This document shows positions 1-64,000 of a stretch of DNA of 64,000 nt, piece after piece. The stretch is from Cytophagales bacterium (GTDB lineage Bacteria > Bacteroidota > Bacteroidia > Cytophagales > Spirosomataceae), in assembly GCA_038236215.1 (NCBI GenBank), contig JBBSTD010000014.1:5937-69936 (forward strand). The letters run 5' to 3'. Under the pieces are notes generated by a model. It had not been told where the DNA came from. It was given only the letters and a program-made list of their open reading frames with translations, and made no database searches. The position numbers were made by a program, and so were the translations under genes. Every line of letters starts with the position of its first letter. Positions within the stretch are counted from its first letter, which is position 1.

Positions 1-110
1 GGGCACGTCGGGGTACCGTTGAGTGAACGCCTGCACAACGGGAGCTAGCAGAGCCACGTCGCCCATGGCCGAAAAACGCAGAAGGAGAACCTGCTTCCTG
101 ATCGTCTCCA

Positions 111-722
111 TCAGGATTTTGTTGAGGTTCCGTACAGGACCGGATTTAGGGTAGGGTCGTTGTACATCTTCATCTGTCGGTACACCTTCATGTAGCGGTC
201 ACCGTTACGAATATCCTCCATCAACTCGTCGAAGCAGCGGGCTAAATCCTGTTCCTGCTCCGTTAATGTGGCCAGTTTCTGCTGTGCTTTCTGGCGGTGT
301 TCGTCCGAAACAGCTTCCCGGTCGACCTGCTCCCGGAAGTGGTATAGTTTGAGTTGAAGAATCGACATTCGGTCGAGGAGCCAGGCCGGTGTTTCGGAGT
401 TCAAACGCGCTGCCGGTTTGGGGATGATGCCGTAAAATAAATCGACAAACCAACTGTCTATCTGCTCCACGGTGTCAGTCCGGTCCTGGTTTGACTGGTC
501 AATTCGGCGTTTGATAGCGACCAGTTCATCGGGGCGGATGACCGGACTACGAATAAGGTCTTCGAGGTGCCACTGTACCGTGTCGATCCAGTTTTTCTGG
601 TACAGCAGAAAGGCAATGCCGTTTGGAGAATACGGGTTGCGAAGGGGTGTATCCACCTGATCGGTCTGGTGATAGGCCTGAATACTCTCGCGGAAAATGT
701 CGTTGGCAAACGTAGCGTCCAT
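111..722 (-). CDS. DUF4254-like conserved Bacteroidota protein
   Basis: 203-aa ORF; WIDTVQWHLEDLIR and ETPAWLLDRMSILQLK motifs recognised; TACCTTTG -7 element upstream at 747-740. Confidence 0.75.
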   Translation of the reverse strand: MDATFANDIFRESIQAYHQTDQVDTPLRNPYSPNGIAFLLYQKNWIDTVQWHLEDLIRSPVIRPDELVAIKRRIDQSNQDRTDTVEQIDSWFVDLFYGIIPKPAARLNSETPAWLLDRMSILQLKLYHFREQVDREAVSDEHRQKAQQKLATLTEQEQDLARCFDELMEDIRNGDRYMKVYRQMKMYNDPTLNPVLYGTSTKS

Positions 723-1063
723 GGGTCGTTAATCAGCCGCAAAGGTAGCTGTTTTGGTGGAAAAAGCGGGCGGGGGCATTGTAATCCTACTGCCACTGAT
801 TACCAATCAGCCATGCGAATGACCCTGCTGGCGGGCTCTGGGCTAAACCTGTTTTTTATTATCCTCTGGGGACTGAAATAACCGGAGGAATGGAGGATAG
901 GATAGGTGAGAAATGCAAAAATAGCAGGCAGATCAGTTGAGGAGCTATAGGACTATTTTCTAGTCTTTTGTGTAACTATTATGTGAAGAGAATTAAGTGT
1001 GAATCATGGCAAGTAAGCTTCTAGCTCTTATGAAGGGTGTTTCCTGGCTTTGTTAATGTTGCA

Positions 1064-1675
1064 TCAATTAGCCGTCAATGTAACATCATCTACATAAGCT
1101 GTTCCCGTTGTCTTGGGAAGGTAAAATAGATGGACAGCGATCACATCAATATTGCCGGGATAAGCATCAAGAGTAACGCTATACTCTTTAAAATCGCTAG
1201 TGCCTGTAATCGGTATTTTCTCCGTAGATGGAAAAAATACAATTGTATTTTTAGTGCCAACCTGTTTGTAGCCAATCATTGCCAATGCAACACCCTGACC
1301 TTTTAAATCTATCGTTTTAATCTTGGCTTTTAAGATCAGCTTTGAGCCAGCGGCTATCGACGTTGGTACTACATCCTGTTCAAAAAAACAGAATGTGGTA
1401 TCGTTTTTAATCCCATCACAGTTAACCTTTAGTGAGTGTGTGCCTGAAGAAGACGCTTCTGAAGTATAGGCAGCCTTATACCCGTTAGGATTACTTGTCA
1501 GGTTATAGTAGTAGCCGAAAAGCCAGTCTCCCTGACTACGTGCAAGTGAAGGTTGCTGCTCCATATCACTATTGGTAATCAGCTGAACCGGCGGTTGTAC
1601 ATCCCCCCCTTTTTTACAAGAATTGAACAAGCTTATCAGAGCAAAAATTAGTAGTAGTACTCGAAAATTTTTCAT
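1064..1675 (-). CDS. Lipoprotein with a carbohydrate-binding-module-like jelly-roll domain
   Basis: Lipobox ...LFNSC at Cys20; ITNSDME near the N-terminus and AYVDDVTL at the C-terminus resemble CBM4/9-type folds. Confidence 0.5.
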   Translation of the reverse strand: MKNFRVLLLIFALISLFNSCKKGGDVQPPVQLITNSDMEQQPSLARSQGDWLFGYYYNLTSNPNGYKAAYTSEASSSGTHSLKVNCDGIKNDTTFCFFEQDVVPTSIAAGSKLILKAKIKTIDLKGQGVALAMIGYKQVGTKNTIVFFPSTEKIPITGTSDFKEYSVTLDAYPGNIDVIAVHLFYLPKTTGTAYVDDVTLTAN

Positions 1676-1867
1676 AGCTGGTCAATCAGAAGAGGTAGTT
1701 TATTCTATTAAAAAGAAAATTCTATTTGCTAACAAACTTTAGTAAGATGCTGATTATCAGTAGCCGCCTGAACGCGAAGTTGCTTGCCGTAATAATTCGC
1801 CCGTTTGCACAAAGAACCCCTTTTATGATTAACGGTCGCCGAAAGCTTTTAAAGCCGTCATAGCAAT

Positions 1868-2398
1868 TTAAAACAAAACCACCTGTCTACTCGCAGGTGC
1901 TCGTCCACTTACTGGCCTTAAGCTTCTATACATATCACTGTAGCCGACGATTCTTACTTCATTCAAGAGAAGGCTGTTATCCAGATACTTTTCGGGCAAA
2001 GTATTCGTGGGATTTCGTGGCTTACTATCCTCACTATAGTTGATATAGACGAAGGCAACCGGCAATATATAGCTCCCTTTGTAACGGGGAGTTAGCCGGG
2101 GCACTTGTTTCAAGCCGTTAATTAATTCATGCTCAAAGCCAAGCTTTTTTGCATACTTGGGGCTAATCTGTGGGTACAAAACGACTGCGTTTTGGATGCT
2201 TCCTGTCGAGTCAATGGAGAATTTCACATAGAATCTACCGTAAACGCTGCCTCTGATGGCCGTTACAGGGTAATGAATACCGTGGGTAAGACTAGCTGTA
2301 AAAATAGGATCTTCGTCGAGCGCATACCCCGTAACCTGCGCATTTGTTTGCAGCCCTGTCAACAGCCAGGCAATTGTTGTTAAACAAAGACTTTTCAT
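1868..2398 (-). CDS. Secreted protein with a TonB C-terminal-like domain
   Basis: Signal peptide; YPVTAIRGSVYGRFYVKFSIDSTGSI resembles TonB_C. Confidence 0.55.
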   Translation of the reverse strand: MKSLCLTTIAWLLTGLQTNAQVTGYALDEDPIFTASLTHGIHYPVTAIRGSVYGRFYVKFSIDSTGSIQNAVVLYPQISPKYAKKLGFEHELINGLKQVPRLTPRYKGSYILPVAFVYINYSEDSKPRNPTNTLPEKYLDNSLLLNEVRIVGYSDMYRSLRPVSGRAPASRQVVLF

Positions 2399-2603
2399 GA
2401 CAAAGGGATTTGCGTATTTCTATTACCAAAATTAACCAAAATTACCTTCTAAAATACAGCGTAAAAAAACTGTAATCTCCTGCTACTCCGCCAGGTAATT
2501 ACCCATGCCCACCACGACCGTGGAGAAAACGATGAGGGCAATACCGGTGGTGATGGTGCATGATGACCTGCCCGGACGTGGTGCTAATGAGTTTATTTTC
2601 TGC

Positions 2604-3656
2604 TCAAAGAGAATTACCGATCCCTACCAGGACGATTGAAATAAGAATCACGATAATGCCGGTGACGAAGGTACGGAAGGTAGCGGCCGACACCCCCGAC
2701 CACTCTTTCAGATACAAACCCCACATATTGGCGGTCAGAATGATGGTGGCCATGTGCGTAATCCAGGAACTGGCGCCATTACCCAGTTTACTTTCACCCA
2801 TCCCGTAGAAGAAAAACTGGAGAAACCACATGGTACCAGCGGCTGCCGAAAGAAGAACATTAGCCAGAATAGGCGTCCGGGTATCGGTGTAATTGCCGAA
2901 GGTTTTATTTTTGGCGTTTAAGTACATGCACCACAAAAAATTGGTGGTCAGGCCGCCCCATAGTAGTACCACGTAGGTTACGTTATTCTGAAACAGGGGA
3001 TTGCACCCTTGCACAACCGCCTGACCTGCCAGGGGTTTGCCCGCTTCGATTCCATAGTTGAAGAAGGCACTCAGGATACCAGAGATCACGGCAATTGTCA
3101 GGCCCTTCACGAGGCTGAACTCTTTGACAGACGCTTTCTTCTCGGCTTCCGTAAGTTCAGCTTCCTTCATCATACCGGCTTTGCCCGAGATTGCAATTCC
3201 GATGAGGCAAACCAGTACGCCCAGCAACACTAACTGCCCCCCGGCTGAACCCAGCATATCGGTAAACGAGACTTTCCCTTCAACGGGGTTGACATTGTAA
3301 TAGATGGAAGGTACCAGTGCGCCGAAAGCCGAACTGAACCCTAATACAACTGAATTGCCCAGCGACATGCCCAGATAGCGAACGCCAAGGCCATACGTTA
3401 GCCCACCGATGCCCCATAGCAAACCAAACACAAACGTGAGCATCTTAACATTCATATCCGCCGAGGCAATGATGGCTGCAAAATCGGGGATGGTTAAGTA
3501 GGCGGCTAAGGGGGGGAGAATAAGCCAGGAAAAAATGCCCCCAACAATCCAGAAGCTTTCCCAGGCCCAGCCTTTCACTTTATTGAAGGGCATGTAAAAG
3601 CTGCCCGAAAAACCGCCACCAATCGTGTGGTAAATGATGCCAATCAGAACTTGCAT
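2604..3656 (-). CDS. rhaT: L-rhamnose/proton symporter
   Basis: 350-aa multi-TM ORF; GSFYMPFNKVKGWAWESFW and LWGIGGLTYGLGVRYLG motifs; sits in the rha locus. Confidence 0.9.
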   Translation of the reverse strand: MQVLIGIIYHTIGGGFSGSFYMPFNKVKGWAWESFWIVGGIFSWLILPPLAAYLTIPDFAAIIASADMNVKMLTFVFGLLWGIGGLTYGLGVRYLGMSLGNSVVLGFSSAFGALVPSIYYNVNPVEGKVSFTDMLGSAGGQLVLLGVLVCLIGIAISGKAGMMKEAELTEAEKKASVKEFSLVKGLTIAVISGILSAFFNYGIEAGKPLAGQAVVQGCNPLFQNNVTYVVLLWGGLTTNFLWCMYLNAKNKTFGNYTDTRTPILANVLLSAAAGTMWFLQFFFYGMGESKLGNGASSWITHMATIILTANMWGLYLKEWSGVSAATFRTFVTGIIVILISIVLVGIGNSL

Positions 3657-3915
3657 AAAGAAATCAATTACAATACTGTTTTAAAACATTGGTAGTCGTT
3701 ACGACTTGTAGTTAGACGTTGCCATATTTTATCCGACTCAATGCTGAATTTTTGTCGTTAGTGAGGCTCCTGGAAGCTGTTTGATTTAGAAAAAACACGT
3801 TTGATAGTCCGTCGAATATGAGAAATCCAGCTGAAACGGCGGGCTGGAAGAAGTGTCCGGTCATGGTTTCATGCTGAATGTCCGGTGCGCCGGTCTCGCA
3901 AAGCATAAACCGTTT

Positions 3916-4139
3916 CTAATTCCACCAAAGGGTTTCTGTGGGTGCCAGCTTCAACACCTCGAGCAGGTGAGGAACGGTGAGTAAACCCAGTATCCAGGGG
4001 GCGCTAACCACGAGAACGGGCCTCCAATGAGCCAGTGACTTTCCCAGGCCCAGCCCTTCACTTTGTTGTACGGTAAGTAAAAACTGCCGGAAGCAAAACC
4101 TCCCAGCGCATGAAACAGAACACCCCGAAGTACAGCCAC
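3916..4139 (-). pseudogene. rhaT: Truncated, frameshifted second rhaT paralog (N-terminal remnant)
   Basis: GTG at 4139 gives HALGGFASGSFYLPYNKVKGWAWESHW. After a frameshift in the G5 run (3997-4001) it continues WILGLLTVPHLLEVLKLAPTETLWW, then TAG at 3918-3916. Confidence 0.8.
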
Positions 4140-4333
4140 TTTTTTAGTTTTTTTTTACAAATTTATCCTGATCAGGTTCTAAAACTTACCTGTTCTCTCC
4201 TGTAAATTCACTTGTCAGGAGTACCCGATTTTTTTGTTCGCACAACAGGAGAGTACATGAAGCAGGAGAAAACGACAGTTATGTACTTTGCTTAAAAACA
4301 AGTTATCAGACGAATACTACTTACTTCTTATCT

Positions 4334-6439
4334 ATGAACACGACACAGGCGTTCAACTACGTTAGTTACCTCTGGGATGATAAAAAAGCCGCTGAACTGG
4401 CGGGCGATGAAGTCGCGCTGTTTATTTACCGCTCCAACCTGCTTGGCGCGGACCTGCGCCTGACCAACTACGCCGGGGGAAACACCTCGGTGAAGGTGAT
4501 GGAAACCAACCCCGTTTCGGGCGAACCCGTTGAGGTAATGTGGGTGAAAGGCTCCGGTGGCGACATTGGAACGCTCACCAAAAAAGGCTGCGCTAACCTG
4601 TACGTCGAGCGGCTCCAGGCGTTGAAAAAGCGCTACCGGGGACTGGAATTTGAAGATGAAATGGTCGAACTGTTCAACCACACCCTATTCGACCCAAAAT
4701 GTGCCGCTCCGTCTATCGATACACCGTTGCATGGCCTGTTGCCGTTCAAACACATCGATCATCTACACCCCGACGCGCTGATTGCCATTGCCGCCAGTAA
4801 GGATGGGGAAGCCATCATGCACGAGATTTGGGGTGACCAGATGGCGTGGCTTCCGTGGCAGCGTCCCGGCTTCGACCTGGGTCTGAAGCTGGAAGAAACC
4901 GTCCGTGCCAATCCCAATCTGCGGGGCGTTATTCTGGGCGGGCACGGCCTGTTTACCTGGGGCGATACGTCCTACGAATCGTACATGAATACGCTGGAAG
5001 TGATCGAGCAGGCATCGGAATACCTGAACGCTAATTTCGGGAAGAAACGTCCCGTTTTTGGTGGCCCTGCCGGTCAGAGTCTGGATGTACAATCGCGCCA
5101 CAAGCAGGCAGCTGCGTTGATGCCCACCCTGCGGGGACTGGCTTCCGGCCATCGGCAGATGATCGGTCACTTTACCGACGACGAGCGGGTGCTTGAATTT
5201 GTCAACTCCAACGACCTGCCCCGGCTGGCCCGGCTGGGTACGAGTTGCCCGGACCACTTCCTGCGGACCAAAATCCGTCCGCTGGTACTTGACCCCGCCC
5301 AGCTAGCTGGAGAGGCTAGTGCCGCCTATCTTGAAAAAGCATTTGCCGATTACCGCGTCGATTATACCGCGTACTATGAGCGGAGCAAACACGCAAACAG
5401 CCCCGCCGTTCGCGATCCAAACCCAGTGGTCATGCTGCTGCCGGGTGTGGGCATGTTCACTTTCGCCAAGGATAAACAAACGGCACGGGTAGCCGCTGAG
5501 TTTTATACCAATGCCATTAACGTAATGAAGGGCGCCGAGGCTGTATCGGATTACGTTGGTTTGCCGGAGCAGGAAGCCTTCGATATCGAATACTGGTTGC
5601 TGGAAGAAGCCAAACTCCAGCGAATGCCAAAACCGAAGCCATTATCGGGTAAGATTGCTCTGATTACGGGCAGTGCGGGCGGTATCGGCAAGGCCATCGC
5701 CAAAAAATTCCTGTCTGAGGGGGCCGTTGTGGTCATCAACGACAACGATGCCGACCGGCTGGCCAGTGCCAAAGAGGAGTTTCAGAAGGAATATGGCAAA
5801 GATGCCTACGCATCGGCGTTGCTGGATGTAACGAAGGCCGACACGATTAACATGGCTTTCGATGTGGCCGCCCTATCCTTCGGTGGTGTCGATATTGCGG
5901 TGAACTGCGCGGGCTTGAGCATCTCTAAACCCATCGAAGAACACACCGAAAAAGACTGGGATTTGCTGTACGACGTGCTTGTAAAGGGTCAGTTTTTCGT
6001 GACCCAGAAAGCCGTTGAGATCATGCGGAAACAGAAACTGGGGGGTGATATATTGAACATTGTTAGTAAGAACGGGCTTGTTTCCGGACCGAACAACGCG
6101 GGCTATGGTTCGGCTAAAGCGGCACAGTTGCACCTGAGCCGCCTGAACGCGGCCGAATTGGGGAAAGATCACATCCGGGTCAACGTCGTCAATCCCGATG
6201 CCGTTATTTCGGACTCGAAAATATGGGCGGGTGCCTGGGCCGAAGGGCGGGCCAAAGCCTACGGCGTAACGGTGGCCGAACTCCCGGCTTACTACGCTAA
6301 ACGGACATTGCTAAACGAAATCATCCTGCCCGACGACATTGCCAACGCCTGTCTGGCCTTCGTAAACGGATTACTGTCCAAATCCACGGGCAACGTCCTG
6401 AACGTAGACGGTGGCGTAGCCATGGCGTTTGTACGGTAG
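4334..6439 (+). CDS. rhaD: Bifunctional rhamnulose-1-phosphate aldolase / short-chain dehydrogenase
   Basis: N-terminal class II aldolase (SIDTPLH, HLHPDA, HGLF) fused to an SDR (TGSAGGIG, YGSAK). Confidence 0.9.
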   Translation: MNTTQAFNYVSYLWDDKKAAELAGDEVALFIYRSNLLGADLRLTNYAGGNTSVKVMETNPVSGEPVEVMWVKGSGGDIGTLTKKGCANLYVERLQALKKRYRGLEFEDEMVELFNHTLFDPKCAAPSIDTPLHGLLPFKHIDHLHPDALIAIAASKDGEAIMHEIWGDQMAWLPWQRPGFDLGLKLEETVRANPNLRGVILGGHGLFTWGDTSYESYMNTLEVIEQASEYLNANFGKKRPVFGGPAGQSLDVQSRHKQAAALMPTLRGLASGHRQMIGHFTDDERVLEFVNSNDLPRLARLGTSCPDHFLRTKIRPLVLDPAQLAGEASAAYLEKAFADYRVDYTAYYERSKHANSPAVRDPNPVVMLLPGVGMFTFAKDKQTARVAAEFYTNAINVMKGAEAVSDYVGLPEQEAFDIEYWLLEEAKLQRMPKPKPLSGKIALITGSAGGIGKAIAKKFLSEGAVVVINDNDADRLASAKEEFQKEYGKDAYASALLDVTKADTINMAFDVAALSFGGVDIAVNCAGLSISKPIEEHTEKDWDLLYDVLVKGQFFVTQKAVEIMRKQKLGGDILNIVSKNGLVSGPNNAGYGSAKAAQLHLSRLNAAELGKDHIRVNVVNPDAVISDSKIWAGAWAEGRAKAYGVTVAELPAYYAKRTLLNEIILPDDIANACLAFVNGLLSKSTGNVLNVDGGVAMAFVR

Positions 6440-6460
6440 AAAAAAAAGTTTTCGATCTGA

Positions 6461-6503
6461 GGTTTACCTCCGGTGCGGTTGGCTGACGCACCGGAGGTAA
6501 ACC
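6461..6503. repeat. Perfect 17-bp hairpin after rhaD
   Basis: GGTTTACCTCCGGTGCG (6461-6477), 9-nt loop, CGCACCGGAGGTAAACC (6487-6503). No U-tract, so a stabilising or REP-like hairpin rather than a clear terminator. Confidence 0.8.
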
Positions 6504-6523
6504 GTAAACCCAATCACATTGGC

Positions 6524-6594
6524 TATCAGCCCACAAATTCATTTGTGGGTTCAAACAAACCGAATACGCCTATCAATTAACCGTTTCAACGGTT
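6524..6594. repeat. Left REP-like palindrome pair flanking the transposase
   Basis: TATCAG-CCCACAAAT-TC-ATTTGTGGG (6524-6549) and AACCGTT-TC-AACGGTT (6579-6594). Confidence 0.85.
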
Positions 6595-6595
6595 T

Positions 6596-7036
6596 TCATA
6601 CGTCGTCATCCGGGAGACCATAATGACTCATAAATCGGCGGTATTCGTCCGTAAACGTAACGGTACGGTGATGCTCTTCCTGATTTGAAATGTATGCCCG
6701 GACTCGCTGAACGTGTGATTCGCTGACGGAAAAGGCCCCGTAACCTGTTTGCCAGGAAAAAAGAGTTGGTGATAATGTAAGCTGGTTGAACGCATGGGAA
6801 CTACTTCCTTTCATCTGTTTCATCACATCCGCTATTAATTTTTTAGGGTTGAGAAGAAACAGGATATGGACGTGGTCCGCAACACCACCGATGCTGTCAA
6901 CGAAGCAGTCCATCGACGCAAGTTGGTTTCGCAATTCATCGTGTACACGGGGCCGTATAGCCTGATTAATTATCGGTTCCCGGTTTTTAGTAGCGAAGAC
7001 GACGTGGACCCAGACTTTCGATTTTGAATGACTCAT
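6596..7036 (-). mobile_element. tnpA: HUH/Y1 (IS200/IS605 TnpA superfamily) transposase, RAYT-like
   Basis: HVVFATKNR, HUH motif DHVHIL, WQTGYGAFSVS, catalytic Tyr in AYISNQEEHH; no tnpB; flanked by palindromes. Confidence 0.85.
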
Positions 7037-7057
7037 AGTGCCTGGTTGAATGGATGA

Positions 7058-7128
7058 AAACCGTTAAAACGGTTTGACAGATTAGACAAATAAACCGGTA
7101 ATCCCACACATTCATGTGTGGGCTGATA
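7058..7128. repeat. Right REP-like palindrome pair (mirror of the left pair)
   Basis: AAACCGTT-AA-AACGGTTT (7058-7075) and CCCACACAT-TC-ATGTGTGGG-CTGATA (7103-7128). Confidence 0.85.
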
Positions 7129-7175
7129 AGGTAGACATATTTCCGTAAAACGGATGATAAAACCCCAGACCCCTC

Positions 7176-8450
7176 ATGAACCTCAAGCCCGATTACGTTA
7201 CCGATTATAACCAGAGTCAGCTGGAAGCACACCAGCGTAAATTATCGTACTGGACGCAGGAGGTCGCGACGGCCGAACCCATTATACGGAAGCTGGTTGA
7301 TTTTCAAATTGCCATTCCAAGTTGGGCACTGGGTACGGGCGGTACCCGTTTTGGCCGTTTTCCGGGCGGGGGAGAACCCCGCTCACTGGAAGAGAAAATG
7401 GGCGATGTTGGATTGCTCCACGCCCTGAACCGGGCCAGTGGGGCCATTTCCCTGCACATTCCGTGGGACATTCCAACCGATGCCGGAGCCATTAAACAAC
7501 TGGCCACGCACTACGGACTACGCTTCGATGCGGTGAACTCCAACACGTTTCAGGATCAGCCGGGGGCTGAACAGAGTTATAAGTTTGGTTCCCTGCAACA
7601 CACCGACCCCGCCGTACGGCAACAGGCCATCGACCACAACATCGAAGTAATCAAACACGGCGTGGCCCTGGGTTCCGATGCCCTGACGGTTTGGCTGTCC
7701 GATGGGTCGTGTTTTCCGGGTCAGCTAAATTTCCGGAAAGCCTTCGACCGTACGCTGTCGAGTCTGGAAGCGATTTATGCCGCCCTGCCGGACAACTGGA
7801 AACTGTTTGTCGAGTACAAAGCTTTCGAGCCGAACTTCTATTCGATGACCGTGGGCGACTGGGGTAGCAGTCTCCTCTACGCTAACAAACTCGGGCCAAA
7901 GGCCTATACCCTCGTGGATTTGGGCCACCACCTGCCCAACGCCAACATCGAACAGATTGTGGCCATTCTGCTCCACCAGGGCAAACTGGGTGGGTTCCAC
8001 TTCAACGATTCCAAATACGGCGACGATGACCTTACAGCGGGTAGTATCAAACCCTACCAACTGTTCCTGATTTTTACCGAACTGGTCGACGGACTGGATG
8101 CCAAAGGCATGAACCACGCCAAAGACCTCGGCTGGATGATTGACGCCAGCCACAACGTAAAAGACCCGCTCGAAGACCTGTTGCAATCGGTCGAAGCTAT
8201 CCAGCTGGCCTATGCCCAGGCGTTGCTGGTGGACCGGGAAGCGCTGGAAGAAGCCCGCGAAGCCAACGATGCCGTTCGGGCGCAGGAAATTTTGCAGGAT
8301 GCCTTCCGAACCGACGTTCGCCCGCTGGTGGCCGAAGCCCGGCGCCGGGCCGGAGGCTCGCTGAACCCACTTGCCCTGTACCGCCAGCTAAACGTCCGTC
8401 AACAACTCATCGACGAACGCGGTGCCAAAACCGTTGCTACGGGACTGTAA
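7176..8450 (+). CDS. rhaA: L-rhamnose isomerase (xylose-isomerase-like TIM barrel)
   Basis: IPSWALGTGGTRFGRF, VEYKAFEP, VDLGHH, HFNDSKYGDDDL motifs; rha context. Confidence 0.88.
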   Translation: MNLKPDYVTDYNQSQLEAHQRKLSYWTQEVATAEPIIRKLVDFQIAIPSWALGTGGTRFGRFPGGGEPRSLEEKMGDVGLLHALNRASGAISLHIPWDIPTDAGAIKQLATHYGLRFDAVNSNTFQDQPGAEQSYKFGSLQHTDPAVRQQAIDHNIEVIKHGVALGSDALTVWLSDGSCFPGQLNFRKAFDRTLSSLEAIYAALPDNWKLFVEYKAFEPNFYSMTVGDWGSSLLYANKLGPKAYTLVDLGHHLPNANIEQIVAILLHQGKLGGFHFNDSKYGDDDLTAGSIKPYQLFLIFTELVDGLDAKGMNHAKDLGWMIDASHNVKDPLEDLLQSVEAIQLAYAQALLVDREALEEAREANDAVRAQEILQDAFRTDVRPLVAEARRRAGGSLNPLALYRQLNVRQQLIDERGAKTVATGL

Positions 8451-8453
8451 ACT

Positions 8454-8586
8454 AATGAGTGAAAGAGCGAAAGAATGAAGGAGTGGCTTGCTGATGCGGA
8501 GTGGCTTGCTGATGCGGTGAATAGCCAGCAATAGAATTCTTGCCCGTAATCTTTCGCTCTTTATCTCTTTCATTCTTTCACTCATT
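8454..8586. repeat. Heptamer-repeat foldback element with an internal 18-nt tandem duplication
   Basis: GAAAGAG-type units (8454-8479) complementary to TCTTTCA-type units (8551-8586); GGAGTGGCTTGCTGATGC x2 at 8480-8515. Confidence 0.8.
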
Positions 8587-8590
8587 GACC

Positions 8591-10000
8591 ATGAATGTTA
8601 TTGCCATCTTCGATATTGGGAAGACTAACAAAAAACTATTTCTCTTCGACGAAACGTATCAGATTGTCTGGGAGAAGTCGGAGAATTTTGTGGAGATACC
8701 GGATGAAGACGGCGACTTTTGCGACGACGTTCACCAGTTGAAACGTTGGGTAGCCTCTTCGCTAACCGAGGTAATGGCGTTGCCCCAGTTTGTCGTGAAA
8801 GCGGTAAACATTTCGGCGTACGGAGCCAGTTTGGTACACATCGACCAGACCGGGCAACCTCTTACTCCGCTATACAGTTACCTCAAAGTCTTTCCGGCTC
8901 CATTGCAACGCCAGTTTTTCGACACTTACGGGACCGAAGCCGACATTACCCGGCAAACAGCTTCCCCGCTGCTGGGTAATCTGAATTCGGGTCTTCAGTT
9001 GTACCGGCTGAAATACGAACAGCCGGACGTAGTGAAAAAACTGGCTTTTTCGTTGCACCTGCCGCAGTATATCAGCTTTCTGGTAAACAACAAACCCGTT
9101 TCTGACCTCACCAGTATTGGGTGCCATACCATGCTTTGGGATTTCGACCGACAGGCGTATCATGCGTGGGTCGGGCGGGAAAAGCTGGAACGGTATCTGG
9201 CCCCGATTGCCGCATCCGATTCGGCTGTTTCTGTCGAAATAAGTGGTCATTCGGTACAGGTGGGTGTCGGACTGCACGATAGTTCGGCGGCTTTGATTCC
9301 CTATCTGGCTTCGTTTCAGGAGGAGGGCGACGCTGGCTCCTTCGTACTCATTTCGACCGGTACCTGGTGCGTGAGCATGAACCCGTTCAACAGCAATCCC
9401 CTCACGCCCGAAGAGTTACAGTACGATTGCCTGACGTTTATGCACTACAAAGGTCGGCCCGTAAAGGCGTCGCGGTTGTTTGCCGGAAATGAGCACGAAC
9501 AGCAGGTAAAACGGCTGGCCAGCCATTTTCAGGTGCGGGTGGATTCGTACAAAAAGGTAGCGTATGATTCACAATTAATAAGTCAGTTGCGTCAACGTGT
9601 GACGCAGGTGACTACGGAGCGGGAAGGGAAAGGCGACCAGCTTATTTCCATGCACGGTTCCCTTTTTCGGGACCGCGACCTAGCCACTTTTGATTCCTAC
9701 GAAGCAGCCTATCACCAGTTGATGCTGGACATTATGGCGCAACAACTCATCTCGACATCGCTGGTACTGGCCGACTCGCCCGTTCGGCGAATCTTCGTTG
9801 ACGGGGGGTTTGGCAACAATCCCATTTACATGAATCTGCTGGCTATTGCCTTTCCGGACATCGAGGTATATGCCGCATCGGTAGCGCAGGCATCGGCGCT
9901 GGGTGCTGCCCTGGCCATTCATAAGCACTGGAATGGCCAGCCGATTCCCGACAACTGCGTCGCTCTCAAAAAGTACACGGCTCCCCCGGCAGTCCACTGA
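8591..10000 (+). CDS. rhaB: Rhamnulokinase-like FGGY carbohydrate kinase
   Basis: FDIGKTNKK, GLHDSSAAL, STGTW, VDGGF motifs; ATG 8591 preferred over the ORF-track start. Confidence 0.82.
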   Translation: MNVIAIFDIGKTNKKLFLFDETYQIVWEKSENFVEIPDEDGDFCDDVHQLKRWVASSLTEVMALPQFVVKAVNISAYGASLVHIDQTGQPLTPLYSYLKVFPAPLQRQFFDTYGTEADITRQTASPLLGNLNSGLQLYRLKYEQPDVVKKLAFSLHLPQYISFLVNNKPVSDLTSIGCHTMLWDFDRQAYHAWVGREKLERYLAPIAASDSAVSVEISGHSVQVGVGLHDSSAALIPYLASFQEEGDAGSFVLISTGTWCVSMNPFNSNPLTPEELQYDCLTFMHYKGRPVKASRLFAGNEHEQQVKRLASHFQVRVDSYKKVAYDSQLISQLRQRVTQVTTEREGKGDQLISMHGSLFRDRDLATFDSYEAAYHQLMLDIMAQQLISTSLVLADSPVRRIFVDGGFGNNPIYMNLLAIAFPDIEVYAASVAQASALGAALAIHKHWNGQPIPDNCVALKKYTAPPAVH

Positions 10001-10055
10001 CCAGCCGTGCTGGAATAACGCCACCCGGCTTTTAACCATTACCACCAGAAAACAC

Positions 10056-11246
10056 ATGAAACGGAAACGGTTTATCAACCGGAGTGTACTGTTTTTTTGT
10101 GCCCTTACTGCCTTCATGGCATCGGCTCAGAAACTCCCGGCCAAAAAAGAAATCGTGGCTAAAATGACGCTGGCCAACGATTATTTCATGAAAACCTGGA
10201 CCGACCCCGGCAAGGAAATAGTGACCAACAAAACCCGGCCCAGTAACATCTGGACCCGGGCGGTGTATTACGAGGGACTCATGGCCCTGTACGGCATAGA
10301 CAAGCAGCCGCGGTACTACGATTACGCCGTTGATTGGGGCCAGAAGCACCAGTGGGGCCTGCGGAGCGGTGTCAATACGCGCAATGCCGACGACCAATGT
10401 TGCGGGCAGACCTACCTTGATTTATACCAGATAGACCAGGCTCTCGGACGGGCCAAACCCGAACAAATGCACGATATTAAAGGATCCATCGACGCGGTGG
10501 TAAATAGCGATAAAGTGGATGACTGGAGCTGGGTAGATGCCCTGCAAATGGCGATGCCCGTTTTTGCTCAACTGGGTACAATGGACAAAGAACATCCCAA
10601 CGGAACGTCGCCCTATTACGAGAAAATGTACCAGATTTACGCGTACTCGAAAACCAAACACGGGGGCAACGGGCTGTATAATCCCAAAGACCATTTGTGG
10701 TGGCGGGATAAAGATTTCGTGCCGCCCTACAAAGAACCAAACGGGCAGGATTGTTACTGGTCGCGGGGGAATGGCTGGGTTGTGGCCGCCCTGGTGCGGG
10801 TGCTGGACATCATGCCCAAAAACGCAGCGCATCGGAGCGAGTACGAAAAAACGTACCTGGAAATGATGCAGGCATTACCGCCATTACAACGCTCCGATGG
10901 CTACTGGAACGTGAGTTTACACGACCCGACGAATTTTGGCGGTAAGGAAATGACCGGAACCGCTTTGTTTGTGTACGGTATGGCCTGGGGCGTTAACCAC
11001 GGCCTGCTCGACGGGAGAAAATACCAGCCTATTATTGCCAAAGCCTGGAACGCCATGGCGACCGAATCCGTCCACCCAAACGGCTTTCTGGGCTACGTGC
11101 AAGGGACCGGTAAAGAACCCAAAGATGGCCAACCCGTTACCTACGACAGCAAACCCGACTTCGAAGATTACGGTCTCGGCTGCTTCCTGCTGGCCGGAAC
11201 GGAGTTATGTAAGATGAAGAGACGAAAACTAAACCGTAACCCTTGA
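10056..11246 (+). CDS. Secreted glycoside hydrolase family 105/88 (unsaturated rhamnogalacturonyl hydrolase-like)
   Basis: NADDQCCGQ, WSWVDALQM, WSRGNGW motifs; signal peptide from ATG 10056. Confidence 0.85.
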   Translation: MKRKRFINRSVLFFCALTAFMASAQKLPAKKEIVAKMTLANDYFMKTWTDPGKEIVTNKTRPSNIWTRAVYYEGLMALYGIDKQPRYYDYAVDWGQKHQWGLRSGVNTRNADDQCCGQTYLDLYQIDQALGRAKPEQMHDIKGSIDAVVNSDKVDDWSWVDALQMAMPVFAQLGTMDKEHPNGTSPYYEKMYQIYAYSKTKHGGNGLYNPKDHLWWRDKDFVPPYKEPNGQDCYWSRGNGWVVAALVRVLDIMPKNAAHRSEYEKTYLEMMQALPPLQRSDGYWNVSLHDPTNFGGKEMTGTALFVYGMAWGVNHGLLDGRKYQPIIAKAWNAMATESVHPNGFLGYVQGTGKEPKDGQPVTYDSKPDFEDYGLGCFLLAGTELCKMKRRKLNRNP

Positions 11247-11251
11247 AAATC

Positions 11252-11566
11252 ATGGAAGAAATTGCGTTTACAATGAAACTGAAACCCGGAGTGGAGGCTG
11301 AGTACCAGCGTCGGCACGATGAAATCTGGCCGGAGTTGACAAACGTACTGGCCGACGCAGGCATCCGTGATTATTCCATCTACCTGGACCGGGCCACCGG
11401 AACGCTGTTTGCCGTTCAGAAAAAGACGGATACTAACACCGCAGATACATTGCCAGGCCTACCCGTTATGCAGCGGTGGTGGCTGTACATGGCCGATTTA
11501 ATGGAAACCAATCCTGACAACTCGCCGGTCGTCACACCACTGGAACGGGTATTTCACCAGGATTGA
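11252..11566 (+). CDS. rhaM: L-rhamnose mutarotase
   Basis: AFTMKLKPG, EYQRRHDEIWPE, GIRDYSIYL, MQRWWLYMADLM. Confidence 0.92.
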   Translation: MEEIAFTMKLKPGVEAEYQRRHDEIWPELTNVLADAGIRDYSIYLDRATGTLFAVQKKTDTNTADTLPGLPVMQRWWLYMADLMETNPDNSPVVTPLERVFHQD

Positions 11567-11742
11567 TGCTCTCCGATACGGGATTTTGTTCATGGCGTAA
11601 AAGCACTAGTGCCTGTTCATCAGGTATACGAGGCCAGCTTGTGTCTTACCAACATACTCGGCCCTGTAGCCGGTAGTCAGCCACTGAACGCAGTAATTCA
11701 GTTCCGCCCGTAGAAATCGCGTTACTCCGATACTCAAGCCCG

Positions 11743-11975
11743 GGCCGCATCATGAATCATTCGCTGGCTGAATACCACATAGCCGTCAACGCCGACGTAC
11801 ACGACCTCGATATTATTTTCGTGGAAGAACATGACGATATCGTGAATCCTTGAGCGTGAAAGGACTAGGGGAAATCGGGTTAGCGGCCGTTCCGGCAGCC
11901 ATCGCCAACGCCGTTTCCCACGCCACCGGCAAACGCATCCGTAATTTGCCCATTACGCTGGATAAGCTGCTATAG
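11743..11975 (+). pseudogene. C-terminal remnant of a xanthine dehydrogenase-family molybdopterin-binding subunit (PaoC/YagR-like)
   Basis: GRIMNHSLAEYHIAVNADVHDLDIIFVEEHDDIVNP, -1 frameshift at about 11850, then LSVKGLGEIGLAAVPAAIANAVSHATGKRIRNLPITLDKLL-TAG; not in the ORF track. Confidence 0.85.
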
Positions 11976-12060
11976 TTTGTTTGACGTTTGTAGTTTGAGG
12001 TTTGGTGTTTCATCGCGTTAGTAACGACAAACATCAAACCTCAAACTACAAACAAACTAC
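11973..12060. repeat. Heptamer-repeat foldback (nnGTTTG / CAAACnn) between convergent genes
   Basis: TTTGTAGTTTGAGGTTTGGTGTTT (11987-12010) pairs with AAACATCAAACCTCAAACTACAAA (12029-12052) with one G-U. Confidence 0.85.
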
Positions 12061-13649
12061 ACTATCATCTTGCCTTCCAGCACAGGTCGGGTATCTTTTG
12101 AGCCGTTGATTTTAGTCAGGCTTTTCTGGAATTCTACCTGCATGGTGTCGGCACCAAACTGGAGGGTAACCGTTTCGTAATGGGCTGTTTCGATGAATCG
12201 CCACGTCATCAAGAATGTGTTCGGGTCTTGCCAGGTACCGGTAGCGGCTACTTTCCGGTTGTCGCCACCGGGCACTACCGTGGGGGTCAGTGACATCGGG
12301 GCAATGGGAAAGGTGGTAGTGGTGTCAATCCAGCGATTAAGGCCGCAGTTTACCTGATGGTCGCCCTGATTATCGGTCAGTTTGAAGATGCAGCCATCCT
12401 TGCCGAAGCTCAGCGACGCCGATTTAGCGTGCATCGCATTGTCTGGAAACGTAAAGTTTTTACCATTAATCTTATTCGCCATCGGGGAGGATGATTCTTC
12501 TTTCGGGAAGGGTAGAGCCAGCGTTGCCAGTTTCTGGGTTAAAGCCGCCTGGGTAGTTCTGGCCGCCGATAGGCCCGTTCCTTCGAGCGCGGGTAGGATA
12601 TGGTCCCAAACGGCATTCATAATACCCTGCATATCGGCACTTTCGGAGGTGATGGCCACTACCGCATCCAGTTTGGGGAGCACGATGCAATACTGACCGA
12701 AGGCACCATCGCCCCGGTACGCGTCGTGCCGACACCGCCAGAACTGATAGCCATAGCCCTGAATCCAGTCGTTCACGCTGGCATCACCCTTGCCGCCTTT
12801 AGAGGGTACTTCCATGCTGGTGGCATCATTTATCCACGCTTCCGACAGGAGCCGTTTACCATTCCACACGCCTTTTTGCAGGTATAGCTGTCCGAATTTG
12901 GCAATGTCTTCCGTCTTGAGCCGCAGCCCCCAGCCGCCCGTGTTGATACCCTGGGGCGATACTTCCCAGTCTTCCCCTTCGATGCCTAATGGCCCAAACA
13001 GGCGCGGTTTCAGGTATTCCAGCACCGTCTGTCCCGTTAGCTTCTGTACAATGGCCGAGAGCATATAGGTGGCTGCACTGTTGTACACGAACAGCGTGCC
13101 CGGTTTATGCTCGACCGGATACGCCAGAAAACCTTTCACCCAATTGGCCCCTTCGCCTTCCCGGATACTGGACGTTGGCTCTTTTTCATGCCCCGTATTC
13201 ATGGTCAGCAAATCCTTTACGCGCATGGCCGCCAGGTTCTCACTGACCGTTTCGGGCAGGTCTTTCGGGAAAAACGAGATAACCTTGTCTTCCACCGTCA
13301 ATCGTTTTTCGCCCACGGCCATTCCCACGGCCGATGACGTAAAGCTTTTGCTGAGCGAATAGAGGGTATGCTTGTATTGTGGCGCGTAGGGTGCCCACCA
13401 GCCTTCGGCTACCACCTGCCCATGCCGAAGTACCATGACGCTGTGTACATTCAGTTTCTTTGCATCAATGGTGTTCGCAAAATCCAGCAGGCCGCCGGGT
13501 GCCACGCCCTGTGCTTCGGGCAGGCTGCGGGGGAGTTTGCCTGTTTTGGTGGGTACAGTCCAGGCCGATACGGGCAGGGTAGTAACAAGGGTCAGGCCAG
13601 CGGCACCGAAGCCCAGTTGCCGGAGGAAGTCTCTGCGGTTAAGGTTCAT
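12057..13649 (-). CDS. Tat-exported serine hydrolase (class C beta-lactamase-like)
   Basis: NRRDFL twin-arginine signal; SLSK (SxxK) and YNS motifs. Confidence 0.85.
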   Translation of the reverse strand: MNLNRRDFLRQLGFGAAGLTLVTTLPVSAWTVPTKTGKLPRSLPEAQGVAPGGLLDFANTIDAKKLNVHSVMVLRHGQVVAEGWWAPYAPQYKHTLYSLSKSFTSSAVGMAVGEKRLTVEDKVISFFPKDLPETVSENLAAMRVKDLLTMNTGHEKEPTSSIREGEGANWVKGFLAYPVEHKPGTLFVYNSAATYMLSAIVQKLTGQTVLEYLKPRLFGPLGIEGEDWEVSPQGINTGGWGLRLKTEDIAKFGQLYLQKGVWNGKRLLSEAWINDATSMEVPSKGGKGDASVNDWIQGYGYQFWRCRHDAYRGDGAFGQYCIVLPKLDAVVAITSESADMQGIMNAVWDHILPALEGTGLSAARTTQAALTQKLATLALPFPKEESSSPMANKINGKNFTFPDNAMHAKSASLSFGKDGCIFKLTDNQGDHQVNCGLNRWIDTTTTFPIAPMSLTPTVVPGGDNRKVAATGTWQDPNTFLMTWRFIETAHYETVTLQFGADTMQVEFQKSLTKINGSKDTRPVLEGKMIV

Positions 13650-13733
13650 CGTTTCTTTTCAGGATTTATTGTCTGCAATAGAGTAAACAACCGTTAGCCG
13701 GTTACCTACTGAATCGGTTTGGCTTTTATTGAT

Positions 13734-13805
13734 GGTATCACGGACTTCAATCCGTCAGTAGCGTAGTAGTGAGGTAGCAGAGAGCAGACTGAAGTCCGTG
13801 ATACC
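13734..13805. repeat. REP doublet (REPIN-like), GGTATCACGGACTTCARTCYG family
   Basis: Inverted 21-mers at 13734-13754 and 13785-13805 with two mismatches; each carries an internal hairpin. Confidence 0.75.
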
Positions 13806-13955
13806 TGGAACGGGAAATTAAACTTTTCAGGGGCTATTGCCGAATAACAAGCTCTGAGCCGTATGTTTATACAGAAAAATTGGTATTTTGTTTCTTACGC
13901 CGTACATTATTCGGTTTAAATCAGTTAGGTTTCTTTTTACCCACTCTTTGTCAAC

Positions 13956-15530
13956 ATGAAAATACGAGTACTAGCCTGGCTGCTTGCTTTTTTCAGTCTT
14001 TCCGGAAGTCTCAACGGCCAGTCATTTAAACCCAAACAACTCCGCGAAGCTACCATCGAACAACTACAAACGGCCATGCAGTCTGGTAAACTGACGGCGG
14101 TTCAGTTAGTGCAGCTGTACCTCGACCGGATTGCTGCCTACGACAAGCAGGGTCCTTACCTGAATGCCCTTATTCTGGTGAATCCCAACGCCCTGATCGA
14201 AGCCCGTCGGCTCGATTCGCTCTATAAAATCACGGGGAAATTCGTTGGTCCTTTGCACGGTATTCCGGTCATCGTGAAAGACAATTACAACACCTCCGAT
14301 ATGCCGACGACTAACGGGACGCTGGCCATGAAGAAAAGTATTCCGCCCAACGATGCGTATGTCGTCAAACGGATTCGGGCCGCCGGGGCCATCATCATTG
14401 CCAAGTCCAATCTGGCCGAATTTGCCACGTCGGGGCAGGTGTCGGTGAGTTCTATCGTGCCGGGCTATTCGCGAAATTCCTACGATACCAAGCGGACCAC
14501 GGCGGGGTCGAGTGGGGGGACGGCTGCTGCGGTAGCCGCCGATTTTGGTACGATCGGCCTGGGTACCGACACCGGAAGCTCCGTTCGTGGGCCAGCCTCG
14601 CACCAGAGTCTGGTGGGCTTCCGGCCCACGCTGGGGCTGGTGAGCCGGGATGGGATTGCGCCCCTGGCCATGACCAACGATACGGGCGGACCCATTTGCC
14701 GAACGGTGGAGGATGCGGTGCGGGTGCTGGACGTGATAGCGGGCTTCGACAAAGCGGATACCGTAACCCGACGCAGCGAAGGCAAAATTCCAACAACGTA
14801 TCGGCAATTTCTGGATAAAGACGGCCTGAAAGGGTCGAAGATTAGGGTGTTCCGGCAACTCGTCATGCCCAAAAACTCCGACCTGCAGGTATACGCTCTC
14901 TTCAATAAAGCCCTCGACGAACTGCGGGCAGCCGGGGCTACTATCATTGATTCGGTGCGGGTGCCGGAACTGGACACCATCAATAAATCCTTCGATACCA
15001 TCCCGCAGCTACGGCGCGATTTTAATATCTACTTGGCTAACCTGGGGCCGAATGCACCGCATAAAAGCCTGACCTCCATCATCAAGTCGAAACAGTTTCA
15101 CCCCAGTATTGAAAAAACACTGACGGAAGCGGACGCCGCTACGCTGGCTCCTGAAGCCCATAAAGGGTGGCAAAAAAACCTGGGCTTGCGGGAGCGGTTG
15201 CGCACGCTGCTCCTGCGGGCTATGGATTCAACCGGTGTCGATGTGCTGGTGTATCCATCGTTCAGTTACCCGCCCCGGCTGCTGGGCGACCTGAACACGC
15301 CGTCGGGAACGAACAACAACGCACTTTCGCCCCCAACGGACTTCCCGGCGTTTACCGTGCCAATGGGTTTTACCTACGAGGACCTACCGGCCGGGTTGCA
15401 GTTCTTTGGCCGACCATTCAGCGAGCCAATCCTTGTGAAACTGGCGTACGCCGATGATCAGGCCACGCATCACCGTCATCCCCCCGCGAGTACGCCGGTG
15501 TTGGGCAAGCGAAAAAAGAAATCGAAGTGA
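13956..15530 (+). CDS. Secreted amidase-signature family enzyme
   Basis: PVIVKDN, AGSSGGTAAAVAA, GTDTGSSVRGPAS; N-terminal signal peptide. Confidence 0.9.
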   Translation: MKIRVLAWLLAFFSLSGSLNGQSFKPKQLREATIEQLQTAMQSGKLTAVQLVQLYLDRIAAYDKQGPYLNALILVNPNALIEARRLDSLYKITGKFVGPLHGIPVIVKDNYNTSDMPTTNGTLAMKKSIPPNDAYVVKRIRAAGAIIIAKSNLAEFATSGQVSVSSIVPGYSRNSYDTKRTTAGSSGGTAAAVAADFGTIGLGTDTGSSVRGPASHQSLVGFRPTLGLVSRDGIAPLAMTNDTGGPICRTVEDAVRVLDVIAGFDKADTVTRRSEGKIPTTYRQFLDKDGLKGSKIRVFRQLVMPKNSDLQVYALFNKALDELRAAGATIIDSVRVPELDTINKSFDTIPQLRRDFNIYLANLGPNAPHKSLTSIIKSKQFHPSIEKTLTEADAATLAPEAHKGWQKNLGLRERLRTLLLRAMDSTGVDVLVYPSFSYPPRLLGDLNTPSGTNNNALSPPTDFPAFTVPMGFTYEDLPAGLQFFGRPFSEPILVKLAYADDQATHHRHPPASTPVLGKRKKKSK

Positions 15531-15562
15531 TTATATGGCGAAAAGTTAAGAGGTTGACATTC

Positions 15563-15634
15563 ATGTGTTCCATAAATGTTCCGTCAGCGGGCGATTTAAA
15601 ACACCCGCTGACAGAACATTTACGGAACGCATAC
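15563..15634. repeat. Long imperfect inverted repeat (REP-doublet-like)
   Basis: 29-bp arms at 15563-15591 and 15604-15632 with three mismatches; the right arm reads GTATG... on the minus strand. Confidence 0.7.
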
Positions 15635-15722
15635 AGAATACCCCTGTGAAGCCAAAAAGGGCGCAGGGAAAGCGTTGCGTCCTTTGCGGTTATATTTGTA
15701 TCCTTTGCGTTTCCCTACGTTT

Positions 15723-17447
15723 ATGAACCTGTATTCTTTATTCCGCCGAATGGCGTTGTGCCTGTTTTTACCCCTGTCTGTATTCGCTCAGGCGAATCTG
15801 CCAAACCTGACTCCGTATGAGCGGGATACGAACCAGACCGCTACCTACGCTCAGATAATAAGCTGGTATCAGCAACTGGACCGGCAGTATCCGCAGGCCA
15901 AACTGGTGGAGATTGGTAAAACGGACGTTGGCAAGCCGCTGCATTTGTTCCTGTTAGCCGCCGACCAGCAGTTCACCAGTCGGCCCGACCGCGTAACCCT
16001 GCTCATCAACAACGGCATTCACCCCGGCGAACCCGAAGGCATTGACGCCTGTATGATGCTGGCGCGGGATGTACTGAAGTCGGGGAAACTGCCCAAAAAT
16101 GTACTGCTGGCCATCGTACCCGTGTACAACGTGGGGGGGGCTTTGAACCGGGGCGTGTCGCGGGTAAACCAGAACGGACCGGAATCGTACGGGTTTCGGG
16201 GAAATGCCCGGAATCTGAACCTCAACCGCGATTTTATTAAAGCCGAGGCCCAAAATACGCAGGCGTTTCAGGCGATGTACCAGTCGCTGAAACCGCAGGT
16301 GTTTATCGACAATCATACCAGCAACGGGGCCGACTACCAACACGTACTAACCTACTTTGCCACCCAAAAGGATAAGCTCCATCCGGCCGTGTCGGGCTTT
16401 ATGACCCAGACCTTCCAGCCGGAACTGGACAAAATGCTGGTTGCAAAGGGGTTTCCTCCGGCACCGTACGTAAACCACCCCGGCGACACCCCCGAAAACG
16501 GATTAGTTGGCTACAATGATTCTCCTCGTTATTCAACGGGCTACGCGGCTTTATTTAACTGTTTTGGTTTTACGCTGGAAACGCACATGTGGAAACCCTA
16601 TCCCGCACGGGTCAGGGCATCCTACGCGTTCGACGAAGCGGTGATGCGGCTGTGTGAGCAGGAAGCAAAGACCATTCTGGCCAATCAGCAGCGGGCCAAT
16701 GAAGCGGTTCGGCAGCAAACAACGGTTCCGCTGAGCTATACACTCGACCGCGGTAAAATAGACTCCGTTACGTTTCTGGGTTACGAGGCTTCTTACAAAC
16801 TCAGCGAGGTGTCAGGCCTGAAACGACTCTACTACGACCGGTCGAAACCATTCACGAAGCGGGTGCCGTACCTGAATAACTTTGTGGTGGATGTGCAGAT
16901 GGAGAAGCCCCGTTTCTACGTCCTCCCGCAGGCGTGGACAGAGGTGATAAACGAACTAAAGCGGAACGGCGTCATGATGCAGGCTATCCAGAAAGACACT
17001 CTATTGACGGTGTCGGTTTACTACATCACTGATTATAAAAGCCCGCAGCGACCGTACGAGGGCCATTACCTGCACACAGGGGTTAAAATCAGAACGGAGT
17101 CGCAACGGATTCGGTGCTACAAAGGTGACTACCTGATTCCGACGAACCAGACTGCCAATCGGTATATCGTGGAGACGCTGGAACCACAAGGTATTGATTC
17201 GTTTTTTGCCTGGAATTTCTTCGATAGCATCCTCGACCAGAAAGAGTATTTCTCCGGGTATATTTTCGAAGAAACCGCTGCCGAACTGCTGCGAAAAGAC
17301 CCGGCTTTACGGAAGCAACTGGACGAGAAAAAGGCTGCGGATAAGACCTTCGCCGAAAATGCCAACGCTCAACTGGATTTCATCTATCGCCAGACGCCCT
17401 ACTACGAAAAAACGCATAACCGTTATCCCGTTTATCGGATAAACTAA
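15723..17447 (+). CDS. M14 family zinc carboxypeptidase-like protein
   Basis: IHPGEPEG, NLNRDF, DNHTSNG; TATATTTG -7 element at 15691-15698 supports ATG 15723. Confidence 0.85.
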   Translation: MNLYSLFRRMALCLFLPLSVFAQANLPNLTPYERDTNQTATYAQIISWYQQLDRQYPQAKLVEIGKTDVGKPLHLFLLAADQQFTSRPDRVTLLINNGIHPGEPEGIDACMMLARDVLKSGKLPKNVLLAIVPVYNVGGALNRGVSRVNQNGPESYGFRGNARNLNLNRDFIKAEAQNTQAFQAMYQSLKPQVFIDNHTSNGADYQHVLTYFATQKDKLHPAVSGFMTQTFQPELDKMLVAKGFPPAPYVNHPGDTPENGLVGYNDSPRYSTGYAALFNCFGFTLETHMWKPYPARVRASYAFDEAVMRLCEQEAKTILANQQRANEAVRQQTTVPLSYTLDRGKIDSVTFLGYEASYKLSEVSGLKRLYYDRSKPFTKRVPYLNNFVVDVQMEKPRFYVLPQAWTEVINELKRNGVMMQAIQKDTLLTVSVYYITDYKSPQRPYEGHYLHTGVKIRTESQRIRCYKGDYLIPTNQTANRYIVETLEPQGIDSFFAWNFFDSILDQKEYFSGYIFEETAAELLRKDPALRKQLDEKKAADKTFAENANAQLDFIYRQTPYYEKTHNRYPVYRIN

Positions 17448-17476
17448 ACGCTACCTGTACTTCCGTTCTATTTTAT

Positions 17477-17971
17477 ATGAAGCGTTTCCTACTCTGCCCG
17501 CTACTGCTCATTCTGTTGGGTATTCCGCACTACCTGTCGGCCCAGCATAAACTCGCTGATTCTGCCGACAAAACCGCTATTCAATCCGCCAGGGCGCAGT
17601 CGAATCAGGCAATTATAGCCCGCGATCTGACTGGATTTGGCCGAACGATGCTGCCGGATATTGAGGTGACGCGGGGAAGCGGCTCTCACGTAACGGGCCG
17701 GGATTCGGTACTGACTTCGGTAGCCGGGCAATTCAACGATCCCAACTTTCTGGGGTACGTCCGGCAGACGGACAGTATTCAGGTGAATACTATGGGGCCG
17801 CTGGCTGCGGAGCATGGGCACTGGACCGGTCGTTTCCGCCGACCCGATGGAATTCAGATTATCACCGGTACGTACCTGTCCATGTGGCGCAAGACAGACG
17901 CAGGCTGGAAAATCCAATCGGAACTGTTCGTTAGTCTGGCCTGCTCCGGCAGTGCCGCCTGTGGCGAGTGA
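17477..17971 (+). CDS. Secreted NTF2-like / DUF4440 protein
   Basis: Signal peptide; AAEHGHW and GTYLSMWRK...WKI pattern. Confidence 0.7.
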   Translation: MKRFLLCPLLLILLGIPHYLSAQHKLADSADKTAIQSARAQSNQAIIARDLTGFGRTMLPDIEVTRGSGSHVTGRDSVLTSVAGQFNDPNFLGYVRQTDSIQVNTMGPLAAEHGHWTGRFRRPDGIQIITGTYLSMWRKTDAGWKIQSELFVSLACSGSAACGE

Positions 17972-18050
17972 ACGAGGCAGGCTGTTGTGTATCGGGAAGT
18001 ATAAAAGTCGTATTTTTGATTATAAAGCTACGAGATTATTCACCAGCGCC

Positions 18051-18284
18051 ATGAGCGAATACGTATTACGAGTTGAAGATGAGTTACAGGCAGAAGCGTT
18101 ATTAACCTACCTGCGTAGCCTGGATTTTGTGGAGTTGATTCCCAATCAAGCCCTTTTTCAGACAAAAAAAGAAGCTATTGATGGTATGAAGTCACTACTG
18201 AAGGCATTACCAGATAACGATGTTTACACCCAGGAGGAAGTGAATCAGGCACTTTTTGAGATTCGAGCAGGTCAAAATGACTAA
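18051..18284 (+). CDS. Putative antitoxin (77 aa) upstream of a PIN toxin
   Basis: Small acidic ORF overlapping the next gene (ATGACTAA); TATTTTTG -7 element at 18011-18018. Confidence 0.6.
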   Translation: MSEYVLRVEDELQAEALLTYLRSLDFVELIPNQALFQTKKEAIDGMKSLLKALPDNDVYTQEEVNQALFEIRAGQND

Positions 18285-18717
18285 TAAACTTCGTGTTGTC
18301 ATCGATCCGAATCTACTGGCCAGCGTATTGATTGGTGGACTGACTCGTGCCCATTTTTATAAACTACTTGCGGTGGCTGATCAAGTTGATATCTGCTATG
18401 CTGATGAGTTACTGGTCGAAGTGGAAGCTCTACCCAGCCATCGTTACTTTCAGCAAAAGGGAATAGATGTAGCTATCATTCACCAGTTTCTGGCCCTGTT
18501 TACCAGCCTGGGTTTAAAGGTATTTATTACCTCAAGGGTTAAAGTTGGCCGGGACGAAAACGATTATTATTTATTAAGCCTCTGCCGTGATGCCGGGGCT
18601 GATTATTTATTGACGGGAGATCCTGATTTACTTAACATGGGTAGCTATGGCAGAACAAAAATTAAGCGTTTTTCTGATTTTCTAGACATATTACCCGGTT
18701 TAATAACGCCATTATGA
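18277..18717 (+). CDS. PIN-domain putative toxin (VapC-like)
   Basis: VVIDPNLL, RDENDYYLL and LLTGDPDLL acidic PIN motifs. Confidence 0.85.
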   Translation: MTNKLRVVIDPNLLASVLIGGLTRAHFYKLLAVADQVDICYADELLVEVEALPSHRYFQQKGIDVAIIHQFLALFTSLGLKVFITSRVKVGRDENDYYLLSLCRDAGADYLLTGDPDLLNMGSYGRTKIKRFSDFLDILPGLITPL

Positions 18718-18826
18718 CGGGAAGATTATAAATAGGTTAATCAGACAGGACGTCGAGGTTTTCCCGATCGGATAGTTCTTGTGGGTGAACTATTGGGAGT
18801 TTTCGGTGCACAATCGGCTTATCAGA

Positions 18827-19009
18827 TTTAAGTACCTGTCCTCCATTGCCTAACGGTGGGTTTTTGGGATTGGCGTAGTAGATGGCTTTCGCCTAGCGGA
18901 TGAGTTTAAACGCAGCCGCTAATCGCTCCTGGGGCGTTTTAGCCCACCAATATTCCTTATCATAAGCCGGAATGTCATCGGGATTACTGGATTTTCGAAC
19001 GATGGACAT
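18827..19009 (-). pseudogene. Small ORF with an internal amber stop
   Basis: MSIVRKSSNPDDIPAYDKEYWWAKTPQERLAAAFKLIR-TAG(18895-18893)-AKAIYYANPKNPPLGNGGTGT-TAA; the YWxxxTPxERL motif resembles small TA-associated proteins. Confidence 0.4.
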
Positions 19010-19061
19010 GGTTAAGCATGATTAATGCTTCGTAAAGATACGACCAATTGGCTGGAACGGT

Positions 19062-20804
19062 TTACACAAACGGTAGCACCAGGTTTTCCGCTGGACCATC
19101 CGGTTTGCTGCTTTTGACCGGTTTATTCACCTCATTACCTTTCTTCGTTCTTTTCTTCACCGGTCGTAGTGGCTTCGATCCTGGTATGCTGTGCGTTTTT
19201 AGAATGCGTTCTTTTTCGGTCTTACCCGCTTCCGTACGGCGGGGTGCCTGGAGTTTTCGCTGGGCCTCCCGGCCTGTCTTCGCAATGTCGACAATGGGCG
19301 CGGGATAATCGATGCCGGGGTGGAAATGGTACAGGTCCTGCTCCAGCGGGGGCATCGTCCAGGGTTCGTGAACATAAGCCGTAGGGCAGTTGGCCAACTC
19401 GGGAATCCACTGCCGGACAAAAATACCGTCCGGGTCATGGTCGTGCGATTGCTTGACGGGGTTGTATACCCTTACCGTGTTGGTGCCGGTCATGCCTGCC
19501 TGCATCTGAATCTGGGCGTAATGAATACCCGGTTCAAAATCGGTGTACACGCGGGCCAGATGCCAGCCGCCTTCCTGCCAGTGCTGGAACAGGTGATGGG
19601 TCAGGAACGAGGTGAGCATGGCCCGCATCCGGAAGTTGATGTAGCCCGTCTGGTTCAAACAGCGCATGCAGGCATCAACCATCGGGTAGCCGGTATGCCC
19701 GGTTTCCCAGGCTTTGTAGTGCGCCGGGTTATCGTTTTTAGGTACTTCGTTGAAGGCCCGATTCACGTTCTCAAACTCTATCCGGTCTTCACTCTCGAAT
19801 TTCTGGATGAAATGACAATGCCACCGCAACCGCGAGGCAAAAGCCGCATACTGACCCGCCAGCCCTTTCTCGCCCCGTTCCTGCCGGACCGTTTTCGCTT
19901 CCAGTTGCGCCTGAAACGCCTGTCGTATGCTCAGGCACCCCCACGCAATGTAAGGTGATAACCGGCTGCATCCCCGGCGACTCTCCAGCGGTTTAGAAAT
20001 ACTCCTGGCGTACAAGGCAATGCGCTCATCAAGAAAAGACTGCATGTATCGGTGCCCGTTGTACTCACCCCCCGGCTGAAAAGCGGCATCCGGCTGCTGC
20101 CAGGCTGCGGGTAGGTCGGGGCCGCGTTCAGCAGCAAACCAGTATTCATCCACAAGGGCCGGTAGCCAGGCTGCCAGGTCGGCATGCTCCTGAGGGGCGC
20201 GCATCGTCTGCTGCCAGCGGGCCACCCAGGCGTCGCGGTCGGTCAATCGCCGGATAACCCCGTTAGACGGGAACTCCCGCCAGGCGATGCCTTCGCTACG
20301 GCAAAAGTGGGCCACAGCTTTGTCGCGCTCATACGTAACAAGCAGGCCCGTTTCTTCGTGGGAGAAAAGGGTGTTGATTGTGTACGTTTCCTGCAATGCC
20401 CGCAACACATCAATCACTTCGCGCTAGAAAATCCATACCTGGGTTGGGCAGGGTATAAGGTCTGCCCAGACTGGCTCGTCGGTTATCAATGCATCCTCAA
20501 AAACGAAGGGTAGCCACTCATATACCAGGGGAACGTGCTGCGGACGCTCGTCGGGGTTCAGTAGCGTTACACCGGTCAGTTGACGGTTGAGGTCAGTCAG
20601 GCACTCCGTAACGAATCGCCAGTGGCGCTGGTCGTAATTGGGGTCAGTTAGTACCGATGGTTCGAAACAGCAAAGCAATAGGAGCGGGGTGCCTCGCTTA
20701 CACGCGTCAACGGCTGCTTTTAGCGGGGCATGATCCCGCAAACGCAGGTCTCGTTTGAACCAGAGTACGTTCAGCGCCTGTCGGTGGTTCGGGGTGATTA
20801 CCAT
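19062..20804 (-). pseudogene. Photolyase/cryptochrome family gene split by an in-frame TAG
   Basis: N-part WFKRDLRLRDH...VWIF, TAG (20426-20424), then REVIDVL in the same frame; C-part has SRLSPY, WHCHFIQKFE, TGYPMVDACMR, NFRMRAM. Confidence 0.85.
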
Positions 20805-20939
20805 TGGCAGTAGAAGGCTTTCTTGACCAACTATAATCAACCGTACAGGCAATTTGTTCAGTTCTGGAGCGTCATTATTCTTCCGATTATTACCCCCCGT
20901 TTTGCCTTTTCCCAGGCAGCGTATTTCTGAGGTAACCGA

Positions 20940-21710
20940 TTACTGGTCGAGATGTATATTGTACGTTTCCAGTAAGTGGCGTCGCAGGACATCTAGCACT
21001 AATCGATATGCCTGGTCAGAATCAAGTTTGTAGCGCACTGAAGTGGCTTTGCAAAGCGAATTGAGCAGCAGGTTTATTGCATGGGCCTCTTTGCTGACGG
21101 TGGTTACCGGTATGAGCGTTGTCATTATTTCGTCGTAACTCAAAAAATTAAAATGAGTCTGAGGTCCAGCAGAAGGAGCTAGTTCTCGATATAGTTCCTC
21201 TTTCAACGTAACATTATCACGCCATACTTTGGCTAAACTGACAAATTCGCTCCTGAAACTGGTGTTACTATACAGATCCTCTACCCTTGCTTTATGCTGC
21301 GCAAGGATATCCTGTACGATGGCGTCATCCGATAAGTCCTGGTAAATCCAGTTGTTTGATGAGTCCTTTTCATGCTCAAAAGAACGCCGATAGGCGTCTT
21401 TGAACAAATCCAGCAGAACGTAATATGAGTTCTTAAGCTTTACTAAGGCCATATTTACGCGTAAACCCACTTTGTTTAACTTGGTACGCTGAATGAGAAA
21501 AGGGTTGGATGCCGTTTCCAATGAACTACGGGCATTGGCCTGTTCGATGTCATCATCGGTAAGCTTTAGCTGCTGTAGTAAGGCCGTTATATCGAATAGT
21601 TGTTCGCACTGCTTAGTCTCATTCAGTTTCCCGTAGCTGTCCAGCAAGTCGGCCTTCGGGTAGATGCCCTGCGCGAATTGAATGATTGGTAATTCATCTT
21701 CCAGGCTCAT
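20940..21710 (-). CDS. Hypothetical protein (DUF5958-like N-terminus)
   Basis: 256-aa AT-rich ORF; EDELPIIQFAQG start resembles a Bacteroidota family. Confidence 0.5.
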   Translation of the reverse strand: MSLEDELPIIQFAQGIYPKADLLDSYGKLNETKQCEQLFDITALLQQLKLTDDDIEQANARSSLETASNPFLIQRTKLNKVGLRVNMALVKLKNSYYVLLDLFKDAYRRSFEHEKDSSNNWIYQDLSDDAIVQDILAQHKARVEDLYSNTSFRSEFVSLAKVWRDNVTLKEELYRELAPSAGPQTHFNFLSYDEIMTTLIPVTTVSKEAHAINLLLNSLCKATSVRYKLDSDQAYRLVLDVLRRHLLETYNIHLDQ

Positions 21711-21983
21711 AAGTCAGTATTTTGGTGTAGATAAATAAACGTAAGTAGCTTTTTGTCCCGTTCAATGAATATCGAGCCGGTAATGCCTCCAAATATAAAA
21801 AGAAATAAGGGGGCATTGGCATTGACCGGAATGACTATTTATGCCATGATAGACGGGTAGAAAAATGAACAATAGTTACGATATTCTCTCTGGTTATATA
21901 TAAAAAATGCCTTAACGGTAGCCATATATGTCCTGAAACAATGGCTACCATTAGGACATCTCATTGACATCTAGAGTCAACTC

Positions 21984-23738
21984 TTAACTCCGTTTCTGCT
22001 CCTTCGCCCAGCCGTCTTTCAACGTTACCGTCCGGTTAAAGATGGGCCGTTCAGCGGTGGAATCAGCGTCTAGCACGAAGTATCCCTTGCGCATGAACTG
22101 GAAGTTAGACTGAGCCCCCGACCGGGCGGCTTCTACCAGGGCTGGTTCCACAAAAGCACGTATTACTTCCAGTGAGACAGGGTTTAATAATTCATTAAGT
22201 TCGCGTTCATCGGCCGCCGGGTTCTCGACGGAGAAGAGCCGGTCGTACAAACGCACTTCTGCTTCGATGGCGTGAGGAACCGATACCCAGTGAATGGTGC
22301 CCTTTACGTTGATACCCGACGTATCCGAACCGCTCCGGCTCTCGGGGATATACGTGCAGCGGAGTTCGATGATTTCGCCCGCGTCGTCTTTTACCACCTC
22401 GTCGCACTTGATGATGTACGCGCCTTTCAGCCGCACCATGCCGCCCGGAAACAGGCGGAAGAATTTCTTCGGCGGATTCTCCATAAAATCATCCCGCTCG
22501 ATGTACACCTCGCGACTGAAGGGCACTTCGCGCTCACCCGAGTCGGGGTCTTCGGGGTTGTTCTCAATCCGCATAATCTCTTCCCGACCCACCTCATAAT
22601 TGGTCAGGACGATTTTTAGCGGCTTCGCATCGGGGCGGCCATCTGCGGGTTGGCCGTCCGTCAGTACCGCCATGACCCGGTGGGTAGTTTTGTTGAGTTC
22701 CTCGCGGATGCAGAATTCCAGCAGACCCACATCGATCATGTTATCCCGTTTGGCAATGCCGATGCGGTCGGCAAACTGACGGATGCTGGCGGGCGTATAC
22801 CCCCGGCGTCGAAGGCCGGCAATGGTTGGCATGCGGGGGTCGTCCCATCCGTTCACGTGACCCTCTTCTACCAGGAGCCTGAGCTTCCGTTTGCTCATCA
22901 CCGTGTAGGTCAGGTTGAGCCGCGCAAATTCGATCTGGCGCGACGGGAAAATGATCAGTTTATCGATGAACCAGTCGTACAGCGGGCGGTGCACTTCAAA
23001 CTCCAGCGTACAGAGCGAATGGGTGATGTGCTCGATGCTGTCCGACTGCCCGTGGGCAAAATCGTACATCGGGTAAATGCACCAGGTGTTACCCGTGCGG
23101 TGGTGGTGGGCGTGCTTGATCCGGTAGATAATCGGGTCGCGGAGCTGCATGTTGGGCGATGTCATATCCACTTTGGCCCGCAGCACTTTAGCCCCGTCGG
23201 GGTATTCACCGGCTTTCATGCGCCGAAACAAATCCAGGTTTTCGTCCACCGACCGGTCGCGGTATGTGTTCATCAGACCCGGTTCGGTGGGGGTACCTTT
23301 CTGGGCAGCTATTTCCTCCGCCGTCGAATCATCCACGTAGGCCAATTCTTTCTGAATCAGCGTTTCGGCAAAGGCGTAAAGCTGGTCGAAGTAATCCGAC
23401 GCGTAAAATTCATTCTCCCACTCGAAGCCCAGCCAGCGAACGTCGTTCTTAATCGAATCGACGTATTCGGTATCTTCCGTAACGGGGTTGGTATCATCGA
23501 AGCGGAGGTTTGTTTGTCCGCCGTATTCATCGGCCAGACCGAAATTGAGGCAGATGGATTTGGCGTGACCAATGTGGAGATAGCCGTTGGGTTCGGGCGG
23601 AAAGCGCGTATGGACACGGCCTTCGTTTTTACCGGCAGCCAGGTCTGCTTCCACAATTTGTTCGATAAAATTGCGGGAAGTACCGGCGGGAGTAGGCTCA
23701 TTGCTGATCCCTTCTGATTCGTTGTGTAGGTCGGTCAT
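21984..23738 (-). CDS. glnS: Glutamine--tRNA ligase
   Basis: [34 protein letters not shown]; start at MTDLH (23738). Confidence 0.95.
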
Positions 23739-24059
23739 GTTGCTTGCAAACAGATAAACAGACCGAAAATTACGCCCTTTGCCCCGCTTTGACAAACCCG
23801 CCACCCACAAAGCTAGAAACGATGCTGAAAATCGCTGCTCAGCAGGAGTGGTTGATTTTTTTTACTAACCGGCTGGAAAACGACTAAAAATAGGACGTAA
23901 AAAATAAAGAGTTGCGTAATGCCCGGCTAGTTGTCGGGTATGTCAGTTGTTATACTACCGTAGTGCGTGTAGAATTACTCAAGTAGTTCAGTGACAGTTA
24001 GTAAAATCTTGGCCGGGAGCGAACAAAACAGGCCCTTGTACGAGTTGTGGGATAGTACA

Positions 24060-24114
24060 CGCTGTTGACTATCTCCTGTTAATACCATTACCGGACACTA
24101 GTCAACAGCGTTTT
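24060..24114 (+). promoter_or_regulatory. Leader hairpin with T-tract before the TolC-RND operon
   Basis: CGCTGTTGACTA (24060-24071) / TAGTCAACAGCG (24099-24110) followed by TTTT, 14 nt before ATG 24129. Confidence 0.5.
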
Positions 24115-24128
24115 GGGGCTTATCGCAA

Positions 24129-25469
24129 ATGAAAAAAACGTTACTATCCTTTCTACTTTTTCCTGGTTTGTTTCTGGCAATGGATGGATTGGCGCAAAAG
24201 GCAACCGATTCACTGGCTAAACAAGCCTACCTGACCGATTGTATTCAATACGCTTTGGCGCATCGACCTCTGATCCGGCAGTCGGTTATCGACCAGGAGA
24301 TTGCCGAACGAACCGTGCAAAGTGCCCTGGCGGCCTGGTATCCGCAGCTTGGTGCTGGCTATAGCCTGCAGCATTACCTGAAACAACCCGTTACTATTTT
24401 TCCCGACCCCACTACCGGCGAACCCGTGCCCCGGGTTATTGGCGCTAGAAATACTTCCACAGCCTCCCTCTCCTTAACGCAGAGCGTGTTTAGCCGCGAC
24501 CTGCTGCTGGCTAGCCGAACGGCCGATACCTACCGGGTACAGGCCAGTCAGACAACCGTAAGAAACAAAATCGATGTGGCGGTGAACGTCAGTAAAGCGT
24601 TCTACGACCTGGTGTTGACCCAGCGGCAGGGGGATATTCTGACCGAGGATATCACCCGGCTACAGCGCAGTTTGCAGGATGCTACCAACCAGTACCAGAG
24701 TGGTGTTGTGGATAAAACGGACCCGCAGCGGGCTAAAATTGCGCTTAATAACAGTCGCGCTCAGCAAAAACAGTACCGCGACCTGATTGGGGCAAAGTAC
24801 CAGACGCTGAAACAACTAATGGGTTATCCGCCCAACGCCGTGCTGAACGTAACCTACGACACGCTCCAGCTGGTCAACGAAATAGCGCTGGATACGAATC
24901 AACGGGCGAATCCCAAAAACCGAATCGAATACCAGCTCCTGCTTAGTCAGGGGCGATTGCTGGAGGCTAACGTGCGCTACAATCGGTGGGCGTATCTGCC
25001 AACGGTGTCGGCGTTCGGAAACTACAATCTGCTGTATCAGAATAATGCGTTCGGGCAGCTTTTTGCCCAGACATTTCCTAACTCGTTGATTGGACTATCG
25101 GTCGCCTTACCCATTTTTCAGGGCGGTCGCCGTATTCAGCAGACCAAAATAGCGGAGTTACAGGTCCAGCGGTTAACGTGGGATGAGACCGAACTGACTA
25201 GTGCGGTCGATGCCGAATACGCGCAGGCACTGGCTAATTACAAAGGGAATCTGGCGGCTTATCAGGCACTGAATGAAAACCTGGTGCTGGCAGAGGATGT
25301 GTACCGGGTAATTAACCTGCAATACCGAAACGGGATCAAAACGTACCTGGACGTGACTATTGCCGAAGCCGACCTCCGAACTGCGCGTATCAATGTGTTC
25401 AACGCTCTCTATCAGGTGCTGATTAGTAAGCTGGATGTGCAGCAGGCACAGGGGTTGATAGAATTTTAA
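24129..25469 (+). CDS. TolC-family outer membrane efflux protein
   Basis: Signal peptide; two OEP repeats; first gene of the MFP-RND operon. Confidence 0.9.
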   Translation: MKKTLLSFLLFPGLFLAMDGLAQKATDSLAKQAYLTDCIQYALAHRPLIRQSVIDQEIAERTVQSALAAWYPQLGAGYSLQHYLKQPVTIFPDPTTGEPVPRVIGARNTSTASLSLTQSVFSRDLLLASRTADTYRVQASQTTVRNKIDVAVNVSKAFYDLVLTQRQGDILTEDITRLQRSLQDATNQYQSGVVDKTDPQRAKIALNNSRAQQKQYRDLIGAKYQTLKQLMGYPPNAVLNVTYDTLQLVNEIALDTNQRANPKNRIEYQLLLSQGRLLEANVRYNRWAYLPTVSAFGNYNLLYQNNAFGQLFAQTFPNSLIGLSVALPIFQGGRRIQQTKIAELQVQRLTWDETELTSAVDAEYAQALANYKGNLAAYQALNENLVLAEDVYRVINLQYRNGIKTYLDVTIAEADLRTARINVFNALYQVLISKLDVQQAQGLIEF

Positions 25470-25478
25470 ACTTGTTTG

Positions 25479-25587
25479 CGGTTTACCGTATTCGGTTTAC
25501 GGTTGCGCGGTGCGTTAAAAACTCACCTATGCGCCAGCTACAAGACCGCTTCGCGTAACCGAATACCAAATACCGAAAACCGAATAC
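25479..25587. repeat. Heptamer-repeat foldback (CGGTTTA / CCGAATA)
   Basis: Left units 25479-25507 complementary to right units 25552-25587; ends 5 nt before ATG 25593. Confidence 0.75.
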
Positions 25588-25592
25588 AATCT

Positions 25593-26690
25593 ATGCGCTT
25601 ATCCATTTTACTCACTACCCTCACCCTGCTCACTGCCTGTGGTGAGAAGAAAAATGAACAGCAGGGACCTCCGCCCCCCACACCCGTAACGGCCGTGAAG
25701 GTGACGAAAGGCAACGCTACGTACTACGATGAGTACCCGGCTACGGTAACGGCCCTGCGCGAAGTAGAAATTCAGCCGCAGGTGTCCGGCAATGTGACGG
25801 GCATTTTTTTTCAGGATGGTCAGCAAGTGAGCAAAGGGCAAAAGCTGTACACCATCGACGCGCAACAGTACCGCGCTACCTACGATCAGGCTGTAGCCAA
25901 CCTGCACGTTCAGAAGGCTAACCTCAACCGCGCTCAGAAAGATGCCAGCCGCTATAACATGCTGGCTTCGCAGGATGCCGTAGCTACTCAACTGGTGGAT
26001 AATGCCAACGCAACCCTCGAATCGGCAAAGATGCAGGTAGAAGCGGCTCAGGCCAACATCCGGCAGGTGTCCACCAATCTCAAATACACCACCATTTACG
26101 CGCCGATGAACGGTACCATCGGCATTTCGCAGGTGCGGCTTGGTTCGGCTGTAGCACCCGGCCCTACGCCCATGAACACCATCTCGGAAGATAATCCTAT
26201 TGCCGCTGATGTGCAGGCGGATGCGGCTGATATCGCCCGGTTCACGAAGCTTCAGAGTAAGTCCGGTGTTGTGCGCGACTCCACGCTCATGCTCCAGTTA
26301 CCCGACGGAAACCTGTATAAATACCCCGGTACGGTACGCATCATCGACCGGGCTGTTGACCCCCAAACTGGTACCTTGCGCGTTCGGGTGGGGTTTCCTA
26401 ACCCCGGCAAAACGCTGAAAGTAGGGCTGAACGCCAACATTCGCGTAAAAAACAGCACCGACCAGCCCCAACTCCTGATTCCGTACAAAGCCGTAACTGA
26501 ACAGATGAGTGAGTACTTTGTATTTGTGGTGGGCGATAGCAGCAAGGTTACCCAGAAAAAAGTTACCCTCGGCGCGCGCATTCAGGGCAACGTTGTCGTA
26601 AAAGATGGCCTTACCGAAGGGCAGACCATCGTAACTGGTGGTACGCAGAAGATTAAGGATGGAAGTAAAGTGAAAATCAATGCTGAATGA
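25593..26690 (+). CDS. RND periplasmic adaptor (MFP) lipoprotein
   Basis: Lipobox LTAC; VEIQPQVSG, IYAPMNG, VDPQTGTL. Confidence 0.9.
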   Translation: MRLSILLTTLTLLTACGEKKNEQQGPPPPTPVTAVKVTKGNATYYDEYPATVTALREVEIQPQVSGNVTGIFFQDGQQVSKGQKLYTIDAQQYRATYDQAVANLHVQKANLNRAQKDASRYNMLASQDAVATQLVDNANATLESAKMQVEAAQANIRQVSTNLKYTTIYAPMNGTIGISQVRLGSAVAPGPTPMNTISEDNPIAADVQADAADIARFTKLQSKSGVVRDSTLMLQLPDGNLYKYPGTVRIIDRAVDPQTGTLRVRVGFPNPGKTLKVGLNANIRVKNSTDQPQLLIPYKAVTEQMSEYFVFVVGDSSKVTQKKVTLGARIQGNVVVKDGLTEGQTIVTGGTQKIKDGSKVKINAE

Positions 26691-26766
26691 TAAATGATGA
26701 ATTAAGCTGACGCGAAATAGGCCTGCGGAAGTCCGTTCATTATTAATAATTCATCATTCATAATTT
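26686..26766. repeat. Heptamer-repeat foldback (AATGATR / TCATYAT)
   Basis: Starts in the TGA stop; right arm TCATTAT TAATAAT TCATCAT TCATAAT ends before GTG 26776. Confidence 0.65.
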
Positions 26767-26775
26767 AAGAAAGTC

Positions 26776-29700
26776 GTGTTCGCAGAAATATTCATCAACC
26801 GGCCCGTAACGGCCATCGTGGTCTCCATTGTCATTGTGGCTTTGGGGGTGCTGGCTCTGCTGAGTCTGCCCGTTAGTCAGTACCCAAACATTACCCCCCC
26901 GGTGGTGCAGGTAACGGCGAACTACACCGGGGCCGATGCGCAAACGGTGGAGCAAACCGTGGCTACGCCCATTGAAACGCAGGTGAATGGTAGCCCCGGA
27001 CTGGACTACATTCAGACCAACGCCACCAACGACGGGCGGATGAGTATGAACGTGACCTTCAAAGTGGGTACCGACATTGATATTGCGGCCCTCGACGTGC
27101 AGAACCGCGCCGGTATTGCCGCACCCCAGTTGCCCGAAGCCGTAACCCGGCTGGGCGTAACGGTGCGTAAGCGGAACCCGTCGCTGTTTATGCTGGTGGC
27201 GATTTATTCGCCGAAGGGAACGCACGATGTATCCTTTACGGATAATTACACGAACATCTATATCCGCGACGCGCTATTACGGGTGCCGGGCGTGGGTGAT
27301 ATTTTTAGCCGGGCCGATGATTTTAGCATGCGGATATGGTTAAAACCGGACCGCCTGGCCCAGCTTGGCCTGACCGTCGATGAGGTGTTGGCGGCTCTAC
27401 AGGAGCAGAATTTACAGATTGCCGGTGGGTCGGTGGGTGGGCCACCCCAGCCCAGTTCGCAGGCCTTCGAGTACAGTGTTTTTACCAATAGTCAACTCAA
27501 CAGAGAGGAAGACTTTCGGAAAATCGTGGTCCGGTCCGACCCAGCGCGGGGTTCCCTGTTGCATCTGAGCGACGTGGCCCGGGTGCAGTTGGGTAAGTTT
27601 TCGTACGCCAGCAACTCGTTTGTGGATGGCAAGCGGGCATCCTACCTGCTGGTGTATCAACTCCCCGGCAGCAACGCGCTGGAAACGGCCAAAGGGGTGT
27701 ACGAAACGATGGACCGGCTGAAAAAAACCTTCCCGCCCGATGTCGATTACAATGTGCCGTTTGAGTCGGTGTCAGTTATTCAGGTATCGATTGAGGAAGT
27801 GATCATAACGTTGCTCGAAGCACTGGTGCTAGTCATTTTAGTGGTGTTTCTGTTTCTGCAAAGCTGGCGGGCTACGCTTATCACGCTGCTGGCCATTCCG
27901 GTATCCATTATTGGTACATTTGCCCTGTTTGTACCGCTGGGTTTTACCATCAATAACCTTACGCTTTTTGCCTTCGTACTGGCTATCGGTATTGTGGTGG
28001 ACGATGCCATTGTGGTAGTGGAAGCCGTGCAGGCTAACATCGACAAAGGGCAGTCGCCCCGCGATGCGACGCTGGCGGCCATGCGCGAAATTTCGGCCCC
28101 GGTTATTGCCATCGCCCTCATTCTGGCGGCCGTATTCGTGCCGGTGGGCTTCATTCCCGGCATTGTGGGCCGACTGTATCAGCAGTTTGCCATTACCATT
28201 GCCGTGTCGGTGCTGATTTCGGCTTTTGTGGCTTTGTCACTCACGCCCGCACTCTGTACGCTGCTCCTGCGCCCGATGCACATCGACGAAAAAGCGACCG
28301 GGCTGAATAAATTTTTCTACAAATTCAACCAGTGGTTTGGGCGAATGACGGATTCGTACTCGAACGGGGTCCGGCGACTGATTAAAGCAACCCCGCTGGT
28401 CATTGTCGGGCTGGTGGTCGTGTACATAGGCACGGGGCTGCTGTTTCGGGCCAAACCCACCGGCTTCATCCCAACGGAAGACGAAGGCCGTATTTTTGTG
28501 ACCTACGAAATCCCCGAAGCGGCCTCAACGGCGCGGAGCCTGGAGGTATTGACGGAGATGATGACCATCCTCAAAAAGCAGCCTTACGTGGCGCACTTCA
28601 CGGCGTTGGGTGGGTTGAACGCCATCACGTTTGCCTCTAAATCGAACAGTGGTACGGTATTTATTCAGCTAAAACCGTGGGCCGAACGCACCGGCGAAGG
28701 CATGCAGGCCGACTCGCTGGTGCCGAAACTGCAACGCGCGTTTGCGGGCCTGACCGATGCAAAGATACAGGCCATCCTGCCCCCCGCTATTCCGGGATTA
28801 GGGCAGAGTTCGGGTTTTACTTTTGAGATTCAGCAGCGCGAAACGCAGGACAATGTACAGGCGTTTGAGGGCGTGGTGAAAAACTTCCTCGCCGAGCTCA
28901 ACCAACGCCCCGAAATTGGCCGGGCATTTTCGTACTTCACCGCGCAGTCGCCCGCTTACCGCGTGGACCTGGATCGGGAGCAGGCCAAAAAGCTGGGTCT
29001 GAATGTGGCCAATGTGTACCAGACCATTCAGACGCTGCTGGGCAGTCGCTACGTCAACGATTTCATTATCTACGGGCGCAAATTTCGAGTGGTGGCACAG
29101 GCGGATACGATGTACCGGAACGATATCAAAAAACTAAATCAGTTTTACGTGCGCAATGCGGGTGGGCAGTTGATTCCGCTGAGTAGCGTGGTTAAAACGA
29201 CGGTTATCGAAAATGCTCCGCTTATCTCGCACTTCAACCTGTTCCGGTCGGTGGAGATCAACGGCACGGCCAAACCGGGTTTCAGCAGCAGTCAGGCCAA
29301 CGATGCCCTGATTGAGGTAGCGGCAAAAGTGCTGCCCGCCGGATATGCCTACGATTTTGGGGGACTGAGCCGCGAAGAAATCAACGCGGGCAACAGTTCC
29401 ATCTTCATTTTTGCCCTGAGTATTGGCTTCGTATTCCTGTTTCTGGCGGCTCTGTACGAAAGCTGGTCGGTTCCGTTCTCGGTGTTGCTATCGGTCCCCA
29501 TTGGGGCGTTGGGCGCTATTCTGGCCCTTACGCTGTTTCCGTACCTGAGCAACAACGTGTACGCGCAAATCGGGTTGATCACCCTCATCGGTCTGGCCGC
29601 CAAGAACGCTATCCTGATTGTAGAATTCGCCAAAGAGCGCGTCGACAAAGGGGAAGATCTGCTCGAATCGACCATAGAAGCGGTCCGGCTGCGGCTGCGT

Positions 29701-29973
29701 CCGATTCTGATGACCTCCCTGGCGTTTATTCTCGGTGTGGTGCCGCTGGCCATCGCCACGGGAGCTGGGGGAGTGGCCCGGGCCACCATTGGTCGCACGG
29801 TACTGGGTGGTATGCTGGCCGCTACGTCACTGGCTATCTTCGTGGTGCCCGTGCTATACGTGGCTATCACCCGGCTGGCCTACGGGAAGAAGGGATTGGA
29901 TAAATTGAGGAAGAACGCGAAGAAGGAGGAGGTAGCGGAGAAAGAAGTGAAAGAGACGGCAGAAGCCGTTTAA
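26776..29973 (+). CDS. HAE1 RND efflux permease (AcrB-like)
   Basis: GIVVDDAIVVVE, AKNAILIVEFAK, LRPILMTS proton-relay motifs. Confidence 0.93.
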   Translation: MFAEIFINRPVTAIVVSIVIVALGVLALLSLPVSQYPNITPPVVQVTANYTGADAQTVEQTVATPIETQVNGSPGLDYIQTNATNDGRMSMNVTFKVGTDIDIAALDVQNRAGIAAPQLPEAVTRLGVTVRKRNPSLFMLVAIYSPKGTHDVSFTDNYTNIYIRDALLRVPGVGDIFSRADDFSMRIWLKPDRLAQLGLTVDEVLAALQEQNLQIAGGSVGGPPQPSSQAFEYSVFTNSQLNREEDFRKIVVRSDPARGSLLHLSDVARVQLGKFSYASNSFVDGKRASYLLVYQLPGSNALETAKGVYETMDRLKKTFPPDVDYNVPFESVSVIQVSIEEVIITLLEALVLVILVVFLFLQSWRATLITLLAIPVSIIGTFALFVPLGFTINNLTLFAFVLAIGIVVDDAIVVVEAVQANIDKGQSPRDATLAAMREISAPVIAIALILAAVFVPVGFIPGIVGRLYQQFAITIAVSVLISAFVALSLTPALCTLLLRPMHIDEKATGLNKFFYKFNQWFGRMTDSYSNGVRRLIKATPLVIVGLVVVYIGTGLLFRAKPTGFIPTEDEGRIFVTYEIPEAASTARSLEVLTEMMTILKKQPYVAHFTALGGLNAITFASKSNSGTVFIQLKPWAERTGEGMQADSLVPKLQRAFAGLTDAKIQAILPPAIPGLGQSSGFTFEIQQRETQDNVQAFEGVVKNFLAELNQRPEIGRAFSYFTAQSPAYRVDLDREQAKKLGLNVANVYQTIQTLLGSRYVNDFIIYGRKFRVVAQADTMYRNDIKKLNQFYVRNAGGQLIPLSSVVKTTVIENAPLISHFNLFRSVEINGTAKPGFSSSQANDALIEVAAKVLPAGYAYDFGGLSREEINAGNSSIFIFALSIGFVFLFLAALYESWSVPFSVLLSVPIGALGAILALTLFPYLSNNVYAQIGLITLIGLAAKNAILIVEFAKERVDKGEDLLESTIEAVRLRLRPILMTSLAFILGVVPLAIATGAGGVARATIGRTVLGGMLAATSLAIFVVPVLYVAITRLAYGKKGLDKLRKNAKKEEVAEKEVKETAEAV

Positions 29974-30208
29974 GAAGGGACAAGCGGAGTGGCACATGGC
30001 TCATTTGTACACCCGCTTGTGCTTGCCCAGGCCGTAGGGGATAACAAAAGGAAACTGGCAGGTTTGGCTGACGTGGGGCTTTGCCCGCCTAGATTAGCTT
30101 TCGCATTCGTCGTCAATCCGGCCTTATACTTCCCTCGTTTCCTGCCTTGCTACTAAGTGGGCTGATGATCCTGAACGGTAGCCGCCGATGCTGATAACTG
30201 CCCGTTGA

Positions 30209-30385
30209 TCAGACTTCTTTTGATGAGAGAAACGTTCCGGCTACTGAGCAGCCAACAGACGCTATAAAGGCAAGGGCAGCGGAGGCTAACTCGTATTGAT
30301 ACAGCAGGAAAGCGGTGTAGCCAATGAGGAGCAGGGCTATAAGCAGCAAAAAGCGGGAAAGGAAGTGGATGGGCCCGTTTTTCAT
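30209..30385 (-). CDS. Small putative two-TM membrane protein (58 aa)
   Basis: MKNGPIHFLSRFLLLIALLLIGYTAFLLYQYELASAALAFIASVGCSVAGTFLSSKEV; below the ORF-track cutoff. Confidence 0.5.
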   Translation of the reverse strand: MKNGPIHFLSRFLLLIALLLIGYTAFLLYQYELASAALAFIASVGCSVAGTFLSSKEV

Positions 30386-30393
30386 GGCGGCTT

Positions 30394-30495
30394 TTAGTGT
30401 AGAATAGCCCGTATAAGAAGATATACCAGGGTAACCGTAATGAGAATCACTACCGTCCAGGGACCGGGAACAGGAAGTATCGTTTTACGTTTCAT
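30394..30495 (-). CDS. Small putative single-TM protein (33 aa)
   Basis: MKRKTILPVPGPWTVVILITVTLVYLLIRAILH; stop lies 8 nt before the next ATG. Confidence 0.4.
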   Translation of the reverse strand: MKRKTILPVPGPWTVVILITVTLVYLLIRAILH

Positions 30496-30666
30496 GTGGT
30501 AAGTAACCCGGGGATGCTCTACATTTCAGACTCACTACCTTCTATAAGTCACATAAAAAAGGTGATTAAGTCAATCTAATACCCTTTGTAGTCAAACTCG
30601 CTGAACAAATTACCTGATTACTCCGCTAGATGAAATTCCAGCCGTGAACGGGTAATTAGCTGGCAC

Positions 30667-30698
30667 AAAAAAAGCCCCTTTTTCCGAGGGGCTTTTTT
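30667..30698 (-). terminator. Intrinsic terminator downstream of tRNA-Glu (bidirectional)
   Basis: AAAAAAAGCCCCT-TTTTCCG-AGGGGCTTTTTT. Confidence 0.85.
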
Positions 30699-30708
30699 AA
30701 TTTGTTAG

Positions 30709-30780
30709 TGACCGATACGGGAATCGAACCCGTGTTACCGCCGTGAAAGGGCGATGTCCTAACCGCTAGACGAATCGGCC
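30709..30780 (-). tRNA. tRNA-Glu (TTC), CCA not encoded
   Basis: GGCCGAT/ATCGGTC acceptor stem, CT-TTC-AC anticodon loop, GGTTCGATTCC T-arm. Confidence 0.95.
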
Positions 30781-30840
30781 GTCTTGTTTAAAAGACCCAA
30801 CTGTTTAGCTGATTAGCTGCCCTGTTGGCGAAACGTGGTG

Positions 30841-30848
30841 CAAAGGTA
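30841..30848 (-). promoter_or_regulatory. Bacteroidota -7 promoter element for the tRNA
   Basis: TACCTTTG on the minus strand, with a TTGC about 20 nt upstream. Confidence 0.65.
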
Positions 30849-30962
30849 AGGTGATGTTTTAAAAATGCAATGCACACCGCCAAAATTTTTCTGAAAAAAG
30901 GGTTTCTGACCGATTTACTGCTATTTTTGAGCCAGTTAGCTTCTTCGTTTTTTTCTTCATCT

Positions 30963-33536
30963 ATGAAACATGTTTTCCTGCTGGCGGCCCTGGCAACGTT
31001 ATTACTGACCTATCCGTCCAGACTTGTATTGGCCCAGGCATCAACAACGACCTCAACCAGCGTATCATCACCCGCTCAGTTTCTGGGCTATCAACTGGGT
31101 GACCGATTTACGCCCCACCATCGCCTAATTGCCTATGCCGAACAGGTGGCCCGGCAGTTACCCAATCGCGTTAAACTGATTCCTTATGGGCAAACCTACG
31201 AAGGCCGCCAACTGATGGTGGTCGTTGTTGCCTCCGAAGGAAATCTGGCGCGGCTGGAAGAAATCAGAATAAACAACCTGAAACGTACCGGTCTGCTGGA
31301 AGGAACCCCGACCACCACGCCCCAGCCGCCCATTGCCTGGCTGAGTTACAACGTGCATGGCAACGAGGCCGTTAGCTCGGAAGCCTTTATGGAGGTACTG
31401 TATCGGCTGACCAACACCAGTGATGCCGTTACGCAGAAGATCATGAATACGACGGTGGTCCTGCTCGACCCCGGCCTGAACCCCGACGGGCACGACCGTT
31501 ACGTGAACTGGTACAACCAGATGCTGGGTAGTACGCCTAACCCGAACCCCATAGCCCGCGAACACAGCGAACCCTGGCCCGGTGGTCGGTATACCCATTA
31601 TCTCTTCGATCCAAACCGCGACTGGGCCTGGCAAACGCAGGAAAATACGCAGCAGCGTATGGCGCTTTATCAGCAATGGATGCCCCAACTCCACGCCGAT
31701 TTTCACGAAATGGGCGCGGAGAGTGCCTATTATTTTGCGCCATCGGCCAAGCCCTACCACCAGGATATTACGCCATACCAGCGCCAGTTTCAGCAAATTA
31801 TCGGGCAGTATAGCAGTCGGGCCTTCGATAAAAATGGCTGGCTCTACTACACCCGCGAACGGTATGACCTGTTTTATCCCAGCTATGGCGACACCTACCC
31901 AACGTACAACGGAGCCATCGGCATGACGTTCGAACAGGGCGGGGGCGGTCGGGCGGGGCTGGCTTATCAGAAGGATGATGGAGACACGCTCACCCTCCGT
32001 CAGCGCATCGACCACCATTACGCATCGGGCATCGCCACGCTCGAATCCGTTGCCGACCGGCCTGCTGAAATCGTGAAGGAGTTTGGACAGTTTTTCGATA
32101 AAGCCCGCCAAACACCCATTGGGGCCTACAAAAGTTACGTAATCAAAGCCAATGGCGATGCCGGACGAATCAGAGCGTTGCAGCAACTGCTGGACCGGAA
32201 TAAAATCAGCTATGGGTACGCCGGAAAGGCCCAAACCGCTACCGGGGCTTTTAATTACAGTACGCAGAAAACGGAGAAAAATACAGCGGTGGCCGCCGAA
32301 GACATGGTTATTAGTGCCTATCAGCCCAAATCGACGTTGCTTAAAATTCTCTTCGAGCCAAACTCGGCCCTGGAAGATTCGGCTACCTACGACATTACCG
32401 CCTGGTCGTTACCCTACGCCTATGGCCTGCAAACCTATGGCCTGACAACCCGCCTGAATCCAACCAGCACCACGCCCCCGGCTCCCGTGTCTCCGGCATC
32501 CACCAATGCCTACGCCTACCTGATTCGCTGGCAGTCGGTTCCGGCGGTGAAGACGTTAACGGCCCTGATGAAACAGAACGTGCGGGTTCGGGTAGCCGAA
32601 AAACCGTTTGAAGTAGAGGGAAAATCGTATCCGTATGGCACGCTACTAATTACCCGAACCGGCAATGAGCAGTTTGGCGACCGGCTGGGAACATTGGTAA
32701 TGGAAACTGCCATTGCTAACGGTGCTGACTATACGCCGGTACAAACCGGATTCGTTACGACCGGTTCCGACTTTGGCTCCGGTTCAGTGGCCGGGTTGAA
32801 AGCACCCAAAGTGGGTCTTGTAACGGGGGAGGGGACACCACCACCGTCGGCGGGGGAAATCTGGCACTTTTTCGACCAGACCCTCAACTATCCGATTACA
32901 CTGCTGGATGGCAGTTCGCTGGCTAACCTGGCCTGGACGAAGCTGGATGTGCTGATACTCCCGTCCAACTACAACTACAGCCGCATTTTACCCGAAAAGA
33001 CGCTGATGGCGCTGAAAGAATGGATTCGGGCGGGGGGCAAACTCATTGCGATGGAACGGGCCGCATCGTTTCTTGCGGGTAAAGATGGGTTCGACCTGAA
33101 AGAGAAATCAGGTGATGGAGATAAGCCAGATAAAGTTCGCCAGGGAAACAGGATCGATTCGCTCAAAGTATACGCCGACCGGGAGCGTTCGGCCCTCTCG
33201 GACGAAACGCCGGGCAGCATCTACCGGGTCAATATGGACACGACGCACCCACTCGGGTTTGGCCTGTCGGGTGGGTATTACTCGCTGGTACTGAACGCCT
33301 ATAACTTTGATTTTTTGAAGGACGGCTGGAATGTCGGCTACCTGAAAAATGACAATTACGTGGCTGGCTTTTCGGGGAAGAACGTAAAAGGAAAGCTGAA
33401 GAATACCCTCCTGATGGGTGTTCAGACGATGGGGCGCGGCAGCGTTGTGTACCTAGCCGATGACCCGCTCTTCCGGGGTTTCTGGTACAATGGCCAATTG
33501 CTCTTCAGTAATGCCGTCTTTATGGTTGGAAATTAA
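30963..33536 (+). CDS. M14 zinc carboxypeptidase with C-terminal glutamine-amidotransferase-like domain
   Basis: VHGNEAVS, DPNRDW, DFHEMG; signal peptide from ATG 30963. Confidence 0.85.
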   Translation: MKHVFLLAALATLLLTYPSRLVLAQASTTTSTSVSSPAQFLGYQLGDRFTPHHRLIAYAEQVARQLPNRVKLIPYGQTYEGRQLMVVVVASEGNLARLEEIRINNLKRTGLLEGTPTTTPQPPIAWLSYNVHGNEAVSSEAFMEVLYRLTNTSDAVTQKIMNTTVVLLDPGLNPDGHDRYVNWYNQMLGSTPNPNPIAREHSEPWPGGRYTHYLFDPNRDWAWQTQENTQQRMALYQQWMPQLHADFHEMGAESAYYFAPSAKPYHQDITPYQRQFQQIIGQYSSRAFDKNGWLYYTRERYDLFYPSYGDTYPTYNGAIGMTFEQGGGGRAGLAYQKDDGDTLTLRQRIDHHYASGIATLESVADRPAEIVKEFGQFFDKARQTPIGAYKSYVIKANGDAGRIRALQQLLDRNKISYGYAGKAQTATGAFNYSTQKTEKNTAVAAEDMVISAYQPKSTLLKILFEPNSALEDSATYDITAWSLPYAYGLQTYGLTTRLNPTSTTPPAPVSPASTNAYAYLIRWQSVPAVKTLTALMKQNVRVRVAEKPFEVEGKSYPYGTLLITRTGNEQFGDRLGTLVMETAIANGADYTPVQTGFVTTGSDFGSGSVAGLKAPKVGLVTGEGTPPPSAGEIWHFFDQTLNYPITLLDGSSLANLAWTKLDVLILPSNYNYSRILPEKTLMALKEWIRAGGKLIAMERAASFLAGKDGFDLKEKSGDGDKPDKVRQGNRIDSLKVYADRERSALSDETPGSIYRVNMDTTHPLGFGLSGGYYSLVLNAYNFDFLKDGWNVGYLKNDNYVAGFSGKNVKGKLKNTLLMGVQTMGRGSVVYLADDPLFRGFWYNGQLLFSNAVFMVGN

Positions 33537-33633
33537 TTGTGAATGAATGAATGTTTGGAGCACTTCGAGAATTAGTAGCTATGCATTCTAACTATTCATT
33601 CATTCATTCGCTCATTCACACAATCACTCATTA
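33534..33633. repeat. GAAT/ATTC-rich foldback element
   Basis: TAATTGTGAATGAATGAATG versus CATTCATTCATTCGCTCATTCACACAAT; spans from the stop codon to 6 nt before ATG 33640. Confidence 0.7.
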
Positions 33634-33639
33634 TCAGTA

Positions 33640-34614
33640 ATGAAAGCAATTCTCTGCCGCTCGTTCGGCTTGCCCGATACCCTCACGCTGGAAGACGTGC
33701 CGTCGCCCACGCCCGGCCCTGGTGAGGTGCTTATTCAGACGAAGGCCTGTAGTCTCAACTTCCCGGATACGCTGACGATTCAGGATAAATACCAGTTTAA
33801 ACCGCCATTGCCGTTTTCGCCGGGGAGCGAATCGTCGGGCGTGGTGAAAGTCGTGGGGGAGAATGTCACCCACCTCAAACCCGGCGACCGGGTATTTACG
33901 TTCGGGTCGCACGGGGGGCTGGCCGAAGAACGGATTTCGGATGCCCGCGCGACCATCCCAATTCCCGACGGGATGGACTTCATTACCGGCGCGTCGACGC
34001 TGTACGCGTATGGTACATCGTACCATGCTCTGAAAGACCGCGCCCAGTTACTGGCTGGAGAGACTTTGCTTGTATTGGGAGCTGCTGGGGGCGTGGGACT
34101 GGCCGCCGTTGAGCTGGGTAAACTGATGGGCGCTATCGTTATTGCTGCGGCTTCGACGGAGGAGAAACTAGCGGTTTGTAAACAAAAAGGAGCTACTCAC
34201 CTCATCAACTACACGACGGAAGACCTGCGCGAACGGATCAAGAAAATAACGGGCGGCAAAGGTGTCGATGTGGTGCTGGACTCGGTGGGGGATAAATGGG
34301 CGGAACTCGCGATTCGGTCGATGGCTTGGCGAGGGCGGTATCTGGTTGTTGGCTTCGCCGGGGGCGAAATACCTAAAATTCCGCTGAACCTGGCCCTGCT
34401 CAAAGGCTGTGCCATCGTGGGGGTATTCTGGGGCGCATTTACGCAGAAAGAAGCCGCACTTAGCCAGCGAAATATGCAGAAGATAGCTACCTGGGTGATG
34501 CAGGGCAAACTCACCCCGCACATATACAGGCAATACGCGCTAGCCGAAGCTCCGCAGGCACTGACCGATATGATGGAACGGCGGGTTATCGGGAAAGCGG
34601 TAGTCGTGCTGTAG
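33640..34614 (+). CDS. NADPH:quinone oxidoreductase (zeta-crystallin/MDR family)
   Basis: SLNFPD, LVLGAAGGVG, GKAVV. Confidence 0.9.
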   Translation: MKAILCRSFGLPDTLTLEDVPSPTPGPGEVLIQTKACSLNFPDTLTIQDKYQFKPPLPFSPGSESSGVVKVVGENVTHLKPGDRVFTFGSHGGLAEERISDARATIPIPDGMDFITGASTLYAYGTSYHALKDRAQLLAGETLLVLGAAGGVGLAAVELGKLMGAIVIAAASTEEKLAVCKQKGATHLINYTTEDLRERIKKITGGKGVDVVLDSVGDKWAELAIRSMAWRGRYLVVGFAGGEIPKIPLNLALLKGCAIVGVFWGAFTQKEAALSQRNMQKIATWVMQGKLTPHIYRQYALAEAPQALTDMMERRVIGKAVVVL

Positions 34615-34677
34615 AAAAGATACAAGTATCCTGCCGGAGGTAAACGTTCTTTTTTCGGACTGGTTGATGCACTACGT

Positions 34678-35748
34678 ATGCGAAAAATTTTCCTTGTCTT
34701 GCTGTTAGTATGTCCGCTAGCCAGCGTCGGGCAGGGCTTTCAGGGGCTTCGGCTGCTGGGGATTTCACTGGATAGTATACTGAAAACCAGTACGCCCCGC
34801 GTCGACCGGGCGTACGTGACTACCTACTATCGCCGACTACACCTGTATATCGTTAGCGACAAACAGGATTACACATTGCGGGTAGTTGGTTCGCCCTATT
34901 CAATCGCTTACAAACCCAACCTGGCCTATACGCTGGGTGTTGGTATCGACTATAAATGGTTTGGAACGGAATTGACGGTCAAGCTGCCTTTTCTGGGGTA
35001 TAACACTACCACAAAGGGCCAGACCAAACCCTTCGGCCTGACTATCAACCTCAATAATCGGCGGCTCTGGTTCTCTACACAGTACCAGTTTTATCGGGGC
35101 TTCTACCTGAACAACACGGATATTCTGCAACCCGGCTGGTTTGATAATCACACCACCTATCTGTACCGGAATGATATTCGCAGTCAGACGGTCGTGAGCC
35201 ATGTGCTGTACCAGTTCAATCCCCTACATGTTTCCATTCCGGCCACGTTGCTTCAGCGGGAGGAACAGCGTAAAACCGCTGGTTCCTGGTTTGTCGGCGG
35301 GTCGGTGAGTTACCAGCTCATTCGGGCCGATTCATCGCTGGTGCCATCGGTAGTGCAGGCTGATTTTCGTCCCGAAGCCCGGTTGCTGAGACTGAGTTCG
35401 GTAGCGTTGGGAGTCGAAGGAGGGTACACGCATACGGTTGTTTTTCGGAAACATTATTTCGCCAGTGCTACGCTGCGTCCGGGCCTTACACTACTTTTTC
35501 GGCAGTCCCGAACGGCACTGGATAGGGCAGAAAACCGGGTTCAGGTAGGCTGGGAGGGGAACGCGTCGGTCACGCTGGGGTATAGTTCGGATGTGTTTTA
35601 TGGTGGTATCTATGGCTCCAGTGCGCTGCTCAATCGCACTTTTTCGCAGGGACTAATTAACACGGAGTTCAATTACTTCCGTTTGGTCTTTGGCAAGCGA
35701 CTGCGCTACCAGCCGAAGGGAATTATTAAGAAAGTGCCGGGGCTTTAA
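34678..35748 (+). CDS. DUF4421-like outer membrane protein
   Basis: Signal peptide; YKPN...GVGIDYKWFG and YQFYRGFYL; amphipathic beta-strand pattern. Confidence 0.65.
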   Translation: MRKIFLVLLLVCPLASVGQGFQGLRLLGISLDSILKTSTPRVDRAYVTTYYRRLHLYIVSDKQDYTLRVVGSPYSIAYKPNLAYTLGVGIDYKWFGTELTVKLPFLGYNTTTKGQTKPFGLTINLNNRRLWFSTQYQFYRGFYLNNTDILQPGWFDNHTTYLYRNDIRSQTVVSHVLYQFNPLHVSIPATLLQREEQRKTAGSWFVGGSVSYQLIRADSSLVPSVVQADFRPEARLLRLSSVALGVEGGYTHTVVFRKHYFASATLRPGLTLLFRQSRTALDRAENRVQVGWEGNASVTLGYSSDVFYGGIYGSSALLNRTFSQGLINTEFNYFRLVFGKRLRYQPKGIIKKVPGL

Positions 35749-35844
35749 TGGCGTTGAGTAAACAGGCGGATTACACCTTTGATAAAGTGTTGAACTCTGT
35801 CAAAGGTGTAATCCGCCTTCCCGTTTATCAATAAAGACCGAGCA

Positions 35845-37152
35845 CTACAACTCAATTTGGGCCAGTCCAACCGAATTTTTGTTGTTGGGATTCTTAATCT
35901 CGTACGCCACAACAAGATGATTGTCAACCACGACACCGGTTGCGTTCGTGCCGCTGATGGTGTTTTTTGCGAAATGGGTCGTTGGGTTCTGATTCGCCGT
36001 GATGTTTTTATAAGCAATCACCGACGATACGCCCGCTTCCGTTTCCTGGTTCTGCTCCCAAAGCAGGACCGACGATGTGGGGGCCGATACGAAGAACGCA
36101 TTTTTGGCGGTTGGGTCATCCAGTACAAACGGGCGTTTTCCCTGCTGCGTGGCTACCCGGATTCCCGGCGAATCGGTGGTGCCGGACATCCAGGCAATCA
36201 GGTTGCCGTTAGCATTGGCACTGGACGTTGGGCCGGAGTGCGGGCACCCGTTGATTTTCCAGTTATCAGCCAGCAAAATGGCTGCTTTGGAGAACGTTGC
36301 ACCATTGTCCGAAGTGGTCATTTTGGCAATGTCGCGCGTGTTGTCCTGATTTTCCCGGTAATACAGGTTAAGAATGCCTTTGTTGTCGACCAGCAGGCTG
36401 ATGTTGCAGCAATCGCACGTAAATGGATCAAGCGTTTTTACGTCCCCGAATGCGTCGCCGGTCGAGGTGACAAATTTCAGGTCCCGCTCGTGTTGTTTTC
36501 CCGGAATATCGCTCAGGTAGGCCACCGCCACTTCGCCATTAGCGAGTACAATGGCATCGAAGAAACCGCGAACCATGTTTGACGTCCGGTCGGCATGAAC
36601 CGGAGCTGGGTTGCTCCAGGTGTTTCCTCCGTCTTTCGACAGGCTGTAAAGAATCTGCAAATCGGACGGTCGCCCCCCCCGGGCTCCACCTTTAGCGGGG
36701 CCATCGGCTTTTGGCTTCGCTCCCCCGTGACTGTCGCCGTGTTCGTGACTGGCAGGGGCTGCTTCATGATTCGCATGGGCTGGTGCGGGTTGTAAAGCAC
36801 TAACTGGGCTTCCGGGCAATGTGAAGACCGCCATCAGGGAGCTATCTTTTTTGACCAGCAGTTTGGGGCGCATCAGGCGGGAACTGCCGATACCCACCGA
36901 GGAGTAGATAAGTTTTTTGTCGCCAAACGTCCGGCCTTTATCGGTCGATTCGGCCCAGTAAAAATAAACGATTCCTTCCCGGTCTTTTTCGGTCCACGAC
37001 AGGGCTACGTTACCAGCTGGCGTTTTTACGAGCGTCGGTACCGCGTAGGCGCGGGTAGAATCGCCGAACGGTTTAGGATTGCTGGCGAAGCCGGCTAGGG
37101 CTGAAGCAGCCATGAAACCAGCGCAGAGAAGCGTTTTATATAGCTTGGTCAT
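35845..37152 (-). CDS. Secreted Asp-box (BNR) beta-propeller protein with a His-rich insert and CxCC / CPH motifs
   Basis: STDKGRTF, SKDGGNTW, SDNGATF Asp boxes; HANHEAAPASHEHGDSH; TCDCC; GCPHSGP. Confidence 0.75.
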   Translation of the reverse strand: MTKLYKTLLCAGFMAASALAGFASNPKPFGDSTRAYAVPTLVKTPAGNVALSWTEKDREGIVYFYWAESTDKGRTFGDKKLIYSSVGIGSSRLMRPKLLVKKDSSLMAVFTLPGSPVSALQPAPAHANHEAAPASHEHGDSHGGAKPKADGPAKGGARGGRPSDLQILYSLSKDGGNTWSNPAPVHADRTSNMVRGFFDAIVLANGEVAVAYLSDIPGKQHERDLKFVTSTGDAFGDVKTLDPFTCDCCNISLLVDNKGILNLYYRENQDNTRDIAKMTTSDNGATFSKAAILLADNWKINGCPHSGPTSSANANGNLIAWMSGTTDSPGIRVATQQGKRPFVLDDPTAKNAFFVSAPTSSVLLWEQNQETEAGVSSVIAYKNITANQNPTTHFAKNTISGTNATGVVVDNHLVVAYEIKNPNNKNSVGLAQIEL

Positions 37153-37257
37153 AAGACGGATAATTTTCTAACGAATTGATTGAACAGAGGTTGACAGGTA
37201 GGGCCAGCCAGATGGAGGGGTGAGTAAGGCAGATTTTAACAGCAGGTTGTTGCCAGG

Positions 37258-39690
37258 TTAGAAATGATACGACAGGGTAGTGACAAACTGCCGGGGCGGA
37301 ATGGGTGTAATACTATAATTGTCGTGAATCAGGTAATTCAGTTCATTGGTGATGTTGGCGATTTTAGCCAGTAGTGAGAGATGGCGGTAGGTGTACCCGG
37401 CCGTTAGATCGATCGTCGTAAAACCGGTTAGTGGAATCAATCGGCTAAACGGCTGTGCCTGACCGATGCGGTTGTTATACCCACCCAAACGGGCACCGGT
37501 ATAAAAAGCGGAAGCTCCTACTTTCAGGCCCCGAAGTTGGGGTAGATCGAATGTGTAAAAGACGGTCGCATTAGCGGTGTGTGTAGGATTGTTGGTTAGC
37601 CTTTCGCCCTGAATAAATGAACCCACCACCGCCGATGTCCGGGTGTAGCGCATGTAGTTGTAACTGTAGCCGGCAATGAAAAACAGGCGTTCGGATGGGG
37701 TACCGCTCAGGTCCAGTTCAAAACCGTCGCTGGTGGTCTGGCCGGTAAATTCCTTTACGTTGGTGTCGGTATTGGGCGAACCATCGAGCCGGAAGGGCGC
37801 CATCTGGGCGAAGTTGCCGTTGATAATGCGGTAAACGCTTGCATTGGCCGTCAGCCGTCCGCCGAACAGTTCATTTTTGACCCCTACTTCAACCTGGTCG
37901 ATGATGGACGGCTTGAGCGCCCGGCTGTATATATCGACACCCGTATTGATGGTGAAGTTGTTGGCGTAGCTGCCAAAGAAGGAGGTAGACCGGGTGGGTT
38001 GGTAAACCAGGGCAACCTTGGGCGAAAAAGCGGCATCCGTCTTAGTTTCTGCCGAACCCCGACTCTCCGTTCCGTTCGTCAGGTTCTGTATCGTTGTCTG
38101 CACTGTTTGTTGCGACGACCACCGTAGTCCGGCCAGCACTTTCAGTTTATCTGACAAACTGATCAGGTCCTGTGCGTAAAATCCCAGGCGCAGTGAGGGA
38201 GAGGAAGTGCGGGTAATGGCCCGACTGTCGGGTACATCGGTACGGGCCGTGTATTTAGTGGGGTTAATAACGTTGATCGTGTCGTAGGCAGCCACTGTCC
38301 GTCCGTTGCTGGTGATGGAGAAAGCGCTGGTGGCGGTAGTGATGCCAACCAGATCAGTACCGATCAGCAACCGATGCCCAATGGAACCCGTTTTTACCGT
38401 ACCGTTCAGATTTAGCTGCCCTGTGTAGTCGTTCTCGGCCGTTTGGGTTCGGCTCAACGCCCTGATCCAGTCACCGTTGGACTGAACGGTGTTGGGATTT
38501 ACCGCACCGAACGCGGTAACCTTCGTTTGCTGCGCGGAGGCAATAGCGGTCAATTTCCAGTTATTGCTGAAGGCATGATCGATGTTCAGAGAGCCGGAAA
38601 CCTGGTTTACCTTATTGTAGGCCCACAGGGTGTTAATGAACCGCGAACGGGGAACGTTAGTGGGAATAATGGCCTCCTGGGTAGCATTCAGTGAGCCAAC
38701 GCCATTGTCGGGTGTCAGATTAGACTGTAGGTAATCGCCCTGGAGCAGCAGGGTTGTTTTCGGCCCCAGTTTGTACAGCAGGGATGGGTTAACGTACACC
38801 CGGTTCGTTTTTACTACGTCCCGGTAGCTGTTGGCGGTTTCGTAGGTACCCACTACCCGAAAGGCCAGATTTTTGGCCAGTGGGCCGTATAGATCAATGG
38901 TTGGTTTGTAAAGGCCGTAACTGCCAATCCGCATGGAAACTTCGCCCCCGCGCTCAAATTTTGGTTTCTTCGTGATCATGTTGATGATCAGACCACCCGA
39001 TACATTCCCGTACAGCATGGCCGCACTACCTTTCAGCACCTCAACCGATTCCAGCGTACTGGCTTCGGGAAAGCCCACGGTGTTGGTGACAACCCCGTTT
39101 TTGAAAATACTACCCCCCGCCCCGGCAATGCCGATGCTGTAGCCCCGGGCCGAAAAGGTCTCGGCTACCCCACCCCGCTGCTGGGTGAGCGATACACCAC
39201 TGACATTTTTAAGCACATCGCCCAGGCGGGAAGCCTGCTGGCTCGTAATCACGACGTTACTCACGGTGCCGGTCATCTGTGGCATGTCCAGCGGAGCCAG
39301 GTTCGCTTTTCCCAGGGCAACAGCTTTGTTGGCCCCTGTCACATCTACTTCGGTCAGCTGGGATGCGCTCTCGGTCAGTGAAAAGTCGGTACTGGTTGTT
39401 TGACCCGCTATAACCTTCACGGTCTTTTCCTGTGATTTCAGCCCCACGAAGGTAGCTTGCAGGGTGTAGGTACCTGCGCTGATTCCGTGTAGCTGATAGG
39501 TCCCATCTTCGGCTGTGATCGTCCCTTTGCGGGTATCCTTCAGGCTGATATTGACAAAGGATCCCGGACTGCCGTCGCTGGTTTTCACCACCCCACTAAT
39601 CGAGCCGTGTGTTTGGGAAAAAGCCGGTGTACTGCAAAGTGCCAGCCATAGGAAGTAGCGTAAGAAAGATCTGTTGTATAGAAGTTGCAT
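37258..39690 (-). CDS. TonB-dependent receptor (siderophore-receptor type) with N-terminal carboxypeptidase-like domain
   Basis: GDVLKNVSGV plug, VEVLKGSAAMLYG, C-terminal aromatic residue (YHF). Confidence 0.9.
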   Translation of the reverse strand: MQLLYNRSFLRYFLWLALCSTPAFSQTHGSISGVVKTSDGSPGSFVNISLKDTRKGTITAEDGTYQLHGISAGTYTLQATFVGLKSQEKTVKVIAGQTTSTDFSLTESASQLTEVDVTGANKAVALGKANLAPLDMPQMTGTVSNVVITSQQASRLGDVLKNVSGVSLTQQRGGVAETFSARGYSIGIAGAGGSIFKNGVVTNTVGFPEASTLESVEVLKGSAAMLYGNVSGGLIINMITKKPKFERGGEVSMRIGSYGLYKPTIDLYGPLAKNLAFRVVGTYETANSYRDVVKTNRVYVNPSLLYKLGPKTTLLLQGDYLQSNLTPDNGVGSLNATQEAIIPTNVPRSRFINTLWAYNKVNQVSGSLNIDHAFSNNWKLTAIASAQQTKVTAFGAVNPNTVQSNGDWIRALSRTQTAENDYTGQLNLNGTVKTGSIGHRLLIGTDLVGITTATSAFSITSNGRTVAAYDTINVINPTKYTARTDVPDSRAITRTSSPSLRLGFYAQDLISLSDKLKVLAGLRWSSQQTVQTTIQNLTNGTESRGSAETKTDAAFSPKVALVYQPTRSTSFFGSYANNFTINTGVDIYSRALKPSIIDQVEVGVKNELFGGRLTANASVYRIINGNFAQMAPFRLDGSPNTDTNVKEFTGQTTSDGFELDLSGTPSERLFFIAGYSYNYMRYTRTSAVVGSFIQGERLTNNPTHTANATVFYTFDLPQLRGLKVGASAFYTGARLGGYNNRIGQAQPFSRLIPLTGFTTIDLTAGYTYRHLSLLAKIANITNELNYLIHDNYSITPIPPRQFVTTLSYHF

Positions 39691-39748
39691 TTATTTAGAC
39701 TGATTATAATTTAGGCAAAGGTAAAACCGAATCTTTTGGATGCAAGAG

Positions 39749-39771
39749 TTATTTAGAAAAATTCTTAATAA
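39749..39771. promoter_or_regulatory. AT-rich palindromic operator candidate upstream of the TonB receptor
   Basis: TTATTTAGAA-AAA-TTCTTAATAA; second half-site TTATTTAGA at 39691-39699; -7 TACCTTTG at 39723-39716. Confidence 0.55.
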
Positions 39772-39854
39772 TCGTTTTGGCAGCCTATTTCAGTCAGCCG
39801 CAGGGTTACGGGAGCGGGTGAGGGCTGGTGAACCCGGTCTTTTGAGCGTTTTCT

Positions 39855-39912
39855 AAAAAAAGAGCCGTGGTCGCATCATCGGTGTGTATTACCCGACGAT
39901 ACGACCACGGTT
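39855..39912 (-). terminator. Intrinsic terminator after the GH92 gene
   Basis: CCGTGGTCG/CGACCACGG stem extended by G-U pairs on the minus strand, followed by a T7 tract. Confidence 0.7.
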
Positions 39913-39932
39913 CTGGTCTACTGACTGTATGC

Positions 39933-42221
39933 CTATTTTTTGGCTGGTTTGGCGCTCATATAAAAGGTTAGTTTACCACCTTTCATGATGTCAGAATGGG
40001 TAATAACGAGCTGGGTTAACGGCTTGCCGTTCAACAGTACCTTTTGTACATACACGTTTTTGTCGCTCTGGTTAATGGCTTCGATGGTGAACGTCTGCCC
40101 GTTCTCCAGATTCAGCCGGGCACTTTTGACCGATGGGCTACCGAGTGAATACTCGTCCGAACCGGGAGCGACCGGATAAAAACCCATCGACGAAAAGAGG
40201 TACCACGCACTCATCTGTCCGCAGTCGTCGTTGCCGCCCAGCCCGTCGGGGGTGGACTGGTACTGCTTGTTGAGAATCATCCGAACCCGTTCCTGCGTTT
40301 TCCAGGGCTGGCCCGCCCAATTGTACAGGTAGGCAATGTGATGAGCTGGTTCGTTGCCGTGAATGTAGCCGCCAATGATACCCTCGCGGGTGATGTCTTC
40401 GGTTTCGGCAAAAAACTCATCCGGCAGGTGCATCGAGAAGAGCGAGTCGAGCCGGTTTGCAAACTTCTTTGGGCCACCCATCGCCTGCATCAGGGCTGCC
40501 GGGTCCTGCGGAACGAAGAAGCTGAAATTCCAGGAGTTGCCTTCGATAAAGCCCTGACCTTCCGTTTTGGACACATCAAACTCCTTCTTGAAACTACCAT
40601 CGGCCAGCCGGGGACGCATAAACCCGATGGACGTATCGTACACGTTTTTCCAGTTTTTGGCCCGTTTTTGATAGGTTTCATACACATCCGTCCGGCCTAA
40701 TTTCTTCGCCAGTTGGGCAATGCACCAGTCGTCGTAGGCGTATTCGAGGGTGTTAGAAACGGAGGTCCGGTTGGCCGTTGCTGGGATATATCCCTTGTCG
40801 ATGTAGACGCCGATTCCTTCGTAATCGCGGTGATTGGATGTGGCAATACAGGCGTCGAGAACTTTCTGCGCATCACCTTTGTACGTACCTTTAATTACCG
40901 CGTCGGCCAGTACGGATACGCTGTGGTAACCGCTCATGCACCAGTTGTCGTTGGCGTAGTGCGACCAGATAGGAAGCATCTTCAAGGTGCTCTGGTCGTA
41001 ATGCGCCATCATGGATGCCACCATGTCGTTGTTCCGTTTGGGCTGAATGAGGTTAAAAAACGGGTGCAAGGCCCGATAAGTATCCCAGAGCGAAAAGGTG
41101 GTGTAGTTGGTAAATCCATCGGCCTGATGCGCGTTTTGGTCCAGCCCCTTATACTGCCCGTTGACATCCATGTAGGTGGTTGGATTGATAAACGAATGGT
41201 ACAGCGAGGTGTAGAAATTCACTTTGTCGGTTTCCGACGCGCCGATCTGGATTTTATTCAGTTCGTTGTTCCAGTTGGCCTGCGCCTGCGCTTTTACGGC
41301 ATCAAAGTTCCACCCCGGCACTTCAGCCCGCATGTTGGCCAGCGCATTCTCCTGACTAACCGGCGACAGGGCCATTTTTAGCTTTACCTGCCCGCCCTCT
41401 TCCGTATCGAAGTCGAAGTACATCCGGATCTTTTTGCCTGCTATCTCCGGGAAGTTCTTCGTCTGGTCGAATTTGCGCCAGAAGCCCTTGTACACCTGTG
41501 CTTTGTCCAGGTTTTGCTGGCCGTATGATTTGAACGGTTTGGAGAACGACAGGGCGAAATACACCGTTCGGGTGCGTGCCCAGCCATTGGTTTGCCGGAA
41601 CCCCGTCACCAGCGTATCGTTGACCACCCGCACAAAGGTCCAGACCACCTTATCCTCGTAGTTATAAATGCCGTGCATCAAATCCAGAATAATGTGCGAC
41701 TGGTCGGATTTGGGGAAGGTGTACTGGTGAAAACCAACCCGGCTGCTGGCGGTTAGTTCGGCGGTGATGGCGTGGTCGTCGAGTTTGACTTTGTAGTAAC
41801 CCGCTTCGGCCACCTCGTTCGAGTGGGAGAAGGCCGAGCGATACCCACCTTTCGGGTTCGACGCCACGCCTGGATTAAGCTGGAGCGCGCCCTGCGTGGG
41901 CATGATTAGAAAATCGCCCAGGTCGGAGTGGCCTGTACCGCTGAAGTGCGTGTGGCTGAATCCCACAATCGTTTTGTCTTCGTATTTATAACCCGCGCAG
42001 TATTTGTAAACATCCCCGTTGTACTTACCATTGATTTCGTACGACAGCGTATCGGTATCCGGACTCAACTGAACCGCCCCAAACGGAACCGTTGCCCCCG
42101 GAAAGGTGTGCCCCATTTTTTCGGTACCGATCAGCGGATGGACATAGGGAACCAGATTTTGCTGGGCGAAGGAAAGTAGTACGAAAAACTGGAAAAGGAA
42201 GAGCAGACTAAGTTTTAGCAT
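39933..42221 (-). CDS. GH92 alpha-mannosidase
   Basis: GHTFPGATVPFG, FSHTHFSGTG, FSLWDTYRA, GNEPAHH, GNDDCGQMSAW; signal peptide from 42221. Confidence 0.93.
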   Translation of the reverse strand: MLKLSLLFLFQFFVLLSFAQQNLVPYVHPLIGTEKMGHTFPGATVPFGAVQLSPDTDTLSYEINGKYNGDVYKYCAGYKYEDKTIVGFSHTHFSGTGHSDLGDFLIMPTQGALQLNPGVASNPKGGYRSAFSHSNEVAEAGYYKVKLDDHAITAELTASSRVGFHQYTFPKSDQSHIILDLMHGIYNYEDKVVWTFVRVVNDTLVTGFRQTNGWARTRTVYFALSFSKPFKSYGQQNLDKAQVYKGFWRKFDQTKNFPEIAGKKIRMYFDFDTEEGGQVKLKMALSPVSQENALANMRAEVPGWNFDAVKAQAQANWNNELNKIQIGASETDKVNFYTSLYHSFINPTTYMDVNGQYKGLDQNAHQADGFTNYTTFSLWDTYRALHPFFNLIQPKRNNDMVASMMAHYDQSTLKMLPIWSHYANDNWCMSGYHSVSVLADAVIKGTYKGDAQKVLDACIATSNHRDYEGIGVYIDKGYIPATANRTSVSNTLEYAYDDWCIAQLAKKLGRTDVYETYQKRAKNWKNVYDTSIGFMRPRLADGSFKKEFDVSKTEGQGFIEGNSWNFSFFVPQDPAALMQAMGGPKKFANRLDSLFSMHLPDEFFAETEDITREGIIGGYIHGNEPAHHIAYLYNWAGQPWKTQERVRMILNKQYQSTPDGLGGNDDCGQMSAWYLFSSMGFYPVAPGSDEYSLGSPSVKSARLNLENGQTFTIEAINQSDKNVYVQKVLLNGKPLTQLVITHSDIMKGGKLTFYMSAKPAKK

Positions 42222-42315
42222 TTTCGGTAGAGATGGCCCGTAAGCAGAGTTTTGGGCTAAAAAGGTACGAAAAGGTTTTGGAAAGAATGGCGTTGTTGGG
42301 CCAATAGGTCTATAG

Positions 42316-42382
42316 GTATTCTGGACGTCTACGTCCGGGTGTAATTCATTCCAATTCACCCGGACGTGGACGTCCAGGATAC
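42316..42382. repeat. REP doublet, GTATCCTGGACGKCCACGTCCGGGT family (copy 1)
   Basis: Inverted 26-mers at 42316-42341 and 42357-42382 with two mismatches. Confidence 0.85.
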
Positions 42383-42435
42383 AGACAACTCCTTAATAGA
42401 TTCAATATGAGACAAATCTCACAGCTACGTCATAA

Positions 42436-42476
42436 AAAAAGCGGGACCGAATCGCTATGATTCGGTCCCGCTTTTT
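42436..42476 (-). terminator. Intrinsic terminator of the ohrR-ohr-oxidoreductase operon (bidirectional)
   Basis: AAAAAGCGGGACCGAATC-GCTAT-GATTCGGTCCCGCTTTTT. Confidence 0.88.
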
Positions 42477-42491
42477 GGGGTAGTCTTGTAT

Positions 42492-43490
42492 TTACACTTC
42501 CACAATCATTTTGCCGGTGTTCTGACCCGAAAATAGCCCCAGCAGGGCTTCCGGTAAGGCGTCGAATCCGTTGAGGGTCGTTTCGGTGTAGTGTAGTTTG
42601 CCTTCCTTAATCCAGGCGGCTAACTGCTGAATACCTTCACCGAAGCGCTTGCTATAATTACCCACGATGAAGCCCTGCATCAGCACACTCCGGGTCAGCA
42701 ACATTGGCTGAATCCGGGGGCCAACGGGCGTTTCGGTGGCGTTGTAGAAGGCAATCTGTCCGCACAGGGGAATGCGGGCGTGGAAATTGATGTTGGCAAT
42801 GACGGCATCCGACACCTCACCGCCCACGTTGTCGAAATACACGTCGACGCCATCGGGACAAGCCTCGGCAATGGCTTTTTTCAGGTCCGGTGCCGTTTTG
42901 TAGTTCACCACCGCGTCGAAGCCGAACGATTCGGTCAGCATGGCCACCTTGTCGTCCGAACCGGCAATACCGACCACCCGGCACCCCTGAATTTTGGCAA
43001 TCTGTCCGACCAGAATACCCACCGCTCCGGCGGCTCCCGACACCACGACGGTTTCGCCCGCTTTGGGCTTGCCGATGTCCAGCAACCCAAAATAAGCCGT
43101 CAGGCCCGGCATACCCAGAATTCCCAGATAATAGCTGGCGGGGGCCAGATTCGTGTCAATCTTTTTCAGCCCACTGGCCGAAACAACCGACTGAGTTGCC
43201 CAGGGTAAGCTACCCGTTATCACGTCGCCGGGAGCGAATCCATCCGCCTGACTCTCAATGACCTTCGCTACCGCACCACCCGACAGCGGCTGGCCCAGCT
43301 CGAAAGGGGGTACGTAGGATTTACCGGCATTCATCCGGCCCCGCATGTACGGGTCGACGGAGAAATACGTGGGTTGAACCAGTAGTTCACCGGATTTCAG
43401 GGCGGGCAGTTCGACGGTATCGAACTGGAATGTGGCCGCATCTGGCATACCGGTGGGGCGCGAGGCTAAACTGATTTGTTTGTTTTTCAT
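42492..43490 (-). CDS. NADP-dependent oxidoreductase (prostaglandin reductase/YncB-like)
   Basis: [37 protein letters not shown]. Confidence 0.9.
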
Positions 43491-43930
43491 ATCTGAGCAG
43501 GGGTTTCCTGGATTGTTACGGTGAGGGTTACGTCAAGGTTATTTCTGGTGGCGTTGGAGTAGGGACATACGGCGTGGGCTTTCTGAACGAGGGCCTCGGC
43601 CTGCGCCTGATCCACACCCGGTACGTTGACCACGAGGGTAACGGCCAGACCGAAACCGCCCGCGTCCAGTTTTCCGATGCTCACGGCCGAATTAACGGTA
43701 GTAGGACCGGTTTTCAGTTTGGCGGTACGGATAACGAGGTTGAGCGCACTGTCGAAACAGGCGGCATAGCCAGCCGCAAACAACTGCTCGGGGTTGGTGT
43801 AGGCCCCGCCGGAACCACCCAGTTCGCGGGGGGTGCGTACGTCGAGGTCCAGCACAGAATCGGAAGAGGTTACGTGCCCGTCACGCCCGCCGTTGGCTGT
43901 AGCCTGGGCGGTATAAAGCGATTGAAACAT
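43487..43930 (-). CDS. ohr: Organic hydroperoxide resistance protein
   Basis: [14 protein letters not shown] and VCPYS catalytic cysteines. Confidence 0.93.
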
Positions 43931-43947
43931 GGTTTTTGTTGATTGAT

Positions 43948-44379
43948 TTATTCTTCGTTTGTGAGTTGATTTAAGAGTGCAACTAACTGGTCGCGCAGGT
44001 TAACCGCCTGCTGGTCGGTGAGTTGCAAACGTTGTTGTAGTTGTTCCGGAACGGTGGCGGCCTGTTCGCGCAGGACTTTACCCGCGTCGGTCAACTGAAT
44101 GCTTACCTGCCGCTCATCGATGGTACTTCGCGTTCGGCTAACGAGTCCCTTTTGCTCCAGCCGTTTCAGCAGGGGGGTCAGCGTACCAGAATCCAGCAAC
44201 AGCCGGTCGCCAATGGCGCTGACGGACTGGTTATCCGTTTCCCACAAAAAGAGCATGACCAGGTATTGCGGATACGTCAGGTCCAGTTGTTCGAGCAGGG
44301 GCCGGTAGTGGGCCGTCACCTGCCTGGATAGGGCATATAGCGGAAAACATACCTGATTAGCCAGTGATAAACGATTCAT
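43948..44379 (-). CDS. ohrR: MarR-family organic peroxide sensor
   Basis: QVCFPLY reactive Cys, [22 protein letters not shown]. Confidence 0.9.
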
Positions 44380-44386
44380 TGTCTGC

Positions 44387-44410
44387 AATTATATTGTGTA
44401 CGATTTAATT
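44387..44410. promoter_or_regulatory. OhrR operator candidate
   Basis: Imperfect 24-bp palindrome AATTATATTGTGTACGATTTAATT immediately upstream of ohrR. Confidence 0.55.
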
Positions 44411-44476
44411 AACTGAGGTAAGGCTGATAAAGTTTACTAGCCCCCGACTATTTTATTGAAAACCCGGTGCGGTGTT

Positions 44477-44579
44477 GTGCGAAATAGAAGCTATTGGTGC
44501 GATTTCGCACGTTTTTGTTAAGATTATTTTAGGTAAAAAACTGAATAGTAGAGCGTTGTCTTCTGGCATATTGTTTGGC
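44477..44579 (+). promoter_or_regulatory. Sigma54-like promoter with tandem upstream activator sites
   Basis: GTGCGAAATAGAAG (44477-44490) and perfect GTGCGATTTCGCAC (44497-44510); CTGGCATATTGTTTGGC (44563-44579) has GG-N10-GG spacing. Confidence 0.55.
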
Positions 44580-44607
44580 TTACTAGGGGTAAATCAATCC
44601 ATCCGTC

Positions 44608-45867
44608 ATGGACAAGGAACTTGCCCCGGAACTCGTTAGCCGCTCCCGTAATCGAACCCTGCTCATTGGCGGGGGTGTACTGCTGGTCGTGACGGCGGCT
44701 ATCTTCGGGCTGCGGGATGTCATCAAAACATCGGTCGAAGCTGACAAGATACGGCTGGCAACGGCGGAGGTTGGTCCCGTCGAAAATACCCTGAATGCGA
44801 CGGGTGAAGTCATTCCTGCCTTCGAGCAGGTCATTATCAGCCCTATTCGGGCCAGTATCCGGCGGGTATTACTCACGCCCGGTACGGCTGTCAAACCTGG
44901 TCAGCCCATCCTCGACCTCGACAAATCCCTGACCGAAATAGACCTCGAAAAACTAAACGTTCAACTGGCGCTGAAACGCAACGGCATCGACCAGTTGCGG
45001 ATGAAACTCAATAAGAGCCTGTACGATGCCGAAGTGAACGATAAAATTAAACTGCTGAACATCAACCGGCTAAAGGCCGAACTGGAAAGTGAAAGACGGT
45101 TGCAGAAAGTAGGAGGGAGTACCGGCGAAGAAGTGACCCGCGCCGAAAATGCCCTGCGGGTGGCCGAACTGGAAAAAACCCAATTGGAAAACGACCTCAC
45201 CTACAACCGGCAGTCGATGGGGGCTAGCCTGCGCGAAACAGCTTTACAGGCAGAAATCGAAGAAAAGAACCTGAAAGAATTAACTCACAAACTAAAACAG
45301 GCCGATATTGTAGCCGACCGGCCAGGGGTGCTGACGTGGGTGAATGAAAACATTGGCTCGTCAGTCAGTGAGGGCGAGATGCTGGCCAAGCTAGCCGACC
45401 TGGGCAGTTTCCGCATCGAAGGCTCCTGCTCGGACGTGTACGCTGAACAGGTGAAAGTGGGCTTACCCGTCACGGTGAAAGTTAACGATATTACCCTGCG
45501 GGGCCTGATTGCCCAGGTGAAACCCGCCGTAAAAAATGGCGTAGTACAGTTCGTGGTTCAACTGGACGATAACCGCCACACGTCCCTGCGCCCGAATATG
45601 AAAGTAGACGTTTTCATTGTCACAAACCGGTTGGCACAGGCCGTTCGGGTAGCCAACGGCCCGTTTTTTAAGGGTAAACGCCAGCAGTTTCTGTTTGTGT
45701 TGCCGAAGGGAACCAGCGTAGCCCATCGGCGGGAGGTGGAAACGGGCCTCTCGAACTTCGACTTTGTGGAGATAAAAAGTGGCCTTCGGGCGGGGGAACA
45801 AATCATCCTGACCGATCTGAGCCAGTACGAGCATCTGGACGAAATCACTGTCGCCCCAAAACCATGA
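44608..45867 (+). CDS. HlyD/MFP periplasmic adaptor of an ABC exporter
   Basis: N-terminal TM helix, long coiled coil, LRPNMKVDV. Confidence 0.88.
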   Translation: MDKELAPELVSRSRNRTLLIGGGVLLVVTAAIFGLRDVIKTSVEADKIRLATAEVGPVENTLNATGEVIPAFEQVIISPIRASIRRVLLTPGTAVKPGQPILDLDKSLTEIDLEKLNVQLALKRNGIDQLRMKLNKSLYDAEVNDKIKLLNINRLKAELESERRLQKVGGSTGEEVTRAENALRVAELEKTQLENDLTYNRQSMGASLRETALQAEIEEKNLKELTHKLKQADIVADRPGVLTWVNENIGSSVSEGEMLAKLADLGSFRIEGSCSDVYAEQVKVGLPVTVKVNDITLRGLIAQVKPAVKNGVVQFVVQLDDNRHTSLRPNMKVDVFIVTNRLAQAVRVANGPFFKGKRQQFLFVLPKGTSVAHRREVETGLSNFDFVEIKSGLRAGEQIILTDLSQYEHLDEITVAPKP

Positions 45868-47351
45868 TCCACACGGTTATGAATCGCTTTTTCCTCATTT
45901 TTATCGGGTTGCTGGGCATAATTGAAGGTGCTTCTGCACAAACAACAATTACCACGCTGGCCGAGGTGTTGCAGATGGCGCAGGCGCAATCGGTAGCGGC
46001 CAAACGGGCCAATACGCAAAAACGGACCAACTACTGGCAGTACCGGTCGTATCAGGCGCAGTATAAACCGCAACTGAGTCTGGATGGGACATTGCCCAAC
46101 TTTACCCGCTCGTACGTGCAGGTGACGCAGCCCGACGGTAACATTCGGTTTGAACCCGTTTCGTATAATAACTCGACCCTGAACCTGTCGCTGAGCCAGA
46201 CCATCGCCCCGACCGGCGGGACCATTTTTGTGCAGAAACAACTCCAGCGGTTCGATAATTTCCTTCAGGGTAGCAGGCTCTACAACGGTATTCCGTTCGG
46301 GATTGGCCTGAGTCAGCCGCTGTTGCAGTTCAACCCCATGCGGTGGGACCGCCGGATTCAGCCGCTACTGTACGCCGAAGGAAAACAGCAGTTTATCGAA
46401 TCCCTCGAACAGGTTTCGTTGACGGCTACGACACTCTACTTCGACTTGCTGGTGGCGCAGGTTAATCTGCAAATCGCCGAAACTAACCGGGCCAACAACG
46501 ATACGCTCTACCAGATTGCCCTGCATAAACTGGACCTCGGCCGGATTTCGCAGAATGACTTACTGCAACTGCAACTTAGCGTGCTGAACGCCCAGAAAGA
46601 TCTGGCGTCGGCCCGACAAACGGCGGCTGTGGCTTCATTACGACTACGGTCATTTATTGGTGCCGGACTCGGAACAGAGGGGACGGGAACTGGTATGAAT
46701 CAGTCGCTTAACCTGACCATTCCTGACCAGCTACCCGTTCTGATGGTCGACATGAAACTGGCATTGAACGAAGCGGTGCGAAATCGTTCAGCCGCCATTG
46801 GTTTCCGCCGTCGCACGCTGGAAGCCGAACGGGATCTGGAAAAAGCCCGCAAAAACAACGGGCTGAATGCAACACTCGTAGCGGGTTACGGCCTGTCGAA
46901 TCAGGGACTTACGCTGGGCGATGTGTACGTGCGGCCGCAAAACCGGGAGTATGTTTCGCTCCAGTTCACGCTGCCCATCGTTACCTGGGGACGGGCGCAG
47001 GCGCTGGTAGAAACGGCGAAGGCAAGCCGGGAACTGACGCAGCAGACGGTGGAGCAGGATAAATTGACCTTTGAGCAGGAGATTTTTACGCAGGTAACGC
47101 TGCTGCAGATGCTCCGGCAGCAGGTAACCTTAACGGCGCAGGCCGACGGGATTGGACAGCGTCGCTACCAGATTGCGCAGGAACGGTTTAAACTAAGCAA
47201 CCTGAGCGTGACGGATTTAGGCATCGCCACCCAGGAAAAAGACCGCGCCCGTCGCGATGCCATCCTGGCCCTGCGCGACTACTGGCAGGCGTTTTACATG
47301 CTTCGATTACTGACTTTATACGATTTTGAAACAAACCAGAGAATAAAGTAA
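45864..47351 (+). CDS. TolC-family protein
   Basis: Signal peptide; OEP repeats; overlaps the upstream stop (ATGA). Confidence 0.88.
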   Translation: MIHTVMNRFFLIFIGLLGIIEGASAQTTITTLAEVLQMAQAQSVAAKRANTQKRTNYWQYRSYQAQYKPQLSLDGTLPNFTRSYVQVTQPDGNIRFEPVSYNNSTLNLSLSQTIAPTGGTIFVQKQLQRFDNFLQGSRLYNGIPFGIGLSQPLLQFNPMRWDRRIQPLLYAEGKQQFIESLEQVSLTATTLYFDLLVAQVNLQIAETNRANNDTLYQIALHKLDLGRISQNDLLQLQLSVLNAQKDLASARQTAAVASLRLRSFIGAGLGTEGTGTGMNQSLNLTIPDQLPVLMVDMKLALNEAVRNRSAAIGFRRRTLEAERDLEKARKNNGLNATLVAGYGLSNQGLTLGDVYVRPQNREYVSLQFTLPIVTWGRAQALVETAKASRELTQQTVEQDKLTFEQEIFTQVTLLQMLRQQVTLTAQADGIGQRRYQIAQERFKLSNLSVTDLGIATQEKDRARRDAILALRDYWQAFYMLRLLTLYDFETNQRIK

Positions 47352-47454
47352 ATGAGCGAAAGAATGAGAGAGCGAAAGAGTGAAAGTTGCTGACGTCAGC
47401 ACTTCTCGCGCCAGCAACTTCCGCTCATTCATTCTTTCACCCTTTCACTCTTTC
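47351..47454. repeat. Heptamer-repeat foldback (GAAAGAG / TCTTTCA)
   Basis: Left arm begins in the TAA stop; inner stem AAGTTGCTG/CAGCAACTT; same unit as 8454-8586. Confidence 0.8.
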
Positions 47455-47465
47455 CCAACGCAACT

Positions 47466-48128
47466 ATGATCGCTCTCCAAAACATCGAAAAAGTGTATCG
47501 CACCAGCACCATCGAAACGCTGGCGCTGAACAACATCAACCTGACTATCAAAAAAGGGGAGTTTGTCTCCATCATGGGGCCGTCGGGCTGCGGCAAGAGT
47601 ACCCTGTTGAACGTGATGGGTCTGCTGGATGAACCCTCGAAAGGAACCGTTCAACTCGACGGGCAACCCGTGATGACGTACACCGACAAGGAACTGGCCC
47701 GGTTGCGCAACCAGAAAATCGGCTTCATTTTTCAGAGCTTCCACCTGATCAATGATTTATCCGTGCTCGATAACGTGGAAATTCCGCTCCTGTATCGCTC
47801 GGCTGACGGGAAGTCCCGTCAGGAGTACGCCAGAGAGGCACTCACCAAAGTGGGGTTGAGTAACCGGATGAAGCACTTCCCAAAGCAGCTTTCGGGTGGA
47901 CAGAAACAGCGGGTAGCCATCGCCCGCGCCATCGTGGGCAACCCGGACATCATCCTCGCCGACGAACCCACCGGTAACCTCGACAGTGCAATGGGCAACG
48001 AAATCATGAACATCCTGCAACAACTCAACGACGACGGAACTACCATCGTGATGGTCACCCACGACGAACAAATGGCCAAACGCACGCATCGGCTGATTCG
48101 CCTTTTCGACGGCTCGCAGGTGTTGTAA
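47466..48128 (+). CDS. ABC transporter ATP-binding protein (MacB/LolD-type)
   Basis: [26 protein letters not shown]. Confidence 0.93.
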
Positions 48129-48195
48129 ATGGTTAAAGAGCGAAAGGCTGAATCATTCTTTCACTCTTTGTCTCATTCGCCCTTTCACTCTTTAA
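48128..48195. repeat. Short heptamer-repeat foldback
   Basis: AATGGTTAAAGAGCGAAAGG versus CCTTTCACTCTTTAATCAT and neighbouring TCTTTCA units. Confidence 0.7.
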
Positions 48196-48197
48196 TC

Positions 48198-49445
48198 ATG
48201 CTAACCAACTACATAAAAATAGCCTGGAAGGTGTTGCTGCGGCATCCGTTCTACACCTTCATCACCCTCTTCGGTATTAGCCTGACGCTGACCGTACTGA
48301 TGGTGTTAACCTCCTTTCTGGACCACCTCATCGGGGCGCACTACCCCGAAACCAAGCGGGACAGGACGCTGTACGTCATGCAGATGGTACAGCGGGATTC
48401 GGCCCGGACGGGGCAGAGTTCGGGACCGATGAGTTTTAAGTTTCTAACCGACTATGCCAAATCGCTGAAAACTCCTGAACGCGTAACCATCTGCACATTT
48501 ATCAATAGCTCCAATGCCTATGTGGGTTCTCAAAAAATCAAGCTCAATACCAAGTTTACCGATGCTGATTTCTGGCGGGTTATGGACTTTGAGTTTTTAG
48601 ATGGGAAGCCTTATAACGAGCAGACTATTGCCAGTGGTGACAATGTGGCGGTCATTACCGACAACTTTCGAAAGCAGTATTTCGATAAGGCCGACGAATC
48701 GGTGGTGGGGAAAAGTGTGGAGATTGAAAACGTGAATTATAAAGTAATTGGTGTTGTAAAAGACAGCCCCGCGACGCGCCCATTTTCCTACGCTGACGTT
48801 TTCTTTCCGTACACGGCTCCCAAAAGTAATTACCAGAGCAGCGGTATGCGGGGTGGGTACGTCGCGATGATACTGGCCAAAAATAAATCGGATATGAAAG
48901 GCATTCAGGACGAATTTCAGGGGCGTATCAATCGCATTCCGGTGCCGGGTATTCAGGATGGGTATAAATATTCGGAAGTTGAAGTCAAAAGTGAAACGTA
49001 TGCCGAAAATTTTATCGGCCCACTCATGAGAAGTGGCCCCGGTCTGCGTACTATATTTTTTGGCATCATCGGGTTTGTTGTGTTCATGTTACTTGGACTA
49101 CCCGCCATTAATCTGGTGAATATAAACGTGAGTCGCATTATGGAACGGGCGTCGGAAATTGGTATTCGAAAAGCATTCGGTGCACCCGTAAAAACGCTGG
49201 TCTGGCAGTTTATTGTAGAAAATATTTTCATTACATTCATCGGTGGTACTATTGCTATTGGGCTGACACTAATTATCATTCATCTGATCAATGCCAGCGG
49301 TTGGATTGCCTATGCTGACCTCACTATTAACTTGAACGTATTCATTATCAGTCTATTGGTTTGTGTGATTTTTGGTTTGCTATCAGGCGTATTACCGGCT
49401 CTCCGTATGGCAAAACTTTCCATTGCTGACGCACTTAAATCCTAA
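48198..49445 (+). CDS. ABC permease (MacB/FtsX family)
   Basis: FYTFITLFGISL and ERASEIGIRKAFGA motifs. Confidence 0.88.
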   Translation: MLTNYIKIAWKVLLRHPFYTFITLFGISLTLTVLMVLTSFLDHLIGAHYPETKRDRTLYVMQMVQRDSARTGQSSGPMSFKFLTDYAKSLKTPERVTICTFINSSNAYVGSQKIKLNTKFTDADFWRVMDFEFLDGKPYNEQTIASGDNVAVITDNFRKQYFDKADESVVGKSVEIENVNYKVIGVVKDSPATRPFSYADVFFPYTAPKSNYQSSGMRGGYVAMILAKNKSDMKGIQDEFQGRINRIPVPGIQDGYKYSEVEVKSETYAENFIGPLMRSGPGLRTIFFGIIGFVVFMLLGLPAINLVNINVSRIMERASEIGIRKAFGAPVKTLVWQFIVENIFITFIGGTIAIGLTLIIIHLINASGWIAYADLTINLNVFIISLLVCVIFGLLSGVLPALRMAKLSIADALKS

Positions 49446-49449
49446 TATC

Positions 49450-50604
49450 ATGATTACTCACCTGTTTAAATTAATCTGGAACAAAAAGAAAAGCCACTCC
49501 CTGATGATTGTAGAAATCTGGGCGTCGTTCATGGTGCTTTTTGGACTAACCACGTTGATAGTTGTCAACGTCGGGAATTATAGAAAACCCTTAGGCTTTA
49601 CGTATGAAAACGTATGGTCAGTCAGTTTGAGAAACAACCAGGACACGACGGAGGTGGCGGATAAGATACAGCGTATCCTACAACGGCTGAAGGTGTATCC
49701 TGACGTAGAATCCGCGTCCCGGATGAGTAGTAACTATCCCTTCTCCTCCAATCAGACGGGCAATAATATCGAACATAATAAGCGAAAAGTAGGTGCCGAC
49801 CTATATGCTACTGACGAAGATTTTGCCAAAACACTCGATATGTCCTTAGCTGTCGGGAAGTGGTACCGAAACGCGGACAGTGTTGGCAAGTATACTCCCA
49901 TTGTCATAAACCAGAAGGCGAGAGAAGGATTATTTGCAGATGAAAATCCGCTGGGAAAAGTTGTTAGTGATAAGTTTAAGGTTGTGGGTGTGGTAAATAC
50001 GTTCAAAGCGAAGGGCGAATTTATGACCGACAAGCCCGCTATGTTTGAATTATTAAAAGCCGACCAGCCCTGGTATGATACCATACTGATTAAAGTAAAG
50101 CCAGGTACCGATGCTGCTTTTGAAGCCAAATTAGTAAAGGAGATTGCCACTATGGTAAAAGGCTGGAACGTAGAAGTCGACTATTTGACTGATTCCCGGA
50201 AAAATCAGCATAACCTTGTCTTGGTTCCCATCATTATTGCCTCGATTGTATCGGGCTTTCTGCTCATCAACGTAGCCCTCGGCCTATTCGGCGTGCTGAA
50301 CTTGAGCATTGCTCGCCGGAGGGGGGAGATTGGCCTTCGTCGGGCTTTGGGGGCTACAGGAAGTGGTATATCCACGCAGTTTATTGGTGAAATTTGGGTG
50401 CTGGCTACCTTTGCCCTATTGATCGGACTCCTGTTTGCTGCCCAGTTTCCGTTGCTAAAGGTGTTTGATCTGCCTCCCGATATTTACCTGACCGCCATTG
50501 GCATCTCAATTATTATCATCTACGGAATTGTCACCCTCTGCGCCCTGTTCCCCAGCCAATTGGCGGCAAGGGTGCAACCCGCCACGGCCTTGCACGAAGA
50601 GTAG
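49450..50604 (+). CDS. ABC permease (MacB/FtsX family), second subunit
   Basis: KLIWNKKK and RRGEIGLRRALGA motifs. Confidence 0.88.
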   Translation: MITHLFKLIWNKKKSHSLMIVEIWASFMVLFGLTTLIVVNVGNYRKPLGFTYENVWSVSLRNNQDTTEVADKIQRILQRLKVYPDVESASRMSSNYPFSSNQTGNNIEHNKRKVGADLYATDEDFAKTLDMSLAVGKWYRNADSVGKYTPIVINQKAREGLFADENPLGKVVSDKFKVVGVVNTFKAKGEFMTDKPAMFELLKADQPWYDTILIKVKPGTDAAFEAKLVKEIATMVKGWNVEVDYLTDSRKNQHNLVLVPIIIASIVSGFLLINVALGLFGVLNLSIARRRGEIGLRRALGATGSGISTQFIGEIWVLATFALLIGLLFAAQFPLLKVFDLPPDIYLTAIGISIIIIYGIVTLCALFPSQLAARVQPATALHEE

Positions 50605-50687
50605 AGACCGCACCGGCGGACCGGCAATACCTTGCGTCTCCTGTGCGTCAGCCCTCTGTGTCCAACACGCGTCAGTAAGAAAACAGA

Positions 50688-52094
50688 ATGATGCCCAAAA
50701 ACCATCCGGCGTATGAGACGCAAAGTATTGCGTCTCTACTAATCATCGACGACGATATCGCCATACAAACCTCGCTTTCTCTGCTGTTTCGCAAAGAGGG
50801 ATTTGCCGTGCGCGTAGCCGATGGGCCGTTCGATACATTCGAGGTGCTGGCCGAAGAAGCGCCCGAACTAATTCTGCTCGACATGAATTTTTCGGTAGAT
50901 ACCTCCGGTGATGATGGCCTGCGGTTGCTACGCCGGATTCGGGAGCGATTGCCCGTCGTGCCCATTATCCTGATTACGGGCTGGGGTAGTATTGAACTGG
51001 CGGTGGAGGGTATGAAGGCCGGGGCAAAGGATTTTATTACCAAACCCTGGCAGAATGATTACCTCGTGCAGTCGGTGCGGACGGCGTTGAAGCTGGCGCA
51101 AACGGCACCGGCATCACCCAGTCGCCGGAAACTCGACCAGCAGTACCGGTTCGATAACATCGTGGGCGAAGACCCGAACCTGCTGGAAATTCTGACCACC
51201 ATCGGGCGCGTAGCCCCTACCGATGCGCCGGTGCTTATAACGGGCGAAAGCGGCACGGGTAAAGAACTCATTGCCGAAGCCATTCACCAGAATAGCCGCC
51301 GAAAGCATCAGCCGTTTGTGAAGGTCAACCTCGGCGGTATTTCGTCATCTCTGTTCGAGAGTGAATTGTTTGGTCACGTGCGCGGGGCCTTCACCGATGC
51401 CAAAACCGACCGCACTGGTCGTTTCGAACTGGCAAACAGGGGCAGTATCTTTTTAGACGAAATCGGTGATCTGGACCCGGCTTCGCAAGTGAAGCTTTTG
51501 CGGGTGTTGCAGGACCGAACGTTTGAACCGCTGGGTAGCAGCAAATCCCGAACTGTGGATGTGCGGGTTATCTGCGCCACGAACCGAGACCTGGACGAGA
51601 TGGTACGTACCGGCCAGTTTCGCGAAGACCTGTTTTACCGCATCAACCTCATCACCGTTCGCTTGCCCGCCCTCCGCGAACGGCCCGGTGACATTCCGCT
51701 ACTGGTCAGCTACTTTGTCAATAATCTGAAGACCATCTACAACCGGCCCGATTTGCGGGTGAGCGCAGCCGCGCAGAAATGGCTCAAAAACCTGCCATTG
51801 CCGGGCAATATCCGGCAGTTGAAAAACGGCGTCGAACGAACGGTTCTCTTATCGCTTACCGACGGACTACAACAGGAAGATTTTGAGCGCAACCTGACCA
51901 CCACTATCCCCGCCCCGCGCGCCCTACCCGACGTTGGTAGTATAACGCTCGAAGAAATGGAATATCAGATGATCGTAAAGGCGATGACTTATCATCAGAA
52001 CCGGGTAACGAAAGTGGCGCGGGCACTCGGCATCACCCGCTTTGCGCTTTACCGCCGATTGGAGAAGTTTGGTATTTCATATACCGAGGAATAG
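50688..52094 (+). CDS. NtrC-type sigma54 response regulator (GAFTDA variant)
   Basis: Receiver domain (IIDDD, LLDMNF), GESGTGKE, ESELFGHVRGAFTDA, C-terminal HTH. Confidence 0.92.
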   Translation: MMPKNHPAYETQSIASLLIIDDDIAIQTSLSLLFRKEGFAVRVADGPFDTFEVLAEEAPELILLDMNFSVDTSGDDGLRLLRRIRERLPVVPIILITGWGSIELAVEGMKAGAKDFITKPWQNDYLVQSVRTALKLAQTAPASPSRRKLDQQYRFDNIVGEDPNLLEILTTIGRVAPTDAPVLITGESGTGKELIAEAIHQNSRRKHQPFVKVNLGGISSSLFESELFGHVRGAFTDAKTDRTGRFELANRGSIFLDEIGDLDPASQVKLLRVLQDRTFEPLGSSKSRTVDVRVICATNRDLDEMVRTGQFREDLFYRINLITVRLPALRERPGDIPLLVSYFVNNLKTIYNRPDLRVSAAAQKWLKNLPLPGNIRQLKNGVERTVLLSLTDGLQQEDFERNLTTTIPAPRALPDVGSITLEEMEYQMIVKAMTYHQNRVTKVARALGITRFALYRRLEKFGISYTEE

Positions 52095-52100
52095 GAGCAC

Positions 52101-52171
52101 GTACCCTGGACGGCCACGTCCGGGTGACTATTGTTTTCTGAGAAATACCCGGACGTGGCCGTCCAGGATAC
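52101..52171. repeat. REP doublet, GTATCCTGGACGKCCACGTCCGGGT family (copy 2)
   Basis: Inverted 25-mers at 52101-52125 and 52147-52171 with one mismatch; lies between the regulator and kinase genes. Confidence 0.88.
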
Positions 52172-52180
52172 AAATTCCTC

Positions 52181-53479
52181 ATGCACCTTTCTTTCCGCGT
52201 ACGCTACTTACTCTACATCGGCATCCTTCATCTGGTGCTGGGTGGGCTGCTATACTTGTTGCTACGGGAAAACAAAGTCTGGTTTATTGGTAGTGAAATT
52301 GGCATACTCCTTTCGTTGGGCGTTGCAGTGCGATTATACCAGCAGTTCCGGCAACCGTCGGAGTTTGTCGCGTCGGGTATCGAAGCCATTCAGGATAAGG
52401 ACTTTACCGTTAAATTCGTGCCCACGGGCAACTGGGAGGTAGACCAGTTGGTAACGGTGTATAACCTGATGATCGACCAGCTTCGGCAGGAGCGTACCCG
52501 GCAGGTGGAGCAGCAGTTCTTTCTGGATAAACTCATCGAAGCCGCGCCCATTGCCATCCTGATCTTTGATTTCGACAACCGGATTGCCTCCGTCAACCCC
52601 AAAGCCAGTCAGTTACTATCCGTAAAACCCGCCGACGTAATCGGTAAAGAATTGGCTGATCTGGGTTATTCCCTCCTGGCGCAGGTGGCCGACCTGGCCG
52701 ATGGCGGCTCGCGGGTGATGAAGCCCAACGGGCTGGAAACCTACAAAGTGCTGCGGGCTAATTTTATGGATCGGGGATTCCGGCGGTCGTTCCTGCTGAT
52801 TGAGGAACTAACCCCGGAGATACTTATCACCGAAAAGAAAGCCTATAGCAAAGTAATTCGGATGATGGCGCACGAGGTGAACAACTCCATCGGGGCCGTC
52901 AACTCGATTCTGGACAGTAGCCGTGCGTACGTGGACGACCCCGATATTCAGCATGCCATCACTGTGGCCATGCAGCGCAACGACCGGCTGAACCGCTTCA
53001 TGCGTCGATTTGCCGACGTGGTGCGGTTGCCACTACCCCAAAAACAACTGAAAGATGTCAGTGAACTGGTTCGTAATGTGGTATGGCTGATGCAGCCGCA
53101 GGCCGAGGGACGGGGTGTTTCGCTCCGGTCCGACGTGGATACCAGTAATAACCAGCTCATTGACGTAGAGCAGATGGAGCAGGTACTGGTGAACGTCGTA
53201 AAAAATGCGCTCGAAGCCTGCGAGCCGGGGCAACAAGTTGCCCTTGTCAGCCGGATTGATTACCTGCTTATCCGCAACAACGGCCAGCCTATCCCGACCG
53301 ATATTGCCGCGAACCTGTTCAATCCGTTTTACAGCACCAAAGCCGAAGGCCAGGGGATAGGCCTGACCCTGAGCCGCGAGATTCTGCTGAATCACCAGTT
53401 TCCTTTTTCACTTAAAACCAACGACGACGGCTGGACTGAATTTCGGATCGAGTTTGTGCCGCACGCACTAATTTCCTGA
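52181..53479 (+). CDS. Sensor histidine kinase (HAMP/PAS)
   Basis: Two TM helices; MAHEVNNS H-box; NVVKNA; FYSTKAEGQGIGL. Confidence 0.9.
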   Translation: MHLSFRVRYLLYIGILHLVLGGLLYLLLRENKVWFIGSEIGILLSLGVAVRLYQQFRQPSEFVASGIEAIQDKDFTVKFVPTGNWEVDQLVTVYNLMIDQLRQERTRQVEQQFFLDKLIEAAPIAILIFDFDNRIASVNPKASQLLSVKPADVIGKELADLGYSLLAQVADLADGGSRVMKPNGLETYKVLRANFMDRGFRRSFLLIEELTPEILITEKKAYSKVIRMMAHEVNNSIGAVNSILDSSRAYVDDPDIQHAITVAMQRNDRLNRFMRRFADVVRLPLPQKQLKDVSELVRNVVWLMQPQAEGRGVSLRSDVDTSNNQLIDVEQMEQVLVNVVKNALEACEPGQQVALVSRIDYLLIRNNGQPIPTDIAANLFNPFYSTKAEGQGIGLTLSREILLNHQFPFSLKTNDDGWTEFRIEFVPHALIS

Positions 53480-53548
53480 TTCACCAAACCCCGGAAGGCA
53501 TTAAGCAGTTACTATCCCCTGTATACAGTTCAGTAAACAGGAGACGTA

Positions 53549-53938
53549 ATGAAAGATAAAACTGCCAGAAAAATAGCCAGAATCGTTTTGGGGGGCACCC
53601 TGATTTTTGCCGGTATAAGCCACATGACCTTTGCCCGAAAAGCGTTCAAAGCCCAGGTTCCGGACTGGATTCCGTTGCCAATTGATGACACGGTCGTGTA
53701 TTCGGGTATCGCCGAAATAGCGTTGGGCAGTGCGCTGGTACTAACTAACAAGAAACAGCAGAAAACAGTGGGGAAAATAGCCGCCACGTTCTTTACGGCC
53801 ATATTTCCGGGTAATATCTCCCAGTACGTCAACAAACGCAGTGCGTTTGGACTGGACACCGATGGCAAGCGTCTGGGACGTTTGTTTTTCCAGCCTCTGC
53901 TCGTTTACTGGGCGTTGAAAAGTACTAAAAATCTGTAG
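53549..53938 (+). CDS. DoxX-like membrane protein
   Basis: AGISHM, SGIAEIALG, IFPGNI, RLFFQP. Confidence 0.75.
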   Translation: MKDKTARKIARIVLGGTLIFAGISHMTFARKAFKAQVPDWIPLPIDDTVVYSGIAEIALGSALVLTNKKQQKTVGKIAATFFTAIFPGNISQYVNKRSAFGLDTDGKRLGRLFFQPLLVYWALKSTKNL

Positions 53939-54001
53939 AGAACAATGGCTCAGAAGCTAAAAATGAGCCTGATAGTCCTGGAGCATTAATAGCCGGTTTG
54001 C

Positions 54002-54061
54002 TTTGACTGAGGCTAACACAGCGTTATATTTGTGAAGATATAACGCTGTGTTAGCCTCAGT
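54002..54061 (+). promoter_or_regulatory. mod operon promoter inside a perfect 24-bp inverted repeat containing a ModE-type box
   Basis: Arms at 54006-54029 and 54038-54061; core CGTTATAT-N8-ATATAACG; -33 TTTG at 54002-54005; -7 TATATTTG at 54025-54032 (19-nt spacer). Confidence 0.75.
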
Positions 54062-54074
54062 TAGGTAACCATGT

Positions 54075-54590
54075 ATGAACAACCGGAGCGTAACCATCGG
54101 GTTTGACCGCTGGATTTACATTAGTCTGATCACTCTTCTTTGCGCCGTCCCGATCAGAGGGCGGGCGCAAACCGCACTGACTATCTCCGGCGAAGTAACG
54201 AAGCCGATGACACTACAGGCAGTTGAGGTGAAAAACATGCCTCATATCGAGGTGACGGCCAAAGACCACGATGGCAAAGACCACCAGTACTCGGGTATTC
54301 CACTTGTTGAGTTACTTAAACAGGCAGGAACCACGCTGGGGGGCGAACTGAGAGGGAAAAACCTGCGAAAGTTTGTGCTGGTTAAAGGAGCAGACGACTA
54401 TGAGGTGCTGTTCGCACTTCCCGAACTCGATCCTGAATTTACTACCCAGACTATTATCCTGGCCGATGCGGTAGATGGCGCACCGCTGGTGCCGGGCGTT
54501 GGGCCGTACCGGGTGGTCGTACCGGTCGAGAAAAGACCCACTCGCTGGGTTCGGAACGTAAAATCAATCGAGGTGCGATTGGCTCCCTGA
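54075..54590 (+). CDS. Secreted molybdopterin-oxidoreductase-fold protein lacking the Mo-ligating Cys
   Basis: LTISGEV, YSGIPLVELL, GPYRVVVP, RWVRNVKSIEV; the only Cys is in the signal region. Confidence 0.65.
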   Translation: MNNRSVTIGFDRWIYISLITLLCAVPIRGRAQTALTISGEVTKPMTLQAVEVKNMPHIEVTAKDHDGKDHQYSGIPLVELLKQAGTTLGGELRGKNLRKFVLVKGADDYEVLFALPELDPEFTTQTIILADAVDGAPLVPGVGPYRVVVPVEKRPTRWVRNVKSIEVRLAP

Positions 54591-54621
54591 GTTGACCGGC
54601 ATAAAACGAATGCCATCACGC

Positions 54622-55371
54622 ATGAAAAAGCTACTCATTCTACTCATTATCCTGCCCCTAACGCTGTTAGGTCAGCCGAAACCCCTACGGGTAGCGGTGG
54701 CTGCCAATGCCCAGTTTGTGATGGATCAACTGAAGGTAGCTTTCCAGAAAAAGACGGGTACGTCGATGGAATTGATTGTTAGTTCATCCGGTAAACTGAC
54801 CACCCAGATTCAACAGGGCGCTCCGTACGACGTTTTTCTGTCGGCCGATATGACCTATCCTCAAACGCTGTACAATGCAGGATTGACAACAGCCGCACCG
54901 ATGGTGTATGCTTACGGCTCGCTGGTACTCTGGACACTGGGTAGCCTGCCTCTTACTGCCGATTTAAAGGTATTGTCGGACCCTACCGTTCGGCATATCG
55001 CCATTGCTAATCCGGCTACGGCTCCCTACGGCGAAGCGGCCGTTTCGTTCCTGAAATACCGGAAACAACTGGACCCGGTAAAACCTAAAATCGTGTATGG
55101 CGAAAGTGTCGCGCAGGTGAATCAATACGTGTTAACGGGGGCCGCCGAGGTAGGGTTTACGGCCAAATCGGTGGTGCTCGACCCTAGTCTCAAGCAACGT
55201 GGGCGCTGGATTGACCTCCCCGCCACGGGGTATTCGCCCATTGCGCAGGGTGTCGTTATCCTGAAGCGAACGAGTCAGCTACCGGCGGCCCGGCAGTTTG
55301 TGCAGTTTTTGCGTAGTCCGGATGCCCGTCGTATTTTGCAACAGTTCGGCTACCGTTCGCCCACTTCCTGA
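54622..55371 (+). CDS. modA: Molybdate ABC transporter substrate-binding protein
   Basis: VAVAAN, SSGKLTTQIQQGAPYDVFLSAD, IANPATAPYG, YGESVAQ. Confidence 0.93.
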   Translation: MKKLLILLIILPLTLLGQPKPLRVAVAANAQFVMDQLKVAFQKKTGTSMELIVSSSGKLTTQIQQGAPYDVFLSADMTYPQTLYNAGLTTAAPMVYAYGSLVLWTLGSLPLTADLKVLSDPTVRHIAIANPATAPYGEAAVSFLKYRKQLDPVKPKIVYGESVAQVNQYVLTGAAEVGFTAKSVVLDPSLKQRGRWIDLPATGYSPIAQGVVILKRTSQLPAARQFVQFLRSPDARRILQQFGYRSPTS

Positions 55372-55389
55372 TTTTACACCCACTAGCTC

Positions 55390-56055
55390 ATGCCCATCGA
55401 CTGGGACCCTATCTGGCTAACGTTACGACTGGCTGGCATCACCACCGTATTACTGCTGTTGATTAGTGTTCCGCTGGCGGGGTGGCTGGCCCTGAGTCGG
55501 TTCCGGCTTAAACCGGTGGTGGAAGCTTTCATTAGCCTTCCGCTGGTATTGCCGCCCTCGGTAGTGGGGTTTTACCTGCTTCTCGCATTCAGTCCTACCA
55601 GTGCGTTTGGTGCGTGGTTGCTGCAAACGGTCAATCTGCAACTGGTCTTTTCGTTCGAGGGACTGGTGGTAGCATCACTGATATACAGTTTGCCGTTTAT
55701 GGTGCATCCCGTTCAGGCGGGGCTGGAAAACTTGCCCGCTTCCTGGCGTGAAGCTTCGTACACACTGGGGCAGTCGCCCGTCAGGACGCTGGTTCGGGTG
55801 TTGTTGCCCAACTGTAAACCGGCCCTGCTAACGGGTATCGTGCTGACGTTTGCCCACACCATTGGCGAGTTTGGGCTGGTGCTGATGATAGGCGGGAACC
55901 TGCCCGACCAGACCCGAGTGGCGTCTATCGCGATTTATGACGAGGTCGAACTCTTGCACTTTGATACAGCCCACGCCTATGCTGCCTTGTTGCTGGCGAT
56001 TTCTTTCGCTATCCTGCTGCTGGTGTATGGCATCAATAAACGTGTAACGGTATGA
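55390..56055 (+). CDS. modB: Molybdate ABC transporter permease
   Basis: LPLVLPPSVVGFYLL, FAHTIGEFG, GGNLP. Confidence 0.93.
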   Translation: MPIDWDPIWLTLRLAGITTVLLLLISVPLAGWLALSRFRLKPVVEAFISLPLVLPPSVVGFYLLLAFSPTSAFGAWLLQTVNLQLVFSFEGLVVASLIYSLPFMVHPVQAGLENLPASWREASYTLGQSPVRTLVRVLLPNCKPALLTGIVLTFAHTIGEFGLVLMIGGNLPDQTRVASIAIYDEVELLHFDTAHAYAALLLAISFAILLLVYGINKRVTV

Positions 56056-56900
56056 TTCAGATTGGTGTCGTTTTGCCCCGTTTGTTTGCCGAAGGAGCCA
56101 CCGAACTTCAGGTACAGGTTGCGCTGGAATCTGGTAGTTTAACGGCACTGGTCGGCCCCTCTGGTTCCGGAAAAACAACCTTGCTGCGGTTGTTGGCTGG
56201 ATTGGAAACGCCCCGCACTGGCCGAATTACGGTCGATGAGGCCGTGTGGTTTGATAAAAAAGAGGGAATCAACTGGTTGCCTCAGCAACGCTCCATCGGC
56301 TACGTGTTTCAGGATACGGCCCTCTTTCCGAACATGACCGTACGGGAAAATGTCACCTACGCAGCTCCGAAGGATCAGTTTGACTTTGTAAATGAGTTGA
56401 TAGAAGGTACTGGTCTGGAGCCGTTTGTCGATCAGAAACCTGGCCGCCTGTCGGGGGGGCAGCGGCAGCGGGTGGCACTGGCCCGCGCGCTGGTGCGACG
56501 ACCAAAGCTTCTGTTGCTGGATGAACCCTTTGCCGCGCTGGATGCTCAATCCAGTCAGCAATTACAGCAGGTGCTGGTGAAACTCCATCAGCGGTGGCAA
56601 ACGACCACGTTGTTAGTTAGTCACCATGATGCGGATGTTCAGGCACTGGCCGACCGGGTTATTCGCCTGGTGGAAGGCCACATTCAATCGGATGAACTAA
56701 TCGTAAACCGTCCGATTGACCCATTGATGCAGGAGCGCATTACGCAGATTGAATACGATGAAAACCGACAACACTGGGTCATCGAAACAACCAATTCACG
56801 GCTGCAATCCGTCATCCCTGCCTGGGGTCAACTCAAGGTAGGTGATATATTACAGCTAGCGGGGATAACGCAGGAGATGAGTGTGGATAGAGGTGTTTAA
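56052..56900 (+). CDS. modC: Molybdate ABC transporter ATP-binding protein
   Basis: GPSGSGKT, VFQDTALFPNM, LSGGQRQR, LLLDEPF. Confidence 0.88.
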   Translation: MIQIGVVLPRLFAEGATELQVQVALESGSLTALVGPSGSGKTTLLRLLAGLETPRTGRITVDEAVWFDKKEGINWLPQQRSIGYVFQDTALFPNMTVRENVTYAAPKDQFDFVNELIEGTGLEPFVDQKPGRLSGGQRQRVALARALVRRPKLLLLDEPFAALDAQSSQQLQQVLVKLHQRWQTTTLLVSHHDADVQALADRVIRLVEGHIQSDELIVNRPIDPLMQERITQIEYDENRQHWVIETTNSRLQSVIPAWGQLKVGDILQLAGITQEMSVDRGV

Positions 56901-56989
56901 GGTGCTGATTTATAGATAGTTGTTCATTTTTATTGCTGAACTATTGGCACGGTAGGTATGTTTTATAGTAGCAACCTACTTGTCCGTTT

Positions 56990-58042
56990 ATGCCCGACTT
57001 TAATCCCTCGTTGATTCTGTATACCGCCGACGCGCTTAACGAACGGGGCGAAGCGGTACTAACCCGTTTTCCGGATGCTGAAACGTTACAGGTTAGGCAG
57101 CATAACCGGTTGCCGGAGTTGGGGATGAACCACTTCAAGGTCAAATCCGATGTGCTGGTGCTGGGCAAACTCAAAACGCAGGACATAAAATGGAGTGGCC
57201 GGAGTTCGGATTACATCGCGCCGAGTCTGGCCAACGGCTGTTTCGGTGCCTGCACCTACTGTTACGTGGACCGGCACAAAAACGTGAATCCCATTACGCT
57301 GTTCACCAACATTGATGAGAATCTGGCGAGCATTGATGCCCACGTGAACGCCCTGGACTGGCCTAAACCCGCTAACCAAACGGACCCGGCCTACTGGACG
57401 TACGATATTGGCTGTAATTCCGATATATCGATTGACTATGGCCTGACGGATGGTATTGAGCAGGTATTTTCCTTTTACCGCGACCATCCCCGTGCCAAGG
57501 CTACGTTTGCCACCAAATTTGTGAATCCCGCCCTGCTCGATTTTAACCCACACCGCAAAGTACGCATCCGGTTTAGCCTGATGCCCAGTCACGTGAGCAA
57601 GCTGGTGGATGTGCGTACCGACAGTATCGAAAAGCGGCTGGTGGCTATCAATGATTTTTACGACGCGGGCTACGAGGTACACGTCAATTTCTCCCCCGTT
57701 ATCGTGTATAGTGGCCCCGACGGCGACCCGAAAGCGTGGCGTCATGACTACCGCGACCTGTTTCGCCAGCTCGAAGCGGCCGTTCGGCCCGATGTGCGGG
57801 CGCAGCTTCAGTGCGAAGTTATTTTCCTGACCCACAACCAGGGGCAGCATCAGGCAAACCTGGCTATCAACCCGAAAGCAGAAGAACTACTATGGGTACC
57901 CGAATTGCAAGAAAGTAAAGTCAGTCAGTTTGGGGGCTGGAATATTCGGTATAAGCACCAGTTGAAACGCCAGATGATTCAGGTATTTCAGCGGATGGTG
58001 CAGGAGGAAATACCCTGGTGTACCATTCGCTATATTTTTTAA
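56990..58042 (+). CDS. Spore photoproduct lyase-family radical SAM protein
   Basis: GCFGACTYCY (CxxxCxxC), DIGCNSD, FATKFVN, RIRFSLMP, HVNFSPVI. Confidence 0.8.
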   Translation: MPDFNPSLILYTADALNERGEAVLTRFPDAETLQVRQHNRLPELGMNHFKVKSDVLVLGKLKTQDIKWSGRSSDYIAPSLANGCFGACTYCYVDRHKNVNPITLFTNIDENLASIDAHVNALDWPKPANQTDPAYWTYDIGCNSDISIDYGLTDGIEQVFSFYRDHPRAKATFATKFVNPALLDFNPHRKVRIRFSLMPSHVSKLVDVRTDSIEKRLVAINDFYDAGYEVHVNFSPVIVYSGPDGDPKAWRHDYRDLFRQLEAAVRPDVRAQLQCEVIFLTHNQGQHQANLAINPKAEELLWVPELQESKVSQFGGWNIRYKHQLKRQMIQVFQRMVQEEIPWCTIRYIF

Positions 58043-58134
58043 CGTGAGGCTCAGCCAGTTTCCCATCTTACACGGAAAACCCCGAACCGAATACCGTAAA
58101 CAATAAATCGTTACTGCTTATCTTTGGGGTAGTT

Positions 58135-58845
58135 ATGAAAGCGAAATCTACCCCGAAAGCGGCCTTTACGGCCCCTACATTGACATTCATGCGTGACCTG
58201 GTTACTAACAATAACCGGGAGTGGTTTCACGAAAATCGCCCTCGTTATGAGGCTGCCAAAGCCGAACTTCTTGCCGTGGTGGAGCGGGTGCTGGCGGGGT
58301 TGAGTCCGGTTGAACCGCTGGCCAATACCGCCGTAAAAGACTGTGTCTTTCGGATTAACCGCGATATTCGATTCGCCAAAGATAAATCTCCGTATAAATC
58401 GAATCTGGCGTTTGCCATCGGTCCGGGTGGGCGGCACTCCGGCCGAATTGATTACTACGTGCATATCCAGCCGGGCAACAAATCGTTTCTGGGGGCGGGG
58501 ATGTGGAATCCCACTCCCGCTAATCTGGCCAAGTTCCGGCAGGAGGTAGATTACAATGCCGCCGAATTAAAGATTATCATTGAAGCCGACGCGTTTAAAT
58601 CGTATTTCCCCGAAGCATCCGGCGAGGTAATGAAAACAACGCCTAAGGGCTACCCTGCGGACCATCCCGAAATAGAATTGCTGCGCCGGAAGGAATTATT
58701 CTTCATGCATCGCTATACGGATAAAGACGTGCTGAAACCTAATTTTGCCGATGATCTTGTACAGGGTTGCCTGATTATAAAACCCTATTGCGATCTGTTA
58801 AACTATCTCTTTTTCGACGAGAAAGAGGAAGGTGTCACGTTTTAA
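58135..58845 (+). CDS. DUF2461 family protein
   Basis: NNNREWFHEN, FRINRDIRFAKDKSPYK, YYVHIQPG; TATCTTTG at 58119-58126. Confidence 0.85.
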   Translation: MKAKSTPKAAFTAPTLTFMRDLVTNNNREWFHENRPRYEAAKAELLAVVERVLAGLSPVEPLANTAVKDCVFRINRDIRFAKDKSPYKSNLAFAIGPGGRHSGRIDYYVHIQPGNKSFLGAGMWNPTPANLAKFRQEVDYNAAELKIIIEADAFKSYFPEASGEVMKTTPKGYPADHPEIELLRRKELFFMHRYTDKDVLKPNFADDLVQGCLIIKPYCDLLNYLFFDEKEEGVTF

Positions 58846-59033
58846 TGCTGGCTAATCTGGGTCTGGTGTTGTACCAACCTACGGCCCTACGTGTTTATTC
58901 CCTGTATGCCTGTCGCAGGCAACTTACCCAAAGATTTTAACGACTCCATTCCGTTTTCTGGACAAAACCCAGTTGACGTATGGAAATATGCTATAGTTAA
59001 GATTGAAAATAGTAAACTTATTATTGGATTTTA

Positions 59034-59086
59034 CTTCAAATGTTTATACATTGACTTTACTCAAGTCAATGTATAAACATTTGAAG
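59034..59086. repeat. Perfect 24-bp inverted repeat in an AT-rich intergenic region
   Basis: CTTCAAATGTTTATACATTGACTT-TACTC-AAGTCAATGTATAAACATTTGAAG. Confidence 0.9.
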
Positions 59087-59283
59087 GTTACTGTATATTT
59101 ATTAGAAGGCTTAAATATTAGTAATCTAGCTATATTTACTTTATACTATTCTGTATCGGGTAACTACTATTTTTTACGCTTTCTTTCTATTTATTTTTTT
59201 TACGGTATTAATCCGGCAAATCGGCCCTTTTTCTGGTACGAACTTTGCTTAAATACACTGTATACTAACTCAAAAACTGTATC

Positions 59284-59412
59284 ATGTTTAAGATTCGTAT
59301 AATTGTTACTACCACCCTTACGACGGCTGATGTACAGAAGGTAGCCGCCTGGTCTATCCTGGCAGGCGCTACTGCCCTTTTCTGGTATGGTGTTTCTAAT
59401 CTCGTATTCTAA
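59284..59412 (+). CDS. Small hydrophobic peptide (42 aa)
   Basis: MFKIRIIVTTTLTTADVQKVAAWSILAGATALFWYGVSNLVF; C-terminal TM-like helix; not in the ORF track. Confidence 0.45.
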   Translation: MFKIRIIVTTTLTTADVQKVAAWSILAGATALFWYGVSNLVF

Positions 59413-59818
59413 AAGCTTACTTTAAGGCTTTTCGAACGGTCAACATCTTGATGATGTCTGCACCCGGTTCCGGGTTTGTACCTACGTCTCAACACCGTTG
59501 TTCGCTCCAGGCAGTTTTGGACTGCCTCTAGTAAAAAACCATTGTTCTACTCACGCTGGCGTTCAGCGTAACAGGTTTTCACGGTCCTTACTGGTTTCTA
59601 CTTCCGGGCAACGTTAGCTGTCCGGTCTTTTTATGGTCGGTACTCTACGGTTTATTGGGTTCATAGCTGTCCATATAAATAGCTCAATTCCTGCCCTTTT
59701 TACAACCGCAGAAGTAGTCTTTCACTTTTTCAGTAGAGTAACCCTGACTTGTTGCTTTATAGGAGCGACGGTATGGTGTACATCAGCACCAGTTGCCGAA
59801 TAATCAGGGTAACCGTAC

Positions 59819-61102
59819 ATGGACAAACTTCTGGCACAATCCCGTTGGTATCGACTGCTGCCAATCGCTTTTATCACGTATAGCCTGGCGTATCTGGACC
59901 GGGCCAATTTTGGGTTCGGGGCTGCCAGTGGTATGGCTGCGGATTTGCACATCACGCCCGCGATGTCGTCATTGTTAGGCTCGCTTTTCTTTCTGGGTTA
60001 TTTCTTCTTTCAGGTTCCGGGGGCGGTGTACGCCGAAAACCGATCTGCTAAAAAACTCATATTCTGGTCGCTTATTTTGTGGGGGGGGCTGGCTATGGCT
60101 ACCGGTATTATCAGCAACGTAAACGCCCTGATTGGTATCCGTTTTATGCTGGGTGTGGTCGAAAGTGCGGTGATGCCAGCCATGCTGCTTTTTCTGAGTC
60201 GATGGTTCACCAAAAAGGAGCGCTCACAGGCTAATACGTTTCTGATTCTGGGTAATCCGGTCACTATTCTCTGGATGTCGGTGCTATCGGGTTACCTGAT
60301 TCAGGCGGTGGGCTGGCGATGGATGTTTATCCTGGAAGGGCTGCCCGCCATTATCTGGGCATTTTTCTGGTGGCGGCTGGTAGATGATAAACCCGAGAAT
60401 GCCAGCTGGCTTACCCAACCCGAAAAACAGGCACTGGCGGTCCAGTTAGAAAAGGAGCAGCAGGGTATAAAGCCCGTTAAAAACTACGCCGAAGCGTTCA
60501 AATCCCGCGTGGTTATTCTGCTGAGTTTTCAGTACGCGCTGTGGAGTATTGGCGTGTACGGGTTTGTGATGTGGCTACCCTCCATCCTGAATGCGGCTCC
60601 CAACATGAACATCGTTAAAACCGGCTGGTTATCTTCGGTACCCTACGTGCTGGCAATTATTGGTATGCTGGGGGCCTCGTATTTTTCGGATAAAACCCTG
60701 AATCGGAAAGCCTTCGTGTGGCCCTTCCTGCTGGTAGGGGCTATCGCTTTCTACGGGTCTTATCTGGTTGGACCAGATAATTTCTGGCTGTCATTTGCGC
60801 TGCTCATCCTGGCCGGAGGGGCTATGTATGCGCCATACGGACCTTTTTTTGCCATCATCCCCGAAATTCTACCCCGAAACGTAGCGGGGGGTGCCATGGC
60901 CCTTATCAACAGTTTCGGGGCGTTGGGATCCTTTATTGGCGCCTATATTGTCGGGTATCTGAACGGCACAACCGGTGGGTTTGGCGCTTCCTACCTGTTC
61001 ATGGCGGGCTCACTGCTTCTGGCGGCCATTATTACCCTGATAGCGGTTAAAAAACCGGAATCCACCGAAACCCCGGAGTCGGCATCGGTAAGGCTGGTAT
61101 AA
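59819..61102 (+). CDS. MFS transporter (ACS family, KguT/sugar-acid permease-like)
   Basis: RWYRLLPIAFITYSLAYLDRAN, FFFQVPG, GVVESA, EGLPA. Confidence 0.88.
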   Translation: MDKLLAQSRWYRLLPIAFITYSLAYLDRANFGFGAASGMAADLHITPAMSSLLGSLFFLGYFFFQVPGAVYAENRSAKKLIFWSLILWGGLAMATGIISNVNALIGIRFMLGVVESAVMPAMLLFLSRWFTKKERSQANTFLILGNPVTILWMSVLSGYLIQAVGWRWMFILEGLPAIIWAFFWWRLVDDKPENASWLTQPEKQALAVQLEKEQQGIKPVKNYAEAFKSRVVILLSFQYALWSIGVYGFVMWLPSILNAAPNMNIVKTGWLSSVPYVLAIIGMLGASYFSDKTLNRKAFVWPFLLVGAIAFYGSYLVGPDNFWLSFALLILAGGAMYAPYGPFFAIIPEILPRNVAGGAMALINSFGALGSFIGAYIVGYLNGTTGGFGASYLFMAGSLLLAAIITLIAVKKPESTETPESASVRLV

Positions 61103-61159
61103 ACTGAAGACAGGATACGGCAACCCGACACGTTCTCAACGCCTGGCAGGGTTGAACTG

Positions 61160-61636
61160 TTAATTAATTTTAATCAGGTCAATGGTGAACACCAGAATGG
61201 AGTTTGCCGGAATGCCATTCTGCTCCTGCGAACCGTAGGCCAGGCTGGGCGGTAGATAGAGCGTGACACTGCCACCGGGCGCCACCAGCGGAATACCTTC
61301 CTGCCAGCCAACGATGAGTTGATCCAACCCGAAGCTAACGCCCCTGCCGCTGTCGAATTCCTCACCGTTTGTTAGTTTGCCCGCGTAATTGACCGTCAAG
61401 TTGGAACACACGCTTGGCTTCGTCCCCGAACCGGCCTTCTGAACACTATAATAAAAGCCCCGTTTATCGGCAGTGGCCCTGATATTGTTCGTTTCGATGT
61501 ACTGCTTCAGGGTAGAAACCTCTTCCTGCGGGGCTTCGGTCGTAACGGTAGCCTGGGTGCAGGGTGTTTGATTGGCTGACTGGCAACCGCCCAGGAGCAG
61601 GGAGCCGAGCAACAGCGTAAATCCGTATTTTATCAT
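61160..61636 (-). CDS. FKBP-type peptidyl-prolyl isomerase lipoprotein
   Basis: Lipobox LGGC; VNYAGKL, FDS, IVGWQEG, LAYG, LVFTIDL. Confidence 0.9.
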   Translation of the reverse strand: MIKYGFTLLLGSLLLGGCQSANQTPCTQATVTTEAPQEEVSTLKQYIETNNIRATADKRGFYYSVQKAGSGTKPSVCSNLTVNYAGKLTNGEEFDSGRGVSFGLDQLIVGWQEGIPLVAPGGSVTLYLPPSLAYGSQEQNGIPANSILVFTIDLIKIN

Positions 61637-61714
61637 TCGTAACAGCCCACCGGGGCAGGCTTATTTTGGTTGTTTAAGACTGATTTTCGGAATAGCCGTT
61701 CCGGGTATTTCGGT

Positions 61715-62560
61715 TCATTTGTAGGCGGTATTCGTACCTGTTTTATCTGCTACCCAGGCATAACTCTCGCCAAGAAATGTGTTAACCTGTTCGGCACCCT
61801 CTACCAGCGCAACGGGCAATATAGCACCCTGCCAGGAGGGGATATTCAGCCATTTTCCGGTAATGAGGGGCTGAGCAGTAGCGAAGTCGATAGGTTGCCG
61901 ACTGTTATAGCCCGATAGATAAAAATAAGGTTCCTGACTCACGGAGTCGGCAGTAGCAAAGCCAGCCCAGATGGCAGCCTGCTCGATACCGGTTTCGCCG
62001 GGAAATGAATAATAAACGCCCGTATCGAAATGATGCGGCCAGATACGGACTTCGCTCGTCTGACCACTTGACTCATTCAGGGTAGCCAGCACGGTCTGCG
62101 CCAGTTGTCGCCATTCGCCCCACGCTTCCAGACCAACGGGGCGGGAATAAGGCATATTGTCCGGAACAGGCGGTTTGTCCAGTGTATAGTTTAGCCCTTT
62201 TATATCCGTGACTCCCCAATCATGCATCACAGATTGCCACCAACTGGTTACTTCGACGGGTGTTTTACCCGCAATAGGGAAGGAGGCTACTGCTTGCTGC
62301 TGCTCATCGACAAACAGTAATCCGAAAGTCGAAGCATCAATAACCAGTTGAATTTGCTGGTTCTCCCGTTCAACGGGCCGCCCTGCCAGTCGTTGCCGCT
62401 CGTTGTTCCAGACCATGTTTGTATGGCTATCATCGGGCTGGTTTGGCAGCCAATTGGTACCCGTCAGCGCAATGTATTGCGCTAGGCTATGCAAAGTTTT
62501 GTCGGCCACAGTGAGTTTATCCGGTTGTGCAGGCATAGCATAGCTTATTTGGTAAAACAA
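61715..62560 (-). CDS. Conserved hypothetical protein (possibly DUF5996-like); start may be 62536
   Basis: RIWPHHFDTG and EPYFY motifs; 4-nt gap after hemF suggests co-transcription. Confidence 0.55.
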   Translation of the reverse strand: MFYQISYAMPAQPDKLTVADKTLHSLAQYIALTGTNWLPNQPDDSHTNMVWNNERQRLAGRPVERENQQIQLVIDASTFGLLFVDEQQQAVASFPIAGKTPVEVTSWWQSVMHDWGVTDIKGLNYTLDKPPVPDNMPYSRPVGLEAWGEWRQLAQTVLATLNESSGQTSEVRIWPHHFDTGVYYSFPGETGIEQAAIWAGFATADSVSQEPYFYLSGYNSRQPIDFATAQPLITGKWLNIPSWQGAILPVALVEGAEQVNTFLGESYAWVADKTGTNTAYK

Positions 62561-62564
62561 CTGG

Positions 62565-63491
62565 TCAGGCCCACTCCACCCCCTTACGCAGTAGATTCAG
62601 CGTTTCTTCCTCCCGGCTGCCGGGTTCGGGGTTGAAATCATAAATCCAGTTGGCTTGTGGTGGCATACTCATCAGAATAGATTCAGTACGGCCGTTGGTT
62701 TCCAGTCCAAACCGGGTGCCCCGGTCCCAAACCAGGTTGAACTCCACGTACCGGCCCCGACGCAGCAACTGCCAGTTTTTCTCCCGCTCGCCAAAAGGTA
62801 ACTGGTTATTCTGCTGCATAAAGTGCGTATAAATAGGGGCGAAGTTATTGCCAATATCCAGCACGAAGGCAAAAAGATCGGCTTTGTGCGCGGCATGTTC
62901 GGGTTTCAGGTAATCGAAAAAGATACCCCCAACGCCTCGCGTTTCCTGCCGGTGCGGAATGTAAAAGTAGTCATCGGCCCAGGGCTTGAATTTGGGGTAA
63001 TAGTCGACGCTATGGCGGTCGCAAACCGCTCTGAGGGACTGGTGAAACCACCGGGCATCGTTGGCCACTACGTAATGCGGAGTGAGGTCAATGCCACCAC
63101 CAAACCAGTTGTGCCCGGTACTCATCTCAAAATACCGGACGTTCATATGAATAATGGGCACCATCGGGTTGCGCGGGTGCAGCACGATGGATACTCCCGT
63201 TGCGTAGAACGTAGGCGGTGACTCATTGGGCGAATTTGGTATGTTCAGCGCACGAAGGGTCGCTTCCGTCGCTTCGCCGTGTACGGCCGAAAAACCGACG
63301 CCCCCTTTTTCGATAATGGAACCATCCGTGAGGGTGCGTGAGCGGCCCCCACCACCACCCGGCCGTTGCCAGGAATCTTCCCGAAATGTTCCGCTACCAT
63401 CCGCTCTTTCGAGTGCCTGACAGATACGGTCCTGCAAATCCATGAAAGCCGCCGAAATGGTCTCTTTTGTTAGTGTCTGTTCTGATGTCAT
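62565..63491 (-). CDS. hemF: Oxygen-dependent coproporphyrinogen III oxidase
   Basis: HPRNPMVPIIHMNVRYF, WFGGGIDLTP, RGVGGIFFD, RRGRYVEFNLVWDRGT. Confidence 0.95.
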   Translation of the reverse strand: MTSEQTLTKETISAAFMDLQDRICQALERADGSGTFREDSWQRPGGGGGRSRTLTDGSIIEKGGVGFSAVHGEATEATLRALNIPNSPNESPPTFYATGVSIVLHPRNPMVPIIHMNVRYFEMSTGHNWFGGGIDLTPHYVVANDARWFHQSLRAVCDRHSVDYYPKFKPWADDYFYIPHRQETRGVGGIFFDYLKPEHAAHKADLFAFVLDIGNNFAPIYTHFMQQNNQLPFGEREKNWQLLRRGRYVEFNLVWDRGTRFGLETNGRTESILMSMPPQANWIYDFNPEPGSREEETLNLLRKGVEWA

Positions 63492-63515
63492 ATGCCGCGC
63501 AAAGATACAACAGGA

Positions 63516-64000
63516 TTACTCCGACAATTTGAGTGCGTAGCGAACGGGACGGGGTTTGTCAATCAACAACAGGAGCCCCCGTTCCGCCAGTTGACGCAGG
63601 AGTTTACCCGCCCGGTACGCCGAGATGTTAATGAGTTTGGCAAACCGGTCGGCGGTAATAAAATCGTTCTTTCGCAGGTATTGAATAAGGGTCCGGGCCA
63701 TGGGCGATTTTAATAATTCCCGATTCTCGGTGTCAGCCGTAATAATTAGTTTATTCGTAGGAATTGATTTATCTCTTGCCCGAACGTAAATCGTCCGTTT
63801 CCCGGAATCGTCGATGAGGTAATGAGGTTTTTCGGTACTTTCTGGAACCGTTACGATGAGTACAATCCGCCCATCGGGCGATAATGTTTCGTAACTGACC
63901 GATAGGGCTGGCTGAATCAGTCGGTCGGTGGCAGCCTCAATTTTTTCAACTTCCTTAAATTCTGACGAAACGCCCTTTATTTTTCCATCATCAGCAATGC
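63516..64000 (-). CDS. AlbA/Schlafen-like domain protein with C-terminal winged HTH (5' end outside the window)
   Basis: One open frame from the window edge: GIADDGKIKGV...EKPHY...YVRARDKS, then ADRFAKLINISAYRAGKLL HTH. Confidence 0.7.
   Translation of the reverse strand, partial: IADDGKIKGVSSEFKEVEKIEAATDRLIQPALSVSYETLSPDGRIVLIVTVPESTEKPHYLIDDSGKRTIYVRARDKSIPTNKLIITADTENRELLKSPMARTLIQYLRKNDFITADRFAKLINISAYRAGKLLRQLAERGLLLLIDKPRPVRYALKLSE

Follow-up and report, generated by a model that had tools for sequence, protein, structure and literature searches.

A single-copy Y1 transposase-like gene of the IS200 branch inside a mirror-symmetric hairpin module between two rhamnose genes of a Cytophagales bacterium

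In the window, i.e. the whole 64,000-nucleotide stretch of Cytophagales DNA that was analysed, a gap between two rhamnose utilization genes probably harbours a single-copy gene for an HUH/Y1 single-stranded DNA (ssDNA) endonuclease of subclass 1.2, lodged inside its own mirror-symmetric hairpin module and working in a REPtron/REPIN-like manner. For a tamed bacterial transposase with miniature partners, the textbook example is provided by RAYT-REP systems, which involve one branch of enzymes (class 2), mostly in Proteobacteria. RAYTs are HUH enzymes with inverted REPs at their flanks and the class-2 motif Y---NP, and their REPs number tens to hundreds per genome. These REPtron or RAYT-REP-REPIN systems were reportedly studied in E. 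coli and Pseudomonas by Nunvar in 2010, Bertels and Rainey in 2011, and Ton-Hoang and Messing in 2012. IS200/IS605 elements have asymmetric ends, with left and right hairpins that differ and are found on the same strand. The present case is probably a RAYT/REPIN-like partnership on an enzyme of the IS200 branch, with a composite hairpin unit of very low copy number. The family of this enzyme is present in about half of the sampled Bacteroidota genomes, with a gene-inside-hairpins layout and a unit different from that of RAYTs.

The anatomy of the gap between the genes at 4334-6439 (+) and 7176-8450 (+) agrees to the base with the original prediction, which had given the order TATCAG-B, 29 nt, A, antisense tnpA, A', 27 nt and B'-CTGATA; every part lies where it had been placed (Table 1). 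The two arms are mirror-symmetric, and the tagged strand switches between them. The predicted compensatory change from A-T to C-G between B and B' is present at stem pair 7. According to fold predictions, each half-unit in the window forms two separate ssDNA hairpins (z ~ -4). As judged from the available sequences, the core that extends from tag to tag is the only part whose membership in the element is certain. Alignments of occupied with empty gaps, e.g. those of the sister genomes G005 and G006, did not delimit the element ends, as the intergenic DNA is too diverged, and we found no conserved target motif just outside the tags in the occupied and empty rhaD-rhaI gaps.

Table 1. Positions of the hairpin module, the tnpA-like gene and the neighbouring genes in the window
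Feature	Position	Strand	Remarks
Bifunctional rhamnulose-1-phosphate aldolase/short-chain dehydrogenase gene, RhaD-ADH type	4334..6439	+	NF006191 1365 bits, TIGR02632 944 bits, both above cut-off
Native intergenic hairpin, 17-bp perfect stem, 9-nt loop	6461..6503	.	ssDNA fold -22.4 kcal/mol, z = -7.5
Left outer tag TATCAG	6524..6529	+	Family consensus TnTAT[CT]AG; almost invariant in 7 orthologous copies; tag plus B left arm is CCCACAAATTCATTTGTGGG (6524-6549)
B hairpin, left	6530..6549	+	8-bp stem CCCACAAA/TTTGTGGG, loop TTCA; covaries over 43 units
Left spacer, 29 nt	6550..6578	.	Length kept, sequence not
A hairpin/palindrome, left, AACCGTTTCAACGGTTT	6579..6595	+	Starts one base past the tnpA stop codon (minus strand); left copy of palindrome A is AACCGTTTCAACGGTT (6579-6594)
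tnpA-like gene, 146 aa, HUH/Y1, TnpA-Y1 subclass 1.2 (by motifs, length, tree and modelled fold)	6596..7036	-	PF01797 Y1_Tnp 88.9 bits
A' hairpin/palindrome, right	7058..7075	-	End lies 21 nt upstream of the tnpA start codon; right-hand palindrome is AAACCGTTAAAACGGTTT
Right spacer, 27 nt	7076..7102	.	Sequence diverged among orthologues
B' hairpin, right, stem CCCACACA/TGTGTGGG	7103..7122	-	One compensatory pair differs from B; kept in all orthologues; B' plus CTGATA right arm is CCCACACATTCATGTGTGGGCTGATA (7103-7128)
Right outer tag	7123..7128	-	CTGATA on the plus strand, TATCAG on the minus strand
Right trailer, ~30 nt	7129..7160	.	In occupied sites only and partly conserved there; membership in the element uncertain; a small TCCGT-AAA-ACGGA hairpin (7142-7154) and the motif GGATNATAAA lie within it
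RhaI-type L-rhamnose isomerase gene	7176..8450	+	TIGR02629 513 bits, below the cut-off of 647; TIGR02635 402 bits

We analysed the tnpA product by profile, fold and tree. It matches the profile of IS200/IS605 family transposases (NF033573, 70.8 bits vs a cut-off of 55) and remains below the cut-off of the profile for REP-associated tyrosine transposases (NF047646, 24.5 vs 80 bits). Its motif residues are D54-H55-V56-H57 (DHVH), W95-Q96 and Y115-ISN-Q119-EE-H122-H123 (YISNQEEHH), and an alignment (A2) of 11 homologues that are 38-72% identical to the window protein shows no variation at H55, H57, W95, Q96, Y115, Q119, H122 or H123. The best Foldseek match of its AlphaFold (AF2) model (pLDDT 86.9) is ISDra2 TnpA (E = 4e-10). 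ISDra2 and IS608 TnpA, which are 20-26% identical to it, are the best matches by sequence as well. The structure of E. coli TnpA-REP (4ER8) came 30th among the fold matches (E = 9e-6, 13% identity) and was not found in a sequence search with the tnpA product. In a tree whose references were the class-2 RAYT-like and multi-copy IS200-like genes of the genus itself rather than PDB sequences, the window protein belongs to a well-supported clade of subclass-1.2 sequences on the IS200 side, which is split from the class-2 genes with a support of 100/100. A long branch of its own holds the multi-copy IS200-like genes of the genus, and its placement relative to subclass 1.2 is unsure; the window protein does not group with these genes, and such clustering was part of what would have refuted the original prediction.

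Subclass 1.2 was described as having the motifs DH[IV]H, WQ and Y---Q--HH (YIKNQKEHH-like), a length of ~148 aa with a short core and a conserved C-terminal tail, and low copy numbers with diverged paralogues in Bacteroidetes or Cyanobacteria (Quentin, Siguier, Chandler and Fichant 2018, BMC Genomics 19:475, PMC6006769; motifs in their Table 1). It was placed near IS200 yet without the properties of insertion sequences, and was listed as 'REP: no' (PMC6006769). The window protein harbours these motifs (DHVH, WQ and YISNQEEHH), has 146 residues, and is coded by one intact copy in addition to a single paralogue in its genome (G000), which is 44% identical, has an in-frame stop and is associated with different hairpins. 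The reported absence of REPs or terminal hairpins does not extend to the window gene, which is flanked by inverted hairpins. Membership stands nevertheless, because 'no REP' was reported as a property of the class and does not serve to define it. On the basis of its motifs, length, tree position and modelled fold, the window protein is thus assigned to TnpA-Y1 subclass 1.2. It is neither a RAYT in the sense of the family (class 2) nor a canonical multi-copy IS200 transposase. The term 'RAYT-like transposase' of the original prediction had to be abandoned, given the low NF047646 score, the YISNQEEHH motif in place of Y---NP, the tree split and the best fold matches to ISDra2 and IS608 TnpA.

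The hairpins themselves are neither restricted to this locus nor fortuitous. Palindrome A, with 14 fixed bases, is expected ~0.02 times in the 6.46 Mb of G000 and was observed five times, and the reversed-pattern control for A yielded about 0 sites in 41 genomes. A B-type hairpin is found 24-29 nt away at four of the five A sites and at one A copy with one mismatch. The exact B sequence has two copies in G000, both at this locus. We rejected this uniqueness as an argument against the original prediction, which was to be given up if A and B occurred only here, because the A-anchored search revealed B-family hairpins with other stems. The genome-wide count that it had called for thus gave five A sites and units made of B-family hairpins and A at three other loci of G000, with the exact B sequence alone remaining local. 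These units are a mirror-symmetric doublet without a gene, B-27-A-15-A'-27-B', on contig C82 (27470-27620), a half-unit on C9 (47545-47597) and a degraded half-unit on C8. In addition, C40 (position 19200) has a solo B hairpin with a tag at either side. The hypothesis that the palindromes are chance or compositional features unlinked to the gene could only draw on the local occurrence of the exact B sequence. It is refuted by the A counts, by the B-type hairpins at a fixed distance, by pattern controls close to zero and by the conservation of the hairpins across species and phyla, and we consider it to have next to no probability.

In total, G000 has six units, two at the gene, one doublet and two singlets, plus one solo B hairpin. 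Therefore, the layout is REPtron-like, yet this is not a repetitive REP family, and such a tiny copy number indicates that active spread is at best rare. As predicted, one Y1 gene is found between inverted hairpin units, whereas both end hairpins of IS200/IS605 elements are on one strand. The name REPtron given to the locus was appropriate for this layout and for the REPIN-like gene-less doublets, but not for the class-2 protein and the repetitiveness that it implies.

We determined the distribution of A in the genus. Of the 25 genomes searched, 13 contain A, which mostly occurs in doublets whose two A copies are 10-16 nt apart; the maximum is 14 A sites, i.e. seven doublets, in one genome. 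Gene-less B-A-A'-B' doublets of ~125-150 bp were found in G009 (seven), G002 and G019 (three each), G006 (two) and G023 (one). The composite two-hairpin unit is real and recurrent in the genome and its relatives, as had been proposed. A close orthologue of tnpA is absent from G009, G006, G019 and G023 although their doublets are well kept, and hence the hairpins may not depend on the window enzyme, or another paralogue serves them. In ssDNA, the C82 doublet is predicted to form one long hairpin (-52.9 kcal/mol, z = -12.5). The folding of a doublet as one long hairpin is the defining behaviour of REPINs. At the site orthologous to that of the C82 doublet, genome G012 harbours only GATCAG-CCCACTGCTGAACCAGTAGG-CTGATA, a single B hairpin flanked by two tags. 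This is most likely a collapsed doublet, the remnant expected of a deletion between the palindromic B and B'. Occupation of the site must thus predate the separation of these two genomes, which are distant within the genus. Simple recombination of A with A' was rejected as the origin of the doublets, since it would leave one A, whereas they keep two.

The units vary in a characteristic manner. The tag is TATCAG in 17 of 67 candidate units and TATTAG in 10, and the 43 units that were accepted have TnTATCAG as their consensus. In these 43 units, the CCCAC/GTGGG foot of the B stem is kept and the upper three pairs covary freely. Six of the eight pairs change on both sides, with 65 cells vs 15 in shuffles, bearing in mind that only units with at least 7/8 stem positions paired were accepted, which inflates the percentage of paired cells. 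Unlike B, A is an invariant sequence without covariation. The length of the spacers has a mode of 29 nt and is mostly 23-29 nt, and their sequence is unconserved. The polarity of the TTYA loops of A and B is a tendency only, as the loops are flipped in some orthologues.

The rhaD-rhaI gap holds the gene, intact or broken, and the same hairpins in seven other species genomes and one metagenome-assembled genome (MAG). Intact orthologues are found in G016, G017, G002 and G018, in the antisense orientation and with 68-72% amino-acid identity, and all four have the B-spacer-A...A'-spacer-B' layout in common. Three of the nine copies at this site are pseudogenes: tnpA is interrupted by a stop codon in G010, by an internal deletion and a stop in G005 and by frameshifts in the MAG L069, whose DNA is 85.8% identical over 2.6 kb. 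All four hairpins are retained in these three genomes despite the broken genes. The empty junctions that the original prediction had suggested looking for do exist, since the gap is clean in 12 relatives, 25-145 nt long and often with a long hairpin of its own. In G009, the gap contains an IS110-family insertion instead. In the RhaI tree, one well-supported clade unites six occupied genomes with two empty ones, the occupied G018 adjoins the empty G013, and at least four gains or losses at the rhaD-rhaI site are needed.

Synonymous sites are saturated in tnpA and rhaI, and the dN values of tnpA are 0.16-0.27. Such a low dN past synonymous saturation indicates purifying selection on the intact genes. 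Over seven orthologous copies, hardly any change is seen in the tags, B and A, whereas the spacers have diverged, and A is identical in the orthologues and, outside them, in a homologue of another family with 45% identity. Invariance against a saturated synonymous background implies that the hairpins are selected whether the adjacent gene is intact or not. Thus, from these alignments, the tags and hairpins are under strong purifying selection, even beside broken genes.

These observations bear on the possibility that an ordinary IS200/IS605 insertion landed once between rhaD and rhaI, became immobile and is slowly decaying, the palindromes being mere end hairpins. The NF033573 match, the best sequence and fold matches to ISDra2 and IS608 TnpA, the proportion of pseudogenes at the site, and the patchy presence of the element among close relatives with clean empty sites are all in line with this scenario. 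However, the gene is single-copy and its only paralogue is divergent and has other hairpins, the ends are mirror-symmetric rather than two hairpins on one strand, and both the motifs and the tree set the gene apart from the multi-copy IS200-like genes of the genus. Gene-less doublets of fixed architecture, the persistence of intact genes under purifying selection past synonymous saturation and the near absence of the gene family from plasmids also speak against an ordinary insertion, which we regard as quite unlikely.

We extended the analysis to the phylum and beyond. A scan with one genome per species yielded more than 584 protein relatives in Bacteroidota, Ignavibacteria, Marinimicrobia and others. 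Among those with a name, the nearest come from Larkinella, with 56-60% identity, and from Cytophagales. Of the 77 distant homologue loci for which both flanks were available, 36 have a best inverted repeat between flanks that beats all 20 shuffles. The repeats at these 36 loci are mostly AGCCCAC...GTGGGCT hairpins and A-like palindromes; among them, (CAT)AGCCCACGGTTTAAACCGTGGGCT(ATG) is found ~50-80 nt and AAACCGTTTCAACGGTTT ~15-30 nt upstream of the start codon. Across the phylum, B keeps its CCCAC/GTGGG foot. We sampled 301 genomes of this phylum evenly and found the B pattern in 29 of them, with 1-21 sites each that are always true hairpins, and controls gave about zero. The gene family is present in 141 of the 301 genomes, with 1-11 diverged copies each. 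Twenty-four of the 29 B-positive genomes carry the gene family, often directly adjoining the hairpins (Fisher p = 3.5e-5). These comparisons of genomes show that the gene-plus-hairpin layout is shared across Bacteroidota and neighbouring phyla. Only two of 72,556 plasmid records contain homologues, both of them large non-mobilizable replicons of ~600 kb. The system is mostly vertically inherited, at very low copy number.

The main rival explanation is that the hairpins are host elements, such as mRNA stabilisers, processing sites, terminators or sites for a host protein, and that the Y1 gene is a dispensable passenger or relic. The module would then be kept for its service to the rha operon and to other transcripts, and an invariant palindrome of 16 bp such as A would be an apt site for a dimeric DNA-binding protein. 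Such a role would account for the perfect hairpins beside three independently broken tnpA genes and for the well-kept doublets in genomes devoid of a tnpA orthologue. It would also fit the invariance of A without covariation, as expected of base-specific recognition, and the orientation of tnpA at the rha site, which is always antisense between two co-oriented rha genes. In contrast, the same hairpin types bracket the gene family in unrelated contexts in several phyla, and they are therefore tied to the gene and not to rha. The empty gap in twelve relatives and the purifying selection on intact tnpA genes also argue against host elements. Similarly, an Rfam search gave no match and no T-run was found after A or B. 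A scan for sigma-70 promoters and intrinsic terminators remained at background level, with a model that does not cover Bacteroidota promoters. A host function explains why the hairpins outlive the gene but not their phylum-wide link to the gene family, and we consider it unlikely as an account of the module.

The preferred reading, that of an IS200-branch enzyme with its own hairpin module, can be compared with the known Y1 systems. Similar to RAYT-REP systems, a single-copy Y1 gene has inverted hairpins at both flanks, and the hairpin has a conserved 5' tag (GTAG in RAYT-REP, TATCAG here). Doublets fold as one long hairpin, inheritance is mostly vertical with absence from plasmids, and each paralogue has its own hairpin type. 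Thus, the window gene has the flanking of a REPtron, but neither the protein family nor the high repetition of class-2 RAYTs. Its enzyme is on the IS200 branch, without the Y---NP motif, below the NF047646 cut-off and with 13% identity to 4ER8. Its unit is composite, made of two unlike hairpins 27-29 nt apart, and units of the module reach ~20 per genome rather than tens to hundreds.

With IS200/IS605 elements (IS608 and ISDra2, subclass 1.1), the window element shares the HUH/Y1 fold, the catalytic residues, the closest solved structures and the match to the family profile. By analogy, the recognition of sub-terminal ssDNA hairpins is the chemistry that would be expected of its enzyme. In contrast with these elements, it is not multi-copy or plasmid-borne, its ends are not asymmetric and not on one strand, no tnpB adjoins tnpA, whose neighbours are both rha genes, and its protein belongs to a separate clade. 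The motifs, length, C-terminal tail, low copy number, occurrence in Bacteroidetes and lack of IS behaviour of subclass 1.2 (PMC6006769) are all found here. Unlike that description, the window gene and about half of the 77 distant loci are bracketed by inverted hairpins, and gene-less modules exist. Bertels, Gallie and Rainey (2017, PMC5581495) defined an IS200 'Group 3' with IS200-like sequences and RAYT-like behaviour, without duplicates or plasmid copies and with abundant flanking 16-mers. This description, on which alone we based the comparison, fits the window gene. [quoted passage not shown] (PMC6006769). Our literature search found no paper on subclass 1.2 after 2018.

The enzyme is of the IS200 branch and not of the RAYT branch, and its mode of working is probably REPtron/REPIN-like. 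From the outside to the inside, a half-unit consists of an 8-nt tag, TnTATCAG, hairpin B, ~27-29 nt of spacer with free sequence and the invariant A (AACCGTTTYAACGGTTT); the foot of B is CCCAC/GTGGG, its upper stem covaries freely and its loop is usually TTYA. Two half-units face each other and enclose either the gene or just 10-16 nt in a gene-less doublet. We propose the following model. By analogy with IS608 and ISDra2 TnpA and with E. coli TnpA-REP, an enzyme dimer may bind the hairpins on ssDNA, e.g. on the lagging-strand template, and cut and rejoin the DNA next to the tag via Y115, with H55, H57 and Q119 holding the metal. It is from such analogies that we infer binding or cleavage of A or B by the window protein. 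The outcome of cutting might be occasional movement, duplication, collapse or removal of modules. As the tagged hairpins are on opposite strands, excision of the gene-bearing unit as a single-strand circle in the manner of IS608 is not expected. Rather, the enzyme may act on a doublet as one folded hairpin, more like what was proposed for REPINs. A could be the sequence-specific site of the enzyme or a site that regulates the gene, given its positions 21 nt before the start codon and one base past the stop codon.

A broader reading, which we put forward only tentatively and with more doubt than confidence, is that subclass-1.2 enzymes and the A/B module constitute a third phylum-wide partnership between Y1 enzymes and hairpins, beside IS200/IS605 and class-2 RAYT-REP. 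It would represent a separate taming of an IS200-type enzyme, with selection maintaining the hairpins over tens of millions of years, also beside genes that have died. If so, paralogues might service the hairpins in trans, or the host might use them, e.g. in rhaD-rhaI transcripts. The only survey of subclass 1.2 records no partner repeats (PMC6006769). The genus provides a natural series, with an intact gene, three broken genes and clean empty sites at rha, as well as gene-less doublets and a collapsed solo hairpin. This series makes it possible to test the action of the enzyme on the hairpins and the reasons why the hairpins outlive the gene. For annotation, our results call for caution, since genes called 'IS200/IS605 family transposase' in Bacteroidota are often not part of an insertion sequence.

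Finally, the surroundings of the element differ in two respects from the original prediction. The third hairpin noted there, upstream of the left tag (Table 1), does have a perfect 17-bp stem and is not followed by a visible T-run. It is a native intergenic hairpin outside the element, because the empty rhaD-rhaI gaps of relatives bear an unrelated long hairpin of their own at that place. The locus had also been described as lying between rhaD and rhaA. The upstream gene indeed codes for the rhamnose aldolase/dehydrogenase (NF006191), whereas profile searches (TIGR02629, TIGR02635) identified the product of the downstream gene as an isomerase of the RhaI type and not of the E. coli RhaA type. 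Its orthologues are 79-94% identical within the genus.

Two rhaD-like 3' ends in G018, a relative's genome, carry a hairpin unit. At both loci, a unit consisting of the invariant palindrome A, 28/29 nt and the hairpin B faces inward, touching or lying near the 3' end of the rhaD-like gene, and is flanked by extra B hairpins. At the C9 locus, the stretch between tnpA and rhaD contains B three times as well as another copy of A. These elements form a small REPtron-like cluster, in which a hairpin unit and the rhaD end may have undergone duplication together. The rhaD-rhaI gap of another relative, G009, contains neither A nor B hairpins; it harbours a 1.4-kb insertion that encodes an IS110-family transposase and appears to sit inside the native intergenic hairpin.

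G000, the genome of the window, has a second subclass-1.2 paralogue. A different palindrome, CACCGGGTTAAAACCCGGCG, is present upstream of this gene, and a G009 homologue has the same palindrome type on both flanks (GCGCCGGGTTAAAACCCGGCGC). The G000 paralogue is probably inactive, given the in-frame TAG at its codon 7.

The gene-less doublets also vary. One variant in G009 (L049, C1:4639441-4639941) has tagged B and B' as usual, and its interior contains one different palindrome, AAGTCGTTTAAACGACTT, in place of A...A'. Several doublets (L031, L035 and L037 in G009, and L044-L047 in the relative G016) have in common a further outer module directly past the tag, which reads about AATAAGCGCCGAAT... 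and includes a small CCGAAT...ATTCGG hairpin. Some members of the doublet family may thus extend beyond tag-to-tag length.

Further features and their locations
Feature	Location	Strand	Details
rhaD-like 3' end with hairpin unit	L056, G018:C26:75774-76224		
rhaD-like 3' end with hairpin unit	L005, G018:C9		
IS110-family insertion	L015, G009:C1, rhaD-rhaI gap, locus positions 93-1500		PF01548 + PF02371
Second subclass-1.2 paralogue	G000 C106:6179-6592 (outside window)	minus	44% identical
Full-length rhaT	window 2604-3656	minus	
RhaT N-terminus-like ORF	window 3951-4139	minus	62 aa; PF06379, 36.9 bits
~100-nt repeat	L141 positions 2501-2601 = G000 C82:28800-28900		

In the window, the short RhaT-like ORF is located ~300 nt upstream of the full-length transporter gene; it represents a truncated duplicate of the 5' end of rhaT.

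Finally, the ~100-nt C82 repeat exists in multiple copies and fragments the G000 assembly. It is also found at the ends of at least nine other G000 contigs with 98-100% identity, and relatives carry it at 78-89% identity.

Follow-up and report, generated by a model that had tools for sequence, protein, structure and literature searches.

We favour, on balance, the reading that the seven foldback elements in the window (the whole stretch of Spirosoma DNA that was analysed, 64,000 nucleotides) belong, as copies lacking a gene, to a family of palindromic cassettes of the type of the 23S rRNA intervening sequences (IVS), maintained and exchanged at the DNA level. The cassettes are found 3' of genes, where they take up the spacer from stop to start. 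Across species this site remains occupied while its occupant is exchanged, both arms change together, and the loops flip and turn over. Elements are swapped between related species, and they are a variant of a known, poorly understood repeat type.

All seven elements of the original prediction (E1 to E7) were recovered as inverted repeats with periodic arms (Table 1), and the gene neighbours in the window agree with the placing of four of them in efflux operons. The repeats had been described as mostly 7-mers; the period is 7 in three elements and 8 (or 4/8) in four, the presumed GAAAGAG unit being the 8-mer GAAAGAGY. Their loops are 12-91 nt long and hold no ORF. Folding was weaker in E4, owing to a loss of 14 nt from its 5' arm compared with the L002 orthologue, and was likewise weak in E5. 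An eighth element (E8) had been missed by the first reading. The supposed half element near 58082-58110 is present as a solo G-poor arm, with no 5' partner and no fold in the surrounding region; a possible core remnant, CTCAGCCA, lies upstream of it at about 58050. A search of the window against Rfam at the gathering threshold returned tRNA only, and the elements were covered by no known RNA family. ORFs called at 8540 and 48129 begin inside element arms. Such elements lengthen ORF calls and displace start-codon predictions, and their repeated arms may hinder draft assembly.

Table 1. Periodic elements in the window, with adjoining genes and RNA folding z-scores (computed against dinucleotide shuffles).
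Element	Positions	Arms, stem and loop	Upstream side	Downstream side	Region folded (z)
E8	6448-6511	stem GGTTTACCTCCGGTGC / GCACCGGAGGTAAACC around core GGTTGGCTGAC, plus additional GTAAACC units	gene 4334-6439, TAG 6437-6439; element begins 9 nt past it		
E1	8454-8586	GAAAGAGY (8-nt) arms; 91-nt loop with 20-nt tandem duplication GGAGTGGCTTGCTGATGCGG x2	sugar-isomerase-like TIM-barrel gene, TAA 8448-8450	FGGY kinase gene, ATG 8591	8447-8595 (-4.4)
E2	11973-12059	GTTTGAN (7-nt) arms; stem ~27-32 bp; runs exactly stop to stop	"gene" that is a mere 46-codon C-terminal remnant, TAG 11973-11975 in one arm	convergent gene 12057-13649(-), stop 12057-12059 in other arm	11965-12070 (-7.9)
E3	25470-25587	GGTTTAC-type (7-nt) arms	outer-membrane efflux protein gene, TAA 25467-25469	HlyD-type membrane-fusion gene, ATG 25593	25465-25595 (-4.7)
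E4	26686-26766	AATGATR (7-nt) arms; core GCTGACGC at arm/loop boundary	membrane-fusion gene, TGA 26688-26690 within 5' arm	AcrB-type pump gene, GTG 26776	26680-26775 (-1.9)
E5	33534-33633	GAATGAAT / GAATGAGY arms	M14 peptidase gene, TAA 33534-33536	Zn-dependent dehydrogenase gene, ATG 33640	33525-33640 (-2.4)
E6	47351-47454	GAAAGAGY (8-nt) arms; inner stem GTTGCTGACG / CGCCAGCAAC	outer-membrane efflux protein gene, TAA 47349-47351	ABC ATPase gene, ATG 47466	47345-47465 (-6.9)
E7	48128-48195	short AAAGAGCGAAAGG arms	ABC ATPase gene, TAA 48126-48128	MacB/FtsX permease gene, ATG 48198	48120-48200 (-6.1)
Solo arm	58082-58110	AACCGAATACCGTAAAC, 3' half of a GGTTTAC-type element			58060-58135 (-0.25)

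Across the 6.46-Mb genome, 650 long inverted repeats were found, against 4 in a block-shuffled genome control, and 115 of the 650 had period-7 or period-8 arms. Among arms classed as periodic (autocorrelation ≥ 0.6), the best period was 7 in 46 and 8 in 48, with periods 6 (1 arm) and 9 (6 arms) almost absent. Stems of the periodic elements had a median length of 25 bp and an arm GC content of 37%. The C-poor (G>C) arm was 5' in 98 elements and 3' (C>G) in 2; C made up 8% of the bases of the 5' arm. At least two reading frames were closed by the 5' arm in 63 of the 115 elements and by the 3' arm in 22. All copies were located between protein-coding genes: 89 between co-directional, 17 between convergent and 6 between divergent neighbours (baseline 3180/721/730), as expected of the architecture-defined, mainly co-directional class that had been proposed. 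The bias towards stop and start codons held genome-wide as well. The gap to the stop codon had a median of 4 nt in periodic elements (78% within -10 to +12 nt) versus 23 nt in non-periodic inverted repeats (28%), and the gap to the start codon a median of 14 nt versus 53 nt.

The class had also been thought to spread without sequence identity, and this part of the original prediction failed. The arms fall into a handful of multi-copy unit families common to different loci and genomes, and copies often contain a Spirosomataceae-specific core hairpin, GGCTGACGC-N10-15-GCGTCAGCC, with a constant stem and a variable loop, which is multi-copy and lineage-specific. The loops, predicted to be unrelated, had no pair in common in an all-against-all comparison; several carry a shared core, GCTGACGC/GCGTCAGC, and are therefore not wholly unrelated, and nothing beyond that core (≤ 17 nt) was shared. 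Since no two elements have a loop in common, nothing points to bursts of copy-and-paste. Some arms in relatives consist of purines alone (GGAGGAAAGGG types) and contain no stop codons, so a rationale based on stop codons is not universal.

Orthologous junctions in relatives were usually still occupied, by a different unit family. This was the case at J1, J2, J5, J6 and J7 between genomes whose flanks were ~80-87% identical. At J2 the arms differed between genomes while core and loop were identical at 38 of 40 positions; the J2 loop was inverted between S. luteum and MAG154, and in S. spitsbergense the place of the periodic hairpin seen in the other genomes was taken by an ordinary A-tract/hairpin/T-tract terminator. 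The MFP-RND junction (J4) was occupied in ~22 of 26 Spirosoma loci versus 0 of 12 Larkinella loci, compared with ~4% for co-directional junctions of the whole genome; it was still occupied in Spirosoma, Rudanella and Fibrisoma, and in some Fibrella and Nibrella, although the sequence had turned over completely. Compensatory arm changes were found (L013 versus L015, L006 versus L045), array lengths varied between orthologues, and no target-site duplications were evident at J1-J7.

The link to IVS-type cassettes comes from genes of the PF05635 (23S rRNA IVS protein) family. In the genome's own cassette (C136:1606-2170) such a gene is bracketed by the same kinds of periodic arms, and the arms likewise bracket nearly all of 24 PF05635 matches from nine further Spirosoma genomes; the gene may face either way. 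About 20 cassettes in relatives combine a PF05635 ORF with the same arm types. The protein clades follow the arm units: L097 and L105, 63% identical and at different junctions, both have ATAATGR arms. Hairpins far outnumber these genes, with one intact and one decayed PF05635 gene against >115 hairpins in the genome under study, and hairpins with no PF05635 match in the MAG G017. The suggestion that the elements are the empty form of a mobile cassette gains direct support from this bracketing, but no PF05635 ORF lay between the arms of the window elements, and blastx and blastn of the loops for remnants of the gene returned noise only. Because the loops lack such remnants, the primary form may be the hairpin, on which the gene rides as a passenger. 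When periodic inverted repeats of long span (up to 3 kb) were scanned for other cargo, only the C136 cassette was found; two R...Y array pairs considered as cargo cassettes (C94 and C13) turned out to enclose ordinary genes (ABC ATPase and HemL-like), with a separate element on each side. The assembly holds no 23S rRNA gene of the genome's own, and the RNase III gene (rnc) is present.

Under the cassette reading, each element would consist of tandem 7- or 8-nt units in two exactly mirrored arms, of which the 5' one is the C-poor version; the inner stem GGCTGACGC ... GCGTCAGCC would often be added, and the centre, unique to each element, would be a short loop or in rare cases a gene for a PF05635 four-helix bundle. 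Complementarity of the arms would be restored by templated copying inside the palindrome (quasi-palindrome template switching or conversion), arrays would change through slippage, and whole elements would be replaced by recombination with other copies having common units or core. Maintenance at the DNA level fits the stem mismatches, which are mainly transitions without an excess of G.U on the sense strand. Insertion would be tolerated through the C-poor entry arm, which holds TGA, TAA or TAG, while a period not divisible by three would spread stops over the frames, and therefore the upstream ORF would end at the element edge in either element orientation. By analogy with IVS stems in rRNA, stems of 20-40 bp in an operon transcript are probable RNase III substrates; in that case the polycistron would be cleaved between its cistrons or take on strong structure there. 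If subunit stoichiometry is affected at all, this would be a side effect and would not account for the existence of the elements. No recombinase or transposase was found linked to the elements.

That one junction stays occupied across genera could also reflect selection for a host function. The elements would then be operon punctuation, RNA devices for translational coupling, mRNA stability or attenuation that set, for example, the outer-membrane/fusion/pump ratio, with sequence free to vary if the stem persists. Occupancy of the MFP-RND junction despite sequence turnover, the compensatory arm changes, the tight stop-to-start placement and the four of seven window copies in efflux operons all speak for this possibility, which we nevertheless regard as unlikely. 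On the sense strand, G.U mismatches (75) did not exceed A.C mismatches (86), so that the mismatch spectrum gives no sign of selection acting on sense-strand RNA, and we down-weighted a purely RNA-selected device for this reason. Moreover, just ~4% of co-directional junctions genome-wide are occupied by a periodic hairpin, the same elements also lie at the ends of convergent genes and surround a small gene that looks selfish, Larkinella and several Fibrella have the same MFP-RND operon without the hairpin, and E4 has a damaged 5' arm. The same neutral-looking spectrum, the variable array lengths and the occurrence of heptamer-biased simple-sequence repeats in many bacteria (Mrazek 2007, cited in PMC4679880) would suit a pure by-product of replication slippage and palindrome formation in neutral spacers, with no function and a coincidental PF05635 link. 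That account is improbable given the extreme polarity (98:2), the way in which the same few unit families, along with a shared core, turn up again at loci that are not linked and in separate genomes, the presence of such arms at nearly every PF05635 gene in ten genomes, and the conserved occupancy of particular junctions.

Transcription terminators or attenuators, long hairpins halting or pausing RNA polymerase at gene ends, would explain the depletion between divergent genes (6 of 112 versus ~16% expected), the 17 elements at convergent ends and the terminator in place of the hairpin at J2 of S. spitsbergense. We consider this very improbable, and the elements do not match an intrinsic terminator: 79% of them separate closely spaced co-directional genes, among them obligate partners (ABC ATPase/permease, MFP/RND pump); at least 5 T in the next 8 nt were found in just 8%, although T-tails are missing from both inverted-repeat classes and do not tell these apart; and AT-rich arms with ~25-bp stems are unlike the canonical short GC-rich stem and U-tract. 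There is still less to recommend the idea of conventional MITEs or REP-like sequences that a Y1 (IS200/RAYT-type) transposase mobilises in trans, which we find very hard to credit, even though an intact Y1 transposase gene (6596-7036(-)) adjoins E8 and the core behaves in a REP-like way. The transposase scored 70.8 bits as IS200 (cut-off 55) and 24.5 bits as REP-associated transposase (REP_Tyr_transpos, cut-off 80), and it is flanked by its own unrelated end hairpins, CCCACAnATTCATnTGTGGG; it was classed as IS200-type and not as a RAYT. Four Y1_Tnp matches were obtained, and no RAYT gene flanked by repeats was found. A MITE identity was set aside on the loops, which share nothing past the core, and on the lack of evident target-site duplications. 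A more far-reaching version of the cassette reading, which we judge decidedly unlikely if somewhat less so than slippage, would make stop-to-start spacers heritable docking sites of cassette exchange. The 7/8-nt arrays would be addresses for cognate PF05635 ring proteins (one unit per subunit) that promote palindrome replacement, inversion and spread, gene-less copies would be non-autonomous riders, and 23S IVSs and the heptamer repeats of many phyla would be one mobile system.

For decades, intergenic repeats with a heptamer bias have been reported from cyanobacteria (STRR), Xanthomonas and Beggiatoaceae, and ORF-bearing 23S rRNA IVSs occur in Coxiella burnetii, Leptospira and Salmonella. To our knowledge, neither intergenic heptamer repeats nor rRNA intervening sequences (Coxiella, Leptospira) have an accepted origin or function. 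The Spirosoma genome unites both in one design: mirrored 7/8-nt arrays, with or without an IVS protein gene, wedged from stop to start, in which the slot is inherited and the occupant exchanged. If the link is true, it offers a single testable frame for rRNA fragmentation elements, heptamer repeats and strong RNase III-type structures in operons such as those of efflux pumps. A full-text literature search in a limited collection found no linking of PF05635 cassettes to intergenic heptamer hairpins.

Other recorded repeats of heptamer type include the cyanobacterial STRR and long simple-sequence repeats (Mrazek 2007). REP/BIME sequences are likewise short, multi-copy, lineage-specific extragenic palindromes at gene 3' ends with a conserved stem and a variable loop; this likeness is limited to the GGCTGACGC core, and the Spirosoma arms are unlike GTAG/CGTC-tagged REP stems. 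The direct repeats with the unit TAACTGA that occur in Beggiatoaceae, in cyanobacteria and in some Bacteroidetes (MacGregor 2015, PMC4679880) are also intergenic heptamer arrays abutting start or stop codons, and in forward orientation they place stops in all three frames. They differ in having a single unit, mostly in direct arrays with one inverted pair reported, and a palindromic cassette architecture was not described for them (PMC4679880). Closer are the heptameric repeats found between genes in Xanthomonas (GGGAATC) and in Nostoc (GGGGAYT), with 70-75 "convergent" pairs per genome able to form stem-loops (Rehm et al. 2015, PMC4692102). Their arrays separate aligned ORFs and have the G-rich strand following the stop codon, the polarity seen in Spirosoma. 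However, Xanthomonas has one G-tract unit per genome, read as G-quadruplex-forming, whereas many unit "dialects" coexist in the Spirosoma genome (GAAAGAGY, AATGATR, GGTTTAC, GTTTGAN and GAATGAGT), none with the GGG run needed for a quadruplex, and no link to PF05635 cassettes was made in that study (PMC4692102).

The nearest known system is the Coxiella burnetii IVS (Warrier et al. 2016, PMC4990558), whose terminal inverted repeats pair into a ~28-bp stem, whose 5' arm holds tandem heptamers (GACAGAT x2-3, the number strain-dependent), and whose central PF05635/S23p four-helix-bundle ORF is prone to decay; its distribution is sporadic and has been interpreted as horizontal transfer. Unlike the IVS, the Spirosoma elements are placed between protein-coding genes rather than in 23S rRNA helices, the majority of copies (>100 per genome) lack an ORF, the units are of several kinds and 7 or 8 nt long, and the elements often include an inner core specific to the lineage. 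Cleavage by RNase III has been shown experimentally for IVS stems in rRNA (PMC4990558), whereas we only infer it for the Spirosoma elements. What the two have in common is a long stem (≥ 20 bp) formed by terminal inverted repeats, tandem repeats within the arms, and PF05635 genes set in the same bracketed design.

The seven hairpins predicted in the window were recovered at their coordinates (table below), with arms that are mirrored tandem arrays, and their relation to neighbouring codons was exact to the base: the stop of the upstream gene is found inside the 5' (entry) arm or 0-9 nt ahead of it, and the next start lies 2-11 nt past the end of the 3' (exit) arm in all six co-directional cases. 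E2 is bounded exactly by two stops, one of them that of a convergent gene. The units had been described as mostly 7-mers; the GAAAGAG type in fact repeats every 8 nt, as GAAAGAGY, and the class has a period of 7 or 8. A half element near 58082 is present, as a solo G-poor arm without a fold (z = -0.25), and one further copy, E8, was absent from the original prediction. For five of the seven elements the RNA fold outscored every one of 200 dinucleotide shuffles (z = -4.4 to -7.9); E4 (z = -1.9) and E5 (z = -2.4) were weaker in the same comparison. The left-hand "gene" of E2 is only a 46-codon remnant with the C-terminal end ...GKRIRNLPITLDKLL, and since relatives carry 5-10 kb of additional DNA between the homologues of window positions ~11568 and ~11743, a deletion appears to have occurred upstream of E2 in this genome. 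Longest-ORF calls for the FGGY kinase (TTG 8540) and the MacB permease (ATG 48129) begin within hairpin 3' arms; translation most likely begins at ATG 8591 and ATG 48198, both conserved in relatives. Periodic hairpins can misguide start-codon annotation.

Periodic hairpins, PF05635 cassettes and other repeats, with gene context from Pfam (window positions unless a contig, C, of the same genome is named)
Feature	Position	Context or content
E8	6448-6511	
IS200/IS605-family insertion sequence	6520-7130	immediately adjoins E8
Y1 transposase ORF, intact	6596-7036 (-)	NF033573, 70.8 bits
IS paired hairpins	6529-6552 / 7101-7126	CCCACAAATTCATTTGTGGG / CCCACACATTCATGTGTGGG, plus AACCGTTTCAACGGTT / AACCGTTAAAACGGTT
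E1	8454-8586	sugar-isomerase-like TIM barrel to FGGY kinase
E1 loop	8481-8520 (within loop)	perfect 20-nt tandem duplication, GGAGTGGCTTGCTGATGCGG twice
Region with the E2 left-hand remnant	11567-11975	
E2	11973-12059	
Non-periodic palindrome	15563-15632	29-bp arms, ATGTGTTCCATAAATGTTCCGTCAGCGGG...
E3, E4	25470-25587, 26686-26766	outer-membrane efflux protein to HlyD-type fusion protein to AcrB-type pump
E5	33534-33633	M14 peptidase to Zn-dependent dehydrogenase
Palindromic repeat GTAYYCTGGACGNCNACGTCCGGGT	42316-42382, 52101-52171	both downstream of genes
E6, E7	47351-47454, 48128-48195	outer-membrane efflux protein to ABC ATPase to MacB/FtsX permease
PF05635 gene, intact	C136:1738-2031 (-)	between a GAAAGAGY and a CTCTTTC arm
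PF05635 gene, decayed (L071)	C48:3087-3597	five in-frame stops
Multi-copy repeat tagagacgcaaggtattgcgtctc...ggatggtttt-GCTGACGC	C60:18792-18947, C72:11625 and 12670, C21:14133, C55:32657, C110:4190	tandem clusters at times

The draft genome (6.46 Mb, 50.5% GC), in which the window is C14:5937-69936, was searched for inverted repeats with a purpose-written scanner that required an 8-nt seed, 18 or more paired bases and a span ≤ 260 nt. It returned 650 inverted-repeat clusters versus 4 when the genome was shuffled in 200-nt blocks. Arms with an autocorrelation ≥ 0.6 had their best fit at period 7 in 46 cases and at 8 in 48, against 9 in 6, 3 in 2 and 6 in 1; an autocorrelation threshold of 0.55 defined the periodic set of 115 elements. 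Unit families are few: GAAAGAGY, GAATGAGT, GGTTTAC, GTTTGAN, AATGATR and TTGRTYAG. The 5' arm was richer in G than C in 98 elements and the reverse in 2, with C making up 8% of 5' arm bases. Because a palindrome is identical on both strands, this polarity is a genuine asymmetry: the order is X...rcX and never rcX...X. No stop codon contains a C; at least two reading frames are closed by the entry arm in 63 of the 115 elements and by the exit arm in 22. Neighbouring genes, placed by a crude gene call, were co-directional for 89 periodic elements, convergent for 17 and divergent for 6 (baseline 3180/721/730). The gap on the stop side had a median of 4 nt for periodic elements (78% within -10 to +12) against 23 nt for non-periodic inverted repeats (28%), and the start-side medians were 14 and 53 nt, so the positional bias on which the original prediction staked itself is present genome-wide.

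Spread "without sequence identity", as first proposed, was not borne out: the arms come in a limited set of dialects, the core is common and the centre is the variable part. Loop-to-loop comparison found no common sequence in the central loops except a short motif, the core stem GGCTGACGC ... GCGTCAGCC, which sits where arm meets loop and recurs across different unit families; given this shared core and the unit families, the class is not devoid of sequence identity. GGCTGACGC has 49 copies in the genome, 28 of them intergenic (expected intergenic share 15.6%), and the hairpin GGCTGACGC-N(5-30)-GCGTCAGCC occurs 17 times, with a loop of variable sequence of 9-27 nt, mostly 10-16 nt. Elsewhere in Spirosomataceae it was found at 3-52 copies in five of nine sampled genomes and at none in the other four, and none of the 141 genomes from the order's other families had it; the reversed-pattern control gave 0-1. 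The duplicated unit of the E1 loop contains GCTGATGCG, a variant of the core, and the multi-copy repeat has its GCTGACGC motif in common with the core.

Other repeats were recorded alongside. The centre of the palindrome at 15563-15632 (query positions 8576-8632) has dozens of matches, in either strand, in each of the four close relatives, and it is a separate dispersed palindromic repeat family; the GTAYYCTGGACGNCNACGTCCGGGT repeat represents a REP-like family of its own, apart from the periodic hairpins. A REP/RAYT reading of the hairpins was rejected, the Y1 transposase of the window being IS200-type with its own, unrelated end hairpins.

Orthologous junctions were compared across relatives; the membrane-fusion protein (MFP) of the window shares 92-95% identity with its counterparts in Spirosoma luteum, S. 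spitsbergense and two MAGs. At the MFP-to-pump junction (E4), a hairpin with a C-poor 5' arm was present at ~22 of 26 Spirosoma loci, in Rudanella, in both Fibrisoma (weak), in 2/6 Fibrella and in 1/2 Nibrella, and at none of 12 Larkinella loci; genome-wide, only ~4% of co-directional junctions are occupied. The unit at this junction is, by species, AATGATR, GAGGAGC, GAAAGAGY, GATTGAGT, GGTTTAC with core, or purine-only GGAGGAAAGGG. The junctions holding E1, E2 and E5-E7 (J1, J2, J5-J7) were compared in four genomes with flanks ~80-87% identical. Occupancy was usually kept while the unit family changed. J1 carries GAAAGAGY both in the window and, around a different loop, in S. spitsbergense; S. 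luteum and MAG154 have AATGATR there, and MAG133 has a third unit. The family switches at J5, J6 and J7 too, with the sets of genomes sharing an occupant varying by junction. At J2 the core and loop are retained in S. luteum, MAG133 and MAG154 (38/40 identical; loop inverted in MAG154), with arms that are unlike between genomes and self-complementary inside each; in S. spitsbergense the site is taken by an ordinary A-tract/hairpin/T-tract terminator. Two closer pairs of loci (L013/L015 and L006/L045) show compensatory arm changes and unrelated loops. These comparisons indicate that the slot is inherited, the occupant replaced or rewritten, and the arms altered as a pair.

Versions with a small gene in the loop were found as cassettes of PF05635, the 23S rRNA intervening-sequence (IVS) protein family, bracketed by like arms. 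The intact copy in this genome has a small additional hairpin, and the entire cassette occupies the gap between two genes; the equivalent junction in S. luteum has no cassette but a 133-nt spacer with a non-periodic palindrome. The decayed copy is flanked by unlike arrays (GTTAGTCAGTTGTCAGTTAG left, CTACTACTTATTACCC... right), pointing to a cassette that is hybrid or rearranged. PF05635 copies number 1-6 in nine out of ten other Spirosoma genomes. Nearly all of these copies have a C-poor array 5' and its complement 3', whichever way the gene points; their arms are built from the same kinds of unit as the empty hairpins, and a GCGTCAGC core is sometimes present at the boundary. Protein clades match arm units (69-80% identical proteins with GAAAGAGY/GAATGAGT arms, 82-84% with GATTGAGT arms, 75-88% with GGAGT-type arms), and two proteins 63% identical at different junctions both have ATAATGR arms, which argues that arms and gene move jointly.

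We lean, by a modest degree, towards the hairpins being mostly gene-less IVS-type palindromic cassettes residing in stop-to-start spacers. The proposal of an empty form of a mobile cassette finds support in the like arms around PF05635 genes, but loops examined for gene remnants held none recognisable and one MAG (G017) has hairpins and no PF05635 match, which counts against a simple account of empties as deleted cassettes. DNA-level processes would keep and exchange the cassettes, which would be tolerated because the C-poor entry arm would end the upstream ORF; once transcribed, the hairpins would probably be cleaved or strongly structured by RNase III, an enzyme encoded in this genome. Selection on the fold of the sense transcript is expected to favour G.U, and in the 89 co-directional elements stem mismatches are mostly transitions with no G.U excess on the sense strand (G.U 75, A.C 86), a pattern that fits arms rendered complementary at the DNA level and decaying afterwards. 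Paired arm rewriting and loop inversion point the same way. Templated correction inside quasi-palindromes is a well-established route of mutation. Efficient termination by the hairpins is unlikely, given the lack of a T-rich tail, the AT-rich 25-bp stems and their location in operons whose products need joint production. A host-selected role in operon stoichiometry, for which conserved occupancy is the one positive sign, seems improbable. The original observation was confirmed, and its interpretation is supported as to class and position and not as to identity-free spread.

The repeat class is already known, and the form found here is new; our literature search found no paper tying PF05635 cassettes to intergenic heptamer hairpins. 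TAACTGA repeats carry stops in all three frames (PMC4679880). Xanthomonas GGGAATC arrays form 70-75 convergent pairs per genome with a preference for aligned ORFs, the G-rich strand right after stops and the C-rich strand right before starts (PMC4692102), which is the same polarity as in this genome. Those arrays were read by their authors as G-quadruplexes (PMC4692102), whereas the units of this genome are incapable of forming them.

Follow-up and report, generated by a model that had tools for sequence, protein, structure and literature searches.

Organization of the mod locus

The window, by which we mean the whole stretch of 64,000 nucleotides that was analysed, comes from a Spirosoma genome whose nearest named relatives are S. 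spitsbergense and S. luteum, and it contains a four-gene mod operon preceded by a long palindrome. The palindrome sits in the 136-nt gap between the operon and the gene for a 129-aa membrane protein, starting 67 nt after the stop codon of that gene and ending 14 nt before the start of the operon. The positions of the genes and of the elements in the gap are collected in Table 1. The modC-like ATPase falls below the TIGR02142 cut-off because its match covers only profile positions 10-214 of 353, and its last 67 amino acids match no Pfam family. Most Spirosoma have the 171-aa gene at the head of the mod operon, as do Larkinella, Mucilaginibacter and Pedobacter, and some species have a 375-aa gene interposed between it and modA.

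Table 1. Features of the mod locus, with positions counted from the first nucleotide of the window.
Feature	Position	Strand	Basis
Gene for 129-aa membrane protein, weak DoxX/MauE likeness	53549..53938	+	ORF; weak Pfam matches, E about 0.005
Predicted -33 element TTTG (part of TTGACT)	54002-54005	+	Sequence and promoter scan
Left arm of palindrome	54006-54029	+	16 outer bp (54006-54021) and left operator half-site CGTTATAT (54022-54029)
ModE-type operator core CGTTATAT-ttgtgaag-ATATAACG	54022-54045	.	Match to E. coli modA operator; genus-wide conservation
Predicted -7 box TATATTTG (Bacteroidota TAnnTTTG type)	54025-54032	+	Left half-site and first 3 nt of spacer
Right arm of palindrome	54038-54061	+	Right half-site ATATAACG (54038-54045) and 16 outer bp; predicted start of mod mRNA leader
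171-aa secreted protein, molybdopterin-oxidoreductase-type domain (operon gene 1)	54075..54590	+	Pfam PF00174, E = 1.4e-10
modA, molybdate-binding protein	54592..55371	+	TIGR01256, 188.6 bits (cut-off 62.5)
modB, permease	55390..56055	+	TIGR02141, 230.3 bits (cut-off 182.6)
modC-like ATPase, 282 aa, without TOBE tail	56052..56900	+	TIGR02142, 204 bits (cut-off 285)

An inverted-repeat search found two arms of 24 nt each that are 100% complementary and flank an 8-nt centre, ttgtgaag, reproducing exactly the perfect arms given in a preliminary description of this DNA. Read directly, the region is gcTTTG-ACTGAGGCTAACACAG-CGTTATAT-ttgtgaag-ATATAACG-CTGTGTTAGCCTCAGT-taggtaaccATG. On folding, a single strand of this DNA forms a hairpin of -27.6 kcal/mol (z = -11.5). 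A perfect inverted repeat with 24-nt arms is not expected by chance in 6.46 Mb, and 2.96 Mb of shuffled sequence contained no 20-pair repeat with three or fewer mismatches. The arm has no second copy in the 6.46-Mb genome, even when four mismatches are allowed, and this rules out a REP or MITE-type repeat family or a mobile element. An assembly artefact is excluded because the same architecture is found in independent assemblies of relatives. An Rfam scan of the gap returned only sub-threshold matches to microRNA hairpin models, which are noise, and no Moco riboswitch.

A predicted ModE-type operator within the mod promoter

The central 24 bp of the palindrome closely resemble the operator bound by ModE in E. 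coli. Fifteen of the 16 half-site bases are identical to those of the E. coli modA operator and the 8-nt spacing is the same, so that the core fits the Mo-box pattern of inverted half-sites, CGnTATAT ... ATATAnCG, with about 8 nt between them. For this comparison the operator was read directly from E. coli MG1655, where it is gtCGTTATATtgtcgcctACATAACGtt, laid out as CGTTATAT-tgtcgcct-ACATAACG and situated about 25 nt upstream of the modA start codon; the form given in the preliminary description was correct. In the genome studied here the core lies 29 nt from the first gene of the operon, and at 29.3 bits it is the top-scoring site of the genome in a scan with a half-site weight matrix.

Of 36 further Spirosoma genomes with modA that were examined, 35 have a core site upstream of the mod operon (16 of 16 in a first set and 19 of 20 in a second). 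One site of the first set is degenerate, and three stand farther upstream of the operon because the extra 375-aa gene has been inserted. Two homologues of the 171-aa gene from outside Spirosoma, on a metagenome contig (L086) and in a Chryseolinea MAG (L103), are preceded by a variant box, CGATATAT-N8-ATATATCG, and ModE-type boxes at the mod operon thus reach other Bacteroidota.

The sigma-A promoter consensus of the Bacteroidota consists of a -33 TTTG and a -7 TAnnTTTG about 19 nt apart, with transcription starting a few nt downstream of the -7 element. Direct reading confirmed that both elements are present here at this distance, as had been described previously: exactly 19 nt separate TTTG from TATATTTG. 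A sigma-70-type scan called TTGACT-16-TATATT in the same place, at 54003-54030. The spacer of the operator starts with TT in every listed site and with TTG in all but two, so the left half-site and the spacer together always form a -7 box of the TAnnTTTG type. Operator and -7 element are therefore the same DNA, which makes promoter occlusion the natural mechanism. On these grounds we consider it highly probable that the central 24 bp are a ModE-type operator and that a ModE-like protein bound to it would block the mod promoter. In the mechanism we propose, a dimer of a 115-aa protein that has only the ModE N-terminal domain would bind 54022-54045 and occlude the -7 box, RNA polymerase would be blocked and the four-gene operon would be off.

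A short ModE-like regulator and its second target

No modE gene lies in the window, as noted previously, and the preliminary description proposed searching the rest of the genome for a ModE-like helix-turn-helix protein. Such a homologue is encoded on a different contig of this genome (G000:C30:15082-15426). It is 115 aa long and has the ModE N-terminal domain only, with a domain content of HTH_1 alone and a TIGR00637 (ModE_repress) score of 90.6 bits, just below the cut-off of 98.5. Its best solved relatives are 2ijl (E = 7e-18), a 135-aa Agrobacterium protein deposited as a molybdenum-binding transcriptional repressor, and the N-domain of E. coli ModE (E = 1.7e-13). The JGI name of its family is 'molybdate transport system regulatory protein', and the close members listed there have about 112-165 aa, most of them 114-118.

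The TOBE/Mop domain (PF03459) has no match anywhere in the genome, whereas 11 of 14 control genomes have one. With no TOBE domain in the regulator, in ModC or in the genome, neither trans-inhibition of the pump nor molybdate sensing of the ModE type has its usual domain. We infer that the regulator may respond to molybdate even so; it is without the Mop domains that sense molybdate in E. coli ModE. Among 25 genomes of the genus that were searched for both genes, 17 have modA and 16 of these have the regulator, the single exception being a genome that is 71% complete; four Spirosoma genomes have the regulator and no modA. This pattern of co-occurrence is compatible with a functional link and not tight. 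In one genome (G024:C1:2596908-2597233; L050, L051) the modE-like gene is split by an in-frame TGA or a frameshift, and the sites before the receptor gene described below and before the mod operon are still in place.

We built the half-site weight matrix from orthologous sites and scanned all 6.46 Mb with it at a cut of at least 23 bits. Three sites only reached this score in the whole genome: the one at the mod promoter and two others, at C154:11052-11075 and C154:11079-11102. The preliminary description had also suggested a search for further copies of the core, and the only other strong sites are thus this tandem pair, 7-57 nt upstream of the gene for an 863-aa TonB-dependent receptor (G000:C154:8457-11045). 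Together the two sites (C154:11052-11102 = L002:4053-4103) make up a palindrome with 26-nt arms and two mismatches. One or two sites precede the receptor gene at 15 of 16 loci in the first set and at nine of nine in the second, 30-120 nt upstream of the gene. In nine other genomes, of which one belongs to another family of the order, the regulator gene is the immediate upstream neighbour of the receptor orthologue; a regulator gene that adjoins a site-bearing receptor connects the protein with the motif and, through the motif, with the mod operon. The earlier proposal of a ModE-type core overlapping the promoter is therefore supported by conservation in 35 of 36 genomes, by a regulator homologue elsewhere in the genome and by a linked second target. 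The same regulator would control one unit besides the mod operon, namely the receptor gene through its two tandem sites, and the receptor is a candidate for the outer-membrane step of molybdenum uptake.

The predicted system resembles ModE-molybdate control of modABC in E. coli in several respects. The half-sites are nearly identical to those of the E. coli operator (CGTTATAT-N8-ACATAACG) and equally spaced, the site lies at the promoter of a molybdate ABC transporter, and the regulator has the N-terminal winged-helix domain including the SYK-AW motif of the recognition helix. It differs in that the regulator is only 115 aa long and has no Mop (TOBE) domains, there being none in the genome, in that the promoter has the -33 and -7 elements typical of Bacteroidota, with the -7 box contributed by the operator, and in that the regulon found here consists of the mod operon and the TonB-dependent receptor only. 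The length and domain content are those of short proteins with the ModE N-domain only, such as the Agrobacterium protein of PDB entry 2ijl; unlike for those proteins, a site and two target units are here predicted by comparative genomics. A search of one literature library found nothing specific on ModE sites in Bacteroidota, on the function or DNA site of short ModE proteins, or on ModE-controlled TonB receptors. The widespread, uncharacterised short ModE proteins of Bacteroidota thereby gain a predicted DNA site and a predicted regulon of two units. The presence of a TonB-dependent receptor in this regulon points to an energised outer-membrane step in molybdenum uptake, and the regulon poses the question of how a system that has no Mop domain would sense molybdate.

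The outer arms in related lineages

In most of the genus the symmetry around the core ends at 8-12 bp. Eight lineages have a palindrome with common boundaries, namely this genome, S. spitsbergense (G068), a MAG (G063) and the contigs L126-L130. The boundaries TTTG/AC...GT/CA are the same and the inner sequence is different in G068, G063, L126, L128, L129 and L130, and the TTTGAC at the left edge is kept in seven of the eight clade members. The left and right outer arms read ACTGAGGCTAACACAG and CTGTGTTAGCCTCAGT in this genome, ACCAACGCCAGTCATG and CACGGCCGGCGTTGGT in L128, and ACTGCTGGCGGCTTAG and CTAAGCCGCCAGCAGT in L130; L129 is symmetric over 30 nt with one mismatch.

When the eight sequences were aligned, 93% of cells were paired, against 26-42% in slid registers. 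Changes on both sides are seen in 11 of the 16 outer pairs (24 cells), a result reached by none of 500 shuffles; the 11 pairs and 24 cells are alignment counts and not counts of independent compensated events, as a tree of the 171-aa protein left the branching unsettled. Between lineages the outer arms show 1-12 differences in 16 positions, within a genome only 0-3, and they are complementary in seven of the eight lineages, the sole decayed one being L127. The palindrome persists across lineages that are only 70-85% identical in a neighbouring protein. Whether the outer arms co-vary in relatives had been raised as a check in the preliminary description, and in this eight-lineage clade they do.

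Four lineages, S. luteum, G010, L131 and L132, have the bare core without the extension, and we therefore conclude that the extension arose once and has been symmetric since. Independent, shorter extensions are present at the mod operator of G046 and G044. A recent duplication private to this genome is ruled out, since the nearest relatives and metagenome contigs carry the same palindrome with other arm sequences.

The preliminary description had considered that the symmetry, which runs 16 bp past a normal operator, might mean that the regulator has an extended footprint or that a second sequence-specific protein binds there. The comparison argues strongly against this: with up to 12 of 16 differences between lineages the arms hold no conserved sequence-specific contact, they are missing in most of the genus and they resemble no half-site. 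Because their sequence is free to vary, the outer arms would not be a sequence-specific protein site, and we regard such a role as extremely improbable.

The decayed lineage deserves separate mention. The 24-bp core of L127 is in the opposite orientation to that of all other sequences, its outer arms are decayed and its -33 element is lost. Its reverse complement, CGTTATAT-TTGTGCAG-CTACAACG, equals the core of L126 except for one base. A fold-back assembly artefact is ruled out for this contig, since its two sides are not reverse complements of each other. Chloroplast DNA offers well-known examples of loop inversion at hairpins, and the asymmetric 8-bp centre might likewise flip between the arms by recombination or template switching and so form a miniature invertible promoter. 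A flip would turn TATAT-TTG into TATAT-CTT (the flipped centre being CTTCACAA) and switch the promoter off, and L127, which carries the whole core the other way round, could be a natural centre flip that breaks the -7 box. It is a single case with decayed arms, however, on a contig with only 8 nt of sequence upstream of the palindrome (L127:1-80; ERZ28573550 scaffold_227513) and so serves as a lead only, and every other sequence has the centre in the 'on' orientation; an invertible promoter is accordingly very improbable. In this lineage, the only one in which the arms have decayed, the core is damaged as well, as both selection on the arms and conversion between them would predict.

Upstream context and RNA structure

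The gene upstream of the palindrome is not the same throughout the clade. The DoxX-like gene is present on the same strand in this genome, G068, L126 and L128, and in G063, L129 and L130 a divergent gene takes its place. Homology between the two contexts stops at GCTTTG, that is, at the -33 element. These contexts bear on the possibility that the palindrome acts as an RNA hairpin, either as a terminator or insulator against read-through from upstream into the mod operon or as a 5' stem-loop of the mod mRNA. The long perfect palindromes of this genome concentrate at gene 3' ends, this one lies 67 nt downstream of a co-directional gene, and the RNA of the whole gap folds with -67.6 kcal/mol, all of which would suit such a role. 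Yet no U-tract follows the stem on either strand (the stem is followed by TAGGTAACC), a terminator scan made no call, and in G063, L129 and L130 the arms are still near-perfect and co-vary next to a divergent upstream gene. Termination of the upstream gene is ruled out as the common function by these three clade members, and across about 35 genomes arm length did not track the orientation of the upstream gene.

A stem-loop in the mod mRNA meets other objections. Transcription is predicted to start between the arms, about 7 nt downstream of the -7 box, and only the right arm would then be part of the mod mRNA; there is no conserved promoter farther upstream, as the two contexts are no longer homologous beyond GCTTTG. 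Transversion swaps make up half of the double changes, and mismatches of the G-T kind are no commoner than A-C (6 and 5), which shows no strand bias towards G-U and argues against selection on one RNA strand. Judged from these comparisons, the symmetry of the arms is probably not kept by RNA structure, and we consider the hairpin explanation improbable.

Palindromes elsewhere in the genome

Long perfect palindromes are common in this genome, and the palindromic form alone is consequently not rare here; what is special about the mod palindrome is its centring on a conserved operator. At a minimum arm length of 14 nt and a maximum loop of 12 nt, 358 perfect palindromes were counted in the whole genome, where about 0.3 would be expected. 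Almost every one of these is of unique sequence, half are without A/T tracts, and 79 perfect palindromes in the genome have arms of at least 24 nt. Counted by mismatches from zero to four, palindromes number 109, 40, 35, 48 and 54, and perfect ones outnumber those with one or two mismatches almost 3:1. By position, 136 were found in 796 convergent gaps and 24 in 778 divergent gaps, statistics that rest on crude ORF calls.

We followed two other palindromes of the window in relatives as controls. The first, at 59034-59086, has perfect 24-nt arms and a loop of 5, is A/T-rich and stands in a long gap after a DUF2461 gene; S. spitsbergense, G063 and S. luteum have no such palindrome at the orthologous position. 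The second, at 6461-6503, is a perfect hairpin with 17-nt arms at a convergent gene end and is absent from the nearest relatives. At this latter place S. luteum has an unrelated hairpin with arms of about 19 nt and S. spitsbergense is without about 600 nt, so that different species have different hairpins at one gene end. In the alignment with S. spitsbergense, which covers about 20 kb of synteny, no palindrome other than that of mod is retained; 22 of its 24 pairs are kept, four of them compensated.

The second target of the regulator offers a further comparison. At the receptor promoter the tandem operators form palindromes with 26-28-nt arms and species-specific spacers in six scattered species and not in their neighbours. 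The palindromes at the receptor promoters suggest the same perfecting as at the mod promoter, and together with the genome-wide excess they point to a general mutational cause.

Causes of the arm symmetry

Template switching at quasipalindromes is an established mutational process in which imperfect inverted repeats are perfected by arm-to-arm copying, as described by the Ripley model and by E. coli reporters (PMC7202029). The mod palindrome has what such copying leaves behind, namely near-perfect arms in which the changes between lineages are mirrored. The process would also account for compensated changes made in a single step, for the extension of the arms into the flanks (L129) and for the excess of perfect palindromes across the genome. 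It differs from known cases, which are laboratory hotspots or isolated events, in that copying would have acted repeatedly over long evolution on one operator-centred palindrome. The co-variation of the arms would be equally expected from template-switch copying between them and from selection for complementarity.

The explanation that we favour for the locus as a whole, with somewhat better than even confidence, combines promoter occlusion at the operator with arms kept symmetric by hairpin-templated copying. The outer 16 bp of each arm would be a self-complementary extension that originated a single time, in the common ancestor of a small group of Spirosoma lineages. It would have been created by fold-back (template-switch) copying that nucleated on the dyad of the operator, and the same copying would preserve its symmetry, a change in one arm being either reverted or copied to the other. 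We rate the chance that the outer arms are products of such conversion with no function of their own as about even. One observation counts against purely mutational arms: the mod palindrome persists while the control palindromes turn over, and this could mean selection. A selected core could also explain the persistence of the palindrome under copying, because the nucleus of the hairpin can then never decay.

The main alternative, an idea already present in the preliminary description, is that the outer arms are selected as a DNA structure. The 56-bp palindrome would extrude a cruciform under negative supercoiling, or form hairpins when single-stranded; the -7 box and the operator would then leave the duplex, and mod transcription would become sensitive to supercoiling or extrusion would compete with repressor binding. 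Cruciform-regulated promoters are known as engineered constructs or as rare natural cases in E. coli plasmids. As in those, the palindrome here spans the -35/-10 region, so that extrusion would inactivate the promoter; unlike in those, the centre is an 8-nt non-complementary operator spacer, and the cruciform is an idea based on sequence. In favour of this alternative, complementarity is held by co-variation while the sequence drifts, the palindrome survives in seven of eight deep lineages while the control palindromes are private to this genome, and the centre is A/T-rich and the DNA hairpin stable (-27.6 kcal/mol). The palindrome is moreover maintained in both contexts, with the upstream gene in tandem or divergent, and what is kept therefore belongs to the promoter itself. 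Against it stand the roughly 30 other Spirosoma species that use the same operator and promoter without the arms, the unpaired 8-nt centre that makes extrusion costlier, the sporadic perfecting with a different geometry at the receptor promoter and the genome-wide excess of perfect palindromes. We judge selection for a cruciform or hairpin rather unlikely. Survival across lineages 70-85% identical in a neighbouring protein, occurrence in two upstream contexts and one contig with a flipped centre leave open the broader idea that arm symmetry is selected and that promoter and operator form a structural DNA switch, worked by a supercoil-driven cruciform or by a hairpin-mediated flip of the 8-bp centre. 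We regard this as possible if doubtful; if true, the switch would give the Mop-less ModE system a second, structure-based input.

Returning to occlusion combined with copying, the operator and promoter reading is well supported, and the special meaning proposed for the outer arms is only partly supported: they form an extension that co-evolves and preserves structure, any function of theirs being putative. It appears that a protein-binding palindrome served as the seed of a longer one, the arms of which evolve in concert. This symmetry is unusual and may be a by-product of DNA copying, not a control device. Should the arms be neutral, the locus would show that processes at the DNA level can produce co-variation in an alignment with no RNA structure involved, a caution for RNA discovery based on covariation. 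Should they be selected, the locus would be one of the rare cases in nature of promoter control by DNA secondary structure.

A minor observation concerns the left edge of the palindrome. The two subclades, with the DoxX-like or the divergent gene upstream, lose synteny about 10 nt or less from the left arm (at about 53995-54005 of the window), and the edge is a possible rearrangement breakpoint.
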